Assembly (NCBI GenBank): GCA_030433115.1
Contig: JAUILH010000006.1
Span: 1,691 to 65,690, forward strand
Length of the DNA stretch: 64,000 bases
Direction: 5' to 3'
Source of the DNA: Bacteroidia bacterium
GTDB lineage: Bacteria; Bacteroidota; Bacteroidia; Flavobacteriales_D; JAUILH01
Shown: positions 1 through 64,000 of the stretch, one piece after another
Layout of the letters: each line of letters starts with the position of its first letter
How positions within the stretch are numbered: the first letter of the stretch is position 1
Notes under the pieces: generated by a model
What the model was told of the DNA's origin: nothing
Database searches by the model: none
What the model saw: only the letters and a program-made list of their open reading frames with translations
Position numbers and translations under genes: made by a program

Positions 1-239
1 ATGTATTTATGCCGGAGCGATTTGAATATGAAAAAGAGTATCACAAGTTTCAATACTTTCCGTTCGGAGGAGGTCCAAGATTTTGTATTGGAAACAACTT
101 TGCTCAACTTGAAATGCAAATTATCCTGAGTCAATTTTTAAGACAGTTCGAATATGATTGTTCTAAGGAGATCGAGAAAGAACCGATGATTACATTAAGA
201 CCAAAAGGTGGACTTTCGGCTCAACTTACTCAGCGATGA
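1..239 (+). CDS. Cytochrome P450, C-terminal fragment (5' end outside the window)
   Basis: ORF 9..239 carries the haem-thiolate loop FPFGGGPRFCIGNNFA (FxxGxRxCxG). The frame is open to the window edge. Confidence 0.8.
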   Translation, partial: VFMPERFEYEKEYHKFQYFPFGGGPRFCIGNNFAQLEMQIILSQFLRQFEYDCSKEIEKEPMITLRPKGGLSAQLTQR

Positions 240-1476
240 GTTCCTCAACAATATTGTAAAATTCCTTAACCGTTTCCTGGTATTTCTCGCCAGTTCCAGG
301 ACCATAGAAACCAGTATGAATTTTTCTGACGACTCCTTTTTTATCAATGAATATGGTGGTTGGAAAAGACATGATGTGATTCAACATAGGTAGTTTTTTG
401 TTGGCCTCAGATTTGCCACTAAGTCCTGCATGAAGAAACGTGTAGTCTGCATTAAGGTGGTCTTTCAACCTCTTAACATTGCTCATAGCAACACTATGTA
501 TATCTGATCTTTCAAAACAAAGCGCCACTATTTCCAAATCGTTTTTAGGCTTTTTTTGTCTCATTTCTGTGAGCAAACGTGTTTCGTCCAGGCAGTTAGG
601 ACACCAAGATCCCATGATTTGAATGATAGTGACCTTGTCATTAAATTGCTCTGATGGATAGGTCACCATCTTATTATCAATGTCTGGAAACGAGAATTCA
701 ATACCCTCGTACCCCTCTTTTATATAGGTTAATGAATATGGATTTCTCAATTTAAAATCGGGGTTAATATTGGCTACCCAGGGCTCCCTCCAGTGCGTAC
801 CAGATTTAAAATACGCTTCATCAATTTTATCCTCTGAGGCAATATGTGCTTTGAAAAGAAAGGCATGTGACCCATCAAAACAACTTAAAATTAGGGTGTC
901 ATTACAAAAACTACCAGCCAAGTAACGAAAATCTCCGGTTTCTGTTAAAAAGGTACCGTGCACTGCATCTCCAACGGAGTGAAATAAGCCAATGGCATCA
1001 CTCACATCTTCACTATCCGGAGAAAAATGAACCTCCCAATTGTCTCCATTATTTAATGGGAACTTGTCGGGTTTACAAGCATAACGTTTTTTGTCAGTCC
1101 TTTCAGCAGAAAATCGAATTTTATAGTCTTTGTGCTTTGCGTAATTGTACCAGTAACCTTCAATGTTTTTCTCAGAATTCACTTTTCCCTTGAACTCAGA
1201 ATCAAAAACCGGCAACATCATGAAAATAGAATCGCCTTTGTATTTTATCTCATCAACCACGATTCTCTCTTCTGCATTCATGATCACACCATGATGAGTG
1301 TCTTTGAATTCAAACTCAAACTCCAACATGTCGCCATCACCCAGGTCCATTGAAAAGAGCCAGGTACCGGCTTCCGGAGTCGAAATATTTTGGCTTAATT
1401 TGTCGGTTGTTGGCTTCTTGACCTCACACGAAATCAGTGCCAAAGAAAAAATAAGCAGGCTTAAAAGTTGTTTCAT
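226..1476 (-). CDS. TlpA/AhpC-like thioredoxin-fold lipoprotein (thiol-disulfide oxidoreductase) with a long N-terminal extra domain
   Basis: Lipoprotein signal MKQLLSLLIFSLALISC. The C-terminal domain has the WCPNC redox motif in a TlpA-like context (IIQIMGSWCPNCLDE). Confidence 0.8.
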   Translation of the reverse strand: MKQLLSLLIFSLALISCEVKKPTTDKLSQNISTPEAGTWLFSMDLGDGDMLEFEFEFKDTHHGVIMNAEERIVVDEIKYKGDSIFMMLPVFDSEFKGKVNSEKNIEGYWYNYAKHKDYKIRFSAERTDKKRYACKPDKFPLNNGDNWEVHFSPDSEDVSDAIGLFHSVGDAVHGTFLTETGDFRYLAGSFCNDTLILSCFDGSHAFLFKAHIASEDKIDEAYFKSGTHWREPWVANINPDFKLRNPYSLTYIKEGYEGIEFSFPDIDNKMVTYPSEQFNDKVTIIQIMGSWCPNCLDETRLLTEMRQKKPKNDLEIVALCFERSDIHSVAMSNVKRLKDHLNADYTFLHAGLSGKSEANKKLPMLNHIMSFPTTIFIDKKGVVRKIHTGFYGPGTGEKYQETVKEFYNIVEELIAE

Positions 1477-1606
1477 AAAGTAGTAGTATCACCAAAGTAC
1501 AACATTTAGCCGTATTTTGATGTCTACAAATGTAGGTAATAAAGAAAATTAGTCCAGATGCAACTTTTTGTGCAAACTTGTAGTCTTAACTCCGAACCTG
1601 TGACAT

Positions 1607-2140
1607 ATGACAGATGAGCAACTGATTAAATCGAGTATAAAAGGAGATAGAGTTGCGCAGAAAAAGTTGTATGAGAAGTATGCGGGCAAAATGATGGGTG
1701 TGTGCATGAGATATGTGGATAACCAGGATGATGCCAGTGATGTTTTGCAAGATGGGTTCATAAAGATCTTTGAAAAACTGGGCTCTTATAAGCATCAAGG
1801 TTCTTTTGAAGGGTGGATCAGGCGAATATTTGTAAACACAGCGCTAGATCACTTGAGAAGGAATAAAAACATGAAGTATGCTGTGGAGTTAGATGGGGCT
1901 GAATACCTGGCACCTCAAATGGAGAATGTATTGAGCGGATTGGCAGCAGATGATCTATTGCAAATCCTTAATAAAATACCTTCTGGATATAGAACGGTAT
2001 TTAACATGTACGCCATTGAAGGATATAGTCATAAAGAAATAGCTGACGCTTTGGACATTTCTGTCAACACATCTAAATCACAATATTCGAGAGCAAAAAG
2101 TTTTTTGAGGAAAATAGTGGAGCAACACGATTTAAGGTAA
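1607..2140 (+). CDS. ECF (sigma-70 family, group IV) RNA polymerase sigma factor
   Basis: 177 aa with region-2-like DASDVLQDGFIKIF and a region-4 HTH (GYSHKEIADALDISVNTSKSQYSRAK). Confidence 0.9.
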   Translation: MTDEQLIKSSIKGDRVAQKKLYEKYAGKMMGVCMRYVDNQDDASDVLQDGFIKIFEKLGSYKHQGSFEGWIRRIFVNTALDHLRRNKNMKYAVELDGAEYLAPQMENVLSGLAADDLLQILNKIPSGYRTVFNMYAIEGYSHKEIADALDISVNTSKSQYSRAKSFLRKIVEQHDLR

Positions 2141-3316
2141 TTGGGGAAAAAAGACAACATAGAAGAAATTTTTAAGGACGCATTTGAGTCGTTTGAAGCG
2201 CCTGTAGACCCATCTGTTTGGGCTGGGGTGCAATCAGGAATGTCCGCCGGTGCGGGATCGGCTGGTGCTGGTGCTACCGGAGCGAGCTTAACGGCAAAAA
2301 TTATTGGCTTCACAGTTGCTGCTGCAGTTACCACAGCTGTGGTAGTTGGTATTTATCAGTACACGTCTACGGATGATGAACCAAAACATACTGAGGAAAC
2401 CAAAAAAGAATTGGTGGAGCATACAACAAATCCGGACGTGGATTCCAAGAAGCCTTTGATTGTTGAAGACCAAATCTCAGATAGAGAAATTGATCAAAAA
2501 GAGCCAAAACCGACTTCAAGTCAAGATCAACCAGACACAACTAAACCAGAAGAAACTAAAACAAGCTCTTCTAATGTGCCTGTTAACTCGCCAGATGAAC
2601 AAACGGATTCAAACGTGTCAGACAATAACTCAAACACGTCTTCTGACGACAAAGTAGCAGACAAGCCTGACAAATCCGATAAACCAGACAAAGCGAACAA
2701 TAAGCCTCCTGTGAAATCCGCTGATAAACCGGAAAAGACACCGTTGAAAATAACAGCGCGTATTGAAAACGCAAGAGGAGCCGCTCCGTTGAAGGTTAAT
2801 ATGGTGGGAGAAACAAATGGAAAGGACCTGGTTTGGTGGGTGAATTACAGTGAAGGAAAGCAAATTCTGGAAGGGAATGAGCAGTCGTTTACTTTCAATG
2901 AACCTGGAAATTATCTGATTTCGGTTATTGGTACCAATGAAGCGGGAGAAAAAGAAAAACAAGAGTTTGTGGTTGAGGTTGAGCCGAATGTGGAAATTTC
3001 CTTGAAGCTGGAACCAGCTCTATTGGGAAGAGATAAAGGTGTTATTTTGACACCAGGAGGCTTTGATAACCAGGCATTGAAATTCATCATTGAAAATGAA
3101 GACCAGTTTGCCTTTTTCAAAATGGCCATTGTAGATGCGAATACTCAAAAGATCGTTTTTGAAACTAGCGATATCTCTCAAAGAAACTGGAACGGAACAA
3201 ATCAATACGGAGAACCCTTACCGGCAAGTCAGAACTATTACCTTACCATTTTTGCCGGGGATAAAGAGGGGAATACCATTGAGCCAATCAGAAAGCGATT
3301 GACCATCATACGTTAA
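2141..3316 (+). CDS. Putative anti-sigma-like membrane protein with a PKD-like domain and a CHU_C / T9SS type-B-like C-terminal domain
   Basis: TTG start immediately after the sigma stop. One TM segment (IIGFTVAAAVTTAVVVGIYQY) and a D/K/P/S-rich linker. PKD-like segment (FTFNEPGNYLISVIGTNEAGE). C-terminus LTPGGFDN..WNGTNQYGEPLP..YYLTIFAGD..RLTIIR resembles the gliding-motility C-terminal domain. Confidence 0.6.
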   Translation: MGKKDNIEEIFKDAFESFEAPVDPSVWAGVQSGMSAGAGSAGAGATGASLTAKIIGFTVAAAVTTAVVVGIYQYTSTDDEPKHTEETKKELVEHTTNPDVDSKKPLIVEDQISDREIDQKEPKPTSSQDQPDTTKPEETKTSSSNVPVNSPDEQTDSNVSDNNSNTSSDDKVADKPDKSDKPDKANNKPPVKSADKPEKTPLKITARIENARGAAPLKVNMVGETNGKDLVWWVNYSEGKQILEGNEQSFTFNEPGNYLISVIGTNEAGEKEKQEFVVEVEPNVEISLKLEPALLGRDKGVILTPGGFDNQALKFIIENEDQFAFFKMAIVDANTQKIVFETSDISQRNWNGTNQYGEPLPASQNYYLTIFAGDKEGNTIEPIRKRLTIIR

Positions 3317-6300
3317 TCGATCTTTACACCGATTACCAGAATATCATCTACTTGTTTTTGATCTCCTTGCCACGATTTAAGGGTGTCATTTAGTCTCTCG
3401 TGTTGCTCATCCATGCTCAAATGATTCACTTCCAATAACAGCTGTTTAAATCGTTTTCTGGTGAACTTTTTGTTTTTCGGTCCACCAAACTGATCCGTGT
3501 ACCCGTCCGAAAATACATACAAACTATCTCCATGCTCCAATTGAAACTCATGAGAGAAAAACCCTTTTTCATGGTCAGACGAGCCGCCAATGGATTCTTT
3601 AGTTGGTTCGTAAATCAACAACTCTCCGTTTCTAACTATATACAATGGGTTAAAGGCTCCGGCAAACTGACACATCATGCTATCTAAATGAACAGCACAC
3701 AAGGCAATGTCCATACCGTCTTTGGTACTGGCAACACCCTCTTCACTCTGATGCAGAGCTCTGATGATCATTTTGTCCAACTTTTCAAGGGCCTGATGAG
3801 GCGCATCAATGTTACTGTTGTTCACAATCTGGTGAAGGAATTCATTACCGATCATACTCATAAATGCCCCAGGAACGCCATGTCCCGTACAATCAGCAGC
3901 AGCAAAAATAAGGACCCCTCTAATGTGAGAAAACCAATAAAAATCACCACTAACAATGTCTCTGGGCTTATACAAGACAAACGATGATCTAAAATAAGAT
4001 TGCATGATACCAATATCTGGTAATACAGCGCGTTGAATTTGCTTGGCGTAAACAATGCTGTCCGTTAAATCCTTATTGGTTTGCATGAGTCGTGTGGCGA
4101 TCTGTTTTCTTTCAGTAATGTCTGTATAAACCACTACTATGTGTCTCAAAATACCATCTTGATAAACAGGCGTTAGTGAGGCTGTGGTCCACATGACGCC
4201 CCCATCTTTCTTATTGTGAAAGGAGTCATAAAAAATGGTTTTTGAACTCACGTGGAAATTCTGCACAATTTCTTCAATATTCTTATTGGAACTGAGGTTT
4301 TGAATGGTATGCGCTTCCTTTATGATCATTCCGAACTCATCACTCGTATATCCGGAATTTCTAACCATTCCAAAATTGTAATACTCAATTACACCAAATT
4401 CATCTGTAATGATCACCGCCTCATTCATCCTTTCGGCCACCATCGACAGTTTTTCAAGCTCCTTATTCTTTTCCTGAAGCTCGTCTTCAAACGTCTTTCT
4501 ATCGGTGATGTCTGTGTACACCCCAATGATGTTTTTGAGCTTACCTTTTTTATTGTATATGGGTGTTAAAGTGCCGCCGGTCCAGCGCTTGTTTCCTGTT
4601 TTACTGATGTGCAAACTGTCGTATCTGAAAGGCCTGTCTACTTCATGAAAACCCGCAATAACAGCAGGCAATTCTTCATATGAGCTGAGGTCTTTTAAAT
4701 TTTTAATTTGTCCATATTTAGACGCTTTAAATTCTTCTAAGGTCTCATACCCGGCCATTTCATGAAAAGACCGGTTATACCACTCAATGTTTCCATGTGC
4801 ATCACAAATCAAAACAGCATCATAAATTTCTCTTGCAACAATGGAGAGCCTTTCCAGGTCCTTATTGTTCTTTTGAAGCTCAAAGGTTCGCTGCCTGATG
4901 AGTTCCTCCAAACGTCTTTTCGATCTTGATAGTCGCCGGGTTCTCCACAACAGTAATAGGTAAATTATAATGATGGAAAGCGGAATGATAATGGCATAAA
5001 ACCAGGTTTTTTTCCAGAAGGGTCCTTCTATTTCGAAGGCGTAAGTTCTTTCATTGCTCCAATTCCCGTATGCATCACGACAGCGCACTTTGAAGGTATA
5101 TTTTCCCGGTGGTAGGTAAGGGTAAGAAGCAGAGGATTCTTTGGTTTCCGGAGACCAGTCGCTGTCATAACCTTCTAACATGAACTGATACACGACTCCA
5201 TCTGCATTCTGGAAGTCAATTCCAGTGAAATCAAAGGAAATGTGATTGTGCTCATGGTTGAAAACAGGATCAACAGGTAAGCCATTCTTTTCTTTAAGGT
5301 CAGGATACTCTTTTCGCCAATTTACGGCTCCGTACTGAATTCTGAGATTACTCAACAACATAAATGGTGCAGTTGTCTTTGGAATGTCATTCTCCTGAAC
5401 GTAGCGGTAGGCTCCTTTGATACTGCCAAACCAAACACTACCGTCTTTACTTACCATGAACGCTTTATCATTGGTTTCTACACCACCAAAACCATCTGCC
5501 TTGGAAAAAGCCCGTTTAGAGTTAATAGTCCCATTTGGGTTGAGCACAATTTTGTCCAGACCAGATTGATGTCCCACCCAAAGGAAACCATCCACAAACC
5601 TCACGAAATAAGGGCTGTTATTGCTTAAGCCAGTCGATTTATCCAAAAGAATGGTTGGACCGTCTTTTCTCAATACAGAAATTCCTGACTGATGAAGCAC
5701 AAAGTGGTTGCCCTGATCGTCTTGCGTTATATCGCGAAAAGAACCGGTCTTTTCTGGTAGAGAATACTCATGAGACCGTTCACCATCATAACTAATTACC
5801 TGGTCCTCTGTTAAAAACCACATCACTCCATCCCGATCTTCGTAAATGTAATTGATCGTGACATCACCCAACACCTCAGGAAGTAAAGTATAAACAGTAT
5901 CCTCTTTTAAAACCTCAACACCCATATCTGTTGACAGCCACATTTCTCCCGGACTGGCTTCATAAACGGAATAGACCTCATGATCGTTAAACTGAACTGG
6001 GGTATAAATTGAATCTCCTTGATTGGTATATACAATGACACCATCGATGGTTGTGACCCACATGTTCCCGGCGTGGTCTTCAAGTAAAGAGGTAACGTAA
6101 TTGTGAGGTAATCCTGTGTCTTCTGTGAAAGATTCAATCTGGCCGTCCGGTCCCATTCTATCCAAACCTTTTTCCGAGCCAAACCACATATTCCCGAATC
6201 GGTCTTCCTCTAAACACATGATTTGGTTGCTCGATAAACCAACTTTTTTGTTGTAAGAGGTAAAAGCAAAGCCATGAAACAGAGAAAACCCTGTTCCGTC

Positions 6301-7224
6301 GGTGCCCACCCACATGTTCCCATTATTGTCTCTATAGAGGTCATAAATGTAGTTCGTATTGAGTCCGTTCTCATCATTAATGACATGTACCATATCATTT
6401 TGGTAGACATAAATGCCCTCTTCTTCTGTAGCAACCCAAATGCTGCTTCCCTGACCTTCTTCAATGTCTATAATACCGACTGTGTTGAGGCTGGAATCAA
6501 TAAAATCAGGTCTTTTAAAAATATCTTCATCCAACTGCCAAACCCCTTGATCAGATGCACAAAAAAACCGGTTTTGACCATCCAGTAAGAAAGCGTTAAC
6601 CAACTTGGCGTCAAAATGAGAAACTCCGGTCACGTTTTTCGCTTTGTGATTTTTAATACGTGCAACGCCATGCCCATACGACCCGACCCAGATATTTCCG
6701 TCGGCGTCCTCTCCAATCGCATTAACCTTACTAAACCCCAAACCATCATTAATGCCATAATGCGTGAAGTTTTTACCGTTGAACATGTACAAACCATGGT
6801 CTTCCGTACCAACCCAAATATTGTTCAACCGGTCTTCAAATACGCACCAAACAGGGCTATTAGTAAAACCGTCTTGTTCGGTAAACTGTTTGAGTACATT
6901 GTTTTTCGATTGAAATAACCCTGTTTCTGAAGCAATCCACAGCGAACCATCTGACGCGTTGATGATCTTCCAAACTGTGAGACTTGAAAACTCTTTTCCA
7001 TGAAAACCGTCGAACTGCCTCCCATCAAACACATTGATGCCGCCACTTTGTGTTCCAATATAAATGAGCCCATCATTCGCATGAGCCATACTTAGAACCT
7101 GAGACTGACTTAGCCCATCTTCCGTACTGTAGTGCCTGAAGTGATAATTTTGAGTGAACCCGTGAAAGGCAAAGCCAACAAAAAGCAAGACGAGTATGTG
7201 GGACAGGCGCTTCACAAATAGCAA
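3313..7224 (-). CDS. Membrane sensor: periplasmic two-component-regulator propeller repeats + Y_Y_Y domain, TM, 2x PAS, C-terminal PP2C/SpoIIE phosphatase
   Basis: Repeated ..G.LW(V/I)GT..GL.. propeller motifs; Y_Y_Y-like YQFMLEGYDSDWS..GKYTFKVR; TM segment WFYAIIIPLSIIIIYLLLLW. Two PAS/PAC blocks ending DITDRK / DITERK. SpoIIE-like end (GDFYWF.., DCTGHGVPGA, SDGYTDQFGG). The start may be GTG at 7215 rather than TTG at 7224. Confidence 0.85.
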   Translation of the reverse strand: MLFVKRLSHILVLLFVGFAFHGFTQNYHFRHYSTEDGLSQSQVLSMAHANDGLIYIGTQSGGINVFDGRQFDGFHGKEFSSLTVWKIINASDGSLWIASETGLFQSKNNVLKQFTEQDGFTNSPVWCVFEDRLNNIWVGTEDHGLYMFNGKNFTHYGINDGLGFSKVNAIGEDADGNIWVGSYGHGVARIKNHKAKNVTGVSHFDAKLVNAFLLDGQNRFFCASDQGVWQLDEDIFKRPDFIDSSLNTVGIIDIEEGQGSSIWVATEEEGIYVYQNDMVHVINDENGLNTNYIYDLYRDNNGNMWVGTDGTGFSLFHGFAFTSYNKKVGLSSNQIMCLEEDRFGNMWFGSEKGLDRMGPDGQIESFTEDTGLPHNYVTSLLEDHAGNMWVTTIDGVIVYTNQGDSIYTPVQFNDHEVYSVYEASPGEMWLSTDMGVEVLKEDTVYTLLPEVLGDVTINYIYEDRDGVMWFLTEDQVISYDGERSHEYSLPEKTGSFRDITQDDQGNHFVLHQSGISVLRKDGPTILLDKSTGLSNNSPYFVRFVDGFLWVGHQSGLDKIVLNPNGTINSKRAFSKADGFGGVETNDKAFMVSKDGSVWFGSIKGAYRYVQENDIPKTTAPFMLLSNLRIQYGAVNWRKEYPDLKEKNGLPVDPVFNHEHNHISFDFTGIDFQNADGVVYQFMLEGYDSDWSPETKESSASYPYLPPGKYTFKVRCRDAYGNWSNERTYAFEIEGPFWKKTWFYAIIIPLSIIIIYLLLLWRTRRLSRSKRRLEELIRQRTFELQKNNKDLERLSIVAREIYDAVLICDAHGNIEWYNRSFHEMAGYETLEEFKASKYGQIKNLKDLSSYEELPAVIAGFHEVDRPFRYDSLHISKTGNKRWTGGTLTPIYNKKGKLKNIIGVYTDITDRKTFEDELQEKNKELEKLSMVAERMNEAVIITDEFGVIEYYNFGMVRNSGYTSDEFGMIIKEAHTIQNLSSNKNIEEIVQNFHVSSKTIFYDSFHNKKDGGVMWTTASLTPVYQDGILRHIVVVYTDITERKQIATRLMQTNKDLTDSIVYAKQIQRAVLPDIGIMQSYFRSSFVLYKPRDIVSGDFYWFSHIRGVLIFAAADCTGHGVPGAFMSMIGNEFLHQIVNNSNIDAPHQALEKLDKMIIRALHQSEEGVASTKDGMDIALCAVHLDSMMCQFAGAFNPLYIVRNGELLIYEPTKESIGGSSDHEKGFFSHEFQLEHGDSLYVFSDGYTDQFGGPKNKKFTRKRFKQLLLEVNHLSMDEQHERLNDTLKSWQGDQKQVDDILVIGVKID

Positions 7225-7233
7225 TATACCAAA

Positions 7234-7821
7234 TTATCTATACAAGACTTTGGTTTCCTGATTGGCGAGTTCAATCATAGGTTCATCAGACGCGTCATTT
7301 CCATAGCAGTAGATTTTATCAAAATCCTTCAAGTTATATGAGGCTTTGATGCGATTTACTTTCTCTTCTCCCTTGCAATTCTTTCCGATTAGTTTTCCGG
7401 AATATGTGTTGTTGACACGCTCTAGTTTTGACGAAACTAATTCGTAAGACCGCCCTTCGGACCAAGGCTTCAACCACAACTCACAACTCGCACTCACAAT
7501 AACAATTTGAGTGTTCTGTTTCTCGAGAAAAGCCAACTCCTGAGCAGCGGTTTTGTAAATACGGCCATCAAAAGATTTGGTCAATTCTTGTACAGCGAGC
7601 GCAATGCTTTTGTCATCAATACCATTCAAAATGTAAGACAAGAACTGTTCTTTCGCTTTTTGAGAAGGCCTTAAACCCAGCTTTTTCATGAAGATGTTAA
7701 AGCTGCATTTAAACAATGCCTTTTTAACAAAGGTGTCTCCCCTCAGAATTTTTGCAAACTCCAACATGGAATCCCCATCGTAGATCGTTCCGTCAAAATC
7801 GATAAACGCTATTGTTTTCAA
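7234..7821 (-). CDS. HAD-superfamily phosphatase (phosphoserine-phosphatase-like subfamily IB)
   Basis: N-terminal DxDxT motif (FIDFDGTIYD) and C-terminal GNDASD motif. There is a 4-nt overlap with the upstream gene. Confidence 0.75.
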   Translation of the reverse strand: MKTIAFIDFDGTIYDGDSMLEFAKILRGDTFVKKALFKCSFNIFMKKLGLRPSQKAKEQFLSYILNGIDDKSIALAVQELTKSFDGRIYKTAAQELAFLEKQNTQIVIVSASCELWLKPWSEGRSYELVSSKLERVNNTYSGKLIGKNCKGEEKVNRIKASYNLKDFDKIYCYGNDASDEPMIELANQETKVLYR

Positions 7822-9914
7822 AGAGACAGCTTTTTGAATATAAACTCAGGCACGTGTTTGATGACCCACATGATTGGTCTCCAAACAGCTTTAGTATATA
7901 CCACGCTCTTTTTTCTAAGATAGGCTTTATAACATGCTTTTGCCACATCTTCAGGCATGGCAGTTAATGGTCCTGGGGTTTTTAGGTCACCAATCATTTT
8001 GGTTTTGACGAATCCCGGTTTAATGGTTGACACATGCACACCATGCTTAATGCAGTGGTTTCTTAAACCGGATAAGTACGCCGTAAAACCTGCCTTTGCG
8101 CTACCATAAATGTAATTGCTGCCTCTTCCTCGGTCACCCGCAACAGAAGAAATTCCCAAAATACTGCCTTCTTTACGTTGCTTAAAGTCTTCGGCAATCA
8201 CATTCAGAATAGACACGGCTCCCGTATAGTTGGTTTGAATCGAACTCAGGGTTTCGTTGAGGTCTTGTCTGGCTTTGTCCTCATCCGGAAGCACACCAAA
8301 GGCTAAAATAACTACGTTGGGTTTTTGGGAGAGGTTTTGGTAAAATGTTTTGTGGCTTTCAAGGTCCCTGGCGTCAAAATAGATCAATTCTTTGTCACCA
8401 GAAATGTGCGCACTCCAGGTTTGCATGGTTTCCATGTTACGACTTGCCAGCGTGAGAGCATACCCTTTTTCAGCAAATAATTTGGCACAGGCCTGAGCCA
8501 TGTCTGAGTTGGCTCCCAGAATCAATACATTCTTCATAAATCGTTTTGATTGAGTGTGAGGCGCTTCTTTTTCCAGGAGTTTTAGCCGGAGTGCTAAGTC
8601 TGAATTGAAGACGCCTTTAGGGTTGTGTTTCGATAGGATTTCTTTAAAATCCGGAAGGTCAGGATAGGAGTTTTTGAAAGTCTCAGCGGACATTCTGGCG
8701 TCTTTGGCCAGATAAACCCTTCCACCCATATTTAAGACCAATTCATCCAATTCATCCAGAAGCTGATGTGTTTTAGAGTTCAGTTTGATGTCCAACGCCA
8801 GGTTAAGTCCGGCCATCGGGAAAGCGAGATAGTTTTTCGAGCGCTCCGGGCCAAACATCTTTAACACAGACAGAAAACTGGCGGTTCCGGAAGCCGCGAT
8901 CTTATCTAGAATTATTCGCATCCCTTCAGCAGCATGTTCTGGCGGTAATACAAATTGGTATTGAACAAAGCCTTTTCTGCCATAAATTTTATTCCAATGG
9001 TGAATGCCATCTAGAGGGTAATAGTAAGGGTCATAATGAACAACGGCATCTTTTTCTTTAACCAATTGTTTATTGTAATACAGCCAATTGAAAATACGTA
9101 CGCTGAGTTTATTCAAAACAAAGGCAGGAAAAAAGAAGGGAATTGATAGTTTTCCGGCTTTGTGTAGTTTGAGAGGGCTTTTTTGCAGTTTTGGCTTGAG
9201 GTCGGACAAATTAGCGTGCTCACCCAGATATAAAACAGACCGCCCGAGTTGCTTTCCTTTTTTAAGACAATCAATCCACGCAACAGAATATGTATACTCA
9301 GTTGTGCGGTTCATTTGCTCTATAACTTCTTCAAGTGAACGGCACTTAATCGCCTTGAGTTTGATATAAGCTGTTTCAACTGGCTTTAAGCGTAAAAAGA
9401 CGTCCTGTATAAACCCAGTCAGTCCCATTCCTCCCATGGTCGACCAAAACAAGTCTGAATGCTCAGTTGATGAACAAAATACAGTTTCTCCACTGGCTAA
9501 AACCAAAGTAAAACCCTCTACCCATGAAGAAATATTGCCATCAACATGATGGTTCTTGCCATGAATATCTGCTGCAAGGGCCCCCGCCAAAGAAACAAAC
9601 TTGGTACCCGGTGTCACCGGTAAAAAGAACCCTTTTGGGATGCAATACTCCAGAATTTCTGATAGTAGCAAGCCGCTTTCGCAATGAAGTATTCCGGTTT
9701 CCGGATTTAAATCATGAATTTTTTTGAAGGCTGTGGCTTCCAGGCTTTGCTCATAGTTTGAAGCATCTCCATAACTCCTGCCATTTCCTCTGATGTTGAT
9801 GGAGTCCTGAGCATCTAAAAATGGTGTTAACTCCTCTTTTGTGCTGACTTTTTTATGCCAGGCTTTTTTCATAGGAAATAACCCCCATCCGGATATGTTC
9901 TTCTTATCCGCCAT
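7818..9914 (-). CDS. Fused FAD-dependent oxidase (DprE1-like) and short-chain dehydrogenase (DprE2-like): putative polyprenyl-phospho-ribose 2'-epimerase
   Basis: The N-terminal ~460 aa are an FAD-binding PCMH-type oxidase (GNGRSYGD, PGT..VSLAGALAADIHGKNHH). The C-terminal ~240 aa are an SDR (VLILGANSDMAQ Rossmann, YIYGSAKAG YxxxK). There is no stop between them. ATG at 9914 (MADKKNISGWG) is preferred over the ORF-track start at 9950. Confidence 0.75.
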   Translation of the reverse strand: MADKKNISGWGLFPMKKAWHKKVSTKEELTPFLDAQDSINIRGNGRSYGDASNYEQSLEATAFKKIHDLNPETGILHCESGLLLSEILEYCIPKGFFLPVTPGTKFVSLAGALAADIHGKNHHVDGNISSWVEGFTLVLASGETVFCSSTEHSDLFWSTMGGMGLTGFIQDVFLRLKPVETAYIKLKAIKCRSLEEVIEQMNRTTEYTYSVAWIDCLKKGKQLGRSVLYLGEHANLSDLKPKLQKSPLKLHKAGKLSIPFFFPAFVLNKLSVRIFNWLYYNKQLVKEKDAVVHYDPYYYPLDGIHHWNKIYGRKGFVQYQFVLPPEHAAEGMRIILDKIAASGTASFLSVLKMFGPERSKNYLAFPMAGLNLALDIKLNSKTHQLLDELDELVLNMGGRVYLAKDARMSAETFKNSYPDLPDFKEILSKHNPKGVFNSDLALRLKLLEKEAPHTQSKRFMKNVLILGANSDMAQACAKLFAEKGYALTLASRNMETMQTWSAHISGDKELIYFDARDLESHKTFYQNLSQKPNVVILAFGVLPDEDKARQDLNETLSSIQTNYTGAVSILNVIAEDFKQRKEGSILGISSVAGDRGRGSNYIYGSAKAGFTAYLSGLRNHCIKHGVHVSTIKPGFVKTKMIGDLKTPGPLTAMPEDVAKACYKAYLRKKSVVYTKAVWRPIMWVIKHVPEFIFKKLSL

Positions 9915-10770
9915 AAATAATGACTCCAAATGAAACAACCCAAAGTACAATTACAAGCTGAAGTAGCCGATCGTCATAAAGAACCTGTGTGGGCTTCCCG
10001 GAAACGTTCTTTTTGTAGATAAGCCAGTAATACCTCAATAAGCCGAGGGCGACGAAAATAGTCGTAATAGGCACCATATTTCCTATTCTATCTTGAATGG
10101 AAGACGAGAGCGTATACAGCAAGTAGAACAACAAGGTTAAAAAAGAACTGATAACAATACCAACATTGATCATGGGCATTGAATATAAGCTGATAGATTT
10201 GCGTGTTTCTTTCCCTTCCAGCTGAAATAATAGGTAATCATGTCGTCTTTTTGCAAAAGCCAGAAACAAGGCAAGAAAAAATGTGACAATGATGATCCAG
10301 AAAGATAAGGGGACATCTGCCACCATACCACCACTGATAATTCTGATGATAAAGCCAATCGAGATGATCATGACGTCCAATACAGGGAAGTTCTTAAGTC
10401 CGGCAGAATAAGCCAGGTTGATGCCAAAGTAGCCCAGTAGAATCATGGCAAACTTTATATTGATAATTCCTCCCAGCAGAATCGCGGCCCCAAGAAATAG
10501 CAACACAAGCTTAAAGACTTTCTCCGAACCAATTTTTCCGGATGCAATGGGTCGATTTTTCTTTTCCGGATGCAAACGATCAACCGGAGCATCAAACCAG
10601 TCGTTCATAATGTATACAGAGCTGGCTGCTAAAGAGAAAGCAAAAAACCCTCCAATCAAACTTAGAATCAGTGAAACCTCCCACTCTACTGAAGCAAAGA
10701 ATGCCGGAAAAAACATAAAACCGTTTTTAATCCACTGTTTAGGCCGTATGAGTGTAATGAGGTCCTTCAA
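9904..10770 (-). CDS. UbiA-family prenyltransferase, decaprenyl-phosphate phosphoribosyltransferase-like
   Basis: 288 aa polytopic protein with N-terminal LIRPKQWIKNGFMFFPAFFA and the Asp-rich motif NDWFDAPVDRLHPEKKNRP. Confidence 0.85.
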   Translation of the reverse strand: MKDLITLIRPKQWIKNGFMFFPAFFASVEWEVSLILSLIGGFFAFSLAASSVYIMNDWFDAPVDRLHPEKKNRPIASGKIGSEKVFKLVLLFLGAAILLGGIINIKFAMILLGYFGINLAYSAGLKNFPVLDVMIISIGFIIRIISGGMVADVPLSFWIIIVTFFLALFLAFAKRRHDYLLFQLEGKETRKSISLYSMPMINVGIVISSFLTLLFYLLYTLSSSIQDRIGNMVPITTIFVALGLLRYYWLIYKKNVSGKPTQVLYDDRLLQLVIVLWVVSFGVIIYGG

Positions 10771-12450
10771 TTAGTTCACTTCAATGGTGTAAAAATAGGA
10801 ATTGCGACTCGGGAAATAAATTACCCCACTAATTCCACACGAAAGTAAGTATTTGCCCGATTTGTCAGGTGTCGGAATGCGAAGATTTAATGTAGAATCC
10901 AATAAACGCTCACTCATATTTATGTTTGGGAAGTGGGTTAGCACAACTTTCTTTTCCTGAATCCATGTAAACGCTAAATTGGGAGTGATATTATCTCGTG
11001 GCGACCAATCATGCTTATGTTCGGGCATTTGGTTGGTAATTTTTAGTTTAATGTCGAGACTATCGGAGACGCTGGTTTCATCCGGCGTTACCATATCCAT
11101 CCAAATAAACTGATAAGATCTGAAATCCGGAATGTACCTGAAACAAATAGGATCTCCTTCATAGTCGAAAAATTCATGACAGTCATTTGAATTTTGCCCA
11201 ACCTCCAAAACGGTTTGTCCATCGAACTCGAATGACCAGTCCATTATATCAAATTGATTACCTCTGTAAAAGCTGGTGTTTAAAGAATGTGACTGATCGC
11301 CAGAATAGAACATATACAAGGCAGGATCTTGATAGGAGTCCAGAAAAACCACAGGTCTTCCAGATGCCCGCTTTTGAATAGTAAGTGCCCAGTCTTTATA
11401 ATAGGCATACTTAAAGTTGAGGTCGACCTTGTTTTTGAATTGGCCTGCTATCAATTCGACCCGAATAAATAAAATACAAAGAATTGGCAAAGCTGAAACG
11501 AGTACAACTTTTTTGAAACGGATGTTTTCTATGGGTTTATAAAATACGATAAGCAATGGGGCGTAGATGAGTGCGCTCCAGTTGGCTTCAACTTGGTTTC
11601 TGAACGACAAGATCAAGAGAAAACCTAAGAAGGAGACAATAAATCTAAATAAGGTTATTTGAAATGAATCCAGGCATGTCCGTTTCCACCCAGAACCGGG
11701 AAGCAATGACAACAATGGAATTAGCAACAAGAACTGCCCGCCGATAAAATATACGATCCATATGGGGTTATAATCAACTAGGTCCCGATTAAACAAGTGG
11801 AAACGAAAACTCACCCAATCGTGTTCGTATTGCCAGATGAGATGTGGTAAAAACAAGACTAAGGCAAAAACAGGAATGAGGTAAAAAAGAAGTTCTTTGT
11901 GGTGTTTTTTGAGGAGCAGAAGGAAAAAGATTCCAAGAAACACAAGGGCGTGATACTTGCTATAAAGCATGCAAGCCGCAATCAAACTCAAGCTTATAAC
12001 TTGCTTAGGTTTAATCCTGTCTTTGACTTTAGACAGTTGTAGTAAAAACAGGCATGAAAAGAAGATCAAAGGAGCATCCGGAACGGCCAGCAAAGAACCA
12101 GCATGAATTAGGAAAAGCGAACCACACACCAAGGCGAACACCATAGGTTTTTTGGCTTTACAGAGGTGATAAATAATGCCCAGATTGATCATGTGGGTGA
12201 GTACAACCAGCAGGCGAACACCCAATTCATTTTGGAAAATGGAATAACCAAATTTTATGAAGATAGCGACCATGGGTGGTTGCTCAAAGTAGCCCCAGCT
12301 GAGCTCTTTCGTGTAGAGCCAATACAGTGCCTCATCTGGATGCAGCTCTGTGAAATAAGCTTGAAAAAGACAAATGATTAGCCACAGACCTGCGATCAGC
12401 CAAAGCTGCTTTTTGTGTAATGAGCTATTTTCTTCTAGTGTTGTCGGCAT
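10771..12450 (-). CDS. GT-C fold glycosyltransferase (family 39 / ArnT-PMT_2-like) with a soluble C-terminal domain
   Basis: N-terminal motif HPDEALYWLYTKELSWGYFEQPPMV and about 10 TM segments. The stop abuts the UbiA start. ATG at 12450 (MPTTLEENSS) is preferred over TTG at 12459. Confidence 0.8.
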   Translation of the reverse strand: MPTTLEENSSLHKKQLWLIAGLWLIICLFQAYFTELHPDEALYWLYTKELSWGYFEQPPMVAIFIKFGYSIFQNELGVRLLVVLTHMINLGIIYHLCKAKKPMVFALVCGSLFLIHAGSLLAVPDAPLIFFSCLFLLQLSKVKDRIKPKQVISLSLIAACMLYSKYHALVFLGIFFLLLLKKHHKELLFYLIPVFALVLFLPHLIWQYEHDWVSFRFHLFNRDLVDYNPIWIVYFIGGQFLLLIPLLSLLPGSGWKRTCLDSFQITLFRFIVSFLGFLLILSFRNQVEANWSALIYAPLLIVFYKPIENIRFKKVVLVSALPILCILFIRVELIAGQFKNKVDLNFKYAYYKDWALTIQKRASGRPVVFLDSYQDPALYMFYSGDQSHSLNTSFYRGNQFDIMDWSFEFDGQTVLEVGQNSNDCHEFFDYEGDPICFRYIPDFRSYQFIWMDMVTPDETSVSDSLDIKLKITNQMPEHKHDWSPRDNITPNLAFTWIQEKKVVLTHFPNINMSERLLDSTLNLRIPTPDKSGKYLLSCGISGVIYFPSRNSYFYTIEVN

Positions 12451-12490
12451 AAAAAACAAAAGTCCCGACCTTGTTTTGGATCGGGACTTT
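12451..12490 (-). terminator. Rho-independent terminator downstream of tRNA-Cys
   Basis: On the minus strand: AAAGTCCCGA-loop(12 nt)-TCGGGACTTT followed by TGTTTTTT. It lies directly 3' of the tRNA. Confidence 0.6.
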
Positions 12491-12492
12491 AA

Positions 12493-12566
12493 TGGAGGTC
12501 TCGAGCGGATTCGAACCGCTGTAGATGGTTTTGCAGACCACTGCCTAGCCGCTCGGCCACGAGACC
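12493..12566 (-). tRNA. tRNA-Cys (anticodon GCA), CCA encoded
   Basis: The reverse complement is GGTCTCGTGGCCGAGCGGCTAGGCAGTGGTCTGCAAAACCATCTACAGCGGTTCGAATCCGCTCGAGACCTCCA. It has a 7-bp acceptor stem, anticodon loop CTGCAAA, T-loop TTCGAAT and discriminator U73, which is typical of tRNA-Cys. Confidence 0.92.
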
Positions 12567-12642
12567 CTAATTGCCTGTTTCCACGTTAGGAATGTCAATC
12601 GGCGGATGGCAAATTTAATATAATTCTAAAAACTACGCCTGT

Positions 12643-13002
12643 TTACTTAAAGGATTCTTCCCAAACCATGGCAACATGCCCTACTTCTCCCCCAATGGGC
12701 GCATTGTGTTTTTTGAGGACCAGCCGCATGGATTCGATTCCCGGAAATTCCTGCTTTAGGCTATCTGCCATTCTTTTGATCACGGTTTCAATGAGCTTGG
12801 CACGTGTTTTAATCTCTTGTTCAACGAGCTCTCTCACCCTCACATAATCAATGGTTTTGTTTAAATCATCGGTGAGAGCAGATTCCGTGTAATCGTATTC
12901 CAATGACACATCTGCTTCAAACCAGGTGCCCACCAGCGCTTCCTCATCTAAGCAGCCATGGTAGCCATACACCTTAATGCCATTAACCTCTATGCGCTTC
13001 AT
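12643..13002 (-). CDS. folB: Dihydroneopterin aldolase
   Basis: 119 aa with YGYHGCLDEE near the N-terminus and DDLNKTIDY, the typical FolB pattern. It overlaps gltX by 4 nt. Confidence 0.85.
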   Translation of the reverse strand: MKRIEVNGIKVYGYHGCLDEEALVGTWFEADVSLEYDYTESALTDDLNKTIDYVRVRELVEQEIKTRAKLIETVIKRMADSLKQEFPGIESMRLVLKKHNAPIGGEVGHVAMVWEESFK

Positions 13003-14561
13003 TGAGCGGATGCTTTGAGTGCAGAAATGGCCTTTACGCCACTTTGAATTCTTTGAATGACGGCTTCTTTTCCGAGCACTTCACAAATCTCAAACATGGA
13101 GGGTCCTGCACCTTTACCGCTTACCAACACCCTGAAATTAGGGAGCACACGACCAAGACCTAGTTCCTTGGTTTCTAAAAACGATTTGAATTGAGCCTCA
13201 ATATTAACAGCATTAAATGGGTCGATGGTCGATAAAACCTCCGCCAGGCCTGTCATGACTTCAGCGGTGTCATCTTTCCATTTTTTTCTAACGGTTTTTT
13301 CGTCGTAAGACTGAGGAGCTTTAAAGAAAAATTGTCCCTCAGCCCAAATGTCTTTAACAAAAGTAGCACGCTCCTTAATGAGTCCGCAAACAGCTTCCAC
13401 ATAAGATGTTTCACGTGAAACAGAGTTGGCGTCAAGAGTTGGCTTGATCAATTCAGCTAACTCTGAATTACTCTTGGACCTCAAATACTGCTGGTTGAAC
13501 CACTTGGTTTTATCGTGGTCGAACTTGGAGCCGCTCTTCCCTACCCTATCCAGAGAAAATGCTTTTACCAACTCTTCCAGAGAGAAGATCTCCTGATTGG
13601 TTCCCGGGTTCCATCCCAGCATGGCAAGCATGTTAATGAATGCTTCCGGAAAATAGCCGTCTTCTCTGTAGCCACTAAAAGTTTCATCAGAATTTGGAAC
13701 TTTCCACTCTGTAGGGAAAACAGAGAAACCAAGTCTGTCACCATCTCGTTTACTCAACTTTCCTTTGCCGTCAGGACGCAACAACAATGGCAGATGTGCA
13801 AACTTAGGTGCTTCCCAACCCAAAAATTCGTATAACAAAACATGCAAAGGCGCAGAAGGCAACCACTCTTCTCCCCTAATCACGTGAGAAATTTCCATAT
13901 GGTGGTCGTCAACTACATTAGCCATATGATATGTCGGCAGTCCGTCAGATTTGAATAAAACTTTGTCGTCCAAATTATTGGTGTTAACCACAACCCAACC
14001 TCTGATTTCGTCATGAAAACGAACCTCATGATTTCTTGGCATTTTTGCGCGGATCACATAAGGGTCGCCATTATCCAGTCTTTGCCTGACCTCATCCTCA
14101 GACAAACTCAAGGAGTTTTTCATGGATGAACGTGTGATGTGATTATATTGCCACCCTGGGAGGCCAGCTTTTTTAGCTGCTTCACGGGCATTTTCTAAAT
14201 CTTCGGAAGTATCAAATGCATAGTAGGCATGTTCGGAAGCCAACAACTTGTCTGCATATGGCTTGTAAATGTCATTTCTCTGAGACTGAACATACGGACC
14301 AAAATCTCCGCCCAACTGAGGGCTTTCATCCGGAGTAATGCCACACCAGTTAAGGGCATCTACAATGTATGCCTCTGCCCCCTCTACGAAACGGGTTTGA
14401 TCTGTGTCTTCCACCCTTAAAATGAAAGCACCACCATGTTTTTTGGCAAATAAATAGTTATACAGGGCTGTTCTTACCCCACCCATATGAAGAGGTCCAG
14501 TTGGACTTGGCGCAAAACGTACGCGTACAGATGTGTGATCCATGAGAAAAAATTTTGCCAA
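12999..14561 (-). CDS. gltX: Glutamate--tRNA ligase
   Basis: VRVRFAPSPTGPLHMGGVRTALYNY (HIGH-type motif) and KLSKR (KMSKS-type motif). The true start may be the internal M at 14543 (MDHTSVRVRF). Confidence 0.95.
   Translation of the reverse strand: MAKFFLMDHTSVRVRFAPSPTGPLHMGGVRTALYNYLFAKKHGGAFILRVEDTDQTRFVEGAEAYIVDALNWCGITPDESPQLGGDFGPYVQSQRNDIYKPYADKLLASEHAYYAFDTSEDLENAREAAKKAGLPGWQYNHITRSSMKNSLSLSEDEVRQRLDNGDPYVIRAKMPRNHEVRFHDEIRGWVVVNTNNLDDKVLFKSDGLPTYHMANVVDDHHMEISHVIRGEEWLPSAPLHVLLYEFLGWEAPKFAHLPLLLRPDGKGKLSKRDGDRLGFSVFPTEWKVPNSDETFSGYREDGYFPEAFINMLAMLGWNPGTNQEIFSLEELVKAFSLDRVGKSGSKFDHDKTKWFNQQYLRSKSNSELAELIKPTLDANSVSRETSYVEAVCGLIKERATFVKDIWAEGQFFFKAPQSYDEKTVRKKWKDDTAEVMTGLAEVLSTIDPFNAVNIEAQFKSFLETKELGLGRVLPNFRVLVSGKGAGPSMFEICEVLGKEAVIQRIQSGVKAISALKASAQ
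13407..13422. repeat. 16-bp perfect palindrome TGTTTCACGTGAAACA (inside gltX)
   Basis: Read directly from the sequence. On the minus strand it encodes VSRET in gltX. Confidence 0.9.
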
Positions 14562-14656
14562 AGATAGACATACAGGATTTATATGAGCAGGTTGGGCAAC
14601 AAAAAACCCCCACCCTTTGAGGCAGAGGTTCTATTAATATGATGAGATTAATGTAT

Positions 14657-15085
14657 TTATTTCGTCATGGTTACATCAACAGCATCTCCATCTGCATCAG
14701 TTCCATTAAACTTAAATGTGCTTTTGTCCGATTCGGTTATCGTAGCACCTGTGATATCCGTGAAATCTTCACTTGCAAAATCGATATTTAGCTTTGTTCC
14801 TTTTTCATAAATTTTATAAGTAAAAGAACTGCTTGAAGTGCCAACTCCTGTTATTGTAACAGTAGCCGAGCCTCCACAATCTTCTTTTTTAACCTTGCAG
14901 TTTTCAAAAGTGTATGTAGACGAAACGCCAGACTGAACTTGTTCCACGTTATTCACCTTAAAACTGGTCACATTCCAGGTTCCTTCATCTAAGTTCTTAA
15001 CTACTTTCTGATCTTTGTTACAAGAGCTTAGTAACAAGCCTCCAGCAATAAAGGCAATAGATAAAAATCCTTTAAATAATTTCAT
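14657..15085 (-). CDS. Small lipoprotein, lipocalin-like (function unknown)
   Basis: Lipoprotein signal peptide ...GGLLLSSCNKDQ and a 142-aa beta-rich sequence. Confidence 0.5.
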   Translation of the reverse strand: MKLFKGFLSIAFIAGGLLLSSCNKDQKVVKNLDEGTWNVTSFKVNNVEQVQSGVSSTYTFENCKVKKEDCGGSATVTITGVGTSSSSFTYKIYEKGTKLNIDFASEDFTDITGATITESDKSTFKFNGTDADGDAVDVTMTK

Positions 15086-15155
15086 TTGATTTAGTTTTTA
15101 ATTACATCAAGTATTGATGTTTAAATAGAGCCAATGGTTGCATTGTCGTAAAAAC

Positions 15156-16841
15156 TTATCGCTTGCTAATTGGGTAGGTTTTGAAGCCTTTTTGCGTGTA
15201 AATAGACACAAAGTAGTATCCGGAGCTTAGGTTAGATAAATCAACTCTGTTGTTTAAGACCTGAATTTCTCCATCAATCAGAAGTCGCCCCTGCTCATCA
15301 TGTATGTAATAAAGTCCGTTTACAAGGTGTTCATTCGCATCAATGTATAAAGTGGTATTCACCGGATTAGGATACACATTTACGCCCTCAAAAACGGCTT
15401 CATTGACACCAACAAAGCTCACGTTTTCACAATGTTGATTCGTACATCCATTACTGTAAGTTACATCTAAACAGGTGTTAAATGGTCCTGCCCCAGGAAA
15501 CGTGTAGGTAGGTGTTTGTTGAGTAGAAGTACCCGTACCATCACCAAAATCCCAGGCATAGTTAGTAGCTACAGGCGCCCCTTGAAATTCTGTTTGTGTG
15601 CCCCCAAAATTGTTTAAAGTGAAAACTGGAATTGGGTTAGGTAAGAATGTCAGTATGACTTCCGTACCTGGACTTTCACATCCGTTCACCGTTTCAGTCA
15701 CGTATACGGTGTCCCCTAGTATAATTCCGGAGCTAAACGGACTTCCTGTTCCCAGAACTGTGTTGAGCCCCATATCGTCATACCATATAAAATTAGACCC
15801 GGAACCAGAGGCTGTTAAGTCGAGGGCTGGTGTGTACTCGCAAACTGGTGTCGGAGGTGTTGAGTTGGGGGCTGCCGGAATTGCGAAAATGTCGATTGAA
15901 TGCGTCACATTGTCGGTGCAAAAGCCCGTCCACATAAAAATGGTATCTGTTAAAGTAACATTGTAGGTGCCTGGTGCAGCAAAGGTGTTGTTGCCGTCTT
16001 CCTGATAAGCGCTTGAATTACCATCTCCATATTCCCAATGGTAGCTAATTGGATTTCCAAAGAACACATCCTGATTGTAGAATTTACTCTTAATAGGACC
16101 TGATGATGTGTTGTCAAAATTGACAGGAATACCTACACAGCCAGTACCAGGGTTTGAGAACTTGGCATCCATGGTATAGCTTACAAAGGGCTCCATCACA
16201 AAATCAAAATCGCCAAGAGCCCACAGACTTAGATTTTTTCTCCAGGTGTTGATGGGCTCATAGTAACTAGCAGATAACCCTTGCCCTGCCCCGTCATTGT
16301 TGTCTTCATCATTACTTGCCAAGAAGAGATAATCTGTATTCGGGTTTTCAATAATCAGCGCATAATTAGAATTTAAAACAACCGGACTTGAGAAGACCAC
16401 ATCTCTCTGAGAATTCGCCTGAATGGCATCCACACTGATGATTTCTGTTGCAAGTGCACTGCCTGTTGGCAAGGAATCTGAGCCAAGCTCATAAATTGAA
16501 CAGGTAATGTTGAGCACTGGACTGGTCATGCCTGAAGGGTCAAAACTATACCCGTACCACCTAAAGCCATGAACAGTCACGGGGACTCCGGAATTGGCCG
16601 TAAACATTTGGGATGCTCTAGACGAATACGAGCCATCACTGTATAAAATTTTTGTTTCCGAATTAGATGTTTTGGCCTGAACGTAGGTCACAGTATCTAC
16701 GTCACAATTAACAATTGCCCGACTATTTTCATGATCTTTTATTGGCCAGTTAATAGTTTGATTAACAGTTTTTAAAGGAACTTGAGCAACCCCTAAAAAG
16801 GCACTCAATAAAACAGAAGCACTAAGCAGTAATTGTTTCAT
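15156..16841 (-). CDS. Secreted PKD-domain protein with a T9SS type-A C-terminal sorting domain
   Basis: Signal peptide MKQLLLSASVLLSAFLGVAQ (ATG at 16841 preferred over the ORF-track start at 16979). Two PKD motifs (WEYGDGNSS.., WDFGDGTGTS..). C-terminus VYPNPVNTTLYID...YFVSIYTQKG is typical of a T9SS CTD. Confidence 0.75.
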   Translation of the reverse strand: MKQLLLSASVLLSAFLGVAQVPLKTVNQTINWPIKDHENSRAIVNCDVDTVTYVQAKTSNSETKILYSDGSYSSRASQMFTANSGVPVTVHGFRWYGYSFDPSGMTSPVLNITCSIYELGSDSLPTGSALATEIISVDAIQANSQRDVVFSSPVVLNSNYALIIENPNTDYLFLASNDEDNNDGAGQGLSASYYEPINTWRKNLSLWALGDFDFVMEPFVSYTMDAKFSNPGTGCVGIPVNFDNTSSGPIKSKFYNQDVFFGNPISYHWEYGDGNSSAYQEDGNNTFAAPGTYNVTLTDTIFMWTGFCTDNVTHSIDIFAIPAAPNSTPPTPVCEYTPALDLTASGSGSNFIWYDDMGLNTVLGTGSPFSSGIILGDTVYVTETVNGCESPGTEVILTFLPNPIPVFTLNNFGGTQTEFQGAPVATNYAWDFGDGTGTSTQQTPTYTFPGAGPFNTCLDVTYSNGCTNQHCENVSFVGVNEAVFEGVNVYPNPVNTTLYIDANEHLVNGLYYIHDEQGRLLIDGEIQVLNNRVDLSNLSSGYYFVSIYTQKGFKTYPISKR

Positions 16842-16997
16842 AAAAGCAACAAATTTTGACTTGTTACTACGTAATATGTGATGAAAGGTTTTGTTCTTAG
16901 TCCACACTTGTGGTATTTTTACATAGAAAGTTCGCAACAAAGCGCTCGAAATGTGCGTTAAACTGAACACAAGACACAATAAGGTGTAATACTAAAC

Positions 16998-19900
16998 ATG
17001 ACCCACTCTTACAAAGCACTCATATCAAAACTGGATGGCTTTATTCGGAAATTCTACAAAAATGAATTGCTGAAAGGCCTGATCTTATTTCTGGCATTAG
17101 GTCTGGCTCTTTATTTAAGCATCATTGGTCTGGAAGCAATAGGTCGATTTGGCTCAACAACCAGATCGGTATTGTTTTATGGCTTTGTGATTGGTTTCGG
17201 GTTTTTATTGGTGAGGTATATTCTTACCCCACTATTCAAGTTGTATAAGATTGGAAAAACCATTGACCACACCCAGGCGGCCCAAATTCTAGGAAGACAT
17301 TTTCCGGAAGTCGGCGACAAACTCATTAACACACTTCAGCTTAAAAAAGATGCTGAGAACAGCAATAATGATCTGTTACTGGCGGGCATTGATAAAAGGG
17401 TAAGCTCACTGTCTCCGGTTCCATTTAACAACGCGGTAGACTACAAGGAAAACAGAAGGTACGCCAAGTTCGTCCTGGTGCCTTTGTCTGTATTGATTGT
17501 TTTACTGTTTGTGAACGCCAAATGGGTAACTGAGCCAACAGACCGCATTGTGAATTACGACAATGAATACACGCCTCCTCCACCCTACGAAATTGTTCTT
17601 GAGAACGAAAAGCTATCTGTTGTAGAACAGGAAGAAGTGGTGCTCAAGGTACGGGTAAACGGAAATGAGGTGCCTCCGAGTATCTCCGTGATTAAAAATG
17701 GCAGCAAGTACCGAATGAAGAAGGTCTCAAACCGAGAGTATATCTACAAGATGAGAGCTGATGGCGATACCAGACTCAGGTTTACTTCTGGAGATATTGA
17801 CAGTAAGCAATACACATTGAAGGTGCTGCCCAGACCGAGTATTGAAGAGTTTACTTTGGAGCTCGATTATCCGGATTACACCGGAATTAGTGATCAAAAA
17901 CTAAAAAGCATAGGAGACCTTAACATTCCTGAAGGAACTATTGTTAAATGGACCTTTAACACCAAAAATGTATCAAAGGTGTACATGAATTCCCAAGTAA
18001 TAGATACTGTGCTTGCTGTGGATGTGATGGATGAAACTAGTTTGTCACGCCAATTATTTAATTCGGAACAGTATGTGGTGACTACGGAGAACCAACACCT
18101 GTCAAAAGCAGATTCGGCAGTATACTTTGTAGAAGTGAGTAAAGATGAGTATCCGGCTATTCGCGTTACAGAAGATAAGGACAGCACCAATGAACGCATG
18201 AGGTATTTCACAGGCAAAGTGTCGGATGACTATGGCATTAGAAATCTTATGATGTCCATTAATTACAGAAAAGGTGATAGAAAAGGGCAGAGCAAATCTT
18301 TTCCCGTACGCATCAGCGAGGGCGTTTTATCTGAGGATTTCATGCACTACATCAACTTTGATCAACTTGAGTTATTGCCAGGGGAAGAGATCAGTTACTA
18401 CTTTACTGTATGGGACAACGATGGCATCAATGGTAGTAAGAGTGCCAGCAGTGGTGCCCGAATTTTTGCCATGCCTACTGAAGACGAAATGGAAGACACG
18501 TATCACCAGAGTACGGAAAAAACCATGTCTGAGATGGAAAAAGCCATTAAAGAGGCTGCAGAGCTTAAAAAACAGATGAAGCAGATGCAAAATGAGTTGT
18601 CAAATTCTAAGAATATGAGCTGGCAGCAAAAACAGAAACTGGAGAACATGTTGGAGAAACAAATGAGTCTTCAGGAGAAAGTTGATGAGTTGAAAGAGCA
18701 GTTCAAAAAGAACAATGATGAGCAGGAGAAGTATAAAGAGCTAGATCCTGAGGATGAGGAGAAGAGAGAGAAACTTGAAGAATTGATGGAGGAGCTCTTC
18801 ACACCAGAGATGAAAGAGATGCTTAAAGAACTCCAGGAGTTGATGAAAGAGTTGAACAAGGATAAGATTCAGCAAAACCTGGAAGAAATGAATCTCGAGA
18901 ATGAGAACCTTGAGAAAACCCTGGAACAGGCGCTTGAGCACATGAAGCAACTTCAATTTCAGGAAAAGCTAAAGGATTTGGTTGAAGATTCGAAAGAATT
19001 GGCAGAGAAGCAGAAGGAATTGGCGGACAAAATGGAAGATAAAGCCATTTCTAAGGAAGACGCTCAGAAGGAGCAGGAAGCAATTGACAAGGAAATGGAG
19101 GAGCTCGATGATAAAATGCAAGAGCTTCAGGAAAAGAACGATGACTTAGGCAAGAAACACGACCTGGGTCAGGCAAAAGAGGAACAGAAAGCCTCAGAAG
19201 ACGCTCAAAAAGAGTCCCAGGAACAAATGAAGAGCGGTAAAATGAAAAAGGCATCACAGTCGCAACAAAAGGCGGGTGATCAAATGCAAAAAATGTCTGA
19301 ATCTCTGGCAAGCATGCAAGCGCAAGCTCAGCAACAACAACAGGAAGAGGACATGGATGCCTTAAGACAGCTTCTGGAAAACCTCATTGAGATGTCCTTT
19401 TCTCAAGAAGACATCATGAATGACATTAAGAACCTGGCAGCGCACGATCCTAAGTACGTTGAGGTTGGAAGACAACAAAGAAAGATTAAAGATGATGCTC
19501 AAATCATAAAGGATTCATTATTTGCTTTGAGTAAACGCGTCATAGAGATCAAGCCCATTATTAATGAAGAAATCGGTCAGATTAATTACTACATGGACAA
19601 ATCTCTTGAAGACATAGGAGAACGCAGAACCAATGAGGCACGCTCTAAGCAGCAATTTATTATGAAGTCTACCAACAACCTGGCGCTCCTGCTTGATGAA
19701 GTCCTTAAGCAAATGCAGCAACAGCAAATGGCTCAATCGCAATCAGCAGGCTCTGGCTCGTGCATGAAGCCCGGCGCCGGTAAGAGCAAGCCCACCTCTA
19801 TCCCAAGCCTTAAGCAAATGCAAGAACAGCTGGGCAAGCAGCTTGAGAAGATGAAGAAAGGCATGAAAGACGGCAAAGGAGAGGAGGGTAAAGGCAAAAA

Positions 19901-20414
19901 GCCTGGAGAAAAGGGCAATCCTGGTGGCAATAAACCTAACGGACAAAGTGGTTCGGGAGGTTCAGGCGAAGGCGATCAGGAAGGTCAGCAACAAAGCGAA
20001 AGCTTGGCTAAACTGGCGGCACAACAAGCCGCTATCAGAGAACAACTGAAAAAGCTGAGAGAACAATTGAATCAAGACGGGAGTGGAAACGGCAATGGAC
20101 TTAATAAGATCATTGACGATATGGAGAAAACCGAAGAAGACATCATTTACAACAAGATTGGAGACCATACTTTGAAGCGTCAAAAGGACATTTTGACAAG
20201 ACTTTTGGAGCACGAAAGAGCAGAGAGAGAAAGGGATTGGGATGAAAAACGTGAGTCAAAAGAAGCAAAAAATGAAGAATTTAGTAACCCTGATCGATTT
20301 TTGGAGTATAAGAGGAGGAAAGAAAAGGAAATTGAGTTGTTGCGAACCATCCCGCCTGATCTGAAAAAGTATTATAGAAAGAAGGTGAATGCCTACTTTA
20401 ACAGTGCAGAATAA
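16998..20414 (+). CDS. Large membrane-anchored coiled-coil protein (DUF4175-like)
   Basis: Two N-terminal TM segments, then about 500 aa of E/K/Q/M-rich heptad-like sequence, a G/K/S-rich tract and a basic C-terminus. Confidence 0.55.
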   Translation: MTHSYKALISKLDGFIRKFYKNELLKGLILFLALGLALYLSIIGLEAIGRFGSTTRSVLFYGFVIGFGFLLVRYILTPLFKLYKIGKTIDHTQAAQILGRHFPEVGDKLINTLQLKKDAENSNNDLLLAGIDKRVSSLSPVPFNNAVDYKENRRYAKFVLVPLSVLIVLLFVNAKWVTEPTDRIVNYDNEYTPPPPYEIVLENEKLSVVEQEEVVLKVRVNGNEVPPSISVIKNGSKYRMKKVSNREYIYKMRADGDTRLRFTSGDIDSKQYTLKVLPRPSIEEFTLELDYPDYTGISDQKLKSIGDLNIPEGTIVKWTFNTKNVSKVYMNSQVIDTVLAVDVMDETSLSRQLFNSEQYVVTTENQHLSKADSAVYFVEVSKDEYPAIRVTEDKDSTNERMRYFTGKVSDDYGIRNLMMSINYRKGDRKGQSKSFPVRISEGVLSEDFMHYINFDQLELLPGEEISYYFTVWDNDGINGSKSASSGARIFAMPTEDEMEDTYHQSTEKTMSEMEKAIKEAAELKKQMKQMQNELSNSKNMSWQQKQKLENMLEKQMSLQEKVDELKEQFKKNNDEQEKYKELDPEDEEKREKLEELMEELFTPEMKEMLKELQELMKELNKDKIQQNLEEMNLENENLEKTLEQALEHMKQLQFQEKLKDLVEDSKELAEKQKELADKMEDKAISKEDAQKEQEAIDKEMEELDDKMQELQEKNDDLGKKHDLGQAKEEQKASEDAQKESQEQMKSGKMKKASQSQQKAGDQMQKMSESLASMQAQAQQQQQEEDMDALRQLLENLIEMSFSQEDIMNDIKNLAAHDPKYVEVGRQQRKIKDDAQIIKDSLFALSKRVIEIKPIINEEIGQINYYMDKSLEDIGERRTNEARSKQQFIMKSTNNLALLLDEVLKQMQQQQMAQSQSAGSGSCMKPGAGKSKPTSIPSLKQMQEQLGKQLEKMKKGMKDGKGEEGKGKKPGEKGNPGGNKPNGQSGSGGSGEGDQEGQQQSESLAKLAAQQAAIREQLKKLREQLNQDGSGNGNGLNKIIDDMEKTEEDIIYNKIGDHTLKRQKDILTRLLEHERAERERDWDEKRESKEAKNEEFSNPDRFLEYKRRKEKEIELLRTIPPDLKKYYRKKVNAYFNSAE

Positions 20415-20416
20415 GT

Positions 20417-20842
20417 ATGATTGAAATGGAACAAGAAGCCACGGTTATTCAAAGAATTGAGCTTGAATCTACCTCAGAGAACATTGCCAAGGTTGAGAAG
20501 TTGATTGATGAAGTATGTGAAGTGAGCAAAGTGAATCAAGACTATTACGGAAATATATTAATCGCCATTACAGAGGCCGTTAACAATGCCATTGTTCATG
20601 GCAACAAAAAGGATCCTCACAAAAAATTCAGTGTATCATGTTCCTCTAAAAATGAAGGGCTGTGTTTCACTGTTTCAGATGAGGGAGAGGGCTTTGATTT
20701 TGACAATCTGCCCGACCCAACAGACCCGGAGAATATTGAGAAGCCAAATGGAAGAGGTGTCTTTTTAATGAGAAACCTGGCGGATGAAGTGAATTTTGAA
20801 GACGACGGCCGCATTGTGCAACTCGACTTTAACCTGTCTTAA
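20417..20842 (+). CDS. RsbW/SpoIIAB-like HATPase (anti-sigma regulatory factor-type Ser/Thr kinase)
   Basis: 141 aa with an N-box-like AITEAVNNAIVHGN and a G-box-like SDEGEGFD...GRGVFLM. Confidence 0.7.
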   Translation: MIEMEQEATVIQRIELESTSENIAKVEKLIDEVCEVSKVNQDYYGNILIAITEAVNNAIVHGNKKDPHKKFSVSCSSKNEGLCFTVSDEGEGFDFDNLPDPTDPENIEKPNGRGVFLMRNLADEVNFEDDGRIVQLDFNLS

Positions 20843-20845
20843 CAC

Positions 20846-21262
20846 ATGGTAGAGATATTTTATGAAGACTGGCAGGAGCCGGTCTTTTTTTCTTTTGAGT
20901 TGTCTCATTGGCTTGAGAGTTTGTGTCAAAAAGAGGAACGGGAGCTCATTGAACTGAACCTGATCTTTTGTTCTGACGATTACCTTCTTAACAAAAATCG
21001 AGAAATCCTCGATCACGATTACTATACCGATATCATTACACTAGACTATTGTGTTGATAATCAGGTAATAGGAGATCTTTTTATTAGTCTGGACCGGGTT
21101 AAAGACAATGCCCATCAAAATAAGGCAGATTTTAGTACTGAATTGTCCCGAGTGATTGCGCATGGCGCCCTGCATTTATGTGGTTATGGTGATAAGTCAC
21201 CAGAGGAAATCAAGGAGATGAGAACCAAAGAGGATTTCTATCTATCTTTGCGCTTCCGTTGA
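20846..21262 (+). CDS. ybeY: rRNA maturation RNase YbeY
   Basis: Zinc motif HGALHLCGYGD (HGxLHLxGY) in a 138-aa protein. Confidence 0.9.
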   Translation: MVEIFYEDWQEPVFFSFELSHWLESLCQKEERELIELNLIFCSDDYLLNKNREILDHDYYTDIITLDYCVDNQVIGDLFISLDRVKDNAHQNKADFSTELSRVIAHGALHLCGYGDKSPEEIKEMRTKEDFYLSLRFR

Positions 21263-21290
21263 AGCCTAGTCAGTAGTTTAGAGATTTTAA

Positions 21291-21305
21291 TGTTTCACGT
21301 GAAAC
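21291..21305. promoter_or_regulatory. Palindrome TGTTTCACGTGAAAC, 3 nt upstream of the mnmG ATG
   Basis: 15 of 16 positions are identical to the gltX copy. It sits in the 46-bp ybeY-mnmG spacer. Confidence 0.5.
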
Positions 21306-21308
21306 GGT

Positions 21309-23180
21309 ATGTTAAACAAATATGATGTCATAGTAGTTGGTGCTGGTCACGCTGGATGTGAAGCCGCAGCCGCAGCCGCAAATTTGGGGTCAAGTGTTCT
21401 ATTGGTAACCATGAACATGAACACAATTGCCCAAATGAGCTGTAATCCTGCCATGGGCGGGATCGCCAAGGGACAAATCGTTCGTGAAATAGATGCTCTT
21501 GGCGGATACAGTGGCATTGTGACTGATGAGACCATGATTCAGTTCAGAATGCTCAATCGATCTAAAGGACCTGCTATGTGGAGTCCGAGAGCACAATCTG
21601 ATAGGATGCGTTTTGCAGAAAAGTGGCGCTTGATGCTGGAGCAAACGCCTAATGTTGATTTTTGGCAAGACATGGTTACAGGTCTTTTGCTTGAGGGAGA
21701 CAAGGTTTGTGGGGTTAGAACTGCGATTGGAACAGAAATCAAGGCTAAAACTGTGGTGCTTACAAATGGTACTTTTTTGAACGGCTTGATTCATCTGGGT
21801 GAGAAGAATTTCGGAGGCGGAAGGGCAGGAGAAAGAGCTGCATTTGGAATCACGGAGCAATTAATAGAGCTTGGATTCGAGTCAGGTCGAATGAAGACAG
21901 GAACTCCGCCCAGGGTGGACGGCAGATCTTTGGACTATTCTAAGATGGAAGAGCAGGCTGGAGACCAAATAGCCGGTAAATTTTCATTCACAGACACAAA
22001 ACCTTTGAAGTCTCAAAGACCCTGTCACATCACATACACCAATCCGGATGTGCACGATTTATTGAGAACTGGTTTTGATAGGAGCCCCATGTTTAATGGC
22101 GCCATTAAAAGTTCCGGACCAAGATATTGCCCATCCATTGAAGACAAGATCAATCGCTTTGCAGAAAGAGAGCGTCACCAGATTTTTGTTGAGCCGGAAG
22201 GATGGAATACGATAGAAATTTACGTCAATGGATTTAGCACTTCTCTACCGGAAGATGTTCAGATGGACGCTATGAAATTGATTCCTGGTTTTGAGAACGT
22301 CAAGATGTTCAGGCCAGGTTATGCCATAGAATACGATTATTTCCCGCCAACACAATTAAAGTATACGCTTGAAACCAAACTGGTATCAGGCTTGTATTTT
22401 GCTGGACAAATCAATGGGACAACTGGTTATGAGGAAGCCGCTTGCCAAGGCCTGATGGCTGGAATTAATGCCGCTTTGTCTGTACAAGAAAAAGACACAT
22501 TCGTACTCAAAAGATCTGAAGCCTATATCGGTGTTTTAATCGATGATTTGATCACTAAAGGCACAGAAGAACCTTACAGAATGTTCACAAGTCGAGCCGA
22601 ATTCAGAATCCTTTTACGACAGGATAATGCAGATTTGAGGTTAACGCCTTTAAGTCACAAAATAGGTTTGGCATCAGATGAACGTCTCAAAAAAACAGAC
22701 CAGAAAGATGGTCGCTCTGAACAGCTTCTCAAGTATATTGATAAGACGAGTATTAAGCCTGAGGAAGTGAATGATGTTTTGGCCACGAAGAAAGGATCCC
22801 CAATTAAACACTCTGTTAAACTAAGGAGCGTTTTAAGCAGACCAGAAATGACTTTTGATGACTTAAGATCTTCTGTTTCGTGGTTTGACGATAAACTAAA
22901 AGATGAGGAAGATTGTGATGTTGAAATAGTGGAGCAAGCACAAATTCGTGTAAAATATGACGGTTATATTTCAAGAGAACAAGAACAGGCGAACAAACTA
23001 GAGAGGCTAGATTATGTCAAAATTCCGAAGGACACTGACTACTCAAAATTTGGGTCTTTATCGGCAGAGGCAAGAGAGAAATTGAAAAGTTTACAACCAG
23101 AAACTATTGGGCAGGCAAGTAGAATTAGTGGTGTGTCGCCATCAGATGTGTCAATTTTATTAGTGTATTTAGGACGATAA
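21309..23180 (+). CDS. mnmG: tRNA uridine 5-carboxymethylaminomethyl modification enzyme MnmG (GidA)
   Basis: [19 protein letters not shown] motif, [12 protein letters not shown], and a 623-aa length. Confidence 0.97.
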
Positions 23181-23189
23181 AACAGGGAG

Positions 23190-23204
23190 GTTTCACGTGG
23201 AACA
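23190..23204. promoter_or_regulatory. Near-palindrome GTTTCACGTGGAACA overlapping the GTG start of the methyltransferase gene
   Basis: One mismatch to the palindrome. It sits in the 16-bp mnmG-methyltransferase spacer. Confidence 0.5.
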
Positions 23205-24078
23205 AAAATTGAATTTATTGACAAGATGCCCTCTTTGTGGACACACAGAGACCGAAACTTTTCTGCAGTCAAAGGATTATTCGTACTCAAAAGAGGACTT
23301 TAAAATAGAGTCTTGTAAATCTTGTGGATTCAAATTCACGAACCCTATTCCGACGGAAGAGAGCATAGGAAACTATTATAAGTCCGACATATATATCTCA
23401 CACAATGATTCCAATAAGGGATTGATGAATAAGGTGTACAAGTGGGTTCGCAAGAGAGCGATTAAATCCAAGGAGCGCATAGTGTCTGATTTGACTTCCC
23501 AAAAGAACATTTTAGACATTGGTTGCGGAACAGGAGATTTTTTGGGTTTTTGTAAAGAACATGGTTGGTCAACAAAAGGTCTTGAACCTGATCCTGGAGC
23601 AAGGGAAAAATGTCTGTCGAAAGGCATTGATGTGGCGAACATTGATGAACTACATAACCCAAACTTTCACAAAGTAAACGTGATTACTATGTGGCACGTG
23701 TTAGAGCACGTGTATCATTTACAAAGAGATTTTAAACGGATGGTTGACCTGCTTGAAGACAATGGAGTCATGGTGATTGCAGTTCCCAACCACATAAGTT
23801 ATGACGCGAAAAAGTATCATGAGTTCTGGGCGGCATATGACTTACCAATACACCTATACCATTTCAAACCGAAGGATATAGAATTATTGGCAGAACAACA
23901 TCATCTAAAATTTGAAAGAATGATTCCAATGAAATGGGACGCTTATTATGTTTCCATGTTGTCAGAATCATTTAAAGGTAGAAATAAGTGGCTGGGTCTT
24001 AAAACCGGATTTTTGTCGAACATGAAAGCTAAAAATGGAGAATACTCCTCACAGATCTACATTTTAAGGAAGAAATAG
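23197..24078 (+). CDS. Class I SAM-dependent methyltransferase with an N-terminal Cys4 zinc ribbon
   Basis: CPLCGH...CKSCGF and SAM motif I ILDIGCGTGDFLGF. The GTG start lies inside the CACGTG palindrome. Confidence 0.8.
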   Translation: MEQKLNLLTRCPLCGHTETETFLQSKDYSYSKEDFKIESCKSCGFKFTNPIPTEESIGNYYKSDIYISHNDSNKGLMNKVYKWVRKRAIKSKERIVSDLTSQKNILDIGCGTGDFLGFCKEHGWSTKGLEPDPGAREKCLSKGIDVANIDELHNPNFHKVNVITMWHVLEHVYHLQRDFKRMVDLLEDNGVMVIAVPNHISYDAKKYHEFWAAYDLPIHLYHFKPKDIELLAEQHHLKFERMIPMKWDAYYVSMLSESFKGRNKWLGLKTGFLSNMKAKNGEYSSQIYILRKK

Positions 24079-24194
24079 CCATTTTAACGTCTTTTAACGC
24101 TTTTTCTGTACCCTTTGCATGTCCACGGTCGTTTTTAACAAGAAAATAAATTTGAGGGCCGTTTCTTGGCCCCAACGCAAACACCTGCAAATCA

Positions 24195-25469
24195 ATGAAT
24201 TACAACAAACAAAAAATAAAAAACGCTGGTTATCAAAGGCTTAGTGTTTTTACACTGTTCTTAGCGATTTTGATATTATCGGCATGTTCGAACTCGAGTG
24301 AAGACACTGAAGAAGATAAAAGCGAAAAAATCAAGCCTGATTATTATGCCCTGGAAAATGAACAACTTGATTCAACACTTCAGCAAAGTACGTATCTTAA
24401 TGAGTACAAAGCAGGGAAATCTGTTTTGCGGGCACTTGGATCAGATAATAAACCTGCCGTGCTTAATACTAAACTATATGAAACAGCTGGAAAATTCGCC
24501 TTCAGAATAATGAATGATGATTACCCTTCTACTGAAGAACTCTTGATGAATGCCCCATTGTTGATAGAGGCTAAGGCAATCTATGATGATTTTCCGCCTA
24601 AATTATATGATTTGAATGAAGCCGATTACAAACCTATTCTGTTTTCGGCGGCTGAGGTCTTGAATGAGGATCTGCCAGACTTTGAATGGAATGCCTCATA
24701 TGAACACTTGTTGTTATCAATCGTAACACGTTACGCTCATATGCCTGAGGCATATTCACTATACGAAATCAACATGGTTAACCCGGAGGATATTCAAGAC
24801 AATGAAATAAAAACCCTTGCTTACCTCTATAAGGCAGTCAATTTTTCAGAACATGGATTGCCTTATCATGCTGCTGAAAATGCCAAAATGGCGAGAGAAA
24901 CATTGGAAAAGACAGATCATTTAAGCGGGACTTTTACAAGGTCTATTGTCATTGAAGCCTCAGAAGATGAAACAGTTGAGTCAAAAGAACGCTTGAACCA
25001 GGTTTGTCTGCTAGTGGAAGGCCTGGCTCATATGCAAATGACTGATGAAGATGATCGAAAAAAAGGCATCCCGCTATTGAAAGAATACACCATTGCAAGC
25101 AAAGAATACCCTGTTATAGACGAATGGACGGTTTTGTCAGAACTGGTTACACAAATGCAAGCTAATAGGCATGATAATTCTGAGGCTTTGTTAGATCAAT
25201 ATGGCAAGCACCAGAACCTGTCGTTCTCAGAAAAAACAGCTCTGCTTGCCGAGAGAAAACGTGCTTCTTCAAATGATGCAGCAGGGTTGAGAAACGTCAT
25301 CATTACGGGGATTGTTGCCGAGAAACTTTATAGATATGTTCAGAGAACAGCCTGGTTTGAGGGCATAGAAAAACACCCAATAGGAGAGGGGATGATCAAT
25401 GCCTTCGATCGTATTGAGAAATTGGAGGACAAACTTGGAGACCTGAGCTCTCTGCAGAGCTTTTTCTAG
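24195..25469 (+). CDS. Hypothetical lipoprotein (helical)
   Basis: Lipoprotein signal LAILILSACSNSSED. No recognisable catalytic motif. Confidence 0.5.
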   Translation: MNYNKQKIKNAGYQRLSVFTLFLAILILSACSNSSEDTEEDKSEKIKPDYYALENEQLDSTLQQSTYLNEYKAGKSVLRALGSDNKPAVLNTKLYETAGKFAFRIMNDDYPSTEELLMNAPLLIEAKAIYDDFPPKLYDLNEADYKPILFSAAEVLNEDLPDFEWNASYEHLLLSIVTRYAHMPEAYSLYEINMVNPEDIQDNEIKTLAYLYKAVNFSEHGLPYHAAENAKMARETLEKTDHLSGTFTRSIVIEASEDETVESKERLNQVCLLVEGLAHMQMTDEDDRKKGIPLLKEYTIASKEYPVIDEWTVLSELVTQMQANRHDNSEALLDQYGKHQNLSFSEKTALLAERKRASSNDAAGLRNVIITGIVAEKLYRYVQRTAWFEGIEKHPIGEGMINAFDRIEKLEDKLGDLSSLQSFF

Positions 25470-25470
25470 G

Positions 25471-25871
25471 CTACAGATAATCTGAAAGCTTCAATGTCTT
25501 ACCGCACATTTCTGGTTTCAACTCTAGTAACAGTTTCTTATCGCCTGATTTATTGGTTGTAGAGAGATATACTTTTTGCCCTTTTGCACCACGAGTCGAT
25601 TTGGAGTTAGACGCAGTCATCCAACCACTTCCGCCCTTGCTAAACCAGATATGATAATCCGTTTTGGTGTCGTTTTTTATAGTAAAGCTCCCCTTAAAAC
25701 TTGGCCCACTTGATAAGGGTGAGCTTGAAGACGTACAGATGGTTCATAAATTGAATACACATCTACATCAGAAAGGGCTTCTGCTCCAATTGTAAAGAAG
25801 GATGGGTCTTGAGCCTGAACAGAGCAGGTCAAGAAGCAACAGATGACAATCCAAAACCTCATTGACATCAA
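25471..25871 (-). pseudogene. Small secreted protein, apparently frameshifted
   Basis: ORF 25677..25871 gives a signal peptide (MRFWIVICCFLTCSVQAQ) and then stops. A second minus-strand frame is open from about 25735 to the TAG at 25471 and lacks a start codon. It reads ..GSFTIKNDTKTDYHIWFSKGGSGWMTASN..KLLLELKPEMCGKTLKLSDYL. Confidence 0.35.
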
Positions 25872-25904
25872 AAGTACAGACTTAGAAATTAAGTCGAAAA
25901 AGCA

Positions 25905-26474
25905 TCATGCATACCGTTCCATCATCCAGAGTTTGCCCGCTGGTAAATCTAATTCTTTGTAACACCTGAATCCGTAACGCTGGTAAAGCGCCTTGGTTCT
26001 GGGAAGTGGCGTTTCTGCATAAATGGGCAGTCGTTGTTTTGCCGACAATGAAAAACTAAAGTCTCTAATTGCCTGAATTGGCTCCAGCCCTTTATTATTA
26101 GGGTCAATCGCTAATATCCAAAAATATAAATGTGGTCGTTGTTTTCTGTGTTTATCTATTCGTCTTCTAACTTTAAGGGCTTTTCGACTGAGGTCTACAC
26201 CCAAAAAAGAAACCAGTCTTGCTTTGGTCTTTAGTTTAATCCCAAAAGGTTTTTTTTGCCCGGATTCATAGATGACCGCTACTCCTTTCTTAGATTCATC
26301 GTAGTATACAGAACGTATTGAAATGAGTTCTGGCAACATTAAGGAGAATAACCTGAACCGTTTTTCATAGTCAGAACCTTTCGCAAAGAGGGATTCAATG
26401 GTGGGATTGTTATCATAGGCACGCGCCAGCAAGTCTGCAATCCATGAAATATCTTGTTTTGTGGCTTCAAGCAT
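25905..26474 (-). CDS. GNAT-family N-acetyltransferase (probable)
   Basis: 189 aa with a C-terminal ..ALYQRYGFR.. motif characteristic of the acetyl-CoA binding fold. Confidence 0.5.
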   Translation of the reverse strand: MLEATKQDISWIADLLARAYDNNPTIESLFAKGSDYEKRFRLFSLMLPELISIRSVYYDESKKGVAVIYESGQKKPFGIKLKTKARLVSFLGVDLSRKALKVRRRIDKHRKQRPHLYFWILAIDPNNKGLEPIQAIRDFSFSLSAKQRLPIYAETPLPRTKALYQRYGFRCYKELDLPAGKLWMMERYA

Positions 26475-27255
26475 GACTGTTAAACTGGGTAGAGTTTAAG
26501 ATTAAACCAGAACCGGGTGCAATATTTCTCAAGTGAGTATCCGGAGGATTCACAAGCGACTCACGGATATCGTCCAAAGAGACCTCTCCTTTACCCAAAG
26601 CTTCCAATTGTCCCATCATCAACCTTACCTGATACCGCATAAACCCTTTTGATCGAATGGTGTAAACATAGCTATTCTCCGGAAAAAAACTGGCCGTGAA
26701 TTGAGTGTTTTTTTCAATTCTGCTGTGCTCAATTGTGCGAACGAATTGAGTGTTTTCCGATGGTTTAGTACAGTATTGTTTGAAGTTATGTGTGCCTTCA
26801 AAAAGCTGTGCGCCAGCCATCATCAGTTCGATATCTAATTCAGCAGAAAAAGTTGCCATCAAGGGTGCGCAAAAGGGATGGACTTTCTCACCAAAAGCAA
26901 AAAAGTATAGGTATTCTTTCATCTTAGGGTTCTGAATGATGTTGAATTTTTCATCTACTACCTGAACGGAAACCGCCCTAATATCGTACGGCAGGTTTAG
27001 GTTGAAGCTCTTTAAAAAAGCCCCCTCATCTGTAATGGCTTCCTCCAAAAACAACTCAAAAACCATATCCAGAGCCGAAACCCTCGCATCTGTTCTGCTT
27101 CCCCCAAGAGTTTTGAATCGGTCATGACCTAAAACATAAGGCAAAGTTCTGTCTATCATACCATGCACCGTTTTTTGATTTGGCTGTTTTGCCCAGCCAC
27201 TGTAGCGGTAACCTAAAAATTGAATCCTGATAAGGTAATAGTGTTTTTTCGTCAT
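26467..27255 (-). CDS. truA: tRNA pseudouridine synthase A family
   Basis: YYLIRIQFLGYRYSGWAKQP and the catalytic-Asp motif GGSRTDARVSA (GRTDxGVHA-like). ATG at 27255 is preferred over the ORF-track start at 27300. Confidence 0.8.
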   Translation of the reverse strand: MTKKHYYLIRIQFLGYRYSGWAKQPNQKTVHGMIDRTLPYVLGHDRFKTLGGSRTDARVSALDMVFELFLEEAITDEGAFLKSFNLNLPYDIRAVSVQVVDEKFNIIQNPKMKEYLYFFAFGEKVHPFCAPLMATFSAELDIELMMAGAQLFEGTHNFKQYCTKPSENTQFVRTIEHSRIEKNTQFTASFFPENSYVYTIRSKGFMRYQVRLMMGQLEALGKGEVSLDDIRESLVNPPDTHLRNIAPGSGLILNSTQFNSHA

Positions 27256-27451
27256 AAATGGAATGCGAAAGATAAAAATAGAGAATGGTACAGACCTCAA
27301 TATTGGGTTTTATTTTGATTATCGTATCCCTGTGGAATGATAGCCCAAAACACAAGAAAAAGGCGGGGCATTTCCTTACTTAATGATCAAGGATAAAGGA
27401 ATAAACTAAACACATCTCCACAACTTAACTACCTTTACCAAAAACTATTTC

Positions 27452-28303
27452 ATGAAAATCGCGATATCAGTATTTGCATTAAGCGTGTCATTATCTGGCA
27501 TGACACAAATTGAAGCACCAAGAGTAAGCCCTGCTGCTAAAGTGGTGCAAACAGTTGGACTTACAAACATTGAAGTCAGTTATTCAAGACCACAAAAAAA
27601 GGACCGCGAGATCTTTGGATCTTTAGTGCCTTACGATCAAATTTGGAGAGCAGGAGCCAACGAAAACACAGTACTCACAACGGATAAGCCACTTGTATTT
27701 AATAAAGACACGCTGAAAGCCGGTGAATATGCAATCTATATTGTGCCCTTTGAAACCGCCTGGGATATTATATTTTATTCTACGACCGATAATTGGGGCA
27801 CTCCCGATGAATGGAAAGACGAGCAGATAGTATTAAACGTTAAGCAACGTCCGGTCATTAAAAAAGCGAATTCACAGGAGGCATTTTTAATTTCGTTCGA
27901 AAATTTAAGCACTCAATCTGCATCCATCAATTTCAGGTGGGATAAAGTTTTGGTGGAGCTGCCATTTAAGACATTGACAGATCAAGAGGTGACTGCTCAA
28001 ATTGGGAAAACCATGGCAGGACCAAGCGCAAACGACTATTTTCAGGCGGCTGCCTACTATCAATCAGAAAAGAAAGATTTGAACCAGGCTTTGGAGTGGA
28101 TGAACACAGGTATTAAGATGTTGGGTGACGAAACACCTTTTTGGATTATAAGGCGCAAAGCGGTTATTCAGGCAGAAATGAAGAATTACAAAGCAGCCAT
28201 ATCAACAATGGAGGGCGCAATTGCCGTAGCAGGAGCTTCCGGTTATGAGCCTTATGTGGGTGAAATGGAGAAGGTCATTGAGGAATGGAAGTCTAAAAAA
28301 TAG
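27452..28303 (+). CDS. DUF2911-like secreted protein with a TPR-like C-terminus
   Basis: Signal peptide, then SPAAKVVQTVGLTNIEVSYSRPQKKDREIFGSLVPYDQIWRAGANENT, the characteristic DUF2911 opening. Confidence 0.6.
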   Translation: MKIAISVFALSVSLSGMTQIEAPRVSPAAKVVQTVGLTNIEVSYSRPQKKDREIFGSLVPYDQIWRAGANENTVLTTDKPLVFNKDTLKAGEYAIYIVPFETAWDIIFYSTTDNWGTPDEWKDEQIVLNVKQRPVIKKANSQEAFLISFENLSTQSASINFRWDKVLVELPFKTLTDQEVTAQIGKTMAGPSANDYFQAAAYYQSEKKDLNQALEWMNTGIKMLGDETPFWIIRRKAVIQAEMKNYKAAISTMEGAIAVAGASGYEPYVGEMEKVIEEWKSKK

Positions 28304-28305
28304 AG

Positions 28306-28614
28306 ATGGCACTTACCAATAACGACATCATCAAAAAAATCCGTGTAGCGCTCGAATTGCGTGATGACGATATCATAGAAATATTGGCTTTGGTTGATTA
28401 TAAGATTGGGAAAAGTGAATTGGGCGCCTTTTTTCGTCACGAGACACACCCAAAATTTAAGCCGTTACAGGATCAGATTTTGCGTAACTTTTTAAACGGG
28501 CTGGTGATTTACAAAAGAGGTCCAATGGAACCAAAGAGGGACTCAAAAAAAGAGAAAAAATCCTTGTTCGATAAAAAGCCATTGAGTAAACGCCCCAATA
28601 AAACAGAGGAATAG
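28306..28614 (+). CDS. DUF1456 (YehS-like) protein
   Basis: LTNNDIIKKIRVALELRDDDIIEIL motif in a 102-aa protein. Confidence 0.55.
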   Translation: MALTNNDIIKKIRVALELRDDDIIEILALVDYKIGKSELGAFFRHETHPKFKPLQDQILRNFLNGLVIYKRGPMEPKRDSKKEKKSLFDKKPLSKRPNKTEE

Positions 28615-28624
28615 CGGGAGTTAT

Positions 28625-29545
28625 TTATAACTTTCTCTCAAGTTTTTCCCGATCCCAATTGGCTGTTTGTGCGGCGGCATCATAGGTCGTTTGTAAGAAT
28701 TCATATAAAGCCTTCTCGGGATTCTCTTTTGTAATCAAGTCTTTATATTTCAAAAAGAACTCTCCCATATCTGTGCTATAAAATGCTTCTTTGGGAGAGA
28801 CAGCTTGTTCTCCAAAACCCGGTGCACTCGGGTAAGCATAGGCATAAAATGCTGGAAATGGAAACGCCTTCGATCCTAACCAGAATCCGGCACTTGATAC
28901 TTCTTCTGAATACGCTTCCTGCATCACGTCTAAAGGCATATTGGGCATGCCTCCGGGATGAAGTGGAGCCGGCCTTCCGGAAAACCTTGTAACGGCAAGG
29001 TCGAAAGCGCCCCAAAAAAGGTGAACCGGGCTGGCCTTCCCAATGAATTCACTTCTGAATTGACTGAACACCTCATTTGCTTTAAGCATAGATTTCCAAA
29101 TGGCTTCTGCAGCTTCAGGGTTGTAAGATTTGTTTACTTTATTCTCGGCAAACGGAATGGCTGGCTCCATTTCGTTCGGACTTCCATGAATTTTGACATC
29201 AATTCCCAATTGATGAAGCTTGTCAAATAGTTCTGCATGAAAACTGGCAACAGTTCTTGGATGCAATTCCATGGATTCCGAGCCACTATTGGAACAACTG
29301 ATTATGAGCTTGTGCAGTTTGAAATCAAAGTCAATTTGAAAGATTCGCCCCTGGTACGGAATGCTGTTTGTGGAGATACCCGAAGAGCTAATATAGAGCG
29401 TGGTGTGCCATGACTGATTTTGCCATGGCATGGTTCTCAACCTGATTTTACCAACAATTTGAAGCCATTGATGTAATGTTTCTATGGTGTCTTGCATTTT
29501 TGGGAAGTCCAATTCTGGCCAGTTATTAGCAGTATTTTCAGTCAT
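28625..29545 (-). CDS. DUF5996-like hypothetical protein
   Basis: 306 aa with a WPELDF...TLHQWLQIVGKIRL opening recalled from that family. Assignment is from memory only. Confidence 0.45.
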   Translation of the reverse strand: MTENTANNWPELDFPKMQDTIETLHQWLQIVGKIRLRTMPWQNQSWHTTLYISSSGISTNSIPYQGRIFQIDFDFKLHKLIISCSNSGSESMELHPRTVASFHAELFDKLHQLGIDVKIHGSPNEMEPAIPFAENKVNKSYNPEAAEAIWKSMLKANEVFSQFRSEFIGKASPVHLFWGAFDLAVTRFSGRPAPLHPGGMPNMPLDVMQEAYSEEVSSAGFWLGSKAFPFPAFYAYAYPSAPGFGEQAVSPKEAFYSTDMGEFFLKYKDLITKENPEKALYEFLQTTYDAAAQTANWDREKLERKL

Positions 29546-29553
29546 AAGTGTAG

Positions 29554-30129
29554 TTATTTAAAAAGCTGTTCGGTAATTAGTTTTTGCCAGAAAGTTCTCA
29601 GTTCTGGCAATTCATTTAAGCGTGTTTTTAATTCATCGATATTCCAGGATAGTAACTCGTCATTTTGGCTCAATTGTACAGACTTGGGTTCGCGCTTATT
29701 GGCATCAACAAATCCGGCGGCATTGACAAGGTTCACCCCGTTTTCTTGTATATGAACGGCAACGGAGTCTTTATGAATGTTTTCGGAGGCTGTTCCTTTT
29801 GAAATGTTCGCAATTTCCATCCACATTCTGTATAGCTTGTGGTCAAGTGCGGGGTCAATTCTTTGAAGCGTTTCATATTCTTGGGGGCTCAATCGGACGG
29901 GCTTTCTTGATTTGAAAAGCAAATACAACTGAACCGCATTGATGATAAAAAATGCCACACCCCAAATCACAGGTTGCCACAAGGGCCCGTTGGTAACCAA
30001 AAAATAATAACCCATCAAGGCAAGCCCACCTATGATACTGAGAATTCTCAGCAAAAAAATACCGCTCACCAGGTAAGATGTTAAGTAGAGAATGTTGCCT
30101 GCCCACAAGAAGATTTCCGCACTTTCCAT
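29554..30129 (-). CDS. Membrane protein (3 TM) with a soluble C-terminal domain
   Basis: ATG at 30129 (MESAEIFLWAG) sits 1 nt after the upstream stop. Three hydrophobic segments; function unknown. Confidence 0.45.
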   Translation of the reverse strand: MESAEIFLWAGNILYLTSYLVSGIFLLRILSIIGGLALMGYYFLVTNGPLWQPVIWGVAFFIINAVQLYLLFKSRKPVRLSPQEYETLQRIDPALDHKLYRMWMEIANISKGTASENIHKDSVAVHIQENGVNLVNAAGFVDANKREPKSVQLSQNDELLSWNIDELKTRLNELPELRTFWQKLITEQLFK

Positions 30130-30130
30130 G

Positions 30131-30709
30131 TCATTCAGTTTTTTGAGAAACCATGAGTTTTTGAACTGCCGCAATCAAATCATTGGTGTCTGCAATGCCT
30201 GCCACACTTTTGTTTTGGAAGTGGAAATGGAGCATCCCTTCTTGGTCAACTAGAAGCGCACCTCCTTGCTGCCAATTGTCTCCCTGTACTTTACTTTGAC
30301 CAATGCCTTTTGAGAATGATCGGATATAATCTGCCAAAGACCTAAAACTAAATACGGTCCAAAAAGAACGTTTCATTTCGGCCAGTTTGTAAGATTTCAA
30401 GCTGGGGTCTGTGTAAATAGAAACGGGCTTATCGTTTAGCTGAAACTTATCCTTAAAGCCCTGAATAAAATTGGCTCCTCCGTTTCCAATAATGACCAGA
30501 TTCACCCCTAAATTGCAGAGCTCATTTATGCGTGGTGAAATGGCGTCCATTTGTGCAGTACAACCAATACAACCAAAGTGACGCACAAAAATGATGAGAG
30601 CGGGAGTATCTTGCCAGAATGTGTTGAAAACAACAGACTCTTGCTTCTCGTTTTTGACCTCAAAAGAGGAGAGATCTGGCGGAATGGGCTTGGGAAATTT
30701 GTTTGACAT
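30131..30709 (-). CDS. Peroxiredoxin-like (AhpC/TSA-like) family protein
   Basis: Thioredoxin-fold pattern ALIIFVRHFGCIGC in a 192-aa protein. Confidence 0.7.
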   Translation of the reverse strand: MSNKFPKPIPPDLSSFEVKNEKQESVVFNTFWQDTPALIIFVRHFGCIGCTAQMDAISPRINELCNLGVNLVIIGNGGANFIQGFKDKFQLNDKPVSIYTDPSLKSYKLAEMKRSFWTVFSFRSLADYIRSFSKGIGQSKVQGDNWQQGGALLVDQEGMLHFHFQNKSVAGIADTNDLIAAVQKLMVSQKTE

Positions 30710-30749
30710 GGATATCTAATTTAAACAAAGTATGCATGCAAACAGGTCT

Positions 30750-31094
30750 TTAATCATTCAAACCTTCCTCTTTCATCAGCTCAAGCCCATAATTTCTAAT
30801 GGAAATGATGATCTCGATGGACCTTAAACCCCTTTTGGTAATGCTGTATTCCGTTTTAGGAGGCACCACGGCATAGACCTTTCTATTGATGAACCCGTTG
30901 GCTTCCAATTCTCTCAACTGAGTGGTCAGCATTTTGTCTGAAATATGAGGGATGTCACGCTTCAACTCACTGTATCTCATAATTCGGTCTTGAAGACGCC
31001 AAAGTATTGGCATTTTCCATGTCCCACCAATCATTTCCATGGCAAATTCAACCGGATTGTAAAACGTTTTCCCTTTGTATATGAAATCTCCCAT
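30750..31094 (-). CDS. HxlR-family transcriptional regulator
   Basis: GGTWKMPILWRL...RYSELKRDIPHISDKMLTTQLRELEANGFINRKVY..PPKTEYSIT, the canonical HxlR wHTH. Confidence 0.85.
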   Translation of the reverse strand: MGDFIYKGKTFYNPVEFAMEMIGGTWKMPILWRLQDRIMRYSELKRDIPHISDKMLTTQLRELEANGFINRKVYAVVPPKTEYSITKRGLRSIEIIISIRNYGLELMKEEGLND

Positions 31095-31194
31095 GCTTTA
31101 AAGGTCTTGATATTCAGTTCTTAAAACCATTCAAAAAAGAAGATTACCGGTACACAATGTTTGTTAGAACAAGGGGCATAATGGACATCAGATT

Positions 31195-31734
31195 ATGTTG
31201 GGGGTACAGGACCTCAATCGCTTTAAAAGAAAAGAACTATTGGATAACCCAAATACAGAGGTAGCTGACATAAAAGTCGCAGTCCAAAAGTCAGAGGTGA
31301 TATTGCTCGCAACTCCCGCTACAGCTGCCATTGATGTTGCCAAGAGCCTAGGAGATACAGAAGGTAAAATCATAATTGACGCCATGAATATTATCATGGG
31401 AAAAGGACCTGAAGACTATGAGAACACTAGCCAGGCAATTCTGGATAATACGAGCACAACAGATCTCGTGAAATGCTTCAATACGACAGGATTTAACAAT
31501 ATGTTGGACCCGTTTTACGATGGACAGCCAATTGAGCTGTTTGTAGCAGGAGACAGTGAGAGCGGTAAGAAAGCGGCCATTCAATTGGCAAAAGATGCAG
31601 GTTTCTTCGACTGTATTGATGTTGGAGGAAACAATAAGTTTACACTCATGGAACAATTTGCCTGGTTCTGGATTAACCTGGCCATGTTTCAAGGGGAGGG
31701 CAGAGAGATTGGTTTTAAACTACTGAGAAGGTAA
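31195..31734 (+). CDS. NADP oxidoreductase (F420-dependent NADP reductase-like family), N-terminally truncated
   Basis: Matches the family from SEVILLATPATAAIDV..GKIIIDAMN onward. The GxGxxG Rossmann opening is absent, and an in-frame TAG lies 28 nt upstream of the ATG. Confidence 0.55.
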   Translation: MLGVQDLNRFKRKELLDNPNTEVADIKVAVQKSEVILLATPATAAIDVAKSLGDTEGKIIIDAMNIIMGKGPEDYENTSQAILDNTSTTDLVKCFNTTGFNNMLDPFYDGQPIELFVAGDSESGKKAAIQLAKDAGFFDCIDVGGNNKFTLMEQFAWFWINLAMFQGEGREIGFKLLRR

Positions 31735-31851
31735 ACTTGCCCCATTTTAGTTTTGTTTAAGAATGCGGATGCCGGACTTTCACCCAGCTTATCGCAATAA
31801 AACAGCCAGGATTTCATAAATTAAGCGTTTAAATAATGATTTAACGCGCAT

Positions 31852-32340
31852 ATGAGCTCCAATCAACCAACACCTGAACAAGAAATTGCACGTCTTAAAA
31901 AAGAACTTCTGGAGGCAAAAACTGCACTCTCTGATCTCACTATGGTGTTTAATGAAATTCTTGAAGGAACCATGGCAGGTTATTGGGATTGGGACATCCC
32001 AAATGAACAGGAGTATATGAGCCCAACGTTTAAAAAAATGTTTGGTTATGAGGATCATGAAATAGCCAATACACCTGATTGGTGGCAGGCTAACATTTTT
32101 GAAGAAGATTTACCAGGTGTATTCAAAGTGTTTGAAGACCACGTAAAGAGCAAAGGAAAGATTCCTTATGACAACGTTGTGCGCTATCGGCATAAAAATG
32201 GGTCTACCGTATGGGTCTACTGCAGGGGTAAAGTCATTGAATGGAACAACGATGGAAGTCCCAAAAGAATGGTGGGTTCTCACATTGATATTACGGAACT
32301 AAAGACAGTACAATCTGAATTGCAGAACAAACAAGATTAG
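31852..32340 (+). CDS. PAS domain protein: the N-terminal part of a histidine kinase split by an in-frame TAG
   Basis: Coiled-coil then a PAS/PAC domain (GYWDWDIPNEQEYMSPTFKKMFGY...WVYCRGKVIEW..GSHIDITELK). It ends at TAG 32338-32340, in the same frame as the next ORF. Confidence 0.75.
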   Translation: MSSNQPTPEQEIARLKKELLEAKTALSDLTMVFNEILEGTMAGYWDWDIPNEQEYMSPTFKKMFGYEDHEIANTPDWWQANIFEEDLPGVFKVFEDHVKSKGKIPYDNVVRYRHKNGSTVWVYCRGKVIEWNNDGSPKRMVGSHIDITELKTVQSELQNKQD

Positions 32341-33420
32341 GTGGTTGAACACGAAATGCTGTACAGGTATTTATACGAAACAGCACACGAAATGCATGCA
32401 TCCGTTAGCCCCAAAAACGGATTGGTAATAAAATGCAACCATACTTTATGCGAGAAACTTGGATATACAAGAGAGGAAATAATTGGGCAACCAATATTCA
32501 ATTTATACGACCCTCAGAGCATGTCCGCAGCAGAAAAAGCATTTGAAAGTTTCCAGAAAAGCGGGGAGGTAAGAGATGCAGAGTTGATACTCAAAACCAA
32601 AAAAGGTCGAAAGCTAAATGTCATTCTGAATGTAAGCTCTGTTAGAAATAAGAAAGGCGATTTGTTGTACAGCAGAAGCAGCTGGTATGACATCACTGCT
32701 CGCAAGAGACAGGAAAATAAGGAAAGAGAAATGATGAAAATGCTGACACATAGAAACCAGGAAATGGAACAGTTTACTAGCATTATATCTCACGATCTAA
32801 ATGAACCAATCCGCACGATAAAAAGCTTTTCAGGCCTGCTTCATGACCGTTTGCAAGGTGAGGCAGATGACAAAACCATGCAGTATCTGGCCTTAACACG
32901 CAAGTCTGCAGATAAAATGCAGAAATTGGTAGATGCACTGCTGAATTATCGCAGATTGGGAAGTGCCAGTGTAGAATCTGATGTGTCACTACAATCTATC
33001 CTTGAGAATGAAATTAATGAGCTTGAAGGATATATCGAGCTTACTGGAGCTGAAATCAAGCTGGACGGCAATTTGCCAACGATTAAGGGATTTCCGGAGG
33101 ACCTGGCCGTTTTGTTCAGAAACGTCTTGCACAACGCCATCAAATTCGTGCCTGAAGATCGGACACCGCAGATAAAGATCAGTTCCAAAGAAGAGGCTGG
33201 TGGTGTTACGGTAGTCATTTCAGACAATGGAATTGGGATCGACCCTAAATATGCGAAGAAAGTATTCGAAATGTTCCAGCAATTGCATGTATTGAACGCA
33301 GATAGTGGAGTTGGTATGGGGCTCACTTACTGCCAAAAGGTAGCGGATTTACATAACGGCAAGATTTGGTTTGAGCCTCAACAAGTTGGCACTTGCTTTT
33401 ATATAAACTTCAACACTTGA
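32341..33420 (+). CDS. PAS + HisKA + HATPase histidine kinase (C-terminal part)
   Basis: H-box FTSIISHDLNEPIRTI, N-box NVLHNAIKF, and G-boxes DNGIGID / GVGMGL. It begins directly after the TAG. Confidence 0.8.
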   Translation: MVEHEMLYRYLYETAHEMHASVSPKNGLVIKCNHTLCEKLGYTREEIIGQPIFNLYDPQSMSAAEKAFESFQKSGEVRDAELILKTKKGRKLNVILNVSSVRNKKGDLLYSRSSWYDITARKRQENKEREMMKMLTHRNQEMEQFTSIISHDLNEPIRTIKSFSGLLHDRLQGEADDKTMQYLALTRKSADKMQKLVDALLNYRRLGSASVESDVSLQSILENEINELEGYIELTGAEIKLDGNLPTIKGFPEDLAVLFRNVLHNAIKFVPEDRTPQIKISSKEEAGGVTVVISDNGIGIDPKYAKKVFEMFQQLHVLNADSGVGMGLTYCQKVADLHNGKIWFEPQQVGTCFYINFNT

Positions 33421-33477
33421 TTTCTCTATTGAAAGCACTACATTTGCTTAAGCCCAAAAAAGCGCAAAACAGGAGCT

Positions 33478-34326
33478 ATGGTATTGAAAGTTGTAAGAGA
33501 CAATGCTTTAGATGAGAAACAGGAGATAAACATCTTACTGGTAGAGGACAATGAGCACGACATTATGCTTATTGAGGACGCCATGACTAGGGCAATTCCA
33601 GGGTCCAATCTAAGTATTTTTAGGGACGGTCAGTCAGCCATCGATTTTTTTCAAAATTATCCGTTACAGTCAAACTCATCGGTTGAACTGATTTTACTTG
33701 ATCTCAATATCCCTAAAGTAGACGGGTATGAAGTATTAAAGTTTTTAAGAGGTTCGGACCATTTCAAAACTGTACCCATCATCATTTTAAGTGGAAGTCC
33801 GGACCCCATGGATGTCATCAGATCTTATCAGAATCTTGCCAGTTCTTTTGTGAGAAAACCATCCGATTTTTCCCGATTGGTGAGTCTCATGTCGGATTTG
33901 CCAAATTACCAGAACCAGATCATGAGTCAAGCTTCAGAAAGACTTGTGCATGCGGCTCAACTACCCTCTCTTCCTGGGTCAGAGCCTGTCCCCTCAAAAA
34001 TTTCATTGACAACTCAAACGGGCGTTGAATACGTCTTAATTGATACCATTATTCGAGTTGAAGCGGACAGAGCTTATTGTAAGTTTCACATTGATGGAGG
34101 CAAGGTGATACATGTGTCAAAGTCCATGGGCAGTTTTGAGCCTGTTCTAGAGGCATATAAGTTCTTTAAACCGCACAAATCCAACCTTGTGAACGGACAT
34201 TACATTTCAAGGTATGTTAAGACCGACGGTGGCTACATAGAAATGTCCGATGGTAGCCATGTATCTGTAGCCGTTAGAAGAAGGGAAGATTTGTTTGAGT
34301 TCATGAGCCAGATTTCTTTGGCCTAG
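33478..34326 (+). CDS. Response regulator: REC domain + LytTR DNA-binding domain
   Basis: REC motifs ILLVEDNEHD, LILLDLNIPKVDG and PIIILSGS. The C-terminal LytTR-like block is IIRVEADRAYCKFHIDGGKVIHVSKSMGSFEPVL..FFKPHKSNLVN. Confidence 0.85.
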   Translation: MVLKVVRDNALDEKQEINILLVEDNEHDIMLIEDAMTRAIPGSNLSIFRDGQSAIDFFQNYPLQSNSSVELILLDLNIPKVDGYEVLKFLRGSDHFKTVPIIILSGSPDPMDVIRSYQNLASSFVRKPSDFSRLVSLMSDLPNYQNQIMSQASERLVHAAQLPSLPGSEPVPSKISLTTQTGVEYVLIDTIIRVEADRAYCKFHIDGGKVIHVSKSMGSFEPVLEAYKFFKPHKSNLVNGHYISRYVKTDGGYIEMSDGSHVSVAVRRREDLFEFMSQISLA

Positions 34327-34363
34327 ATAGTCTTCCCATACCAAAACATCTTTTATTCTAAAT

Positions 34364-34400
34364 AACTGTACGAAGGGAAATAAAAACCCTACGAAGGGAA
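34364..34400 (+). promoter_or_regulatory. Direct repeat pair (AACnnTACGAAGGGAA x2, 21-bp period): candidate LytTR regulator binding site
   Basis: TACGAAGGGAA occurs at 34369-34379 and again at 34390-34400, each preceded by AAC+2 nt. The pair lies between the LytTR gene stop (34326) and the first operon start (34493). Confidence 0.45.
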
Positions 34401-34492
34401 GATCGCGCAGGATAAAGAACACTCCTCATAATAATTTCAGTGACTGTTAATCTAACGGCATCAAAATCAACTGGAATAAGTCAATAATAGGA

Positions 34493-36136
34493 GTGCTAGG
34501 TCTATCAATCATACTGGTAAATAACAGCTTTAAGCTTGTTGGTCAAAAGAAATCCGAAAAACCAATTCATATTTCTGGTCAAGTTGGTGTTGGTTATGAA
34601 TACGGTCTATTGCCCTTTGTTTCGAACGCTCAACCCCCACAAGGAAATGCTTTTTCTAACGGTGTTTTAGGAGTCTGCTACAAAGGAGTACCATTGACAT
34701 TTAATTATCACTACTCCTCAGTTGGAACGATCAGTGGCTTGAACAACTATGCCAGATTAAGGTTTGATTCTCAGTCATACCGAAAACAACTCAAAGAAAA
34801 GCTTCAGAACTACAAGGCAGAAAAAATACAGCAATTAACCGACCTACAAGGTTACCGCCAAAAAATCCAACAGCAATTACTTTATCTGGATATGTTGGAA
34901 AAAGGAACTGTAAGCAATGCCCAGGCAAAACTACCAGAGTTACCAAGCTTAAACAAGCTGCCGTTTTCCTTGTCCTCAATACCAGGGTTTGAGCTGCCGT
35001 CAGAGGAATTGTCTCTTCCGGAAATAAATACCAACGACCACCTGCCTTTGGACAGTCTTAAGATGCCTTCAATCAAAGACAGTCTGGGTTTCAATGAGGC
35101 CCTTGGAAACAGGAAGACCCAACTGCTTAACATGTTGAGTTTGCTTCAGAAGGCAGAAGGCGCATTGGAGCAGCTGAAGGGAGCCTCTTTGGATAGTTTA
35201 TACCAATCACAAGAAATTCAAAAAGACTTACCAGGTCAGAGTAAACTAAAAAGAATTCTGTCATATACGGACAAGTTAGAGTTAGGGCTCTGTTATCCGG
35301 ATAACAACGTTTTTACAGTTGCCAGAACTCCGGTTCGAGGAGTTAATTTTGAATACAGCAAACACAACAAGTTTTTTGCATTTACCCATGGAAGAACAGT
35401 CAATAACCTGTTCATTGGGAATAACGTTTTGCAAAACAATTTAAATGCCGCAAGGAACCTGTACAACTTTTTCGATTTCAATAATGTTGAATCAGGTAGA
35501 AGAATTACTTCAATAAAATATGGGTGGGGAGCTAAGTCTGGAACTCACTTATATCTTGGGGTTCTGCATGGATATGGTAAAACATCTTATCTGGACTCAA
35601 TAAGTACAACAAAGGAGCATAATCTGGTGGGAGAAGTTGATGCTCAGTGGACCATTAACAAGACCAATCACCTGGCGTTTTCATATGGTCGTTCATACAT
35701 TCAAGCCGACCAAATCAACAATACAGAGCAAAGTGCAATTACAGCCTCTTTTTTTGATTTCACCCATAGGAGCAATGCCGCCTTGCTCAATTATAAGCTA
35801 GAACTTCCGAAAACCAGAACTGAAGTATCCGTGAGTGGGCGACTTGTGGATCCTTTCTTCAAAAGTTTGGGACTTGGTTTCATGCGTTCGGACAACCTAA
35901 GATATGAGGGCAGACTTAAACAAAGAATTGGCAAAACTTTCAAATTGTCTGGTTTTTACAGAAGAGAGCGAGATAACCTTTTGGCAATGTACGACTTCAA
36001 CAATGTATTGATGTCCTATGGCGTTGGAGCAGAGCTCAAAATCAAAAGATCAGGATTCGCAAAAGTAGATTTGCGACCTGTGGTTCATTCAATGGACGCG
36101 GAGTGGATAGTTTGGACTTTCAAAACAATAACCTAA
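34493..36136 (+). CDS. Putative outer-membrane beta-barrel-like protein, part 1
   Basis: GTG start with a weak signal-like N-terminus. Long runs of alternating-polarity strands rich in Y/G/N/S, with a central coiled-coil insert. No known motif. Confidence 0.4.
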   Translation: MLGLSIILVNNSFKLVGQKKSEKPIHISGQVGVGYEYGLLPFVSNAQPPQGNAFSNGVLGVCYKGVPLTFNYHYSSVGTISGLNNYARLRFDSQSYRKQLKEKLQNYKAEKIQQLTDLQGYRQKIQQQLLYLDMLEKGTVSNAQAKLPELPSLNKLPFSLSSIPGFELPSEELSLPEINTNDHLPLDSLKMPSIKDSLGFNEALGNRKTQLLNMLSLLQKAEGALEQLKGASLDSLYQSQEIQKDLPGQSKLKRILSYTDKLELGLCYPDNNVFTVARTPVRGVNFEYSKHNKFFAFTHGRTVNNLFIGNNVLQNNLNAARNLYNFFDFNNVESGRRITSIKYGWGAKSGTHLYLGVLHGYGKTSYLDSISTTKEHNLVGEVDAQWTINKTNHLAFSYGRSYIQADQINNTEQSAITASFFDFTHRSNAALLNYKLELPKTRTEVSVSGRLVDPFFKSLGLGFMRSDNLRYEGRLKQRIGKTFKLSGFYRRERDNLLAMYDFNNVLMSYGVGAELKIKRSGFAKVDLRPVVHSMDAEWIVWTFKTIT

Positions 36137-36615
36137 TTCTTAATGCGGTAGCGAATTACAGAATAAGAATAAAGAAAGACAACTACCTCACGACAACAGC
36201 CATTTATGCTTACTACAAACTGTATAATGGTGAAGAAAATCACACCTATCAAAACTTTAACGTCAATCTGCAAGCCTCAGTTAAAGACAAATGGCTTGTA
36301 AATGCCAATTACAACCAATATACCAGCACAGATACCGCTATTATTCCCCTTACTGGCTTGGCCGACTTGAGTCTTGAATACATTAGAAATAAGTGGTCTC
36401 TTAAAGGAGGAGGAAAGATGGCTGTACCCGGAGAAAATGGAGAACCACTGCAATGGGGATACTTGCTCGGAATCAGAAGTAAACTTTTTAAAAGAACAGA
36501 ATTAGAATTAACCGCAGAACGCCTGGTTATTGGGGATTTTTATAGCTCCGTTTTACTGGATAACGTTCTGGCTTACCCATACAATTTTAAAGCAATTATA
36601 AGCATTCAGATATGA
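36103..36615 (+). CDS. Beta-strand-rich ORF lacking a signal peptide; probably the frameshifted C-terminus of the preceding protein
   Basis: It overlaps the previous ORF by 34 nt in the -1 frame. Strand-like sequence (LILNAVANYRIRI.., TTTAIYAYYKLY.., WLVNANYNQY..). Confidence 0.4.
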   Translation: MDSLDFQNNNLILNAVANYRIRIKKDNYLTTTAIYAYYKLYNGEENHTYQNFNVNLQASVKDKWLVNANYNQYTSTDTAIIPLTGLADLSLEYIRNKWSLKGGGKMAVPGENGEPLQWGYLLGIRSKLFKRTELELTAERLVIGDFYSSVLLDNVLAYPYNFKAIISIQI

Positions 36616-37715
36616 TACGGATCATTAAAAAAACGGCCTTCCTTTTGCTTTTGTCGCTGACAGGAGCTCAATATTCCTCTGGTCAAGTAAGCATAAGTAA
36701 TGCCAACTTATTTCCATTTAATGTTACCAGACAGGCAATGGTTCAAGTGGCTATTATGAGCAATACTTCTCAAGCTCAAATCAGATTGGAAAGTTCGGTA
36801 AGCAATGCTTCAGGAGAAGTGCTTTATAAAGTCTCTACAGCACCATTTCAACTAAATATGGGCTTAAACAACGTATCGCTCTCTAAGGTTCAGATAATAG
36901 AAGAGAGCTACGGTATGTCGAATCAGGCGAGCTATGTTAAAACCAATCACCGGCTCCCCTCCGGGGCATTTAGTTTCTGTGTAGTAGCAATTCCCATAAG
37001 CGGACTGGAGAGTGGAGATGATTATTGTCTGGACATTGATGCAAGTGACAATGAATTTTTATCCCTTGTTTTTCCGAATGATGGAGACACCCTGGACACG
37101 GATCGTCCGGTGCTGAATTGGACGCATAGCGAATCTTTTAATTTGTTAACGGAAGGAGAGTTTTTCAAGTTGATTGTGGTTGAGAAAGAAAAAGACCAAT
37201 CAAATGAGGCTGCAGTAACGACCAACGAACCAGTTTTTCTGAAGAATTATGTTACGCGTCATCAGGTTCCTTATTCCCTGGATGCTAAAAAACTGGAAAA
37301 AGGAAAAACCTATGCCTGGCAAGTTCAAAAAATCTCCAGAGGCTCAATCGTAAACAAAACAGAAGCCTGGGAATTCATAATGCGTCCGGAAGAGGAAATA
37401 AAGGAACATATGTTCACCACATTAAAAAGAAAACTCGACGGAACATTTTACCATGTGTATAACGACAAAATTTACTTCCGGTTTGATGAAAGATACGCTA
37501 CTGGCAACCTAAACTGCCGAATTCTCAATGAGAAGCGTCAGGAAATTAAACCGGAAATGGAAAGTACAGAATCCCATTTAAGTAATCAGAAATCTGCAGG
37601 ATACAATCAATTTATTTTAGATCTGTTGCCCTTCAATCTTGAAAAGGGATTTTACATACTAGAATGCCTTGATGAAAAATCGGAGAAATTTTTACTGAAG
37701 TTTTATGTTGGTTAG
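36612..37715 (+). CDS. Secreted hypothetical protein
   Basis: Signal peptide MIRIIKKTAFLLLLSLTGAQYSSGQ. ATGA overlap with the upstream ORF. Confidence 0.5.
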   Translation: MIRIIKKTAFLLLLSLTGAQYSSGQVSISNANLFPFNVTRQAMVQVAIMSNTSQAQIRLESSVSNASGEVLYKVSTAPFQLNMGLNNVSLSKVQIIEESYGMSNQASYVKTNHRLPSGAFSFCVVAIPISGLESGDDYCLDIDASDNEFLSLVFPNDGDTLDTDRPVLNWTHSESFNLLTEGEFFKLIVVEKEKDQSNEAAVTTNEPVFLKNYVTRHQVPYSLDAKKLEKGKTYAWQVQKISRGSIVNKTEAWEFIMRPEEEIKEHMFTTLKRKLDGTFYHVYNDKIYFRFDERYATGNLNCRILNEKRQEIKPEMESTESHLSNQKSAGYNQFILDLLPFNLEKGFYILECLDEKSEKFLLKFYVG

Positions 37716-38361
37716 AATCAAATACATAACAGGGCTGATCATTTTGTTATCCATTAGTGGGTGCTTTAGACTTTCAGAAAACCAATCTGAACCCACCACT
37801 CGGGAAGAAGTGAATTCGGTAAAAATGAGTCAGAATTCTGTTGAAGGCATGGTGCCTTTGGCAGTTACAAGCCATGAGGTATTGTCGCCTAGAGACTACG
37901 TTTCTTGGGTAAGAAAAGAGGGGAATGGCTTAACCAAAGTGCAGTCGCGGGACCTAATGAGCGTACAATGCACCTATTTGCCACAAGACTATATGGTGTG
38001 CATGGAACTTAAGCAATCGGAAATTGACCAACCAACATATGAAGAAACTCTCAAACATTATTCTGGTTCACAGTATTTCAAATTTCGGGTATCAGGTATA
38101 AAAGAATCAGACAACCTGACATATCTGATGACCCACATGCAGCATGACATTAAGTTGGTGATTAAGCAGGACACAATTCCGTGTATCGAATATATCTGCG
38201 AGCCAATGATTAGCTCAACTGCGCCAATCTCAATCCTGGTGGGATTTGACTTAGAAGAACCCCAGGACATGCAATTAATCATAAAGAATCAGCAGACTCC
38301 AATTGAGTTTAACTGGCTTGAAGAAGACATAAAAAACGCTCCAAAACTTAAAAAAGGATGA
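37705..38361 (+). CDS. Hypothetical lipoprotein
   Basis: Lipobox-like LLSISGCFRL. It overlaps both neighbouring genes. Confidence 0.5.
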   Translation: MLVRIKYITGLIILLSISGCFRLSENQSEPTTREEVNSVKMSQNSVEGMVPLAVTSHEVLSPRDYVSWVRKEGNGLTKVQSRDLMSVQCTYLPQDYMVCMELKQSEIDQPTYEETLKHYSGSQYFKFRVSGIKESDNLTYLMTHMQHDIKLVIKQDTIPCIEYICEPMISSTAPISILVGFDLEEPQDMQLIIKNQQTPIEFNWLEEDIKNAPKLKKG

Positions 38362-41300
38362 GTTACCAAGAGAAACTTAGAATTAGACAAATCATTTTGA
38401 GGATCACATCCTTAAAAATGGCCATGGTCATGATGCTAACCTCCACATTATTCTTGTGGCCCGAAGAAGCTTCTGCATTAACAGGTGGACCAACTCAACC
38501 AGAAGTGAGCAGTTTTTCGCCAGTTGGCACGTCAGATATGGTAGACCCCTTTTCCGGGAATTTTAATTACAACATTCCTCTACTAGATGTTGGTGGCTAC
38601 CCCATCAACCTGGTGTACAATTCCGGCATTTCTATGGACCAGGAAGCGTCATGGGTTGGACTCGGCTGGAATGTCAACGCAGGAGTCATCAACCGAACGG
38701 TAAGAGGGTTGCCAGATGATTTTGACGGAGACACGATTGTGACAACAACAAGCATGAAGCCTATGACGACTTTTGGGCTCACGTATGGAAAGGACTTTGA
38801 GTTTTTTGGAATTACCAAGAATGAAGACAATAAAAAAATAGATACCAGCTTACTTGACCTTAATCTTGGCCTGTCGTTGGGCTTTAACTGGAATAATTAC
38901 ACAGGAATTGGTGCAGAAATAGGCTTGAATCCATCATTCTCAGCTGGAGATAAGAACAAAAACGAATACACAGCTGGATTGGGCTTTAACTCAAGCAGTG
39001 GAGGAGGTTTGAGTATTCAGCCCTCAGCTTCATTTTCAGGGGCAGAGAGGGAGAATAAATCAGAGTCAAAGTTAAAATCTGTAGCAGGTGGATTTCAAAG
39101 TGCATTTAATTCGCGTGAGGGATTAACCGCTTTATCTGTGTCTGGAAATGCGAATATGGCCAGGGCTAAAGAAGGGAAATCACATTTGACCTACAACCTT
39201 GGTGGAACCGCAAGTTTCGATTTTGGCCAACCTACCTACACGCCTTCTGCAAACATTTCAAAAAACAGCTTTGGTTTATCAGCAAGCTTTAAAATTGGAG
39301 CAGAAGTAATTGGAGCCGATATAGGTCAGAGAATAAGCGGTTATTACAATCGGCAATGGATTGCTAAAACTGACAGAATTGCTCAAAACAGGGCCTATGG
39401 TTATTTCAATCTGGAAAATGGACAGAAAGACGATCAGGCGTTATTAGATTTCAATAGAGAAAATGATGGGGCCTATACTTCTGAAACGCCTCTATTACCA
39501 ATGGCTAACTTAACAAATGATGTGTTTTCCGTATCTGGTCAGGGTGTTGGTGGCAGCTTCAGAGGCTTTAGAAATGATGTAGGTCATGTGTTTGACAACA
39601 GCACAGCCACAAACAGTGTTAATGGCAATTTGGGAATAGAGACAGCTACTGGGAATTTAGTTAAAGGCGGGCTTCAGGTTGGAGTTACCTGGTCCAACAC
39701 TCAAACAGGAAAATGGACTAAAAAGAATGACGCTTTGGCTGCAACCACTCACAGACAAAATAAAGCTTACAAAACCTATGAGCACTACCACCTAAAAGAA
39801 GCCAGTGAAAAAAATGTGTCTGCCGATCCCGGTTATATGAGCAGGGTAGGAGGGGTAGACCCCATGCATGTAGATATTTCCAAAGTAGGACTTTTTGGCG
39901 CTCAAGCTAAGAGCAAGTTGGTGAACCACAATGGTACAAGACAAACCATTAGCTCGGCAAGCACTTATAGAAATCAGCGCGAAAAACGGAATCAGTTGAT
40001 GAATGTGCTGCCCAGAGTTAGAGTAAACGAGGGGCACGGACTCAATTTCCTGCCTTCAAATTCCTACGCGAAAACCAACGGTAAAAACCACCATGTGTGT
40101 GAAATCACCAATCTGTCTTCAGATGGCAGTCGTTATGTCTATGGACTTCCCGCATACAATACCAAGAAAAAGGAAGTGACCTTTGCAATTGGAGATAAAA
40201 TTATAGGAACCGGAAGTAACGGTGAATATCCCTATGACCCTGATTGTGCAAACGGTCTTGTGCAGTATGACCCAGGCACCACAGCAACTACAGACAACCC
40301 ATGGGGTGTAGATCAGTATTATAATTCGGTTGAAACACCAGCCTATGCACATGCCTTCATGTTAACAGCCGTGATTAGCCCTGATTATCAGGATGTAGAC
40401 GGCGTTAAAGGACCTAGCGACGGAGACTTGGGAAATTACACCAAGTTTCACTACAAACAAGTAGATGACTATAAGTGGCGTGTGCCATTTCAACAGAATA
40501 GTGCCCACTATAACGAAGGGCTCAGAAGCGATCAATATGATGACAAAGCCAACTACATCTACGGTGAAAAGGAGCTATGGTATCTGGATTCTATTGTGAC
40601 CAAAAACTTCATTGCCATATTCCATACCAATGATAGAGAAGATGGCTGTGGTGTAACAGGAGAGCATGGCGGTCTTGAGACCTCAAATCGAATGCAGAAA
40701 CTGACAAAAATCAGCCTCTATGCCAAACCGGATTACTATGCCAATGGCGTAAACGCCGAGCCGATTAAAGAAGTGCATTTTGAATACAGCTACGAACTGT
40801 GTCCGGACGTTCCCAATAACACGGATGCAGATTATGACCACGACGGGGATCCTGCAACAGCAAAACTCACTAATGAACGCGGAAAATTAACCCTCAAAAA
40901 AGTCTACTTCACTTATAGAGGATCCCAAAGGGGAAAATACAGTGCGTATGATTTTACGTATGGCGGCGACAACAATTATGCTTACAATATGAAGGCCAAT
41001 GACAGGTGGGGAACCTATAAGTACAATCCGGTCACAACGGACTGTGATGTGGTCAATGATTCCTTAAACACATCCGATTTCCCATATACAAATCAATTTG
41101 ATTCAGCCACTCAGGATCTATATGTGTCCGCCTGGTCACTCACGGAAATAGACTTGCCTTCGGGAGGTAAAATCCAGGTAGAGTATGAAAGTGATGACTA
41201 CGCTTATGTCCAATATAAACAAGCCATGCAAATGTTTAAAATTAAGGGACTTCAGAATGGAAGTGGTAGCGCAGTGTTTTCAGGTGTTCAACCCATAAGC

Positions 41301-44060
41301 AACGGAACAAATAAAAATTGGAGACTGCTGTTTGAGCTTCAGCCGGGTTATACCAATATATCGGACTATTTCGAGGGTGTTGACAACTTATATTTCAGAT
41401 GCCTTATGGAGTTTGATGAACCGGGAGGCGGAACAGATGGACGATATGATTTTGTTTCGGGATACGCCAAAATAGACGGCAATAGTTATGGTCAATATGA
41501 CGCCACAACTGGCTATGTGGATCTTAAGAAAGTCTCATTTAAAGACAATGGCAGTGAAGATTATAGTCCCATAGCACTTGCAGGCATCCAATATGGGCGT
41601 TTGCATCTTTCAAGGTTTGTCAATGATCAACCGGCATTGAGTGAAGATGATGGTCTTGGCAAACAAGTTCTTAGTGCTTTTGTGACGTCTATTACGAACT
41701 TCAAAGATGGCTTTAAGAATCCCAATAAATCTATTTGGGACAAGGAAAGAGGCACCAAAATAGTACTCAATAAGTCGTGGATTCGCCTCAACAATGTTAA
41801 CGGTCATAAAAAGGGCGGTGGTCATCGCGTAAAAAGCATCAAAATGGTAGACGAATGGGATGCCATGACCGATAACCAAATGAATGAGTTTACCTACGGT
41901 CAGGAATATATCTATGAATTAGAAAATGGTAGATCTTCCGGTGTTGCTGCTTACGAACCGCAGGTGGGTGGAGAAGAAAATCCGTTTAAACAACCAATTA
42001 CTTATTCGGAGAAAAAGACTTTGGCTCCGGATGCAAGGTTCTACAAGGAAACACCCGTTGGTGAATCATTTTTCCCTTCAGCCAACGTAGGATATAGCAG
42101 AGTAGTGATCAAAAATATTGATCACGACAACGTGAAATCCCACGCCACTGGTAAGGTGGTGCATGAGTTTTACACTGCTCGAGATTTTCCCACATTGGTG
42201 AGATATACACCTGTAGAGAAGTTTAGGCAGAAATCCCCATCATTCAATATAGTATCCCTTTTAAAGGCTGTTTCGTATGACATGATGACGGCTTCTCAAG
42301 GATTTGTAATTGAGTGCAATGATATGCACGGGAAGCAAAAGGCGCAATATGTGTACGCTGAAAATAAATCTACACCGATCACTAGTGTAGAGTACTATTA
42401 TCAAGACGCACCAAATGGCACACAACGTAGGCTGACAAATCAAGCCAATGTAATTAATGAAGATGGTTCTGTTGCTCAGGCAGAACTGGGTGTCTTTTTC
42501 GATATGGCGGTTGACTACAGGGAGTCCAAGAGTAGAACCTTGGCCCCAAACATCAATACGCATGTAGATGCTTTTGTCATTCCTTTTCTTCCGCCAATAG
42601 TCGTTCCGATTCCTTCTTGGATCCCTCAATTCAACTACGAAAAAACCAGATTCAGATCTGCTACAACCACTAAGGTCATTCAACGTTTTGGAATTCTGGA
42701 AAAAGTTGTGGCTACAGACCTGGGCTCCAGGGTAGAGACCAAAAACCTGGCCTATGATGCCGAATCGGGGGAGGTTTTACTAACGCAAACCCAAACCAAT
42801 TTTGAAGATGCAGTTTACAGCCTAAAATACCCTGCGTATTGGCATTATGATGGCATGGGAATGGCCTATAAAAACATTGGATATGAGGATCAATTGACCT
42901 TTGACGCCAATGGAGTTGCAACAGTGAGTGATGCACAAGAATACTATGTGGAAGGAGACGAACTCTTATTGATTGGTCTTAATGACAAGGTCTGGGTGAC
43001 AGATGTGTCAAGTGGCTCAATCACAGCCTTGAAAACGGATGGTTCTCCGGTGTCTGGGTCATTTTCTAGTGAAGTCATCAGGTCTGGAAGAAGGAATCTG
43101 CAAAATTTGCCAATGGCAAGCATCACTACTCGTGAAAACCCACTGAATGCGCTAAAGTCCAATGTTTATGAGAATGTCTTACAAGCCTCTGCTATTGAGT
43201 ACGGAAATGCCTGGAGAACTTATTGCGAATGTTTTGGATCGGGGAATAATGGTATAGGACCAATTAGCTCTACAAATCCATATGTGCTGGGAACCAAAGG
43301 CAACTTCAGACCAAAGTCTTCCTACTTGCACTTATCAGACAGAACTCAAAGTGATTACAACGACAATACCAACATCCGAAAAGACGGCATGTTCAAATCT
43401 TACAGACCATTCTACAGATTAAATCCTTCTGGGGAGTGGGAGATTGATAGAAAAGACTGGACATATACGGCAGAGGTGACCGAATTTAGTCCGCTTGGAC
43501 AAGAACTGGAAAACCAGGATGCGCTGGGTAGATATTCAGCAGCAACCTTTGGTTTCAACCAAACTCTGGCGACTTCTGTTGCGGCCAACGCACAATATAG
43601 AGAGATAGGTTTTGATGGTTTTGAAGACTATGATTTTAATCCTTGCGCTGATGGGCATTTCAAATTTATTAAGGACAGCGTTACTATAGACGATTCCGAA
43701 TCCCATTCCGGAACACATAGTATCAAGGTAAGTAGCGGCAGTCCGGCCACCCTTACCAGACAAATTAGTGACTGGTGTGCACCAACAGCTTGTGCTGTAG
43801 ACATTGATACCAGCTATGGACAAGATGGATCAGGAAACGATATTCTTACAATTGTACCTACCGGAGGCAATGGAAGCTATCTCGTTAACTGGGATGTGAT
43901 ATCAGGCTCACCAATCATTAACTATACACCATCTGAACATGCCATAATAATGAGACTCACAGGCAGCTATTCGATTACCATTAGCTACAAAGACACTGAT
44001 GGCTGTGAAGTGATCAAGACAATTTCAATCACTAACGGAGCATTCTCAGAAATTTTATAA
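38358..44060 (+). CDS. 1900-aa SpvB/TcB-like N-terminal domain protein with YD-like segments and a C-terminal jelly-roll + SprB-like repeat
   Basis: After the signal peptide comes LTGGPTQPEVSSFSPVGTSDMVDPFSGNFNYNIPLLDVGGYPINLVYNSGISMDQEASWVGLGWNVN, an SpvB/TcaC N-terminal-type motif. TcdB-mid-like blocks follow (FMLTAVISPDYQDVDG..GNYTKFHY; WSLTEIDLPSGGKIQVEYESDDY). The end contains PTGGNGSYLVNWD. Confidence 0.65.
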   Translation: MSYQEKLRIRQIILRITSLKMAMVMMLTSTLFLWPEEASALTGGPTQPEVSSFSPVGTSDMVDPFSGNFNYNIPLLDVGGYPINLVYNSGISMDQEASWVGLGWNVNAGVINRTVRGLPDDFDGDTIVTTTSMKPMTTFGLTYGKDFEFFGITKNEDNKKIDTSLLDLNLGLSLGFNWNNYTGIGAEIGLNPSFSAGDKNKNEYTAGLGFNSSSGGGLSIQPSASFSGAERENKSESKLKSVAGGFQSAFNSREGLTALSVSGNANMARAKEGKSHLTYNLGGTASFDFGQPTYTPSANISKNSFGLSASFKIGAEVIGADIGQRISGYYNRQWIAKTDRIAQNRAYGYFNLENGQKDDQALLDFNRENDGAYTSETPLLPMANLTNDVFSVSGQGVGGSFRGFRNDVGHVFDNSTATNSVNGNLGIETATGNLVKGGLQVGVTWSNTQTGKWTKKNDALAATTHRQNKAYKTYEHYHLKEASEKNVSADPGYMSRVGGVDPMHVDISKVGLFGAQAKSKLVNHNGTRQTISSASTYRNQREKRNQLMNVLPRVRVNEGHGLNFLPSNSYAKTNGKNHHVCEITNLSSDGSRYVYGLPAYNTKKKEVTFAIGDKIIGTGSNGEYPYDPDCANGLVQYDPGTTATTDNPWGVDQYYNSVETPAYAHAFMLTAVISPDYQDVDGVKGPSDGDLGNYTKFHYKQVDDYKWRVPFQQNSAHYNEGLRSDQYDDKANYIYGEKELWYLDSIVTKNFIAIFHTNDREDGCGVTGEHGGLETSNRMQKLTKISLYAKPDYYANGVNAEPIKEVHFEYSYELCPDVPNNTDADYDHDGDPATAKLTNERGKLTLKKVYFTYRGSQRGKYSAYDFTYGGDNNYAYNMKANDRWGTYKYNPVTTDCDVVNDSLNTSDFPYTNQFDSATQDLYVSAWSLTEIDLPSGGKIQVEYESDDYAYVQYKQAMQMFKIKGLQNGSGSAVFSGVQPISNGTNKNWRLLFELQPGYTNISDYFEGVDNLYFRCLMEFDEPGGGTDGRYDFVSGYAKIDGNSYGQYDATTGYVDLKKVSFKDNGSEDYSPIALAGIQYGRLHLSRFVNDQPALSEDDGLGKQVLSAFVTSITNFKDGFKNPNKSIWDKERGTKIVLNKSWIRLNNVNGHKKGGGHRVKSIKMVDEWDAMTDNQMNEFTYGQEYIYELENGRSSGVAAYEPQVGGEENPFKQPITYSEKKTLAPDARFYKETPVGESFFPSANVGYSRVVIKNIDHDNVKSHATGKVVHEFYTARDFPTLVRYTPVEKFRQKSPSFNIVSLLKAVSYDMMTASQGFVIECNDMHGKQKAQYVYAENKSTPITSVEYYYQDAPNGTQRRLTNQANVINEDGSVAQAELGVFFDMAVDYRESKSRTLAPNINTHVDAFVIPFLPPIVVPIPSWIPQFNYEKTRFRSATTTKVIQRFGILEKVVATDLGSRVETKNLAYDAESGEVLLTQTQTNFEDAVYSLKYPAYWHYDGMGMAYKNIGYEDQLTFDANGVATVSDAQEYYVEGDELLLIGLNDKVWVTDVSSGSITALKTDGSPVSGSFSSEVIRSGRRNLQNLPMASITTRENPLNALKSNVYENVLQASAIEYGNAWRTYCECFGSGNNGIGPISSTNPYVLGTKGNFRPKSSYLHLSDRTQSDYNDNTNIRKDGMFKSYRPFYRLNPSGEWEIDRKDWTYTAEVTEFSPLGQELENQDALGRYSAATFGFNQTLATSVAANAQYREIGFDGFEDYDFNPCADGHFKFIKDSVTIDDSESHSGTHSIKVSSGSPATLTRQISDWCAPTACAVDIDTSYGQDGSGNDILTIVPTGGNGSYLVNWDVISGSPIINYTPSEHAIIMRLTGSYSITISYKDTDGCEVIKTISITNGAFSEIL

Positions 44061-44062
44061 TT

Positions 44063-45022
44063 ATGAATTACAGAATTTACATAACAATTATAGCTGCACT
44101 GGCAAGTCATTTAAGCTGGGGTCAAATCTGTCCAACAAACACCAGTTGTGCTACCGCTCAGAATTTGTGTGAGGCGGACACCGCAGCATGGCAATGTATG
44201 CCCTGTAGCATGGGATCGAATCCCGAAATATGGTTTGAGTTCACTGTGAACGCCACAGGAAGCATTCCAATGAATTTCTATGACGCCACAGGGTGGCCGT
44301 ATGCAAACATTTTCACCGGTTATGAGTTATATGGACCACTACCAAGCCTTCATGATTGTAGCAATTTACCGTCTCCAATAGCATCTTCTACAGATACAGC
44401 GGGCTTCTATTTTGCAAATATCACCAGTGGTCACTACTTACTTAAAATCAACGTGCTTGGTTGTGCGGATTCTCTTCAGAAAGTAAAAGTATTTCTGGAA
44501 GGCGCTGACCCATTGGTGTGTGCCAACGACTCCGCTTCTTGTGAAAACTGCATTGGCTCCTTTGCGCCAATACCAGGTAAAAAATATGTATTAAGCGCCT
44601 GGACCAAAGAAGACAATCCTTCGTTGAGTAAAACAAGCTACACAAACCCCGAAATATATCTTGATTTTCCCTCTGCAAGCACCACACTTGGACCGTTTAA
44701 TCCCGCAGGAGAAATCATTGATGGTTGGCAAAGAATAGAACAAGAGTTCACGGTTCCGGCTACCGCCAATGAGATTAAACTAAGGCTACAAAGTGCCTCC
44801 GGAGACGTGTATTTCGATGACATTAGAATATTTCCTTTTGATGCAAGTATGAAGTCGTATGTCTACGACCCAGTTAATATGCGCTTAGCAGCAGAGTTGG
44901 ACGAGAGACATTATGCCACCTACTACGAATATGATGAAGAGGGCAAACTAATACGTGTGAAGAAAGAAACCGAAAAAGGCGTGATGACCATCCAGGAAAC
45001 CCGAAATAACGCTTCAAAATAA
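44063..45022 (+). CDS. Secreted Cys-rich protein with a jelly-roll (CBM-like) domain and a YD-repeat-like tail
   Basis: Signal peptide, then a Cys-rich N-terminus (ICPTNTSCATAQNLCE..CMPC). The sequence continues ..VYFDDIRIFPFD.. and SYVYDPVNMRLAAELDERHYATYYEYDEEGKLIRVKKE. Confidence 0.5.
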   Translation: MNYRIYITIIAALASHLSWGQICPTNTSCATAQNLCEADTAAWQCMPCSMGSNPEIWFEFTVNATGSIPMNFYDATGWPYANIFTGYELYGPLPSLHDCSNLPSPIASSTDTAGFYFANITSGHYLLKINVLGCADSLQKVKVFLEGADPLVCANDSASCENCIGSFAPIPGKKYVLSAWTKEDNPSLSKTSYTNPEIYLDFPSASTTLGPFNPAGEIIDGWQRIEQEFTVPATANEIKLRLQSASGDVYFDDIRIFPFDASMKSYVYDPVNMRLAAELDERHYATYYEYDEEGKLIRVKKETEKGVMTIQETRNNASK

Positions 45023-45029
45023 TAGAGAT

Positions 45030-45752
45030 ATGAAACGACTAACTACAAGTATCCTTCTTTTAATAAGTCTGACATCTGGTGCGCAAACAGGCTCTAACAT
45101 TGATGTTGATGAAATGTCTCAAGTGCTCAAACAAGTTGCAGACAAATATACTGCAATGAGCGATTACAGCTTTAATGTCACATATACTTCATATAAAGGT
45201 CACTCAGGGAATGTCATTGCCGATAAATCCAGTGGAGTTTTCAAAAAGTCAGGACAAAAAATGTACGCCAATATCATGGGTATGGAAACGGTTCAGGATG
45301 ATAAAATTCGAATTCTGACATTGGAGCAGGAAAAGCTGATGTTTGTGTATGAACCAAAGCCCATGGAAGAAACTATGGATATTGATGCTTATTCCAAAGC
45401 ACTGAATGATGCCTCAAAAATAACTAAAAGGCATTCCGGGTCTCAACAAATCTTTGTCATCTATTTCAAATCATATTCAACACTAGAAAAGATGGTGCTC
45501 TACCTGAATGATGACCTGTTTATCACCAAAGTAAAGTTGTTTTATGCAGAAGCTCAATCGTGGGAAGTTGGAAGCGGAGTGACCAAAAGCGCGAAACCAA
45601 GACTTGAAATCAATTATAGCAACTTTTCTTTTAGCCCTGTTAAGCCAAACAGTTTTAACACGGCTCAATATGTGACGACAAGTGGAACCTCCTATAAAAC
45701 CACCAGTCAATACGCCAGATACGAATTAAATAACATGATCCTTTCTAAATAA
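45030..45752 (+). CDS. Secreted hypothetical protein (LolA/LolB-like fold suspected)
   Basis: Signal peptide MKRLTTSILLLISLTSGAQ. The size and strand pattern resemble lipoprotein-sorting-like proteins. This is a weak call. Confidence 0.35.
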   Translation: MKRLTTSILLLISLTSGAQTGSNIDVDEMSQVLKQVADKYTAMSDYSFNVTYTSYKGHSGNVIADKSSGVFKKSGQKMYANIMGMETVQDDKIRILTLEQEKLMFVYEPKPMEETMDIDAYSKALNDASKITKRHSGSQQIFVIYFKSYSTLEKMVLYLNDDLFITKVKLFYAEAQSWEVGSGVTKSAKPRLEINYSNFSFSPVKPNSFNTAQYVTTSGTSYKTTSQYARYELNNMILSK

Positions 45753-45761
45753 CAGAATCTC

Positions 45762-48700
45762 ATGAGATTAAAATACTTTATTACAGCACTTATTTTGACG
45801 GGCAGTTCTGCAGTTGCCTTATCAAATGACATTTCGGTTCACCAAAGAATTGCCGCTTCAAATGGAAATGCCGTTGAAATAGGTAGTGCTGAAGCAGAAA
45901 AAACAGTTGAGGTTTTGCCGAAAACAGGAGCATTCAAAGACATCAATCAAAAGGCATTTTTAAGTTTTGGAGTTGATCACAATTATGAAGGTTATCTGGA
46001 GGAAGACATGAACGTGAGAGTGGTTGTGCACGTGACACCATACGATAAAAATGACGTGGCGCAAACCGCTTTTGATCAAAGCCTGGAAATAGAGTATAAG
46101 CCATTTTCTTTCATCAGTTACCAAGACAAAGACCAGTATATTTTTGAAGAGGCCTATAAATTTGAATTTAGAATCGACTCTGTTTTCATCAATGGAGTAT
46201 CAGATACGCTTTTACCGGCCAATATGTATGTTGATGGTGATATAACGATTGACAGAACTTATGAGTTTGCCAGCTCTGTTAACACCGTCATTACACCGGA
46301 CGATTCAGTGATATATCTCAATTGTGATACCCTTGCAGACGAGCTTGAAATCAGGTGGAACACTTTACTAGGTGCTGAAGAATACCAGTTGGAATGGGTG
46401 TTCGTGAACGATTATACCGCCACAGAAAATGCGTATTCGGCTACAGGCAAGACCTATAATTTTAGAAACAATAGTACCCGGATATCCACTGCAGAAACAT
46501 TTTATCGAATTCCACTGGTTTTCGACCATGGCTATGTGTTGTATCGCGTGCGCGCCATAGGGAGGGACACTGCCGATCTGGACAAGAGAATTTTTGGAAC
46601 CTGGAGTTATGACCAGGATGGTTTAATAACTGACGCAGCCGTAATAAAGTATCACAACACCGTTCCTCACGAAAAGGAAAAAAACTGGCAGCTTACTACC
46701 ACCTTTGCTGAAGAGGGTAAAAAGAAAGAAGTCATTTCATATTTTGATGGCAGCTTGCGAAACCGTCAGAGTGTTACTCGAATCAACTCAGATAACAACA
46801 CCATTGTAGGAGAAACAATTTATGACCATCAGGGTCGTCCTGCTGTAAATATATTACCGGTACCAGTACAAACACCTACTTGCGACAGTTCGGGAAATGA
46901 AGAAATATCAGCTCTGCAGTTTTACCCAAATTTTAACTTGAACGACAGTGCTCAGGCATACTCACGCCACGACTTTGATTTGGACGATTCTGCAAGTTGG
47001 TCGGTCAGTGCCGGTAGCTTAAATGACTCAACTGGTGCATCAAATTATTACTCACCTTCCAATCCCAATAAAACAGCACACCAAGCTTATGTGCCTCAGG
47101 CAAACGGCTATCCATTTACCCAGGTAGAATATACACCAGATAATACCGGTAGAATTAAACGCCAGTCCGGAGTAGGAGAAAACTTTAAGTTAGGCTCAGG
47201 AAAAGAGACGCAATACTTCTATGGAAAACCAATGCAAATAAAGCTCAACAGATTGTTTGGGTCGGAAGTAGGTTATGCCTCTCACTACAAGAAAAATCTG
47301 GTAATTGACCCCAATGGGCAAATCAGTGTAAGTTATTTGGACCAGGAAGGTAGAGTGGTCGCCACGTCACTCGCCGGAGAAGTGCCAGATAATCTGATTG
47401 CTTTGACCAGTGAAGAAAATGCAAGTGTAGATTTAACCGCTGATTTATTTGAAAAAGACCCAAACGGCAATAGTTTAACCAATGCAATAGGTCCTGATGG
47501 AAAAAGCATTGTATATAACCAGGAATTGCTGGTATCCACAGCAAGTGACTACGAGTTTATTTACTCCATTGATTCGGACACACTGTATGACAGTTGTTTG
47601 GTAGACACCATTTGTTTTCATTGTGTGTATGACCTCACATTTATGATTACGGATGCTTGTGGTGATACGATTCCTTCAGACACCATTGTAACGGACACCA
47701 CCATTGGTTATTTCACAACAGATAGTTTGGGAACCATTCAGTTTAATACGGAGTGCCAGACCCCATCAGGAGTTTCGTATTCCGATACGCTATTGGTGTC
47801 TTTAACCCCCGGAAATTATACCATCTCAAAAATCCTGACCCTAAGGGAAGATGCCATAGATTATTACGTTGAAGCCTTTCTGGATTCTGCCAATAACGAA
47901 TGTGTTAAAACACTCTATGATTTCCAGCAAGACTTTCTTGCCCTGGTGGACACAAGCAGTTGTTATGTAGATTGCGACAGCTGTGAAAGCCAATTAGGCA
48001 CCAGGGATGACTTTGTATCTCAAGGATTGGGAACGGCTCTGGAGTATGACATTATGTTGGAAGAATGTCAAGCACCTTGTCAGGATATTGATCCGTGTGA
48101 CGTTGCCAGACAAATGATGCTCGTAGATATGATGCCAGCAGGTCAGTACGGCACGTACTATGATGCCCAAGGGAACATTGATGTGAGCAGTTATAACTTG
48201 TCCATCTATTCTTCCAATAACATGCTGTCGGCCACCAATGCCTTGTGGAGCAACCCTTATTTGGAAAAAAATGGCAACACTTATGATTACTTCATAGATG
48301 AGCTCGGAGACAGTGCCAAAGTAATACTTCAGAGTGATGGTAGCGGAGGATACGTACCTTCTGTGACAAGTGCTTTATTGGTTCATACCAATGGCAATGG
48401 TGATTTCTATACTTATCCTGATAATCTGGCAAATGTGACAGATTTTATTGACCTTTTCCAGGAAAGTTGGGCGCAAAGCTTATTATACTACCACCCGGAA
48501 TACTGCTATTACAAAACCTGCCTGGAGTATCATGAGGAAGACAGTGATGAGAATACCAGCAATACGTTTGATAACCTCCTTTTAAATACGGAGACCTTTG
48601 ATGCTGCCATTAATGCTGGAATTATAAAATCTAATTATGCAGCTTTATCTAATCCTGATGACAGATTGGAAGACTTGTTTACTGTTTCCACATCTCATGC

Positions 48701-51700
48701 ATACGACCCATTCGTGACCAGTGGAAATTTTGGTGCCTATGCCAGTGCGTTAGAGACCAAATACGATACCTATGTATCCGGCAGTCCATCTTACAGTATG
48801 ATAGAAATGGCTGCGGCTACAGTGCGCTGTGGAACAGTTAGCGGATTGGGAGGAAGCTGCACAGATTTTGGAAAAGACATTGCTGGTTATACGGCAGCAG
48901 AGAATGACAGTATTCGTGACCTTGAATGGCAAACTTTCAAAGCCATGTATCAGGGCGAAAAACGAACTCAGCAAAATGGATATGCACATGAAGACGCCAT
49001 TGCCAACAAATGCTATAACGGGTGTATTGGACAGGTGCCATTCCATATCCACGCCAATGGCTTTTACGGATCTCCAGGAAACGGTTGGCTCAACAATGCT
49101 TTTTACGACAATGACCAACCGTGTTCTGTAAGCAACTATCATTTGTACAAAACCAAAGCCAAGCGCTTTCCTGATACAGAAGATATTCCCGGATATAATT
49201 CTAATGCAAGCAATCAAACCAACTACAATACAGCATCAAGTGAAAGTTTTATGCAAACCGGAGTGTGTCCAACCGCAACAAACCTTGAACAGTTTTTAAC
49301 TGAACTATCTGCACACGATACTTTAACAGACAATCATCAACTTATTGGGGCATATGGTACTTGGGCTGGCTTATATTATTCGATTTATGGATTTGATAAT
49401 CCAGCACCTCAAGTGTACTGGGACACCCTCTCTTCTGATTTAACTCTGGATGTGACTCTATTAGACTCTACAACTTCAGATACGCTTTGTAAGATGGGTC
49501 TGGATGCTACCGGAGTACTTACAGATTGGGATGATGTGCAGGCCTTCACAAACATTAATCCAACCGGATTCGATGGCGATTACTATAATTTCACAGTCAT
49601 TGTTGAACATGATAGCAGTGGTACCACCTTGTATGATACAATTCCGGGCTACACGTGTATGAACATAGAGTGTTGTTTGTTTGAAACACCTTGCTCTGCA
49701 AACCAGTTGGCTGCTGACTTACAGAATTTGATGTCTGCTCTGGCTTCAGATGATGAACTGCAGTCAATAAGTTTTGCTTATGGTCTGGATAATGACTATG
49801 CTAACACGGAAAGCCTTGTGATCAATAATCATGTGTCCGGTTCGCACAGTACTTTAAAGTGGGATTACAACTCATCCGATGACATATATGAAATAAGAAG
49901 TGCAAATGATACGCTTTGCCTGGAGATAACAGGTAAAACCCCTTCGTCATTTAGTAACTACACGGACATTTGGTATTTCGACAATTTTTTGAGTGCTACA
50001 GAACACTACTTTACTGTAGAAGGTTACGATTCAACGGGAACTTTGTTGGTGACACTAGAGGGACAAGCATTCGTAAAAACGGCTACTGATACTATACCTG
50101 TTTCTTTGGGAGATTGTGATCTAAAATCAATCCAATGTGCTACAGTGGCTCATGGAATACGAGAAGATTTAGAGAACTTACTTCATGAAAGTTTATTGGC
50201 GAATCCATTTTCGAGTAACATCAACTTTTATAACAGTATTTATATCACTGATAATTTTAGTGATGCCTTTGGCTTCAATGCGGCTGAGTCTTCCAGCAGC
50301 GAAGACACGATTACCGTGGATTCTGTTTTCTATGATAGTCTGCATATTGCTTTGACTCCTTCCGGAGAAGGAAGAACAGACACGCTGTGTAATTTATATC
50401 TATCAATCTCTTCTGATACTGCACAACACCTTCAATTTGAAGATTTAACGAACCTGGGCCCCCTGGTGGCAACAGGCACTCCCGGTTTTGATGGCAACTT
50501 CTATGACTTCTACATGTTGGCGGACTTTAGCTACATGATTGGAGAGACCATTTATACCGCTTCAGATACGGTTTGGGGAAGCTCAGCTTGTTTATCGCTT
50601 CAAAACTGTGACCTGTGCGATTCGGTGGTAAGTCCACCGGATACGATCATCTATCCTAATGAAGACGCTGTGCTCATGACCCAAAGTCAGAGCAAGGACT
50701 GCGAATCAGATCACGGAACTTACTTACAGGCAATTACAACATACAACACCTACGTAACGAATAACAGCCTAAACTGGCCTGAGGCGGATACCACTTACAC
50801 CCAGTCCGAAATGACTTTCCTCAATTATTGTGGATGTGTAGATCGCTTTGATAAATATGTGAGCAGCCTAACGGATGGTTTTGGAGAAGACCCCGATAGT
50901 GCCGACATAGTGCCCTATTTGGATCTTGCAGCACATTGTCCAAAACCGCCTTGTCAACCTTACATTCCAGTAACAGACACCATAGAGAATATTTATGTGG
51001 ATTATGTCAATCCTTGTGTGGAGGACCTCATGAACACCGCCATGTTAAATGCTGAGATAGCCTACCAAAATTACCTGGATAGCATGGCTTCTATTGCAGC
51101 AGATCAATACCAAACCCACTGTATAGGGGCTGTCGAAAACCTGAATGCCAGCTTTTCAGACAAGGAATACCACTTCACGCTGTATTATTACGATCAGGCA
51201 GGAAACCTGGTAAAAACGGTTCCACCAGAAGGCGTTCAGCTCCTTGACGACTTAACGGCCGATGGAGACAGCTTGTCTCAATTAATTGCTAACGACAGGT
51301 TTTATGGCACGCATTCCATATACACTTCCCATAGGTTAGCCACTACTTACACCTATAATTCATTAAACCAATTGGTTAAACAAAGCCTGCCAGATCACAA
51401 TAAAATGGATGTTTTTGACATGTCTTTGAGCAGTGGTTTGGACAATGGTATGACCATCGAAAGTGTACAGTTCGTGAACTCAGCAAGAGGTTACTTGGCG
51501 GGCTGGAAAATTGAGGGCAATGATACGCTCGGCTTAGCTTACAAATCTGATGATGGGGGTAAAACCTGGCAAAGATTGCGTAACACAGTAGCAGAAGATT
51601 TAAATAAAGTGAACAGCTTCAATGATGTGGCATATGCCGTTGGAAACAGAGGTGTTTTGCTGAAGTCTTCTGATGCCGGTATGTCGTGGAACATGATTGA

Positions 51701-54700
51701 CTTGTATGGACTCAATGTGACTGAAGATTTGAATGATGTGGCTTTGTCAAGCACCACAAGCGGATTGATTGTTGGAGATGGTGGCAGGTTAATCAGTCTT
51801 CAAAGTAGCGGTCTGTCTTCTATTTCTCCCACTGTTACCAACGCGAGTTATCCAATTAACTCGGATGATGATGTGCTATCAGTTAAGCGTATTGGAACAA
51901 CCTATTACATCTCGGTATGGCATACACCGGCAAGCGGAGACGGCTTTGGACTCATGTACAAAAGTGCAGACACTACCGGCAACCACTGGATTCCATTAAT
52001 TGATGTGCAAGGACCTGGTTACAACGACATAGATTTTGTAGACGCTAATACCGCATACGCTGTTGGAGACCAGGGGAGCGTTTACCAAACCATAGATGCG
52101 GGCGACAATTGGTATGTAGTTGACAACTATTTAACCGATAATTTGTCAAAAGTCTTTTTTATGGATGCCAACAACGGAATTGTATTGGCAGACAGTTTGG
52201 CTTCTTACGGCAAGCTAATGGCAACCAACGATGGTGGCAACACCTGGTACAGATTAAACACTTATGGCCAGTATTACAGCAATTTCCATGTGTATTATGA
52301 GGATGGTTCTTATGGTGCCAAATTGGCTTTGGTTGGTCCTGATGCTGCAGTGGCCAGACTCATCATGCAGAACAATACAGGCTTTGGTGTGATTCCTCTC
52401 GATGATATTTCTGCCTCAGTTGATTTTACAGGTGTTTGGGCAAAAGAATCGAACAACAAACTATTCTTAATGGCGGCAGGAAATGCAGCGAACATTTATT
52501 TCACCAGAGATGCAGAAGCTTCTGTTACGCCATGGTCATCAGACAACGTAGGGGTGTCAAATATTGTTGAGATCAAAGCTGATTCAGTAAGTGCCGTATT
52601 TACCGGAACAGCTATGGATAACAACGGAAAATTGTATGGTTTTACGCTGGATGCAGATCCCGGCACTACCAGTAATACATTTACCTGGGGCGCCTTTACA
52701 ACACCAACAGCGGGTAACCAGGAGTTTTCTGCCCTCGAGAACGATCCCGATAATAGCAGATTGCTTGCCTACAATCAACAAGACAATAAACTGTATACCA
52801 TCTCTCCTTCTGGTGCCAGTTTGGTAACAAGTGCTTCAGACAATGGTGTGGTAACGGCTGGTCTGGCGTCATTGGATCAATATACCGCCATTGCTGTTGA
52901 TGAAAACGGAAGCGGGCTGGTAAGTGGTCCAACAGGTTATTTAACACACGCTTCTGAGTCGGCTGGAAGCTATACCTGGTCAGAGCAAAAAACAAACATT
53001 CGTCCACAAGCCATTAACGACATGGCACTGGTTGAAAATGATCAGTTATGGGCCGTTGGAGAACGCGCAACTCTGTTAAGGCATGATACCACATCAAATG
53101 CTCTTTATCTCCAGCTTGCGGAAACTAAAGACAACTGGAATGCCATAGCCTACTCCGGTGTGGACTCAAGTATCGTAGTAGGAGATAGTGGGGCCATTCT
53201 AAGAGTTTACCGTTCGGGAGGCAATTTTGCTTTCACAAACATTGCTTCAAACACAACTTCAGATTTATATGATGTGGTAGTGGATGCCAGTACTTACACG
53301 GCTTATGTTGCCGGAGAAGGGAACCAAACCAGGATGACCTCTAATAACCTCAATACTGCTACGCCGAGCTTCAGTGTGATGTTTGGAACAGCCTTAAACA
53401 ATACCGGGCTCTCTTTATTTGTTGGAGCGAATAGCCGCATCAATTTTGGAGCCGGGCAGTCTGTAGTGCCCACATGGCAGGTATTCCCACACGCCTTAAC
53501 CGATCTGCATTTTTCAAATGCCCAAAACGGCTATGTAATTGGCGATCATTATACCGTGAGATATACAAACGATGGCGGACAAACCTGGCAATCTGTAATT
53601 CCTGACAATGGCTTTGGGTCCGGAGTACCAGAGCTCAATACCGTGTGGAATACATCTGCGGCAACCGCTTATGTAGGTGGAAACGACAATTATATCGCTA
53701 CAACAAACGGTACAGAATCTACCGAATCAGGCATTACCTTGCCGGGTGGTTATGGTGCCGGAATTGACTTCAATGACATCACCTTTGTTGACAGTGATAC
53801 TGCCTTCATGGTAGGGGGAGATACTGATGGACAAGCCTTAATATCTGTGGATGGAGGTGCTAATTGGACCAGCGTTTCGGGAGCTATTGGAGAAGTCCTC
53901 CACACGGTACATGGTTTCACCAGAAACAACACATTTATTGCAGGTGGAGAGAATGGTCAGGTAGCCTATTTCGATGGAACCAGCATGCTTGAATCGGGCT
54001 ACCAACCAGTTGCCAGCTTCACAGGAACCATCAACGACATTTATTTCCATGATGACATTACAGGTTATTTGGTGGGAGATAATGGAGAAATTCACCGATC
54101 AATAAACGGAAGCCTCAACACCAATGGACTATTAAGTAGTATTAATTGGCTTGAAAAAGGGACAAATGATGGCGGCTTGCTCAACCAAACCACGGAAGGT
54201 GACAAGAATATTAATGCCATTGATTTTGCCGAGCGATTTAACGGGTTTATTGGAGGAAGCTATGCCAGCGGTTCACCAGACGTGTATGCCAGATTACTTA
54301 ACGATGAAAGCAATGAATATTCTACCTATTTCTGGTATGATAAACTGGGCAGAATAGTGGTGTCTCAAAACAGCAGACAGTTTAACGCAGACACCGTTCG
54401 CTACAGTTATACCAGATACGATGAGCTTGGAAGAGTTGTGGAGGCAGGTGAAAAATTAGAAAACACCACAGACACTGTCTTCACAAGTATTTTTGGGGAA
54501 GTCATCAACGGACATTACAACCCCAATGTCATCAACGATACCTTGTTGTCTGCCTGGATTGAAGCCCCATCCGGCAGAAGACAGGAAGTGACCCATAGTT
54601 ACTATGATGTTGCCATTAATGCTCTATCGGACACCTTGCCATCAGGGTTTGCTCAGAACAACTTGAGAAAGAGAATTGCCACTGTGATGTACGAAAAAGT

Positions 54701-57700
54701 GCTGGACAACGACACCACTACCTACGACCACGCGACACACTACAGTTACGACATTCATGGCAACGTGGAGACCTTGATTCAAGACAACAGAAACTCCGGC
54801 ATTGCGGCTCAACGTTTTAAACGCATGGATTATGAGTACGATTTGATTTCGGGTAATGTCCATAAAGTGGCGTATCAGGCCGACTCTGCGGATGCCTGGT
54901 ACCACAAGTACGACTATGATGCTGATAACCGCATTTTACATGCTTATACCTCAATAGACGACATCAACTACGACATGGACGCCAAGTACATTTACTACGA
55001 CCATGGTCCGCTTGCCAGAGTTGAACTGGGTGAAAATAATGTGCAGGGAATGGATTATGCCTACACACTTCAAGGTTGGTTAAAAGCAGTGAATAGCGAT
55101 AAATTAAATCCGCTGAACGACATAGGGCATGATGGTCATTTGCTAGACACCACCAATGTGAATGGAAGCTTTGCCGTAGACGCCATGGGTTACTCCTTGA
55201 GCTATTACCAGGGAGACTATGCCAGCATAGATACGGCAGTTTGGCAGGACACGGCTACCAGATTCTTATCGGCAACCAACCATGCCGCATACATGCACGA
55301 CAGAAAAGACCTTTACAATGGCAATATTGGGAGCATGATTACCACCATTGCTTATGAAACCAACATCAATACACCATTGGAGTTTGGTATGGATGTGAGG
55401 CCACAGGCTACTGCATACAGGTACGATCAATTGAACCGATTATCATCGGCAAAAGCTTACAACAACTTCTGTTCAACCAATAACAAATGGATAGAAACAC
55501 ACGCCTACAAAGGGTTATACGAAAACCGGTTTACCTATGAAGCCAATGGAAACATCCTCACACAACTGAGACGTGACTACAGAACTAAGACCATCGATAG
55601 CCTGAACTACGAATACGCCAGAAATGCCGAAGGGCAACTCGTTCAAAACAGATTATACCATGTGGATGATGCTGTGTTGCCAGGCGACTTTTCAGACGAC
55701 ATAGATGACATGGGCACTTTTGAGGACAATGTGAACCTGATTAACAATGGTAGCAACAACTACCGTTACGACGACATAGGCCAGCTCATACAAGACAGTC
55801 AGGAGGGCATAGACACCATTATTTGGCGCGTAGATGGAAAAATTAAAGCCATTTACAGAACAGCATCTGCTGGGAAGTCAGACAAGAAAAGTTTGACCTT
55901 TGATTATGATGCCATGGGCAACCGCATTGCCAAACATGTGTACTCAACCGACACGGCAGACGGCGGACCAGATAGTTGGATGAAATCCGTATACTACAGC
56001 AGAGATGCGCAAGGCAATGTAATGAGTGTTTACGAATACAAAGAAGATCCGCTCACCGCAGCAGTCAACTACACACTCACGGAAAGAGATATCTACGGCT
56101 CATCTAGAGTAGGGCTTCACAAAGAAAGCATTGAAATGATTGGAGCCACAACAGATGCAACAAACGCCTACCACAGAATAGGTGACAAAAACTATGAACT
56201 GAGCAACCACCTGGGCAATGTCCTGGCTACGGTGAGTGATAAGAAGATCAACACCTATCAATTGAACATTTTGGAACGCTTCAATACCACAGCAGACTCT
56301 ACTGAATTTGACCAATGGGAGCTTCTTGGAAGCGCCACTAAGAATATTGACAATGGGTATTTGGAAGTGATTCCTGGCGCTAAGGGAGATGGTGTTAAAC
56401 GTTTCCTAAAGACCAGAAAAGGGAAAGCCTACGAGTTTTCTATGGATCATGGTTTCCCTAATTCTACTGACTTGACATTGATTCAGATTTATGATATGGT
56501 ATCAGGAGATACGATTCACGCAATCAGACGAATTAATAGTCCCAGTTCTAAGGCATATTGTGCAGACTTTATCGCGCTTAGCGACAGTACAGAGATCTAC
56601 ATAACTGCCAACACCAGTGCGTTTACTTTCAATTTCGACAACTTCTATTTGAGACGACGAAACCTCAATGATTTAAGATACCATATAGACAGGTTTGAAG
56701 ACAGCACAGATATTTGCAAATGGTCGTATGGCGGAACGGTGGCACAAACTCTGGATACAGGATGGCTTAAAGTTGAAGTAGACAATCAATATGAGGCCAC
56801 AGGCAGATGGTTTACAACCGTTCCCGGACATACTTACAACATTGACTTTGATTTGGATTTGGGAACCTGCACAGAAGTGGAGGTAAGGCCTGAAGATTTC
56901 ACCAACTTCCCCCATACTAATTTAACAGGCTATTCATATACCACTGGTGGGCATAAAAGCTTCTGGTTTGTTGCAACAGGTCGTACTCATAGACTCCGCT
57001 TTCATAAACTTGGCAACCATGGCAGCACCACGCATTATTTCTTAGACAATGTTGAAATTAGAGATAATAATTATTACCCATACTGCGAAGGCGTCTTTGC
57101 CACAGAGTTTACAGAGTCAGACCCGGATGATTTGGCAGACACCGTGAACTGGACGGCCGTTAACGGAGCGAGCTTTGAGTTGGAGGATGATAAGTTGCAG
57201 GTGAGTACAGATGCTATTGATGAAGGAATAGAGCGCGTTTTTGTCGTGAACAGGGGGCGCCCACATAAATTGAAGCTATTCTTTGCATCAGACTTTGCCT
57301 CTGCATCTATGTTAGTGCGTATTTATGATGCCAATACTGGAACATACCTGGCTCGCGGATCTTATACCAATGGTGTTCCGGAGAGGCCTATTTCTTTTTA
57401 TCCTGCTGCAGATTCAATCAGAATAGAAATTGTAGCCACGAACGCAAGCTCTTTTGATTGGACAGTAGACAACTTTGAACTTGTAGAACGAGACTATATG
57501 CCTATAGTGGCCGACTTTGAACCCAATCCAAAATCAGCTGAAGAGCTTACCGACTGGCATGTGAATTTGGGCTATTTAACAGCCACCCCAGATGAGGGAA
57601 GAATTAAAGTTGAGACTGAATACACCAATCAAACCTTCGCCAGAATTTTTTGGTGTAAACCATACCACACCTACCGTGTAAAGTTTAATATGGATAAGGG

Positions 57701-60479
57701 CAATACAGCCGGTGTAAGAGCAAGAATTACCACCTACACACCAAGCTTGTCGCCAAGCACACTGCACAACGTAACTTATACCGTAGATGGCGATCATGAA
57801 TTCACGTTTTCACCACCGAGTACTATTTCCAGAATGGTTCAACTGCTATTCTATAAGAGCGGAGGAAATGGCACCATGCAACACTACTATTTGGATGACA
57901 TCATCATAGAAGACATCACCGACACCCTGTTTAGTCCAGACCACAACGACATCATTGCAAGCAGTTACCCAAGCATCCACAGTGCTGTAGATTACAGCCC
58001 CTTTGGTGTGCAGTTGGATGGCAGAACCTATAATTTAGTCGCGGATGCCGTAGAGGCCATAGAACCAGACTATCGTTGGGACTTGATGGATGCAGATTTA
58101 TCAGAAGACAATGGTTCTGGTTATGATATGACTGCCAATGGTGGAGCTTTGGATACTTTGGATAGATGTGGTAATTCTAAAAGCGCCTACTACTTGGATG
58201 GTGTGGACGATTATTTGGAAATAACAGATCAGGTGGCATTTACCCCAGGAGCAGATGACTTTAGTGTGAGTATTTGGGTGAAGAAGTTGAGTGCTACGGT
58301 GAGTTATGCTGGCAATGTAGCTGTGAGTAAGTGGAACACCGGAGGCACACCGGGCACCAATGAATGGAGCTTGGGTATGAGTAGTGGCGCAAGCGGAGCA
58401 GATCCTGGCGGATTCTCGATCGAATCTGGAAGTACAAGTTACAGAGCCGAAGGTTTATCCCCAGTGAATCTGAATGAATGGTACCATCTGGTTGGCGTTA
58501 GAGATGGCGATTATATCAAGTACTTTATAAATGGTGAACTACAAAGTCAGACTTATGTTGGTACGGCCAGCGTTAATGACATTTCTGGTATGGACATGTA
58601 CTTTGGAAAACGCCAAAACAATGGCAATGGGCACATGGTATTGGACGATTTTGCTTATTTTAGAAGAGCCTTAAGCCAAAGTGAAGTGAAAAGTATGTTC
58701 GACCATAGCAGTTGTAATTTTGAGGGGGGACCAGCGGGTTGCAGCTATGTATATACTGGGTATGATGAGGTAATTACAGAGACAGTTACTAACCATTTAG
58801 ATGTATCAGGGGTAGATGATCATGTGAGAGCGGGAGGAGGTAATAGAAACATTACCAATGAAGTGACCCTTGAAGCCTGGATAAGAGCGGACTATGTAGT
58901 TTCTGCTGCCGGGACTTTCTTTAATAAGTATGGTGACGTTGGTGGCGGCAACTACAGAGGTTACCACCTCTTCTACAATGGTGGCCGGGTAAGATTTGCT
59001 GGTGTCAATGGCTCAGATGGTTACAAATCTACCGCATACTCAGACACCATAGCCGATGGTTTATGGCACCATGTGGTTGGTGTAGTAGATAGCAACGACA
59101 CCTGGAGTTTGTATTTAGATGGTGTATTAGTAGACTACACAGATTACACCCTGACAACAGGAGACCTTACAAATCCAGGGGTACTTCAGATAGGCGATGG
59201 GACCTTCTCGAATGATGATTTTAATGGAGAGATGAAACACGCCTCTATATGGAATAGAGCCAGAACAGCCCAGGAAGTGTTAAATGACTATACATCTGTT
59301 CATCCAACAGGAACGGAGGCTAATTTAATGGGTTATTTTCCATTGGATGAAGGCACGGGCACAACAGCCTATGATTTGTCTTCGACTGGAGCAGACGGGA
59401 CATTCTCAGGAAGTCCAACCTGGACAACCGATACTTTGGTTGATACAACGTATGTTCCTAATGACTCGGTGAAGGTGAGCGGTGCTGTGACTTATAGATA
59501 CGGATTCCAGGGACAGGAAAAAGACAACGAACTCAAAGGTGAGGGATTATCTATCAACTACAAGTATAGAATGCATGATCCTAGGCTGGGGAGGTTCTTT
59601 GCGGTGGATCCTTTGTTTAGAGAATATCCAAACCTGTCTAGTTATCATTTTGTTAGCAATGACCCTATAAGTGGTGTTGAAGTTGATGGCAGATGGTGGA
59701 GAAAACATAGGAAGACAGCCACAGGTAGAAATGCAGCAACTATAAATAGTTTGTACGGACCATTTAAAATGGTTATTAATGATCCAGCTGAAATAGAGGG
59801 ACTAGATAATCTGTCAATGATACCTTATGCCGGTTTATTGAGTACTGCCAATAAGTATAAGGCAATTTATGACGACCCTTCCTTAGAGATGTCTAAATTT
59901 GATTATCTCAGTGTGGTTGGAGGAGCTTATTTTAAAGGTACAAGGAAGATAATAAAGTCTCTTACAAAACTTAGTAAGGCCTCAAGAACTGCTCTTGGTA
60001 TTAGTGAAAAGACTTTTGAAGTTATGGGATATGTGTCGAGTGTGGATGAGCAATATCGAGAAATTGCCTATGAAACTTTTACTGCGAGGACTCTTGCCGA
60101 TTACGAAGAAGTGATTGATGGGAAAAGCTATAAAATAGGCTATGTCAATGAGGACAAAAGTGGTTATGTTGATGGGTTTACAATTAATAAAGACTACTAT
60201 GACGCAAAGTTTTCTGAGCAACACACAAAATTCTCAAAAGAAATAAATGGAATTACTGATGAAGAATTTGAAAAGAAACTTGATGAAGAATATCCTTATA
60301 GGCTTGTTTACATGGATAGGCAAGACTATATAAACAGAAAATCAAAAGAAGCTGTTGAAAAACACTTTTATTCTCGTCTGGAGCTAACCAAATGCTCTCT
60401 TAAAGAAAATGTGGATAAAGCAATAATTAAATATCTTAAGTCAAAGACAAACTCAAATAATTCAACTGAAAATGAATAG
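45762..60479 (+). CDS. 4905-aa Sec-signal RHS/YD-repeat polymorphic toxin (DUF6443-like N-region, BNR propeller insert, CBM-like and LamG inserts, variable C-terminal toxin)
   Basis: Signal peptide MRLKYFITALILTGSSAVALS. DUF6443-like ISYFDGSLRNRQSV..YDHQGRPAVNILPVP. Many YD repeats (YYYDQAGNLVKTV, YTRYDELGRVVEAGE, YDYDADNRILHAY, FDYDAMGNRIAKHVY ...). Core motifs NHLGNV, YSPFGV and YRYGFQGQEKDNE..YKYRMHDPRLGRFFAVDP..NDPISGVEVDG. Confidence 0.9.
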   Translation: MRLKYFITALILTGSSAVALSNDISVHQRIAASNGNAVEIGSAEAEKTVEVLPKTGAFKDINQKAFLSFGVDHNYEGYLEEDMNVRVVVHVTPYDKNDVAQTAFDQSLEIEYKPFSFISYQDKDQYIFEEAYKFEFRIDSVFINGVSDTLLPANMYVDGDITIDRTYEFASSVNTVITPDDSVIYLNCDTLADELEIRWNTLLGAEEYQLEWVFVNDYTATENAYSATGKTYNFRNNSTRISTAETFYRIPLVFDHGYVLYRVRAIGRDTADLDKRIFGTWSYDQDGLITDAAVIKYHNTVPHEKEKNWQLTTTFAEEGKKKEVISYFDGSLRNRQSVTRINSDNNTIVGETIYDHQGRPAVNILPVPVQTPTCDSSGNEEISALQFYPNFNLNDSAQAYSRHDFDLDDSASWSVSAGSLNDSTGASNYYSPSNPNKTAHQAYVPQANGYPFTQVEYTPDNTGRIKRQSGVGENFKLGSGKETQYFYGKPMQIKLNRLFGSEVGYASHYKKNLVIDPNGQISVSYLDQEGRVVATSLAGEVPDNLIALTSEENASVDLTADLFEKDPNGNSLTNAIGPDGKSIVYNQELLVSTASDYEFIYSIDSDTLYDSCLVDTICFHCVYDLTFMITDACGDTIPSDTIVTDTTIGYFTTDSLGTIQFNTECQTPSGVSYSDTLLVSLTPGNYTISKILTLREDAIDYYVEAFLDSANNECVKTLYDFQQDFLALVDTSSCYVDCDSCESQLGTRDDFVSQGLGTALEYDIMLEECQAPCQDIDPCDVARQMMLVDMMPAGQYGTYYDAQGNIDVSSYNLSIYSSNNMLSATNALWSNPYLEKNGNTYDYFIDELGDSAKVILQSDGSGGYVPSVTSALLVHTNGNGDFYTYPDNLANVTDFIDLFQESWAQSLLYYHPEYCYYKTCLEYHEEDSDENTSNTFDNLLLNTETFDAAINAGIIKSNYAALSNPDDRLEDLFTVSTSHAYDPFVTSGNFGAYASALETKYDTYVSGSPSYSMIEMAAATVRCGTVSGLGGSCTDFGKDIAGYTAAENDSIRDLEWQTFKAMYQGEKRTQQNGYAHEDAIANKCYNGCIGQVPFHIHANGFYGSPGNGWLNNAFYDNDQPCSVSNYHLYKTKAKRFPDTEDIPGYNSNASNQTNYNTASSESFMQTGVCPTATNLEQFLTELSAHDTLTDNHQLIGAYGTWAGLYYSIYGFDNPAPQVYWDTLSSDLTLDVTLLDSTTSDTLCKMGLDATGVLTDWDDVQAFTNINPTGFDGDYYNFTVIVEHDSSGTTLYDTIPGYTCMNIECCLFETPCSANQLAADLQNLMSALASDDELQSISFAYGLDNDYANTESLVINNHVSGSHSTLKWDYNSSDDIYEIRSANDTLCLEITGKTPSSFSNYTDIWYFDNFLSATEHYFTVEGYDSTGTLLVTLEGQAFVKTATDTIPVSLGDCDLKSIQCATVAHGIREDLENLLHESLLANPFSSNINFYNSIYITDNFSDAFGFNAAESSSSEDTITVDSVFYDSLHIALTPSGEGRTDTLCNLYLSISSDTAQHLQFEDLTNLGPLVATGTPGFDGNFYDFYMLADFSYMIGETIYTASDTVWGSSACLSLQNCDLCDSVVSPPDTIIYPNEDAVLMTQSQSKDCESDHGTYLQAITTYNTYVTNNSLNWPEADTTYTQSEMTFLNYCGCVDRFDKYVSSLTDGFGEDPDSADIVPYLDLAAHCPKPPCQPYIPVTDTIENIYVDYVNPCVEDLMNTAMLNAEIAYQNYLDSMASIAADQYQTHCIGAVENLNASFSDKEYHFTLYYYDQAGNLVKTVPPEGVQLLDDLTADGDSLSQLIANDRFYGTHSIYTSHRLATTYTYNSLNQLVKQSLPDHNKMDVFDMSLSSGLDNGMTIESVQFVNSARGYLAGWKIEGNDTLGLAYKSDDGGKTWQRLRNTVAEDLNKVNSFNDVAYAVGNRGVLLKSSDAGMSWNMIDLYGLNVTEDLNDVALSSTTSGLIVGDGGRLISLQSSGLSSISPTVTNASYPINSDDDVLSVKRIGTTYYISVWHTPASGDGFGLMYKSADTTGNHWIPLIDVQGPGYNDIDFVDANTAYAVGDQGSVYQTIDAGDNWYVVDNYLTDNLSKVFFMDANNGIVLADSLASYGKLMATNDGGNTWYRLNTYGQYYSNFHVYYEDGSYGAKLALVGPDAAVARLIMQNNTGFGVIPLDDISASVDFTGVWAKESNNKLFLMAAGNAANIYFTRDAEASVTPWSSDNVGVSNIVEIKADSVSAVFTGTAMDNNGKLYGFTLDADPGTTSNTFTWGAFTTPTAGNQEFSALENDPDNSRLLAYNQQDNKLYTISPSGASLVTSASDNGVVTAGLASLDQYTAIAVDENGSGLVSGPTGYLTHASESAGSYTWSEQKTNIRPQAINDMALVENDQLWAVGERATLLRHDTTSNALYLQLAETKDNWNAIAYSGVDSSIVVGDSGAILRVYRSGGNFAFTNIASNTTSDLYDVVVDASTYTAYVAGEGNQTRMTSNNLNTATPSFSVMFGTALNNTGLSLFVGANSRINFGAGQSVVPTWQVFPHALTDLHFSNAQNGYVIGDHYTVRYTNDGGQTWQSVIPDNGFGSGVPELNTVWNTSAATAYVGGNDNYIATTNGTESTESGITLPGGYGAGIDFNDITFVDSDTAFMVGGDTDGQALISVDGGANWTSVSGAIGEVLHTVHGFTRNNTFIAGGENGQVAYFDGTSMLESGYQPVASFTGTINDIYFHDDITGYLVGDNGEIHRSINGSLNTNGLLSSINWLEKGTNDGGLLNQTTEGDKNINAIDFAERFNGFIGGSYASGSPDVYARLLNDESNEYSTYFWYDKLGRIVVSQNSRQFNADTVRYSYTRYDELGRVVEAGEKLENTTDTVFTSIFGEVINGHYNPNVINDTLLSAWIEAPSGRRQEVTHSYYDVAINALSDTLPSGFAQNNLRKRIATVMYEKVLDNDTTTYDHATHYSYDIHGNVETLIQDNRNSGIAAQRFKRMDYEYDLISGNVHKVAYQADSADAWYHKYDYDADNRILHAYTSIDDINYDMDAKYIYYDHGPLARVELGENNVQGMDYAYTLQGWLKAVNSDKLNPLNDIGHDGHLLDTTNVNGSFAVDAMGYSLSYYQGDYASIDTAVWQDTATRFLSATNHAAYMHDRKDLYNGNIGSMITTIAYETNINTPLEFGMDVRPQATAYRYDQLNRLSSAKAYNNFCSTNNKWIETHAYKGLYENRFTYEANGNILTQLRRDYRTKTIDSLNYEYARNAEGQLVQNRLYHVDDAVLPGDFSDDIDDMGTFEDNVNLINNGSNNYRYDDIGQLIQDSQEGIDTIIWRVDGKIKAIYRTASAGKSDKKSLTFDYDAMGNRIAKHVYSTDTADGGPDSWMKSVYYSRDAQGNVMSVYEYKEDPLTAAVNYTLTERDIYGSSRVGLHKESIEMIGATTDATNAYHRIGDKNYELSNHLGNVLATVSDKKINTYQLNILERFNTTADSTEFDQWELLGSATKNIDNGYLEVIPGAKGDGVKRFLKTRKGKAYEFSMDHGFPNSTDLTLIQIYDMVSGDTIHAIRRINSPSSKAYCADFIALSDSTEIYITANTSAFTFNFDNFYLRRRNLNDLRYHIDRFEDSTDICKWSYGGTVAQTLDTGWLKVEVDNQYEATGRWFTTVPGHTYNIDFDLDLGTCTEVEVRPEDFTNFPHTNLTGYSYTTGGHKSFWFVATGRTHRLRFHKLGNHGSTTHYFLDNVEIRDNNYYPYCEGVFATEFTESDPDDLADTVNWTAVNGASFELEDDKLQVSTDAIDEGIERVFVVNRGRPHKLKLFFASDFASASMLVRIYDANTGTYLARGSYTNGVPERPISFYPAADSIRIEIVATNASSFDWTVDNFELVERDYMPIVADFEPNPKSAEELTDWHVNLGYLTATPDEGRIKVETEYTNQTFARIFWCKPYHTYRVKFNMDKGNTAGVRARITTYTPSLSPSTLHNVTYTVDGDHEFTFSPPSTISRMVQLLFYKSGGNGTMQHYYLDDIIIEDITDTLFSPDHNDIIASSYPSIHSAVDYSPFGVQLDGRTYNLVADAVEAIEPDYRWDLMDADLSEDNGSGYDMTANGGALDTLDRCGNSKSAYYLDGVDDYLEITDQVAFTPGADDFSVSIWVKKLSATVSYAGNVAVSKWNTGGTPGTNEWSLGMSSGASGADPGGFSIESGSTSYRAEGLSPVNLNEWYHLVGVRDGDYIKYFINGELQSQTYVGTASVNDISGMDMYFGKRQNNGNGHMVLDDFAYFRRALSQSEVKSMFDHSSCNFEGGPAGCSYVYTGYDEVITETVTNHLDVSGVDDHVRAGGGNRNITNEVTLEAWIRADYVVSAAGTFFNKYGDVGGGNYRGYHLFYNGGRVRFAGVNGSDGYKSTAYSDTIADGLWHHVVGVVDSNDTWSLYLDGVLVDYTDYTLTTGDLTNPGVLQIGDGTFSNDDFNGEMKHASIWNRARTAQEVLNDYTSVHPTGTEANLMGYFPLDEGTGTTAYDLSSTGADGTFSGSPTWTTDTLVDTTYVPNDSVKVSGAVTYRYGFQGQEKDNELKGEGLSINYKYRMHDPRLGRFFAVDPLFREYPNLSSYHFVSNDPISGVEVDGRWWRKHRKTATGRNAATINSLYGPFKMVINDPAEIEGLDNLSMIPYAGLLSTANKYKAIYDDPSLEMSKFDYLSVVGGAYFKGTRKIIKSLTKLSKASRTALGISEKTFEVMGYVSSVDEQYREIAYETFTARTLADYEEVIDGKSYKIGYVNEDKSGYVDGFTINKDYYDAKFSEQHTKFSKEINGITDEEFEKKLDEEYPYRLVYMDRQDYINRKSKEAVEKHFYSRLELTKCSLKENVDKAIIKYLKSKTNSNNSTENE
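49280..50620 (+). other. Three tandem, highly diverged ~150-aa modules inside the N-terminal region of the giant protein
   Basis: Each module has a leading helix (NLEQFLTEL / LAADLQNLMSAL / IREDLENLLHESL). Each then has a DTLC(K/L/N) strand and a G(F)DG(D/N)(Y/F)Y(N/D)F or HYFTVEGYD strand. Confidence 0.5.
51540..54330 (+). other. BNR/Asp-box (Ycf48/sialidase-like) beta-propeller region inserted between YD-repeat blocks
   Basis: Six Asp-box motifs: SDDGGKTW, SSDAGMSW, TIDAGDNW, TNDGGNTW, TNDGGQTW and SVDGGANW. YD repeats lie immediately before (51170-51400) and after (from 54331, FWYDKLGRIV). Confidence 0.7.
56270..57920 (+). other. Four tandem diverged jelly-roll (CBM/galactose-binding-like) modules inserted in the RHS core
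   Basis: Each of the four ~135-145-aa units ends in a DNF(Y/E)L / LDN(V)EI / LDDIII strand and opens with an F(E/N)..(D/T)...W motif. They sit between NHLGNV (56205) and YSPFG (57993). Confidence 0.6.
58060..59300 (+). other. Two LamG/concanavalin-A-like (Laminin_G_3-type) domains between the PFG motif and the terminal RHS core motif
   Basis: The patterns FSVSIWVK..W.HLVGVRDG..KYFINGEL..RALSQSEV and LEAWIRAD..WHHVVGVVDSNDTWSLYLDG..IWNRARTAQEV are typical of LamG_3. Confidence 0.7.
58665..59630 (+). repeat. Dispersed repeat, copy A (3' LamG-RHS-core region of the giant gene) homologous to the orphan cassette
   Basis: About 95% nt identity to 61811-62006 over the first ~190 nt. The centre is divergent. 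Identity is about 85% again over 59310-59630 versus 62470-62770. Confidence 0.85.
59691..60476 (+). other. Variable C-terminal toxin domain of the giant RHS protein (family not recognised)
   Basis: It follows the conserved ..DPRLGRFFAVDP..NDPISGVEVDG boundary, where RHS toxins are normally autoproteolysed. About 262 aa, K/E-rich, with no recognisable catalytic motif. Confidence 0.6.
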
Positions 60480-60843
60480 AATAGTCAAGATAGTAATACT
60501 AATTACTTTTTGTTCTTGTTCAAATGATCAATCTGAAAATGGAGGACAATCGCAAGAAAGGAATCGTAAGGAGATTGCCGTTAAACTATATCAGAACAGG
60601 ATAGTTGGAAGTCATGGTATGAATCAAGATAGAATTGTTTTTGAAAAGAATAATGTAATGATAGACTGTGTGAAAATTCACAGCAAAGATTCATTGACTC
60701 TTCTCAGCAAGTTCATTATAGACGATTCCCTAAGCATTTCAGCAGAATCTGTGATTAGGGATTTTGGTGTGGAATGGATTGTTCAAGATATGCGATACTT
60801 TGATACTGTGAGTTTATCAAAGACTATCATAGTAAGGGACTAG
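60472..60843 (+). CDS. Putative cognate immunity protein (lipoprotein)
   Basis: The ATG overlaps the toxin stop by 8 nt. Lipoprotein-type signal MNRIVKIVILITFCSCSNDQ in a 123-aa protein. Confidence 0.6.
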   Translation: MNRIVKIVILITFCSCSNDQSENGGQSQERNRKEIAVKLYQNRIVGSHGMNQDRIVFEKNNVMIDCVKIHSKDSLTLLSKFIIDDSLSISAESVIRDFGVEWIVQDMRYFDTVSLSKTIIVRD

Positions 60844-60864
60844 AGTCAGGGAGTCCCCCCGCTA

Positions 60865-60885
60865 GCGCAAGCTTGTAGCTTGTGC
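60865..60885. repeat. Imperfect palindrome / hairpin (possible terminator or REP-like element)
   Basis: GCGCAAGCT-TGT-AGCTTGTGC forms a 9-bp stem including one G.U pair. It lies between the immunity gene and the RAYT-like gene. Confidence 0.4.
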
Positions 60886-60937
60886 TCTTATCAATTCTAA
60901 ACAGAGCATAAAATAGAAAGGTTGTACCTTTCGGCCA

Positions 60938-61285
60938 GTGAGCAGTAAATACAAAATAAACAATCCAGACGGCATCTACTTTATAAGCTTTGCAACAGTT
61001 GGATGGATAGATGTATTTACCAGAAAAGCTTACAAGGATATACTGGTAGATAGCTTAGAGTATTGTCAAAAAGAAAAGGGTTTAGAGCTGTATAGTTGGT
61101 GTATAATGAGCAATCATGTTCACTTAATAGCCAAAAGTAAAACAGGTGATTTAAGCGGCACATTAAGAGATCTGAAACGACATACCAGTAAAACCATTAT
61201 AGAGGCCATTAAAAACCATCCACAAGAGTCTAGGCGCGAATGGAAGTCACATTCCAATTGTCACCTAAACCACATAACCGATTGA
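60938..61285 (+). mobile_element. IS200/RAYT-like Y1 (HUH) transposase, 3'-truncated remnant
   Basis: SSKYKINNPDGIYFISFATVGWIDVFTR..YSWCIMSNHVHLIAK (HUH motif)..ESRREW. Homology then stops abruptly where the tandem repeat begins, and the C-terminal catalytic-Tyr region is missing. Confidence 0.7.
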
Positions 61286-61572
61286 TAATGAGCAACAATT
61301 ATTTTGAAAACCCTCAAATTTCAGGGGTGTTTGGGCCTCATTGGTGTAAAGAAAGTCTCTTAGAAGCGCTTAAAACGAGTATTAAAAACCTCATGTTCCA
61401 ATTGTCAGTCACATTCCAATTGTCACCTAAACCACATAACCGATTGATAATGAGCAACAATTATTTTGAAAACCCTCAAATTTCGGGGGTGTTTGGGTCT
61501 CATTTGTGTAAAGAAAGTCTCTTAGAAGCGTTTAAAACGAGTATTAAAAACCTCCTGTTCCAATTGTCACCT
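61246..61572. repeat. Tandem direct repeat, 162-bp unit x2 plus a partial third start
   Basis: Copy 1 is 61246-61407 and copy 2 is 61408-61569, with 5 mismatches in 162 nt. The 12-mer TTCCAATTGTCA occurs four times, marking the unit ends. Confidence 0.9.
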
Positions 61573-61741
61573 GGCAATTTTAAAATGAAAGGATATTTGC
61601 TGAAAAAGTGTAACTTGTGTTGTGTAAAAACGTAATAAAAAATGAGACTTCTTATGGCTAACTACAGCACAATGTTATGGAGTCTGCCAGGGATAGAACG
61701 GCCTGTTTGAGCTCTTTTTTGAGCAACAAAAAAAGCGAGTA

Positions 61742-63004
61742 GTGATAGCCCGACCCCAAATGAGACAAACTAGCGGAACATATGATTTTTATGGGGTGGC
61801 AGCCAAAGAAAGAGCCCTAAGCCAAAGTGAAGTGAAAAGTATGTTTGAACATAGTAGTTGTAATTTTGAGGGGGGACCAGCAGGTTGCAGCTATGTATAT
61901 ACCGGGTATGATGAGGTAATTACAGAGACAGTTACTAACCATTTAGATGTATCAGGGGTAGATGACCACGTGAGAGCTGGTACAGGTAATAGAAATGTAA
62001 GTGATGAAGTAACAGTAGAGGCCTGGGTGAGGACGGAAGACTTAAATACAACAACAGGTACCTTTGTGGCCAAATACCAATATGTTGGCGGCCCCGCCAT
62101 AGCCAAGGGTTACTACTTGTATATGAAGAACGGAAAAGTGGGTCTTGGAGGAAGAAACACCAGTGATGGCGTTGGTAAAGTTACGGGTACTTCCGATACG
62201 ATTTCAGATGGTAATTGGCACCATGTAGTGGGTGTTATAGATACCAATGATACCTGGCGCTTATATGTAGATGGTTCATTGGTGTCACAGGTAGACTACA
62301 ACGGGGTCAATTTGGATTTGACCAACAGCGATCATTTGAGAATAGGTGATGGTCATTTTAGCAACGATGATTTTGAAGGAGAGATCAAGGAGGTGTCTAT
62401 CTGGAATCGGGCCAAAAGTGCATTGGAGGTTTTGAATGATTATGCTTCAGGTAGCTTTACAGGAACAGAAGCTAATTTGATGGGTTACTTCCCGTTGGAT
62501 GAGGGGACAGGTAGTACAGCCTATGATTTGTCTGTAGCGGGTGCAGATGGTACGTTCTATAACAGTCCAACCTGGACAACGGATACATTGGTTGACACGA
62601 CTTATGTTCCTAATGACTCGGTGAAGGTGAGTGGGGCTGTGAGTTATAGATATGGATTCCAGGGGCAAGAGCGTGATAACGAGATAAAGGGAGACGGAAA
62701 CAGTTATAATTATAAGTATAGGATGCATGATCCAAGGTTGGGGAGGTTTTTTGCGGTGGATCCGTTGTATAAGGACTATCCGGAATTAACACCTTATCAG
62801 TTTGCTGCCAATCAAGTAATACATGCTGTTGAACTTGAGGGACTGGAAAACTCAAATTATATCTCTCCGTTTGGAGAGCCTACTATGTGGGATGGGTATC
62901 AGGAACCAATAAACCCCACAACACTTATTAATCCTAGTACAATTGATTTTTGGAGTGATACATGGGTGGGGAGGTTTATGGTGTCAGCGGTAAAACATCA
63001 GTAA
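61742..63004 (+). pseudogene. Orphan RHS C-terminal cassette: tail of one LamG, a full LamG domain, RHS core motif and the start of an alternative toxin tip; no credible start
   Basis: Homology to the giant gene begins inside a LamG domain. The cassette contains YRYGFQGQERDNE..YKYRMHDPRLGRFFAVDPLYKDYPELTPYQFAANQVIHAVELEG. It has only a GTG start, no signal peptide and no N-terminal RHS body. Confidence 0.8.
61811..62770 (+). repeat. Dispersed repeat, copy B (orphan cassette)
   Basis: See copy A. At the protein level, RALSQSEVKSMF(D/E)HSSCNFEGGPAGCSYVYTGYDEVITETVTNHLDVSGVDDHVRAG is nearly identical in both. Confidence 0.85.
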
Positions 63005-63621
63005 GGACTGTAAACAAATTAGCTACACCTAGTGGTCAAGCAGAATTGACTATTGAAACTGGTCAAGGAGTTATAACCACAGTTGAAGTGATGTATACCT
63101 ACTATGACATGATGTTTAATGAGGGTAGGAACACTACATATGATGATATCAAACAAGGCAGTGTTTGGCTTAATTCATTTGATTTGACCAATCCTGAAAC
63201 AGCAGGAAGTTTTGCAGCTAACTTTTTTATGTTTGGAGGAGGAAATTGGCTCAGGGGATTGACTATTAAGCCAAAACTTCCACCTAAAGGTGGTGTCCTG
63301 AAATATGAGCCACCTGTGACAAATGAAATTTATAAAAGACCTAACAATGCAACAACACCTACCCAAAGAGCTTCAGTACAGAATCAGCCTTGTGTAGATT
63401 GTGGTGCAACAGGGCAAAAGAATGTTGCGGATCACAAAACTCCACTGGTAAAGGAACATTATGAAACAGGAACAATAGATTTAGAACGCATGAAATCTGT
63501 TGATGCTGTTCAGCCCCAGTGTCCATCATGTTCAGCGAAACAAGGTGCTTCAATGAGTAGTTATTCAAAAGCAATGAAAAGTGTTATTGAAAAAAGGACA
63601 AATTCAGGAGGAGAACAGTAA
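62962..63621 (+). CDS. Continuation of the orphan toxin tip in the -1 frame; C-terminal HNH/EndoVII-like nuclease suspected
   Basis: This frame opens right after a TGA at 62956 and overlaps the previous ORF by 43 nt. The C-terminus CVDCGATGQKNVADHKTPLVKEHY...QCPSCSAKQG has a Cys4 + DH pattern like small HNH/EndoVII toxin domains. Confidence 0.5.
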   Translation: MGGEVYGVSGKTSVRTVNKLATPSGQAELTIETGQGVITTVEVMYTYYDMMFNEGRNTTYDDIKQGSVWLNSFDLTNPETAGSFAANFFMFGGGNWLRGLTIKPKLPPKGGVLKYEPPVTNEIYKRPNNATTPTQRASVQNQPCVDCGATGQKNVADHKTPLVKEHYETGTIDLERMKSVDAVQPQCPSCSAKQGASMSSYSKAMKSVIEKRTNSGGEQ

Positions 63622-63640
63622 TTATAATTAACTTAGTAAG

Positions 63641-63985
63641 ATGCCAAATCAATCAGTTGAACAGTTAGAAATTTGTCAAAAGTATGGGTCAAGATTTGAT
63701 CTACCCCCAAGTCATTATAAGTTAGGGGTGTCAAGAAATGTTCAATTAGACATTTACCCAATTCATGGACTCAGGCATCCTGTAGATGGAGACACTTCAG
63801 GATGGTATATTTGGTCTGGTGAATATTCCGAAGAGGCAGACTTCTTTTTGCCATTGCACATACATCATATTAATGAATGGAATCCATTGATCGAGAAATA
63901 TCTGGCACTTGAACCTGGCTGGAGGTTCCTAATAGCCCATGGACATGAGGATGTCTGGTTTGATGAAAAGCTTCTGAATATATAG
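63641..63985 (+). CDS. Putative immunity protein for the orphan toxin
   Basis: It lies 19 nt downstream of the toxin tip. 114 aa, cytoplasmic, with a GWYIWSGEYSEEADFF..LHIHHI motif reminiscent of polymorphic-toxin immunity families. The exact family is uncertain. Confidence 0.5.
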   Translation: MPNQSVEQLEICQKYGSRFDLPPSHYKLGVSRNVQLDIYPIHGLRHPVDGDTSGWYIWSGEYSEEADFFLPLHIHHINEWNPLIEKYLALEPGWRFLIAHGHEDVWFDEKLLNI

Positions 63986-64000
63986 GATAACCAAACTAAC

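Follow-up and report, generated by a model that had tools for sequence, protein, structure and literature searches.

For RHS toxins that carry a Sec signal, the way out of a diderm cell is still an open problem, and the locus described here offers a concrete candidate for the machine. It lies within a stretch of 64,000 nucleotides from a Bacteroidia bacterium, referred to here as the window, and encodes a giant RHS toxin next to a set of envelope proteins. The cluster to which it belongs is widespread in Bacteroidota and as yet unannotated, and this region is one of its copies. A literature search covering DUF6443, Fjoh_0601-0606, new secretion systems and Rhs proteins in Bacteroidota returned no description of the cluster.

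Nine tightly packed ORFs run along the plus strand from 34493 to 60843 (Table 1). They represent eight genes, named here AB, C, D, E, F, G, H and I, the first two ORFs being one frameshifted gene. The first four junctions are overlaps of 34, 4, 11 and 4 nt, followed by gaps of 2, 7 and 9 nt and a final overlap of 8 nt. ATGA is found at 36612 and at 38358, and the stop region of the giant ORF contains the ATG at 60472. A preliminary description had read the region as one operon that encodes a giant, Sec-dependent RHS toxin. This reading is supported, and the ORF positions and junctions given there were reproduced. The gene arrangement is not due to chance, since the identical order is found in about 140 independent loci.

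Table 1. Features of the locus, with nucleotide positions in the window and, for parts of H, residue numbers
Feature	Position (nt)	Strand	Residues (aa)	Basis or remark
PAS histidine kinase	31852-33420			Pfam HisKA/HATPase_c/PAS; beside LytTR regulator
LytTR-type response regulator	33478..34326	+		Pfam Response_reg and LytTR; directly upstream of operon
Two imperfect 19-nt direct repeats (…TACGAAGGGAA)	34361..34400	.		Repeat search; 21-bp spacing
Gene 1 (AB), predicted outer-membrane beta-barrel with coiled-coil hairpin insert	34493..36615	+
AB, first ORF	34493-36136	+
AB, second ORF	36103-36615	+
Gene 2 (C), 367 aa	36612..37715	+		Signal peptide; without Pfam/NCBIfam assignment
Gene 3 (D), 218-aa lipoprotein	37705..38361	+		Lipobox LSISG|C
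Gene 4 (E), 1,900-aa core protein	38358..44060	+
Gene 5 (F), 319-aa secreted Cys-rich protein	44063..45022	+		CBM/jelly-roll-like domain and YD-like tail
Gene 6 (G), 240 aa, LolA3-family periplasmic LolA-fold protein	45030..45752	+		NCBIfam LolA3_fam
Gene 7 (H), 4,905-aa cargo	45762..60479	+		Pfam, NCBIfam, signal peptide, Rhs profile matches
H, DUF6443	46692-46979		311-406	35 bits vs cut-off 27.8 (Pfam)
H, Cys-rich region			~610-1790	About 40 cysteines
H, YD-like repeats			~1800-1870
H, BNR/Sortilin-type propellers	~51429-54161		~1890-2800	Matches PSII_BNR, Sortilin-Vps10, BNR
H, RHS block	~54327-56261		~2856-3500
H, four CBM-like repeats			3505-4075
H, two Laminin_G_3 domains			~4146-4268 and 4350-4506
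H, Rhs core	59484-59690		4575-4643	NCBIfam TIGR03696 (Rhs_assc_core), 41.4 bits vs cut-off 32.5
H, orphan toxin tip	59691-60476		4644-4905
Gene 8 (I), 123-aa lipoprotein-like ORF	60472..60843	+		Overlaps end of H; lipobox-like N-terminus MNRIVKIVILITFCSC
IS200-like fragment	60938-61285			Upstream of orphan cassette
Tandem duplication, 162-nt x2	61245-61569			Upstream of orphan cassette
Orphan toxin-tip cassette	61742..63985	+		Identity to H and Imm33-like gene
Different C-terminal piece of orphan cassette	62962-63621	+
Imm33-like immunity gene of orphan cassette	63641-63985	+

The cargo, H, is an RHS/YD polymorphic toxin, in which both an RHS/YD block and an Rhs core precede a variable tip. 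The earlier reading of H, as an RHS protein of 4,905 aa that carries a Sec signal, holds, given the matches to DUF6443, Rhs_assc_core and solved Rhs structures. A profile of the RHS block (aa ~2840-3560) matches two Rhs proteins of solved structure, 7q97 (E=3.6e-9) and Tse5, 8cp6 (E=2.9e-7), and Pfam RHS_repeat by itself is weak on H (E=0.059). The Sec signal peptide was found in the window copy and in the homologues examined, and the roughly 40 cysteines in aa 610-1790 are consistent with a location outside the cytoplasm. A sequence/profile search of the H N-terminal family against the PDB gave nothing meaningful. The toxin tip (aa ~4645-4905) had no match in a homologue search and belongs to no Pfam family.

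Gene I is a candidate for the immunity protein of H. It had been described as a lipoprotein immunity gene, and the lipobox-like N-terminus was found as claimed; it is the position of the gene that suggests the immunity role. It has no homologue in 160 related loci and no family, as expected of a polymorphic immunity gene. In the orphan cassette further downstream, the ORF at 61742-63004 shares 72% identity over 345 aa with H aa ~4300-4643 and departs from H exactly past the Rhs-core boundary.

E begins with a signal peptide, followed by a conserved N-terminal motif of roughly 80 aa that is weakly SpvB/DUF6531-like. An AlphaFold2 model covering aa 1-1200 places about 14 long amphipathic beta-strands at aa ~120-452, each 10-18 residues long and strictly alternating in hydrophobicity; pLDDT is ~55-80 in this barrel-like part, a moderate confidence. 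Beyond the strands is a beta-rich region of roughly 1,450 aa without a fold match, and a C-terminal Cys-containing unit that, by eye, may be SprB-repeat-like. In the model, the N-terminal third looks like an outer-membrane beta-barrel, which may be closed. Foldseek of aa 1-1200 returned weak matches only, nearly all of them outer-membrane barrels (best E=0.012), and the match to KdgM has a Foldseek probability of 0.96 and a TM of 0.40. E has no Pfam, NCBIfam or PDB match as a single sequence, the family profile also drew a blank against the PDB, and a Foldseek search of the model against a viral library found no match.

AB is a second candidate for crossing the outer membrane. A frameshift near 36095-36103 splits it here into two ORFs, which are taken as one gene because homologues are single ORFs of 660-930 aa. 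The homologues have a signal peptide and a C-terminal aromatic residue (W or F); the window copy ends in Ile. In the AlphaFold2 model of one homologue (P0123, pLDDT 80.7) about 26 strands are predicted, and Foldseek gave 346 PDB matches at E<=1e-3; among the matches listed, all are outer-membrane beta-barrel proteins. PF13505 was found in two homologues. Modelling thus confirms AB, noted before as a beta-barrel-like first product, as a predicted outer-membrane barrel of roughly 26 strands. AB is intact (699 aa) in the closest relative and the frameshift site is not a homopolymer; barring a sequencing error, the local copy may be impaired.

The smaller genes encode envelope proteins of several kinds. 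C varies elsewhere from about 240 to 2000 aa. D has the lipobox expected from its earlier description as a 218-aa lipoprotein and no acidic export signal past the lipobox Cys; from its sequence it is probably an outer-membrane lipoprotein facing the periplasm. F had been read as a jelly-roll protein with a YD tail. Both parts were matched weakly, the body by CBM_4_9 (E=0.0048) and the tail by YD repeats of Rhs and teneurin proteins (E=0.1-0.7), and all of these matches are sub-threshold. The YD-like C-terminal tail is the conserved part of F; its body varies among genomes (180-2,900 aa, with PKD, beta-helix and NosD modules), and 18 of 80 loci encode F and E as one fusion protein. G, previously noted as a LolA-like secreted protein, is by its profile match a member of the LolA3 family, scoring 143.8 bits against NCBIfam NF053579 (cut-off 83) with residues 1-233 aligned to positions 1-231 of the 232 in the profile. 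Copies of G in Flavobacterium clusters score 222-226 bits, and a sequence/profile search of G against the PDB gave nothing meaningful. Most loci of the cluster also contain an OmpH/Skp-like gene, which this one lacks.

The linkage of these genes was surveyed from two anchors. Of 55 loci anchored on E, 54 contain F, 53 contain H and 49 contain G. The genes upstream of E were counted where the locus extended at least 5 kb in that direction (n=60), giving 50/60 for D, 42/60 for C and 23/60 for AB. AB, with the lowest count, may be dispensable, may be located elsewhere, or may have diverged too far to be recognised. With the N-terminus of H as an independent anchor in metagenomes, 68 of 69 loci have G upstream, 57 of 57 have F and 35 of 35 have E. 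The accessory genes proposed earlier to serve the toxin are therefore syntenic with RHS giants in other genomes, in strict order over about 140 loci, which the preliminary description had named as a requirement for its proposal. The E family comprises 5,098 clusters at 50% identity, 2,706 of these at E<=1e-30, and relatives are encoded by at least 593 species genomes; a scan of the genome collection with a single-sequence query gave none and one with an alignment query gave relatives. The nearest are in Flavobacteriales metagenome-assembled genomes (Fluviicola, Crocinitomicaceae, Vicingaceae), and the cluster is also carried by cultured, genetically tractable Flavobacterium species.

None of the known secretion systems looked for in the window accounts for the set. 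No signature of PAAR, VgrG, Hcp, TssBC, TcA or a T9SS C-terminal domain was found in the operon or the window by family scans of the ORFs, as the preliminary description had claimed, apart from a T9SS C-terminal domain in the unrelated window ORF 15156-16979. This domain is absent from H, E and F by the same scan, and its absence from H is meaningful because a genuine example was detected elsewhere in the window. A TcA-type translocator is missing from the operon ORFs, from the larger window ORFs scanned and from the conserved order of the ~140 loci. Two-partner-secretion and usher families were not detected in the operon, nor was a Pfam family for Omp85/POTRA, TPS or the intimin beta-domain found in AB, E or H. 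The accessory proteins match no component of a characterised secretion system by Pfam, NCBIfam, PDB sequence/profile or Foldseek searches, again as first proposed. H was considered as a T6SS effector and rejected, with a Sec signal present and PAAR/VgrG/DUF4150 adaptors and an Eag chaperone absent; as T9SS cargo it was likewise rejected, having no C-terminal sorting domain and a variable toxin at its C-terminus.

The cargo itself resembles several known toxins in part. Like the TcB-TcC pair of ABC (Tc) toxins (TcdB2-TccC3, YenBC), H has an RHS/YD shell, an Rhs core and an enclosed variable C-terminal toxin, its propellers are flanked by YD-like repeats on one side and by the main RHS block on the other, and there is a short SpvB-like motif in the neighbouring protein E. 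However, all of the cocoon features are in the single Sec-exported H and there is no TcA here; the propellers are of the BNR/Sortilin type and not TcdB mid domains, and E is not RHS-like and falls under the SpvB threshold. T6SS Rhs effectors (P. protegens RhsA, 7q97; Tse5, 8cp6) share a homologous RHS block and Rhs core, a polymorphic tip and orphan cassettes with H, and also immunity gene(s), which for H is the candidate gene I. Unlike them, H has a cleavable Sec signal and is without PAAR, VgrG or an Eag chaperone. It also exceeds them three- to fourfold in size, contains a Cys-rich region and lectin-like modules, and is linked not to T6SS genes but to genes for proteins of the outer membrane and periplasm.

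Sec-dependent as well are the bacterial teneurin-like proteins (TLPs), which combine an FN-plug, an NHL propeller and a YD shell, were reported from six phyla that do not include Bacteroidota, and have been linked to social behaviour (PMC13018210). No delivery machinery was evident in that study (Raoelijaona et al. 2026, PMC13018210). Sec dependence, a propeller and a YD shell are common to TLPs (PMC13018210) and H, as are, by prediction for H, direction to the surface and an enclosed polymorphic toxin that is matched by an immunity protein. They differ in that the propellers of H are BNR/Ycf48-type, with NHL not detected, and in the conserved accessory gene set found here. TANFOR toxins are also large, Sec-dependent polymorphic toxins; they are restricted to Bacteroidetes, their export route is not demonstrated and they have been proposed as T9SS cargo (Jana et al. 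2020, PMC7073777). However, they have a TANFOR N-terminal domain and no RHS shell, and their neighbourhoods are enriched in T9SS substrates (PMC7073777) and not in the E/F/LolA3 set.

As for the route, the proposed two-step logic of Sec followed by a dedicated outer-membrane barrel is that of type V systems (CdiB-CdiA; intimin/invasin). CDI, as is proposed here, pairs a giant surface toxin, with receptor-binding modules and a C-terminal polymorphic toxin, with an immunity gene, and the order of E, an N-terminal barrel-like domain followed by a large C-terminal body, is that of inverse autotransporters. In contrast to type V, the cargo here is an RHS shell and not a beta-helical filament, and the set combines two distinct predicted barrels with chaperones of the LolA-like and Skp-like kinds. 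The usher FimD is the best TM-score match of the AB barrel (0.37-0.40), both having ~24-26 strands, whereas the AB locus is without an usher Pfam family, a plug or a PapD-like chaperone. The likeness is one shared by large barrels in general, since TonB-dependent transporters are equal by E-value, and it is not Omp85-specific. LolA3 (Fjoh_0605 in F. johnsoniae; PGN0947 in P. gingivalis) showed no binding to LolB in published work, which left its function open (PMC11885536, PMC13103446). Deletion of lolA3 in F. johnsoniae leaves gliding and the T9SS unaffected (PMC11885536), a result that would fit a specialised role. The gene context of LolA3 is not discussed in these papers (PMC11885536, PMC13103446); here it is a fixed neighbour of an RHS giant.

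On balance, gene context and predicted folds favour, by a modest degree, a dedicated two-step apparatus that exports the Sec-dependent RHS giant to the surface or displays it there. Sec would carry the products over the inner membrane, signal peptides or lipoboxes being present on all except the C-terminal tip of the toxin. LolA3, encoded just upstream of H, would handle the giant toxin in the periplasm, joined in most genomes by a Skp/OmpH-like chaperone whose gene is absent here. The two barrel proteins would provide the outer-membrane crossing and surface anchoring: AB, with its ~26 predicted strands, may form a pore of usher or TonB-transporter size, and the N-terminal barrel-like domain of E, of ~14 strands, could anchor its beta-rich body of roughly 1,450 aa. 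D and C would be accessories. F, which is joined to E in about a quarter of genomes, may act as a variable lectin- or adhesin-like module whose conserved YD-like tail docks on E, and is probably the distal, target-binding end, and H could also bind through its own BNR propellers, CBM-like repeats and Laminin-G domains. The RHS shell, ending in the Rhs core, would enclose the variable C-terminal toxin and then free it into a neighbouring cell, with the producer presumably shielded by lipoprotein I. The orphan tip/Imm33 cassette downstream may let the toxin be switched by recombination.

Other explanations have to be weighed against this apparatus. E might be a TcB/SpvB-like subunit that forms an ABC-type cocoon with the RHS giant, the other genes replacing TcA, and the preliminary description had indeed called E an SpvB/TcB-like partner with an SpvB/TcaC-type N-terminal motif. 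A motif of roughly 65 residues like the start of SpvB/TcB proteins is there: Pfam SpvB (PF03534) gave E=0.011 on the isolated N-terminus and DUF6531 gave E=0.13 on the motif. The YD-like tail of F and the RHS shell and Rhs core of H would suit such a cocoon as well. However, the SpvB match is sub-threshold (15.4 bits vs a cut-off of 22), spans positions 4-70 of a 287-position profile and occurs in one of six family N-termini, five homologue N-termini having none; on whole E there is no SpvB match at E<=0.1. Pfam and NCBIfam found neither TcdB_toxin_midN/midC nor RHS_repeat in E, and the PDB in which its family profile found nothing includes TcB/TcC structures. An hhalign comparison of the E family with the RHS block of H gave a probability of 0.4%, and TcB, Rhs and teneurin folds are not among the Foldseek matches of E aa 1-1200. 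The TcB/TcC-like features (YD-flanked propellers, shell, Rhs core, toxin tip) all lie inside H, which counts against a TcB-like E. What is left of the earlier claim is the motif, as a sub-threshold likeness; the partner role is not upheld, and a TcB-type subunit is very improbable.

It is less improbable, and still unlikely, that the accessory genes are no export machine: E and F would belong to a structure of their own, a surface adhesin or part of the envelope, that is merely co-regulated with H, and H would exit by the T9SS in trans, in outer-membrane vesicles or by lysis. The window does encode a T9SS substrate, the Sec-dependent TANFOR toxins have been proposed as cargo of that system (PMC7073777), AB is missing from many loci, and F has adhesin-type modules (PKD, CBM, beta-helix). 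Nevertheless, H ends in a variable toxin and not a T9SS domain, and the cluster includes a dedicated LolA-fold protein and usually also a Skp-like chaperone. Co-regulation alone would not be expected to yield linkage of G, F and E to the H N-terminus as tight as that observed, which is near-absolute over distant orders. The local copy could also be a decaying, non-functional remnant, as suggested by the frameshift of its first gene at a non-homopolymer site, the intact 699-aa AB of the closest relative, and the IS200-like fragment and duplication downstream. But the seven other genes are intact, two of them with ORFs as long as 5.7 kb and 14.7 kb, a single-base assembly error is possible, and many otherwise complete clusters have no AB, which makes decay somewhat more unlikely again. 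The target might be different too. E, F and H could make up a multi-subunit toxin, on the surface or released, against eukaryotic grazers or hosts, or serve teneurin-like adhesion or kin recognition in place of interbacterial killing. H, with its propellers, YD shell and C-terminal toxin, parallels teneurins and TLPs (PMC13018210), and lectin-like modules occur in both H and F. However, a gene for a small lipoprotein, together with an orphan tip followed by an Imm33-like gene, is the usual mark of self-protection against an antibacterial toxin, and the eukaryote-directed and antibacterial readings are not mutually exclusive; as a replacement for killing of bacteria, this seems improbable.

The dedicated export apparatus is thus the reading carried forward. 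In its broadest form, which is put forward tentatively as a serious possibility just short of probable, it would be a new outer-membrane secretion/display system for Sec-exported RHS giants throughout the Bacteroidota, independent of T6SS and T9SS, with E as the core anchored in the outer membrane, the large AB barrel as the pore, YD-tailed F as an exchangeable tip and LolA3 as the periplasmic chaperone. The candidate machine is kept in at least 593 species, and there is no annotation for its core family, whose clusters at 50% identity number over 5,000. If the proposal is true, LolA3, recently characterised structurally and genetically, would gain a function, one that can be tested, and the delivery machinery reported missing for teneurin-like shell toxins would be supplied. 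The Flavobacterium carriers, being cultured and tractable, make the hypothesis directly testable. Confirmation would add a pathway of secretion or contact-dependent antagonism to a phylum dominant in soils, waters and guts, and would bear on the origin of teneurin-type architectures.

The surroundings of the locus were also considered. A horizontally acquired island was rejected, as GC is uniform (0.40-0.46) and housekeeping genes lie on the flanks. A connection with a prophage or with a contractile injection system was likewise rejected, sheath and Pvc16 genes being near the cluster in one locus only (L001). The LytTR regulator is a candidate local regulator of the operon; it is not kept in other loci, and the closest genome has a GerE-type regulator in its place. 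The 19-nt direct repeats lie between the LytTR gene and the start of the operon and, because of the known geometry of LytTR sites, are a candidate binding site for this regulator.

The toxin of this operon (plus strand, 34493-60843) is H, a Sec-dependent giant of the known RHS class that is genetically locked to an envelope set: two barrel or barrel-like proteins (AB and E), a lipoprotein (D), a LolA-fold protein (G) and usually a Skp-like protein. Among known secretion systems we could detect nothing related to these accessory proteins, and the function proposed for them is inferred. ORF calling placed all nine plus-strand ORFs where the preliminary description had put them. Their junctions are, in order, overlaps of 34, 4, 11 and 4 nt, gaps of 2, 7 and 9 nt and an overlap of 8 nt; ATGA is seen at 36612 and 38358, and a start codon at 60472 lies within the end of the H ORF. 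GC content is even across the window (0.40-0.46), and the operon is flanked by housekeeping genes of the chromosome (gltX-like, mnmG, ybeY and truA).

Coordinates of features in and around the operon and in homologous loci (window positions unless marked; aa, residues of H)
Feature	Position	Remarks
PAS histidine kinase	31852-33420	directly upstream of the operon, with the LytTR regulator
LytTR response regulator	33478-34326	directly upstream of the operon
Imperfect 19-nt direct repeat	34361-34400	21-bp spacing; between LytTR gene and operon start; AATAACTGTACGAAGGGAA / AAAAACCCTACGAAGGGAA
H signal peptide	N-terminus	protein of 4,905 aa
H DUF6443	aa 311-406	Pfam
H ~40-cysteine region	aa 610-1790	
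H YD-like repeats	aa ~1800-1870	
H propellers	aa ~1890-2800	BNR/Ycf48/Sortilin-type
H RHS block	aa ~2856-3500	homologous to solved Rhs proteins 7q97 and Tse5
H CBM-like repeats		four, ~140 aa each; by eye
H Laminin_G_3 domains		two
H Rhs core	aa 4575-4643	
H tip	C-terminal, after Rhs core	262 aa
IS200-like Y1 transposase fragment	60938-61285	
Tandem duplication	61245-61569	162 nt x2, 96% identity
OmpH/Skp-like gene, examples	L002 8786-9331; L014 8766-9290; L092 276-821	positions in homologous loci

By its geometry, the direct repeat in front of the operon is a candidate LytTR binding site. The neighbouring PAS sensor kinase consists of two abutting ORFs (31852-32340 and 32341-33420), which may represent either a single gene broken by a stop codon or a pair of distinct proteins.

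The earlier account of H as a 4905-aa RHS protein with a Sec signal was borne out by its signal peptide, RHS block and Rhs core, and the H homologues examined also begin with a signal peptide. Within 51159-54330 (H aa ~1800-2860) the BNR propellers have, by eye, YD-like repeats on both sides, as if inserted into the YD region in the manner of the TcB propeller. A PDB search with the N-terminus yielded nothing meaningful, and the tip gave neither a family match nor a hit in the homologue search. The candidate immunity protein I (123 aa) begins MNRIVKIVILITFCSC, which is lipobox-like.

As a single-sequence query of the genome collection, E, the 1,900-aa core protein, returned no relatives. Full-length relatives of E number more than 5,055 in a 90%-identity clustered collection, all named “hypothetical” and all from Bacteroidota; at 50% identity there are 5,098 clusters, 2,706 of them with an E-value of 1e-30 or below. 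It occurs in at least 593 species-representative genomes, among them cultured strains of Flavobacterium, Flavivirga and Agriterribacter and members of the Chitinophagales, Cytophagales and Sphingobacteriales. An iterative HMM search of the fetched loci gave the order AB (660-875 aa), C, an OmpH/Skp-like protein (~175 aa), D, E, F, LolA3 (G) and H; the OmpH/Skp-like gene is found between C and D in most clusters and is missing in the window and in its closest relative. In E-anchored loci with at least 9 kb downstream, F was present in 54 of 55, H in 53 and G in 49, while those with at least 5 kb upstream had D (50/60), C (42/60) and AB (23/60). The reverse test used the H N-terminus as anchor in metagenomes, and in the best 80 of 561 relatives, which were fetched, LolA3 lay immediately upstream in 68 of 69 loci, while F occurred in all of 57 loci and E in all of 35. 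Fusion of E and F into one ORF, seen in 18 of 80 loci, speaks for physical interaction between the two.

Every homologue of AB (34493-36615) has a single ORF of 660-930 aa, to which the two window ORFs align end to end, and the beta-barrel suspected earlier agrees with the structural model of a homologue. The frameshift, near 36095-36103 and not at a homopolymer, leaves ORFs of 547 and 170 aa and could either impair the local copy or be an assembly error; the closest genome (GCA_041255245.1) has an intact gene of 699 aa. The AB homologues begin with signal peptides and end in W or F, and two match PF13505. The AlphaFold2 model of one homologue, P0123 (pLDDT 80.7), has about 26 strands and a coiled-coil hairpin insert. 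Foldseek gave 346 PDB matches at an E-value of 1e-3 or below, and among the matches listed all are outer-membrane barrels, with low TM-scores (0.2-0.4) and the FimD usher as the best. Matches that range across barrels at such scores make AB a new large outer-membrane barrel outside the known barrel families. C (367 aa) bears a signal peptide and matched nothing in Pfam or NCBIfam, and D (218 aa) carries the lipobox LSISG|C.

F (319 aa), first described as Cys-rich, has a signal peptide and an N-terminus rich in Cys; the jelly-roll and YD tail ascribed to it correspond to weak, sub-threshold matches to CBM_4_9 (E-value 0.0048) and, over the last ~50 aa, to YD repeats (one or two) of Rhs proteins and teneurin (0.1-0.7). 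A phage spike-fibre domain also matched below threshold (6.5e-5). Conservation of F is limited to the YD-like tail, the body ranging from 180 to 2,900 aa, with PKD or beta-helix modules in some genomes. G (240 aa), noticed earlier as a LolA-like secreted protein, passes the NCBIfam LolA3 equivalog model with 143.8 bits (cut-off 83); its Flavobacterium cluster copies reach 222-226 bits, and a PDB search yielded nothing meaningful. Published studies of LolA3 saw no gliding or T9SS phenotype and no LolB pairing, and left its function open (PMC11885536, PMC13103446).

E had been proposed as an SpvB/TcB-like partner. Its N-terminal motif is real and nearly invariant across the family, but the SpvB assignment falls below threshold (15.4 bits, cut-off 22, covering profile positions 4-70 of 287), and the Pfam SpvB signal appeared in one of six family members tested, with a weak DUF6531 signal too. 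E has no match in Pfam or NCBIfam, nor in the PDB, whether searched on its own or through a profile of 21 sequences. The AlphaFold2 model of aa 1-1200 (40-sequence alignment; pLDDT 70, pTM 0.69) has about 14 strands of 10-18 residues at aa ~120-452, followed by a beta-rich region (pLDDT 80-88); hydrophobic alternation in the strands is strict, and their composition is rich in Gly, Ser, Asn and Thr. Foldseek found nothing at an E-value of 1e-3 or below with this model, and no TcB, TcC, Rhs or teneurin; the viral library was also blank. The weak matches are nearly all outer-membrane barrels: KdgM (probability 0.96, TM 0.40), autotransporter beta-domains, LpxR and CymA. An hhalign comparison of the E family with H's RHS block gave a probability of 0.4%. 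The TcB reading of E was dropped: E failed every test for SpvB, mid-domains and RHS, and no TcA is present. The last ~90 aa of E show a GG.PY…W…TD..GC pattern that, by eye, presumably resembles SprB-type surface repeats.

Other known routes fare no better for H. The lack of T6SS, TcA and T9SS signatures reported earlier holds for the H locus: H has a signal peptide with no PAAR or VgrG, which speaks against a T6SS Rhs effector, and no T6SS gene was found among the flank genes of the 64-kb window. A PKD/Ig protein at 15156-16979 (minus strand), the single one in the flanks with a genuine T9SS C-terminal sorting domain, indicates that the organism has a T9SS, although H itself lacks such a domain and is thus not T9SS cargo. 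H is similar to a teneurin-like protein or to a cocoon of fused TcB and TcC, but its propeller is of BNR type and not NHL; the six phyla from which teneurin-like proteins are reported do not include Bacteroidota (PMC13018210). No family match pointed to two-partner secretion or an usher pathway. In its proposed working the system resembles CdiB/CdiA and inverse autotransporters, which are two-step, barrel-mediated routes for giant surface toxins. The openly searchable literature contains no description of this gene cluster and no mention of DUF6443, and it mentions the F. johnsoniae genes adjoining lolA3 in LolA papers only.

Dedicated export and display of H is, as a whole, a reading we hold slightly above even, and any single role within it is less secure. 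Once exported by Sec, H would be chaperoned by LolA3 (and Skp) and would cross, or be mounted on, the outer membrane via the AB and/or E barrel. The toxin could be positioned by a surface structure built from the E body and the F tip. Target binding may fall to the lectin-like modules of H and F, the C-terminal toxin would be released by the RHS shell and core, and I would protect the producer.

The stretch downstream of the operon (60938-63985) includes an orphan ORF with 72% identity to H over 345 aa, which diverges exactly after the core boundary. Its tip differs from that of H, is rich in Cys and His, shows by eye an HNH-like pattern and has no Pfam match; an Imm33-like immunity gene follows. 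Such an orphan tip with its immunity gene is typical of Rhs loci. In one genome (L001, 1-4000), the opposite strand carries the contractile-injection-system genes Phage_sheath_1C and Pvc16_N at 6-10 kb upstream of the cluster. In some genomes the whole cluster is present twice on one contig (L011 and L013; P0011 and P0022).

What the first reader, a model, noticed from the sequence alone, without database searches (positions are those of the whole stretch)
34364..34400. Perfect 11-bp direct repeat at 21-bp spacing between the LytTR regulator gene and the toxin operon
Seen: TACGAAGGGAA occurs at 34369-34379 and 34390-34400, a period of exactly 21 bp. Each copy is preceded by AAC+2 nt. The pair lies about 95-125 bp upstream of the first operon start codon and about 40 bp after the LytTR regulator stop.

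Established: LytTR regulators (AgrA, ComE, PlnC/D, BlpR, FsrA) bind pairs of 9-11-bp direct repeats about two helical turns apart. They typically control toxin, bacteriocin or quorum loci.

Inference: the adjacent PAS kinase and REC-LytTR pair probably switches on the RHS toxin operon through this site.
Basis: partly seen in the sequence, partly recalled or inferred. Interest (0 to 1): 0.65.

Follow-up and report, generated by a model that had tools for sequence, protein, structure and literature searches.

The report
Candidate LytTR operator before toxin operon
A perfect 11-base sequence, repeated two DNA turns apart between a LytTR-type regulator gene and a large RHS toxin operon in a Flavobacteriales genome, is most likely that regulator's docking site; this is an ordinary kind of switch, and it could not be checked by comparison because no related locus exists in public data.

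Summary
TACGAAGGGAA occurs at 34369-34379 and 34390-34400, period 21, each copy preceded by AAC+2 nt. It lies 42 bp after the REC-LytTR gene and 92-124 bp before the first operon gene.

It is unlikely to be chance but not overwhelmingly so. The empirical rate gives about 0.002 such repeats for this 166-bp spacer, yet five comparable short-range repeats occur in the window.

The geometry matches published LytTR operators: two 9-11 nt repeats on a roughly 21-bp period. The core is 11/11 identical while the next 10 nt are 1/10 identical, so it is not a recent duplication. The spacer lacks a canonical Bacteroidota -7 box; the regulator gene has a full one and the kinase's PAS ORF has a -7 box.

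Binding and activation remain inference. The regulator is an orphan chimera of a phytochrome-type receiver and a LytTR domain. None of 26 fetched loci carrying the homologous operon (some redundant) has this two-component system or the repeat, and no second site exists in the window.

An in-frame TAG interrupts the kinase gene and a 1-nt deletion splits the first operon gene, so the circuit may be decaying.

Verdict: a plausible new member of a known kind, of moderate to low interest.

The parts
34369..34379 (+). Direct repeat copy 1 (promoter-distal half-site), TACGAAGGGAA
34390..34400 (+). Direct repeat copy 2 (promoter-proximal half-site), TACGAAGGGAA
34361..34400 (+). Extended site: two 19-nt units (AAnAACnnTACGAAGGGAA) at 84% identity, with an A-tract (ATAAAAA) in the spacer between the cores
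   Evidence: sequence
34432..34439 (+). Only -7-box-like element downstream of the repeats. TAATTTCA has 2 mismatches to the Bacteroidota TAnnTTTG. It lies 31 bp after copy 2 and 61 nt before the start codon, with no TTG at the -33 position. Weak candidate for an activator-dependent promoter (inferred).
33478..34326 (+). Response regulator gene: receiver of the Rcp1/bacteriophytochrome type (D75 and K127 intact), a roughly 40-aa helical/disordered linker, and a LytTR DNA-binding domain (residues about 172-280)
33417..33446 (+). Canonical Bacteroidota promoter for the regulator gene: TTG-N19-TACATTTG, 39 nt upstream of the ATG
31852..33420 (+). Sensor kinase reading frame, PAS-PAS-HisKA-HATPase_c, interrupted by an in-frame TAG at 32338-32340. 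The catalytic part (32341/32356-33420) keeps its H-box and ATPase motifs.
34493..36615 (+). First operon gene. It encodes a roughly 717-aa protein of a Bacteroidota family of about 660-930 aa (a few members hit OMP_b-brl). Here it is split by a 1-nt deletion at about 36101-36103 into ORFs 34493-36136 and 36103-36615.
36612..45752 (+). Middle of the operon: 367-aa, 218-aa, 1900-aa and 319-aa proteins with no annotated family, then a LolA3-family protein (45030-45752). Starts and stops overlap or lie close together, so co-transcription is likely.
45762..60479 (+). 4905-aa RHS-family polymorphic toxin: DUF6443, BNR-like repeats, Laminin_G_3, Rhs_assc_core at residues 4575-4643, and a variable C-terminus of about 260 aa
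60472..60843 (+). Small ORF overlapping the toxin gene's stop. Its N-terminus looks like a lipoprotein signal. Candidate immunity gene (inferred from position only).

Best explanation
The two TACGAAGGGAA copies are the tandem half-sites of an operator for the REC-LytTR response regulator encoded immediately upstream.

Inferred mechanism. The cytoplasmic PAS-HisKA kinase phosphorylates D75 of the receiver. A regulator dimer then places its two LytTR domains on the same face of the DNA, two helical turns apart, on the two repeats. From about -50 and -70 it recruits or repositions RNA polymerase at a weak promoter around 34432-34445 that lacks a -33 element. This switches on the long operon that ends in an RHS-family toxin.

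Shown: the repeat; its non-random character; the identity and intact motifs of the regulator; the match of the site's geometry to known LytTR operators; and the absence of a canonical promoter in the spacer.

Inferred: binding, the direction of regulation (activation), the transcription start, and whether the circuit still works given the two gene lesions.
For: 1. Site architecture equals the LytTR paradigm. It is an 11-nt direct repeat on a 21-bp period. The published rule is two 9-11 nt repeats with 11-13 nt spacers (PMC4847170). YpdB's site GGCATTTCAT-N11-GGCATTTCAT is also a perfect repeat on a 21-bp period.

2. It adjoins a bona fide LytTR regulator. The phospho-acceptor D75 and K127 sit in alignment columns that are invariant.

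3. About 0.002 such repeats are expected in this spacer from the empirical background.

4. Conservation is confined to the core. The core is 11/11 identical, the 10 nt that follow are 1/10 identical, and the 10 nt before are 5/10 identical (sequence). This fits selection on a recognition element, not a recent duplication.

5. Promoter logic. TAnnTTTG is enriched in noncoding DNA here: 12 of 46 hits fall in 8% of the window. The regulator gene has a full TTG-N19-TACATTTG promoter and the PAS ORF has a TAGTTTTG box 104 nt upstream. The operon spacer has none; its best element is TAATTTCA. The proximal repeat would end 7-8 bp upstream of the expected -33 position, within the 4-11 bp range reported for LytTR promoters.

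6. The same gene geometry is known. In LytSR-lrgAB, the two-component genes are followed by a downstream target operon that they control (PMC5675857 abstract).

7. The repeat is not an RNA element, a dispersed repeat or a terminator.
Against: - There is only one site and no comparative support. The regulator has no ortholog in 5.8 billion clustered proteins; the best full-length LytTR relative is 29% identical, and the single domain-only hit is 49%.
- Loci of the nearest LytTR domains show no similar motif.
- Homologous operons elsewhere lack both the regulator and the repeat.
- No second copy lies upstream of the two-component genes, whereas many LytTR systems autoregulate.
- Five perfect >=11-bp short-range repeats occur in the window, so such repeats are not rare in real sequence.
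- The candidate -7 box is weak, and no terminator separates the regulator gene from the operon. Read-through could therefore drive the operon without a dedicated promoter.
- The kinase frame carries an in-frame TAG and the first operon gene a frameshift.
- The pattern was absent from the genome collection, and the four metagenome hits were unrelated.
Confidence: 0.55

Rival explanations
1. Chance or neutral repeat with no function. A short direct repeat happens to lie in this AT-rich spacer.
For: The window holds five perfect >=11-bp repeats at offsets 12-40, about 8 times the shuffle expectation, so short-range repeats are common in real DNA. There is no second site, no conservation data and no strong promoter nearby.
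Against: Only about 0.002-0.005 such repeats are expected in the spacers flanking the two-component genes. The period is exactly the LytTR-typical 21 bp. The motif is not low-complexity. Identity is confined to the core. The 11-mer is absent from about 600 kb of related DNA.
Confidence: 0.2
2. It is a real operator, but for a different transcription factor encoded elsewhere in the genome. AraC/XylS-type regulators, for example, also use direct repeats about 21 bp apart.
For: Direct repeats on a 21-bp period are not unique to LytTR proteins (established knowledge of AraC I1-I2 and XylS sites, not tested here). Only 64 kb of the genome is visible. Homologous operons elsewhere sit next to other regulators, for example a divergent REC-GerE gene in L002/L003 (L090 is the same arrangement).
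Against: No AraC-family gene is in the window; the other regulators are an ECF sigma factor and an HxlR protein, plus an ORF with a weak POPDC/cyclic-nucleotide-binding-like hit. The LytTR gene is 42 bp away and its family's site rule fits exactly.
Confidence: 0.12
3. It is a genuine LytTR site in a decaying or rewired circuit. The site exists, but it no longer switches the operon or acts differently, for example as a repressive roadblock to read-through from the regulator gene.
For: An in-frame TAG splits a kinase that homologs encode as a single roughly 520-aa chain. A 1-nt deletion splits the first operon gene. No terminator lies between the regulator gene and the operon. The only two visibly split reading frames among the 36 ORFs of >=150 aa listed for the window both lie in this module.
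Against: The catalytic half of the kinase and the regulator keep all their motifs. The 1900-aa and 4905-aa genes are intact, so any decay is very recent, or the lesions are assembly errors. LytTR regulators acting from upstream of a promoter are usually activators.
Confidence: 0.08
4. It is a remnant of a 21-bp tandem duplication (replication slippage) with no regulatory role.
For: The units are head-to-tail on a fixed period. The 8 nt upstream of each core share 5 of 8 bases.
Against: The 10 nt after the cores are 1/10 identical while the cores are 11/11 identical. Neutral decay of a duplication would not spare 11 contiguous bases. Tandem Repeats Finder was not run on this spacer.
Confidence: 0.05

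Closest known systems
YpdB operator in the E. coli yhjX promoter (LytS/LytTR-type system YpdA/YpdB)
   Same: Two identical direct repeats (GGCATTTCAT-N11-GGCATTTCAT) on a 21-bp period upstream of the promoter, bound sequentially by two regulator molecules (PMC4847170). The length, perfection and period are nearly the same as here.
   Different: The sequence is unrelated. YpdB is paired with a LytS-type kinase and its target is not adjacent to it. Binding is shown experimentally there and not here.
AgrA sites at agr P2/P3 (Staphylococcus aureus)
   Same: A LytTR regulator dimer binds two direct repeats just upstream of weak promoters with suboptimal elements and activates virulence or toxin genes (PMC4227749).
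   Different: The organism is Gram-positive with sigma-70-type promoters, an HPK10 kinase (AgrC) and peptide quorum sensing, and the system autoregulates. Here the promoter type is Bacteroidota, the kinase is a cytoplasmic PAS-HisKA type, and no autoregulatory site was found.
LytSR-lrgAB
   Same: The gene geometry matches: kinase, then LytTR regulator, then the regulated operon immediately downstream on the same strand (PMC5675857 abstract).
   Different: The target there encodes small membrane proteins and the kinase is LytS-type. I did not check the operator sequence of that system.
HdrR/BrsR LytTR regulatory systems (Streptococcus mutans and others)
   Same: 9-bp direct repeats with 11-12 bp spacers lie 4-11 bp upstream of the -35 and control bacteriocin (toxin) genes. 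Repeat sequences vary between systems while the geometry is conserved (PMC6193735).
   Different: Those regulators lack a receiver domain and are controlled by a membrane inhibitor protein. They autoregulate through the same repeats.
Ordinary Bacteroidota REC-LytTR regulators (P0004-P0006, P0016, P0210)
   Same: The LytTR domains are visibly similar in alignment A2: 49% identity for P0210, with shared blocks such as IIRVEADR and DGGYIEMSDGS.
   Different: Their receivers are of the usual LytTR-regulator type and their kinases are PF06580 His_kinase proteins with TPR or Reg_prop/Y_Y_Y sensors. Here the receiver is phytochrome-type and the kinase is PAS-HisKA. No similar repeat lies near those genes.

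Membership tests
LytTR-family response regulator (the protein at 33478-34326) | LytTR DNA-binding domain (PF04397) above the curated threshold | tested here: met
   37.6 bits against a cut-off of 22.6, E 2.6e-9, residues 185-275
LytTR-family response regulator (the protein at 33478-34326) | Receiver domain with the phospho-acceptor Asp and conserved Lys | tested here: met
   Response_reg scores 57.2 bits. D75, K127 and P128 are invariant and D24 nearly invariant in alignment A2. The closest solved receivers are phytochrome response regulators.
LytTR-family response regulator (the protein at 33478-34326) | Mainly-beta LytTR fold | tested here: met
   In the AF2 model, residues about 171-280 have block-mean pLDDT 86-97 and form about 10 strands. 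The best PDB match is full-length ComE, 4cbv, E 1.7e-12 over 274 columns. There is no sequence-level PDB match for the domain alone.
LytTR-family response regulator (the protein at 33478-34326) | Usual partner kinase (LytS/PF06580 or AgrC/HPK10 type) | tested here: not met
   The partner has HisKA (PF00512) plus HATPase_c with PAS domains. Relatives of the LytTR domain pair with PF06580 kinases. This is a typical association, not a strict requirement.
LytTR-type operator (the DNA site) | Two direct (or inverted) repeats of 9-11 nt | tested here: met
   Two identical 11-nt copies; rule from PMC4847170
LytTR-type operator (the DNA site) | Spacer of 11-13 nt, that is a period of about 20-22 bp | tested here: met
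   The period is 21 bp. The spacer is 10 nt if all 11 identical bases count as core and 12 nt for a 9-nt core. YpdB's site has the same 21-bp period.
LytTR-type operator (the DNA site) | Position just upstream (4-11 bp) of the -35-equivalent element of the regulated promoter | tested here: inconclusive
   No transcription start is known. The only -7-like box downstream is TAATTTCA at 34432, with 2 mismatches. That would put copy 2 about 7-8 bp upstream of the expected -33 position. No sigma-70-type promoter was found.
LytTR-type operator (the DNA site) | Specific binding by the cognate LytTR protein | not testable with these tools
   Needs EMSA, footprinting or DAP-seq
LytTR-type operator (the DNA site) | Conservation of the repeat in orthologous spacers, or further copies in the regulon or at the regulator's own promoter | tested here: not met
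   There is no second pair in the window. No orthologous spacer exists in public data. The pattern is absent from the genome collection, and the metagenome hits are unrelated. This is supporting evidence, not a strict requirement of the family.
RHS-family polymorphic toxin operon (the regulated genes) | RHS repeat-associated core domain preceding a variable C-terminal toxin | tested here: met
   TIGR03696 scores 41.4 bits against a cut-off of 32.5 at residues 4575-4643 of the 4905-aa protein, with about 260 aa following. A second orphan cassette at 61742-63004 carries the same core and is followed by an Imm33-like gene.
RHS-family polymorphic toxin operon (the regulated genes) | RHS/YD repeats forming the shell | tested here: inconclusive
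   No Pfam RHS_repeat or NCBIfam YD-repeat hit at E <= 0.01. DUF6443, BNR-like and Laminin_G_3 domains were found instead.

The most novel reading that the evidence does not exclude
A domain-shuffled signalling pair controls a conserved but uncharacterised Bacteroidota export operon for a giant RHS toxin, acting through this site. The pair is a cytoplasmic PAS-HisKA kinase and a phytochrome-type receiver that was fused to a LytTR DNA-binding domain. To my knowledge (the one literature search on this found nothing relevant) this would be an early defined LytTR operator in Bacteroidota, a phylum where, to my knowledge, LytTR regulators are numerous and their operators uncharacterised. It would also be an example of environmental (redox, light or metabolite) control of RHS-mediated antagonism.
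Probability: 0.3. Interest if true: 0.5.

Novelty: new member of a known kind. Interest (0 to 1): 0.35.

Why it matters
If the regulator binds here, the site gives a concrete and easily testable operator for a LytTR regulator in Bacteroidota. To my knowledge such regulators are abundant in this phylum and their DNA targets are essentially unknown. It would also link a PAS sensor to expression of an RHS toxin and its poorly understood accessory operon. The operon comprises an outer-membrane-like protein, 367-, 218-, 319- and 1900-aa proteins of unknown function, and a LolA3-family protein. The regulator itself shows how a receiver from one signalling lineage can be grafted onto a LytTR output. 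Beyond that, this is an expected type of regulatory element and not a new mechanism.

Tried and rejected
- **Exact pattern in genome contigs:** the repeat pair with a 10-nt gap gave 0 hits.
- **Same pattern in metagenome contigs, gaps 9-12:** 4 hits, all unrelated coding or tandem repeats.
- **Orthologs of the regulator:**
  - none in genome contigs;
  - none above 29-35% identity in the 5.8-billion-cluster protein set;
  - the LytTR domain alone found one 49% relative, on a truncated contig with a TetR-efflux context and no similar repeat.
- **Exact look-up of the window's regulator:** not on record.
- **Loci of the 1900-aa protein, searched with the single sequence:** none.
- **Loci of the first operon gene:** 4 contigs and 22 genome loci. 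None has the kinase or regulator by tblastn, and their upstream neighbours are unrelated genes.
- **Spacers next to four related REC-LytTR genes:** no core-like motif and no repeat on a roughly 21-bp period that could be relevant.
- **Other readings of the spacer:**
  - Rfam found nothing.
  - RNA folding gave z = -0.83.
  - The sigma-70 promoter and intrinsic terminator scans found nothing in the spacer.
- **ECF-sigma promoter reading** (AAC ... CGT): rejected by eye because the AAC-to-CG spacings are 4 and 25 nt, not about 16-17.
- **Third half-sites at plus or minus 21 bp:** at most 5/11 matches. The 9/11 match at 34277 lies in the coding sequence for the RRRED residues near the C-terminus of the regulator's LytTR domain.
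- **PDB sequence search with the 1900-aa protein:** nothing.
- **Literature on LytTR binding sites in Bacteroidetes:** nothing relevant.

Full report
**1. Observation**

The sequence reads AAATAACTG-TACGAAGGGAA-ATAAAAACCC-TACGAAGGGAA-GATCGCG. The two 11-mers are at 34369-34379 and 34390-34400, exactly as reported. Each copy is preceded by AAC plus two bases. The repeat finder extends the pair to two 19-nt units at 84% identity.

The pair lies in a 166-bp spacer (34327-34492). On one side is the TAG stop of a REC-LytTR gene (33478-34326). On the other is the first possible start, GTG 34493, of a long run of same-strand genes.

**2. Is it more than chance?**

- Dinucleotide shuffles give 0.117 perfect >=11-bp direct repeats at offsets 20-23 per window, and 0.65 at offsets 12-40.
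- The real window has 5 at offsets 12-40, so shuffles understate the background about 8-fold.
There were 8, or 0.013 per kb. That gives about 0.002 expected in this spacer and about 0.005 in all three spacers flanking the two-component genes.
- The 11-mer is absent from those loci. In the window it has only one 10/11 relative, inside a coding region.
- The cores are 11/11 identical, the next 10 nt are 1/10 identical and the preceding 10 nt are 5/10 identical. This argues against a recent 21-bp duplication and for constraint on a core element.

The repeat is real and moderately significant, but it is a single instance.

**3. Surroundings**

*The organism.* It is a Flavobacteriales bacterium near Crocinitomicaceae/Fluviicola. 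Its MnmG is 83% identical to MAG YZ09aB_2.97 and 74% to Fluviicola.

*The kinase.* Upstream lies a PAS ORF (31852-32340), followed in the same frame after a TAG by PAS-HisKA-HATPase_c (32341-33420). Many single-chain kinases of about 520 aa align without a break across the TAG position. An ancestrally single gene is therefore interrupted here. TAG is a normal stop in this genome, because the regulator gene itself ends in TAG. The catalytic half keeps its H-box and ATPase motifs.

*The regulator.*
- It has a receiver (residues 19-136), a helical/disordered linker and a LytTR domain (185-275).
- The receiver resembles phytochrome-associated regulators such as Rcp1, RcpA and the Deinococcus BRR, with target-normalised TM-score up to 0.85.
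- The LytTR domain resembles those of ordinary Bacteroidota REC-LytTR regulators. It is 49% identical to P0210, the closest, and shares sequence blocks with the others. Their partner kinases are PF06580 proteins.
- The protein is therefore a chimera.
- The AF2 model is confident (pLDDT 85) and its best PDB match is full-length ComE.
- D75 and K127 are intact.

*The downstream genes.*
- The first gene belongs to a Bacteroidota family of about 660-930 aa and is split here by a 1-nt deletion near 36101-36103.
- Next come 367-, 218-, 1900- and 319-aa proteins with no annotated family.
- These are followed by a LolA3-family protein.
- The run ends in a 4905-aa protein with DUF6443, Laminin_G_3 and an RHS-associated core.
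- After it come a small candidate immunity ORF, an orphan RHS cassette and an Imm33-like gene.

"RHS toxin operon" is therefore a fair label for the end of the operon, although classical RHS/YD repeats were not detected.

**4. Promoter context**

The Bacteroidota -7 box TAnnTTTG is enriched in noncoding DNA of this window: 12 of 46 hits fall in 8% of the sequence.

The regulator gene has a textbook TTG-N19-TACATTTG promoter 39 nt upstream of its ATG. The PAS ORF has TAGTTTTG 104 nt upstream.

The operon spacer has no such box. The only element downstream of the repeats is TAATTTCA at 34432, with 2 mismatches and no -33 TTG. If that is the -7 box, copy 2 ends about 7-8 bp upstream of the -33 position. 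The half-site centres would then lie near -50 and -70.

This is the arrangement reported for LytTR-activated promoters: repeats 4-11 bp upstream of the -35, and weak core elements. It is consistent with the hypothesis, but it remains an inference without a mapped start site.

No sigma-70-type promoter or intrinsic terminator is present, so read-through from the regulator gene cannot be excluded.

**5. Comparative tests**

All attempts to find an orthologous spacer failed for a substantive reason: the pairing is unique.

- The regulator has no ortholog.
- The nearest LytTR domain sits in an unrelated context.
- The homologous operon occurs in many Bacteroidota, but at varied genomic places. Its upstream neighbours are unrelated, or in one case a divergent REC-GerE regulator. 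It never has this kinase, regulator or repeat.
- In the closest available genome the operon lies on a different contig from mnmG.
- The exact pattern is absent from the genome collection. The four metagenome hits are unrelated coding or tandem repeats.

Conservation can neither support nor refute the hypothesis.

**6. Mechanism and rivals**

| Explanation | Probability |
|---|---|
| Tandem LytTR operator for the adjacent regulator, activating a weak operon promoter | 0.55 |
| Chance repeat | 0.20 |
| Operator for another factor encoded outside the window | 0.12 |
| Real site in a decaying or repressive circuit | 0.08 |
| Slippage remnant | 0.05 |

An ECF-promoter reading was rejected on spacing. 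RNA-element readings were rejected by Rfam and folding.

**7. Comparison with known systems and novelty**

In geometry the site is nearly identical to the YpdB operator, a perfect 10-mer on a 21-bp period. It follows the general LytTR rule. In gene order it resembles LytSR-lrgAB.

It differs in four respects: the phylum and promoter type, the non-canonical kinase and receiver lineage, the lack of an autoregulatory copy, and the target, which is a giant RHS toxin operon.

It is best filed as a predicted new member of a known kind of element. Interest is moderate to low at 0.35. The mechanism would not surprise a specialist, the evidence is a single site, and two lesions cast doubt on whether the circuit currently works. 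It is, however, cheaply testable by EMSA and reporter assays.

Noticed in passing
window 32338-32340 (within 31852-33420): An in-frame TAG separates a PAS ORF from a PAS-HisKA-HATPase ORF. Single-chain homologs of about 520 aa align straight across this position, so the sensor kinase gene carries a premature stop. It could be a nonsense mutation, an assembly error or a recent split.
   Followed up: yes
window 36098-36105 (ORFs 34493-36136 and 36103-36615): The first operon gene is split by an apparent 1-nt deletion that is not in a homopolymer run. Homologs are single proteins of about 660-930 aa whose C-terminal part matches the second ORF. This and the kinase TAG are the only two visibly split reading frames among the 36 ORFs of >=150 aa listed for the window.
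   Followed up: partly
window 33478-34326: The response regulator is a domain chimera. Its receiver is of the Rcp1/bacteriophytochrome type, normally a stand-alone protein. It is fused through a roughly 40-aa linker to a LytTR domain typical of Bacteroidota regulators that pair with PF06580 kinases. No protein with this combination was found at more than 35% identity.
   Followed up: yes
window 34493-60479; also L002, L004, L090-L111: A gene cluster conserved across Bacteroidota has almost no family annotation. It runs: a roughly 700-aa outer-membrane-like protein, a roughly 365-aa protein, sometimes a roughly 200-aa protein, a roughly 1900-aa protein with no Pfam, NCBIfam or PDB match, a roughly 320-aa protein, and a LolA3-family protein. 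In the window a giant DUF6443/RHS-core protein follows. It may be a dedicated export or assembly apparatus for the RHS protein. LolA3 deletion has no known phenotype in F. johnsoniae.
   Followed up: partly
window 60938-61285 and 61245-61569: A truncated IS200-like (Y1_Tnp) transposase ORF is followed by a 162-bp unit repeated twice in tandem at 96% identity. Both lie between the main RHS gene and the orphan RHS cassette.
   Followed up: partly
window 61742-63985: An orphan RHS C-terminal cassette (Laminin_G_3, Rhs_assc_core and a variable tip; 61742-63004) is followed by a 219-aa ORF with no family and then an Imm33-like immunity gene (63641-63985). This is the usual layout of a polymorphic-toxin displacement array.
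   Followed up: partly
window 33417-33446 and 31748-31755: The Bacteroidota -7 motif TAnnTTTG is enriched in noncoding DNA. A full TTG-N19-TACATTTG promoter sits in the 57-bp gap between the kinase and regulator genes, so the regulator can be transcribed independently of the interrupted kinase gene.
   Followed up: partly

Follow-up and report, generated by a model that had tools for sequence, protein, structure and literature searches.

The C-terminal core of a giant RHS polymorphic toxin is divided into three pieces by two large inserts, one of four tandem CBM-like jelly-roll modules and one of two LamG domains, at points that are shared by relatives. The gene lies in a window of 64,000 nucleotides from a Bacteroidia bacterium, which is the whole stretch of DNA analysed here. 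Its 4905-aa product is best explained as a functional polymorphic toxin of the RHS/YD-repeat kind, encoded by a Flavobacteriales-type bacterium. Taken as a whole, the findings are probably best accounted for by a functional toxin in which all strands of the plug have been kept, and in which two loops between hairpins have become insertion sites for beta-sandwich domains.

The RHS gene and its separated core blocks

The gene occupies positions 45762..60479 on the + strand and encodes 4905 aa (543 kDa), as defined from the open reading frame list and translation, Pfam and NCBIfam scans, and comparison with an ortholog, L001. The reading frame is open for 14.7 kb with zero internal stops and houses all three core motifs. 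Its product is made up of a signal peptide, DUF6443, BNR/Ycf48-type propellers, putative YD shell segments, the split core and a toxin tip. YD-like motifs fall in two clusters, at aa 1808-1863 and aa 2857-3380. No Pfam RHS_repeat match was detected in the protein; PF05593 is present in its relatives. The C-terminal YD-repeat shell segment (54414..56177, + strand, aa 2885-3472) runs into the core, and was recognised by its YD-like motifs, 70% identity to L001 and a weak similarity to the Rhs structure of Tse5, the single match in a phmmer search of the segment against PDB (E = 0.029). A Pfam scan of this segment and the module region gave zero matches.

The conserved core that follows consists of three separated pieces, b1, b2 and b3. 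Block b1, a DHLGN-type hairpin (56178..56249, + strand, aa 3473-3496, IGDKNYELSNHLGNVLATVSDKKI), contains YELSNHLGNVL..SDKKI, with NHLGNV at aa 3482 (nt 56205). Block b2 (57981..58025, + strand, aa 4074-4088, DYSPFGVQLDGR (SAVDYSPFGVQLDGR)) matches the first positions of the TIGR03696 profile and carries YSPFG at aa 4078 (nt 57993). Block b3 (59493..59693, + strand, aa 4578-4644, YRYGFQGQE...HDPRLGRFFAVDP...EVDGR) is the putative catalytic half of the core; its motifs YRYGFQGQE and DPRLGRFF lie at nt 59493 (aa 4578) and nt 59577, respectively. Block HMMs built from 25 insert-free relatives each gave one match in the protein, at 49.1 bits for b1, 23.1 for b2 and 109.2 for b3. The motifs that an earlier note had picked out as RHS core landmarks are thus genuine, single-copy and correctly placed, and the separations of about 580 and 495 aa that it proposed agree with measured gaps of 577 and 489 residues. 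The corresponding gaps are 12-23 and 4-17 residues in about 220 insert-free relatives, in which the core is contiguous. Measured from motif to motif, NHLGN to YxPFG is 596 aa in the query and 35-37 aa in relatives, and YxPFG to YRYGF is 502 aa against 19-23 aa, while YRYGF to DPRxGRF is 26 aa in both.

NCBIfam TIGR03696 matched aa 4575-4643 with 41.4 bits, above the cutoff of 32.5. This native match is truncated at its N-terminal end, covering profile positions 12-75 only; a contiguous full-profile domain of about 76 residues was not found, and profile positions 1-11 (YSPFG) lie 489 aa upstream. When the YSPFG block was spliced in silico onto b3, positions 1-75 of the profile were regained with a gain of 3.3 bits, as expected of the split core that had been proposed. 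Adding the NHLGNV block produced no further gain, and b1 therefore lies just outside TIGR03696. As TIGR03696 in the strict sense comprises b2 and b3, the LamG insert alone splits the core by this definition. Judged from the alignments, the jelly-roll array lies between the last DHLGN-type hairpin and the TIGR03696 start, yet inside the block conserved in the family. The claim of a core split by two inserts thus holds for the LamG insert, but the jelly-roll array falls outside the profile.

Within b3, R4603, D4616 and E4640 occupy the putative positions of an aspartyl-protease triad. Their 13/24-residue spacing is the same as that of the BiTLP residues R2103/D2116/D2140 (R-13-D-24-D; PMC13018210). 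The second catalytic acid is Glu (E4640, EVDG) rather than Asp, and Glu is the subfamily consensus at this position (ELEGLE). Cleavage is predicted to occur after EVDGR.

Composition of the two inserts

The site-1 insert (56250..57980, + strand, 577 aa, 65.7 kDa) contains a tandem array of four CBM-like jelly-rolls, each about 135 aa long and on the + strand (m1, 56250-56660; m2, 56661-57065; m3, 57066-57491; m4, 57492-57917), followed by a 21-aa return linker. All four match one module HMM (1.6e-27 to 2.1e-35), and they are mutually homologous (m1 with m3, 5e-9; m2 with m4, 1.5e-16). An AF2 model of m2 (pLDDT 93.1, pTM 0.86) was matched by Foldseek to jelly-rolls of CBM4/6/11/16/22 with probability 1.00 and TM 0.6-0.76, the top TM of 0.76 being to CBM22 and CBM4. 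The four diverged jelly-roll modules that had been proposed for the first gap are thus borne out by profile, mutual homology and model. When members of the module family were run against Pfam, all CBM matches were sub-threshold (DUF642 in 6/25, best 9e-4; CBM_4_9 in 4/25, best 1.8e-5), and none places the modules in a curated CBM family. A word-indexed search with the module profile returned five short matches only. On the structural model, the site-1 modules are CBM-type jelly-rolls with a galactose-binding-domain-like fold, and from the fold they are putative sugar-binding modules.

The site-2 insert (58026..59492, + strand, 489 aa, 52.7 kDa) comprises LamG-1 (~58026-58721) followed by LamG-2 and a linker at its end (58722-59492). 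Pfam Laminin_G_3 (PF13385) matches it in two stretches (1.1e-43; score 149.5 bits, cutoff 27.6), in agreement with the two LamG domains expected in the second gap.

Insertion points in relatives

L001 is a full-length, collinear ortholog of 4621 aa from an independent Flavobacteriales MAG, with 53-70% identity to the query and inserts at both sites. Its four site-1 modules pair one-to-one with those of the query at 42-61% identity. At site 2 it has a single LamG domain, the counterpart of LamG-1 (59% identity), and is without LamG-2. Identity is 87% in b1, 73% in b2 and only 54% in b3. The dual-insert layout is, on this comparison, conserved in the ortholog.

A survey of Bacteroidota RHS proteins for the same insertion points, which the earlier note had suggested, identified 38 other proteins with one to four modules of the same types, each at exactly one of the two points. 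They amount to 34/120 proteins in a biased sample and 4/142 in a less biased one. Identical insertion points were used at site 1 in 12 + 3 cases and at site 2 in 22 + 1 cases. Aligned with these relatives, site 1 maps just after ...SDKKI(P) and site 2 between DYSPFGVxLDGR and YRYGFxGxE; the positions are exact and common to the relatives. The same module family was found at both sites, and a LamG domain also occurs at site 1 in one relative (P0004). Both points have thus been used repeatedly in the family, for one to four modules of either type. Metagenome loci L003-L005 carry inserts at the same points and are intact; in locus L002 a stop codon precedes b3. The description of the architecture as unusual stands in so far as an interrupted core is absent from every solved RHS structure, but it is not unique, as inserts are present in the 38 proteins and the metagenome loci. 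Nothing relevant to LamG or CBM insertions in RHS cores was found in the literature, where coverage was limited and the evidence of absence is correspondingly weak.

Toxin tip and orphan cassette

The variable toxin tip (59694..60476, + strand, aa 4645-4905, 30.2 kDa) starts where the sequence diverges from both a downstream orphan cassette and L001, whose tip is unrelated and whose divergence begins exactly after b3. The tip had no family match, and no homolog was found in the homolog search. A small lipoprotein-like ORF (60472..60843, + strand, 123 aa) overlaps the RHS stop codon and is, by position only, a candidate immunity protein; it had no family match.

The orphan cassette (61742..63621, + strand) contains the end of LamG-1, LamG-2, b3 and a different, frameshifted HNH-like toxin tip, with the frameshift at about 62955-62975. 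It is 72% identical to aa 4301-4643 of the main gene over 345 aa, and the DNA repeats are 75-88% identical. It is followed by a gene for an Imm33-like immunity protein (63641..63985, + strand, Pfam PF24719, 2.5e-38). Divergence of the tip right after b3, with the orphan cassette and Imm33-like gene downstream, is the arrangement of an RHS/YD polymorphic toxin system. Since the orphan cassette repeats LamG-2 and b3 with another toxin tip, site 2 marks a boundary of toxin-cassette exchange. Blocks b1 and b2 are part of the constant body of the protein, and the portion that starts at the end of LamG-1, with LamG-2, b3 and toxin, behaves as an exchangeable cassette.

Function of the core and placement of the inserts

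The inserts could instead have arisen passively, through illegitimate recombination where the cassette joins, or be parts of an uncleaved adhesin, the split core no longer working as plug or protease; we regard this as improbable. Site 2 does coincide with the cassette boundary, but site 1 does not, and yet inserts are present there in 15 other proteins. The second catalytic residue is Glu, but Glu is what the family has at this position. An uncleaved core is viable in teneurins (PMC13018210; PMC8765631), and the orphan toxin and L002 carry a frameshift and an early stop respectively; against these stand the intact L003 to L005, a query tip of typical length followed by immunity-type genes, modules that are intact, in frame and conserved between orthologs, and a b2 that is still consensus-like despite its isolation between two inserts.

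A second possibility, that an enlarged cocoon encloses some 1,070 aa of lectin-like domains as cargo or internal scaffold, is very unlikely. The RHS core has been described as spiralling into the interior (PMC8765631; PMC9935623), so that some loops face the lumen and an inward-facing loop is possible on sequence grounds. Nor does a structural model exclude the lumen: AF2 prediction of aa 3466-4650 (1185 aa, composite alignment of 25 sequences) gave pLDDT 50.7 and pTM 0.35, with b1, b2 and b3 all below 50. However, the combined inserts of ~1,070 residues amount to 118 kDa and ~143,000 cubic angstroms of folded beta-sandwiches, to be housed together with a 30-kDa toxin. The cocoons of Tc toxins carry ~30 kDa, with 35.1 kDa as the natural maximum, and 49.4 kDa was judged probably too big (PMC6868009); the SGS1 chamber measures ~30 x 110 angstroms and its contents ~230 residues (PMC9935623). 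Encapsulated Tc cargo also has to stay unstructured (PMC6868009), whereas the modules are confidently folded. The shell-forming sequence is not enlarged by comparison with L001 or with related proteins 3000-3900 aa long. An indirect argument comes from the toxin tails, which are not shorter where inserts are present (median 250 aa with inserts against 242 aa without, p = 0.13; rho = -0.14 against insert size). In the solved SGS1 structure, CBM and lectin domains encoded as YD-repeat insertions are on the exterior (PMC9935623). A position outside the cocoon is thus favoured for the inserts.

An assembly or gene-calling artefact fusing unrelated sequences can be dismissed: the exact protein is without a record in the contig index, but the reading frame is continuous, an independent MAG encodes the collinear ortholog with the same inserts, and there are many independent single-insert relatives. 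Also to be dismissed is the case that the earlier note had set against its own reading, of motifs belonging to ordinary YD repeats with an intact contiguous core elsewhere in the protein; it fails because no such core was found, and is ruled out by the truncated TIGR03696 match at aa 4575-4643 only, the return of the full profile on splicing, and single-copy blocks whose flanks are almost the same as in relatives with a contiguous core.

If, as we prefer, the protein is a functional toxin with two loops turned into insertion sites, b1, b2 and b3 would still assemble into an inward-spiralling plug, and the core would still cleave after EVDGR, freeing the 30-kDa tip inside the shell. At the plug end of the cocoon the inserts would project outward and serve as lectin-like binding modules, joining the propellers and other domains already in the shell, as do the CBM and lectin-CRD of mosquito SGS1. 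If the blocks are YD-type hairpins, with HLGN and SPFG as tight turns, the two sites would lie at the same beta-sheet edge, two strands apart, and both arrays would emerge side by side. Site 2 may have accumulated domains because toxin cassettes recombine there.

A bolder extension, which we consider rather unlikely, is that the two plug-end loops form a dedicated display platform, with the lectin-type arrays as a target-recognition head. Receptor specificity and payload would then be inherited and swapped jointly, because the exchangeable cassette includes the site-2 modules; ligand binding beside the plug could be linked with opening or release, and no TcA-like or T6SS partner would be needed.

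The RHS core has been treated as a compact, invariant plug and autoprotease of ~80 residues. Here it accommodates inserts of 0.1 to 0.6 kilo-residues, in two precise loops and repeatedly in nature. These loops are natural permissive sites, and could guide the design of engineered Rhs/Tc cocoons displaying binders. Annotation pipelines will mis-label split cores of this sort as truncated. The arrangement also ties domain accretion to a cassette-recombination junction, and suggests a possible means of target recognition for secreted Bacteroidota RHS toxins.

Comparison with known systems

The query shares with the canonical RHS core (TIGR03696 / IPR022385; TccC3, YenC2, RhsA, Tse5) the motif order DHLGx, YxPFG, F-x-G-x-E-x-D and R..DP..GRF...DP and the spacing of the R/acid/acid residues, and in both a variable toxin of ~30 kDa follows. 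The canonical core is contiguous in every solved structure and in the ~220 relatives, whereas 577 and 489 residues intervene in that of the query; the canonical second catalytic acid is Asp where the query has Glu, and the DPxGL cleavage motif is EVDGR in the query.

Rhs loci of Enterobacteria contain orphan, or displaced, C-terminal cassettes, which are promoterless downstream fragments with a repeat of 3′ core-coding sequence, a different toxin and an immunity gene. The query orphan likewise repeats 3′ core sequence and continues into another toxin and an immunity gene. Its homology arm differs in containing a whole LamG domain, so that the toxin cassette takes a putative binding module along with it. 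The LamG domains clearly belong to Laminin_G_3 (PF13385, 1e-43), whereas the likeness of the site-1 modules to CBM4/6/16/22 is at the level of fold (TM 0.6-0.76), with no Pfam threshold reached.

Teneurins, bacterial teneurin-like proteins and the TcB propeller resemble the query in having a conserved core plug and a YD shell with large domains of other kinds (NHL propeller, FN-plug, TcB propeller) inserted or appended. In teneurins and TcB, however, these extra domains occupy the N-terminal end or the wall of the shell, and those of the query are inside the core. A published survey of teneurin-like proteins has no Bacteroidota phylum in its list (PMC13018210).

Mosquito SGS1 (PDB 8FJP; PMC9935623) is the best PDB match to the core profile of the query family (1.2e-12). 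On the outside, its YD shell bears a propeller, a CBM and a lectin-CRD, each of which is a YD-repeat insertion, and the two proteins share the logic of a giant secreted cocoon bearing lectin-type receptor domains. In SGS1, however, the inserts are in the shell wall, far upstream of a core that is contiguous (residues 2641-2733), and the protein is eukaryotic, with helices rather than a polymorphic toxin as cargo. That a YD shell can be decorated with inserted CBM and lectin domains is therefore already known from SGS1 (PMC9935623), and it is the host context, a loop of the RHS core, that is new for CBM-type and LamG domains.

The giant RHS gene and its locus

The RHS gene is a single ORF without interruption (45762-60479, +), encoding a protein of 4905 aa and 543 kDa whose N-terminus resembles a signal peptide. 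Pfam and NCBIfam identify DUF6443 (aa 311-406), BNR/Ycf48-type propeller repeats (aa ~1850-2880), two Laminin_G_3 domains (1.1e-43) and one TIGR03696 RHS core match (aa 4575-4643). The window also contains MnmG (21309-23180), and is therefore chromosomal. Directly upstream lies a LolA3-family gene (45030-45752, +; NCBIfam NF053579, 5.9e-42, above cutoff), whose product might serve the RHS protein, or partners of it, as a dedicated carrier in the periplasm. Two further upstream genes on the same strand may belong to the RHS locus: 38358-44060 (+), encoding a 1900-aa protein without family match, and 44063-45022 (+), whose 319-aa product weakly resembles CBM_4_9 and spike-fiber sequences.

The RHS core is split at two sites

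An earlier note proposed that two large insertions split the RHS core, placing its NHLGNV, YSPFG and YRYGFQGQE/DPRLGRFF motifs at 56205, 57993 and 59493-59690; these positions were all exact. The TIGR03696 match scores 41.4 bits (cutoff 32.5) and starts only at profile position 12. Core blocks were spliced in silico and scored against this profile. Once the YSPFG and C-terminal blocks were joined, the match regained positions 1-75 (+3.3 bits); adding the NHLGNV block left it unchanged. TIGR03696 thus begins at YxPFG: the LamG insertion does split the profile, but the first insertion falls outside it, after the last DHLGN-type hairpin and before the profile start.

A control search with aa 3300-4659 gave 120 Bacteroidota RHS proteins. 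In 25 insert-free relatives the core region is one highly conserved aligned block, with a consensus of ...G.K.YELSNHLGNVL.VISDKKIP-(variable)-ADIVS..DYSPFGV.LDGR-(4-10)- followed by YRYGFQGQE.DDE.KG.GNS.NY.YRMHDPR.GRFFAVDPL...ELEGLE. Three block HMMs cut from this alignment match the RHS protein once each, at aa 3473-3496 (b1), 4074-4088 (b2) and 4578-4644 (b3). The b1-b2 gap (site 1) is 577 aa, compared with 12-23 aa in the insert-free relatives, and the b2-b3 gap (site 2) is 489 aa, compared with 4-17 aa. The single-copy blocks and the contiguous core of the relatives exclude the alternative that the motifs are ordinary YD repeats with an intact core elsewhere. Each solved RHS structure (SGS1, SGS4, TcdB2-TccC3, TccC2, YenC2, RHS2 and teneurin-like proteins) aligns to the core as one contiguous ~90-residue stretch, and none has a site-2 insert. 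The split core is real and well defined.

Content of the inserts

The jelly-roll modules and two LamG domains described in the earlier note were borne out by module homology, AF2/Foldseek and Pfam. Site 1 holds four tandem modules (m1-m4) of ~135 aa each, which are mutually homologous (m1 with m3, 5e-9; m2 with m4, 1.5e-16; m1 with m2, 1e-6), a sequence pattern of a duplicated two-module unit. In Pfam they come near only to DUF642 and CBM_4_9, families of the galactose-binding-like type, with every score below threshold. Modelled by AF2 from a 25-sequence module alignment, m2 is confidently all-beta (pLDDT 93.1, pTM 0.86), and Foldseek matched it to CBM4, CBM6, CBM11, CBM16, CBM22 and CBM-like protoxin domains of Cry proteins (TM 0.6-0.76). 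LamG-1 and LamG-2, at site 2, are different subtypes, matching each other at only 3e-3. Judged solely by fold, the inserts are putative glycan- or ligand-binding modules. The stretch LMGYFPLDEGTGTTAYDLSSTGADGTF..W after LamG-2 (~59328-59430, aa 4523-4556) resembles the strand motif usual before Laminin_G_3, as at the start of LamG-1; in the copy of this region downstream of the RHS gene it is more conserved than the LamG-2 body. It may be what is left of a third LamG, or the LamG may be circularly permuted.

Recurrence in relatives

Site-1 inserts of 143-299 aa occur in 12 of the 120 relatives and site-2 inserts of 84-637 aa in 22, although these counts are skewed upward, the search query having itself carried inserts. 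Insertion points agree within a few residues: site 1 directly follows SDKKIP, and site 2 lies between ...LDGR and YRYGF.... A less biased sample came from an exhaustive profile search using the core free of inserts, which matched 80,590 representatives at E <= 1e-3, of which 7,258 reached E <= 1e-30; three of its best 142 new matches had a site-1 insert of ~150 aa and one a site-2 insert of 171 aa. The insert frequency in this RHS subfamily lies somewhere between about 3% and 28%. By module HMM, the same jelly-roll family makes up most inserts at either site. LamG domains occur mainly at site 2, where one relative (P0001) carries LamG-LamG-module, and at site 1 in another (P0004). In three metagenome loci (L003-L005) the gene is intact and its site 2 carries a single module. 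In Flavobacteriia bacterium 40-80 (L002) the RHS gene has a stop at 11200-11204 of that locus, between the site-2 module and b3; the near-identical loci L003 and L005 are intact. The architecture, which the earlier note called unusual, is indeed missing at site 2 from solved structures, but it is recurrent in Bacteroidota and not a singleton.

Predicted autoprotease and toxin tip

In RHS proteins the conserved C-terminal region winds inward in a spiral, closing off one end of the cocoon, and also works as an aspartyl autoprotease (PMC8765631; PMC9935623). Its catalytic residues, one Arg and two acidic side chains, follow a DPxG-spacer-DPxG pattern (R2103/D2116/D2140 in BiTLP; PMC13018210). R4603, D4616 and E4640 have exactly the BiTLP spacings of 13 and 24 residues; at the third position (59679-59681) Glu replaces Asp, in line with the ELEGLE consensus of the protein's own subfamily (QGQE/RFFAVDP), and the GKE/GRWLS subfamily retains DPxG. 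If the protein is cleaved after EVDGR, as its sequence predicts, the freed tip would measure 261 aa and 30.2 kDa, a size typical of Tc cargo. The tip (59694-60476) matches no family, and a search of 5.8 billion proteins detected no homolog. A lipoprotein-like ORF of 123 aa (60472-60843) shares 8 nt with the end of the RHS gene, stop codon included, and by position is a candidate immunity gene. Tails after the core in the relatives (P0001-P0262) are narrow in length (interquartile range 224-255 aa) with unrelated toxins, suggesting a tight cargo-size constraint.

An ortholog and exchange of the toxin cassette

The closest genome match to the window is a Flavobacteriales MAG (CAXRGQ010000004.1), whose ortholog (L001) is a collinear protein of 4621 aa with 53-70% identity over its whole length. 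Its four modules correspond one-to-one to m1-m4 (42-61%), b1 and b2 are 87% and 73% identical, and its one LamG is orthologous to LamG-1 (59%); LamG-2 is missing. The dual-insert layout is conserved between the two proteins. The ortholog's b3 belongs to the other subtype (GARMYD..GRWLSIDP) and reaches only 54% identity; its toxin tip, which contains HEVGH, is unrelated. The shell bears two more giant insertions between YD segments, both kept in the ortholog at 53-56%: ~1,150 Cys-rich aa without family match (aa ~600-1750, ~47560-51010) and ~1,030 aa of BNR/Ycf48-like propeller repeats (aa ~1850-2884, ~51310-54410).

Downstream of the RHS gene, an ORF at 61742-63004 (+) shows 72% identity to aa 4301-4643, a stretch with the last part of LamG-1, the whole of LamG-2 and b3, and then continues into a different tip. 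This orphan cassette and the ortholog both place the exchange junction at the end of LamG-1. The constant body therefore comprises b1, the module array, b2 and LamG-1, and the swappable unit LamG-2, the catalytic half-core (b3) and the toxin, so that site 2 coincides with the cassette boundary. The layout is that of standard polymorphic toxins, except that a binding-type domain is carried inside the cassette. A frameshift within a G-rich run at ~62955-62975 shifts the orphan tip into 62962-63621, reflecting either a pseudogene or a sequencing error; if joined, its tail would be ~256 aa, the family-typical length. Its C-terminus is HNH-like (...ADHKTPLVKEH...CPSCSAKQ), and an Imm33-like gene (2.5e-38) follows. 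Between the RHS gene and the orphan cassette lies a truncated IS200-like Y1 transposase fragment (60938-61285; Pfam 1.2e-8), overlapping at 61245-61285 a 162-nt tandem direct repeat of 97% identity (61245-61568).

Placement of the inserts

Together the inserts make up 118 kDa of beta-sandwich folds with a volume of ~143,000 cubic angstroms. Natural Tc cargo reaches at most 35 kDa and must remain unstructured (PMC6868009), and the SGS1 chamber, ~30 x 110 angstroms, holds ~230 residues (PMC9935623). Toxin tails are 250 aa with inserts and 242 aa without (p = 0.13), and their length does not follow insert size (rho = -0.14). In SGS1, CBM and lectin domains encoded as YD-repeat insertions are located on the exterior (PMC9935623). 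Given this bulk, the unchanged tail length and the SGS1 precedent, the inserts probably lie outside the shell. The AF2 model of the 1185-aa split region was too poor to inform on plug assembly or insert orientation. Should the blocks be YD-type hairpins, the two sites would be successive inter-hairpin connections at the same sheet edge, which would explain why both are permissive.

Searches of the literature, of limited coverage, turned up no account of such RHS-core inserts. Known RHS cocoons already host inserted receptor domains; in the architectural variant described here, domains are inserted within the core and linked to the cassette junction.
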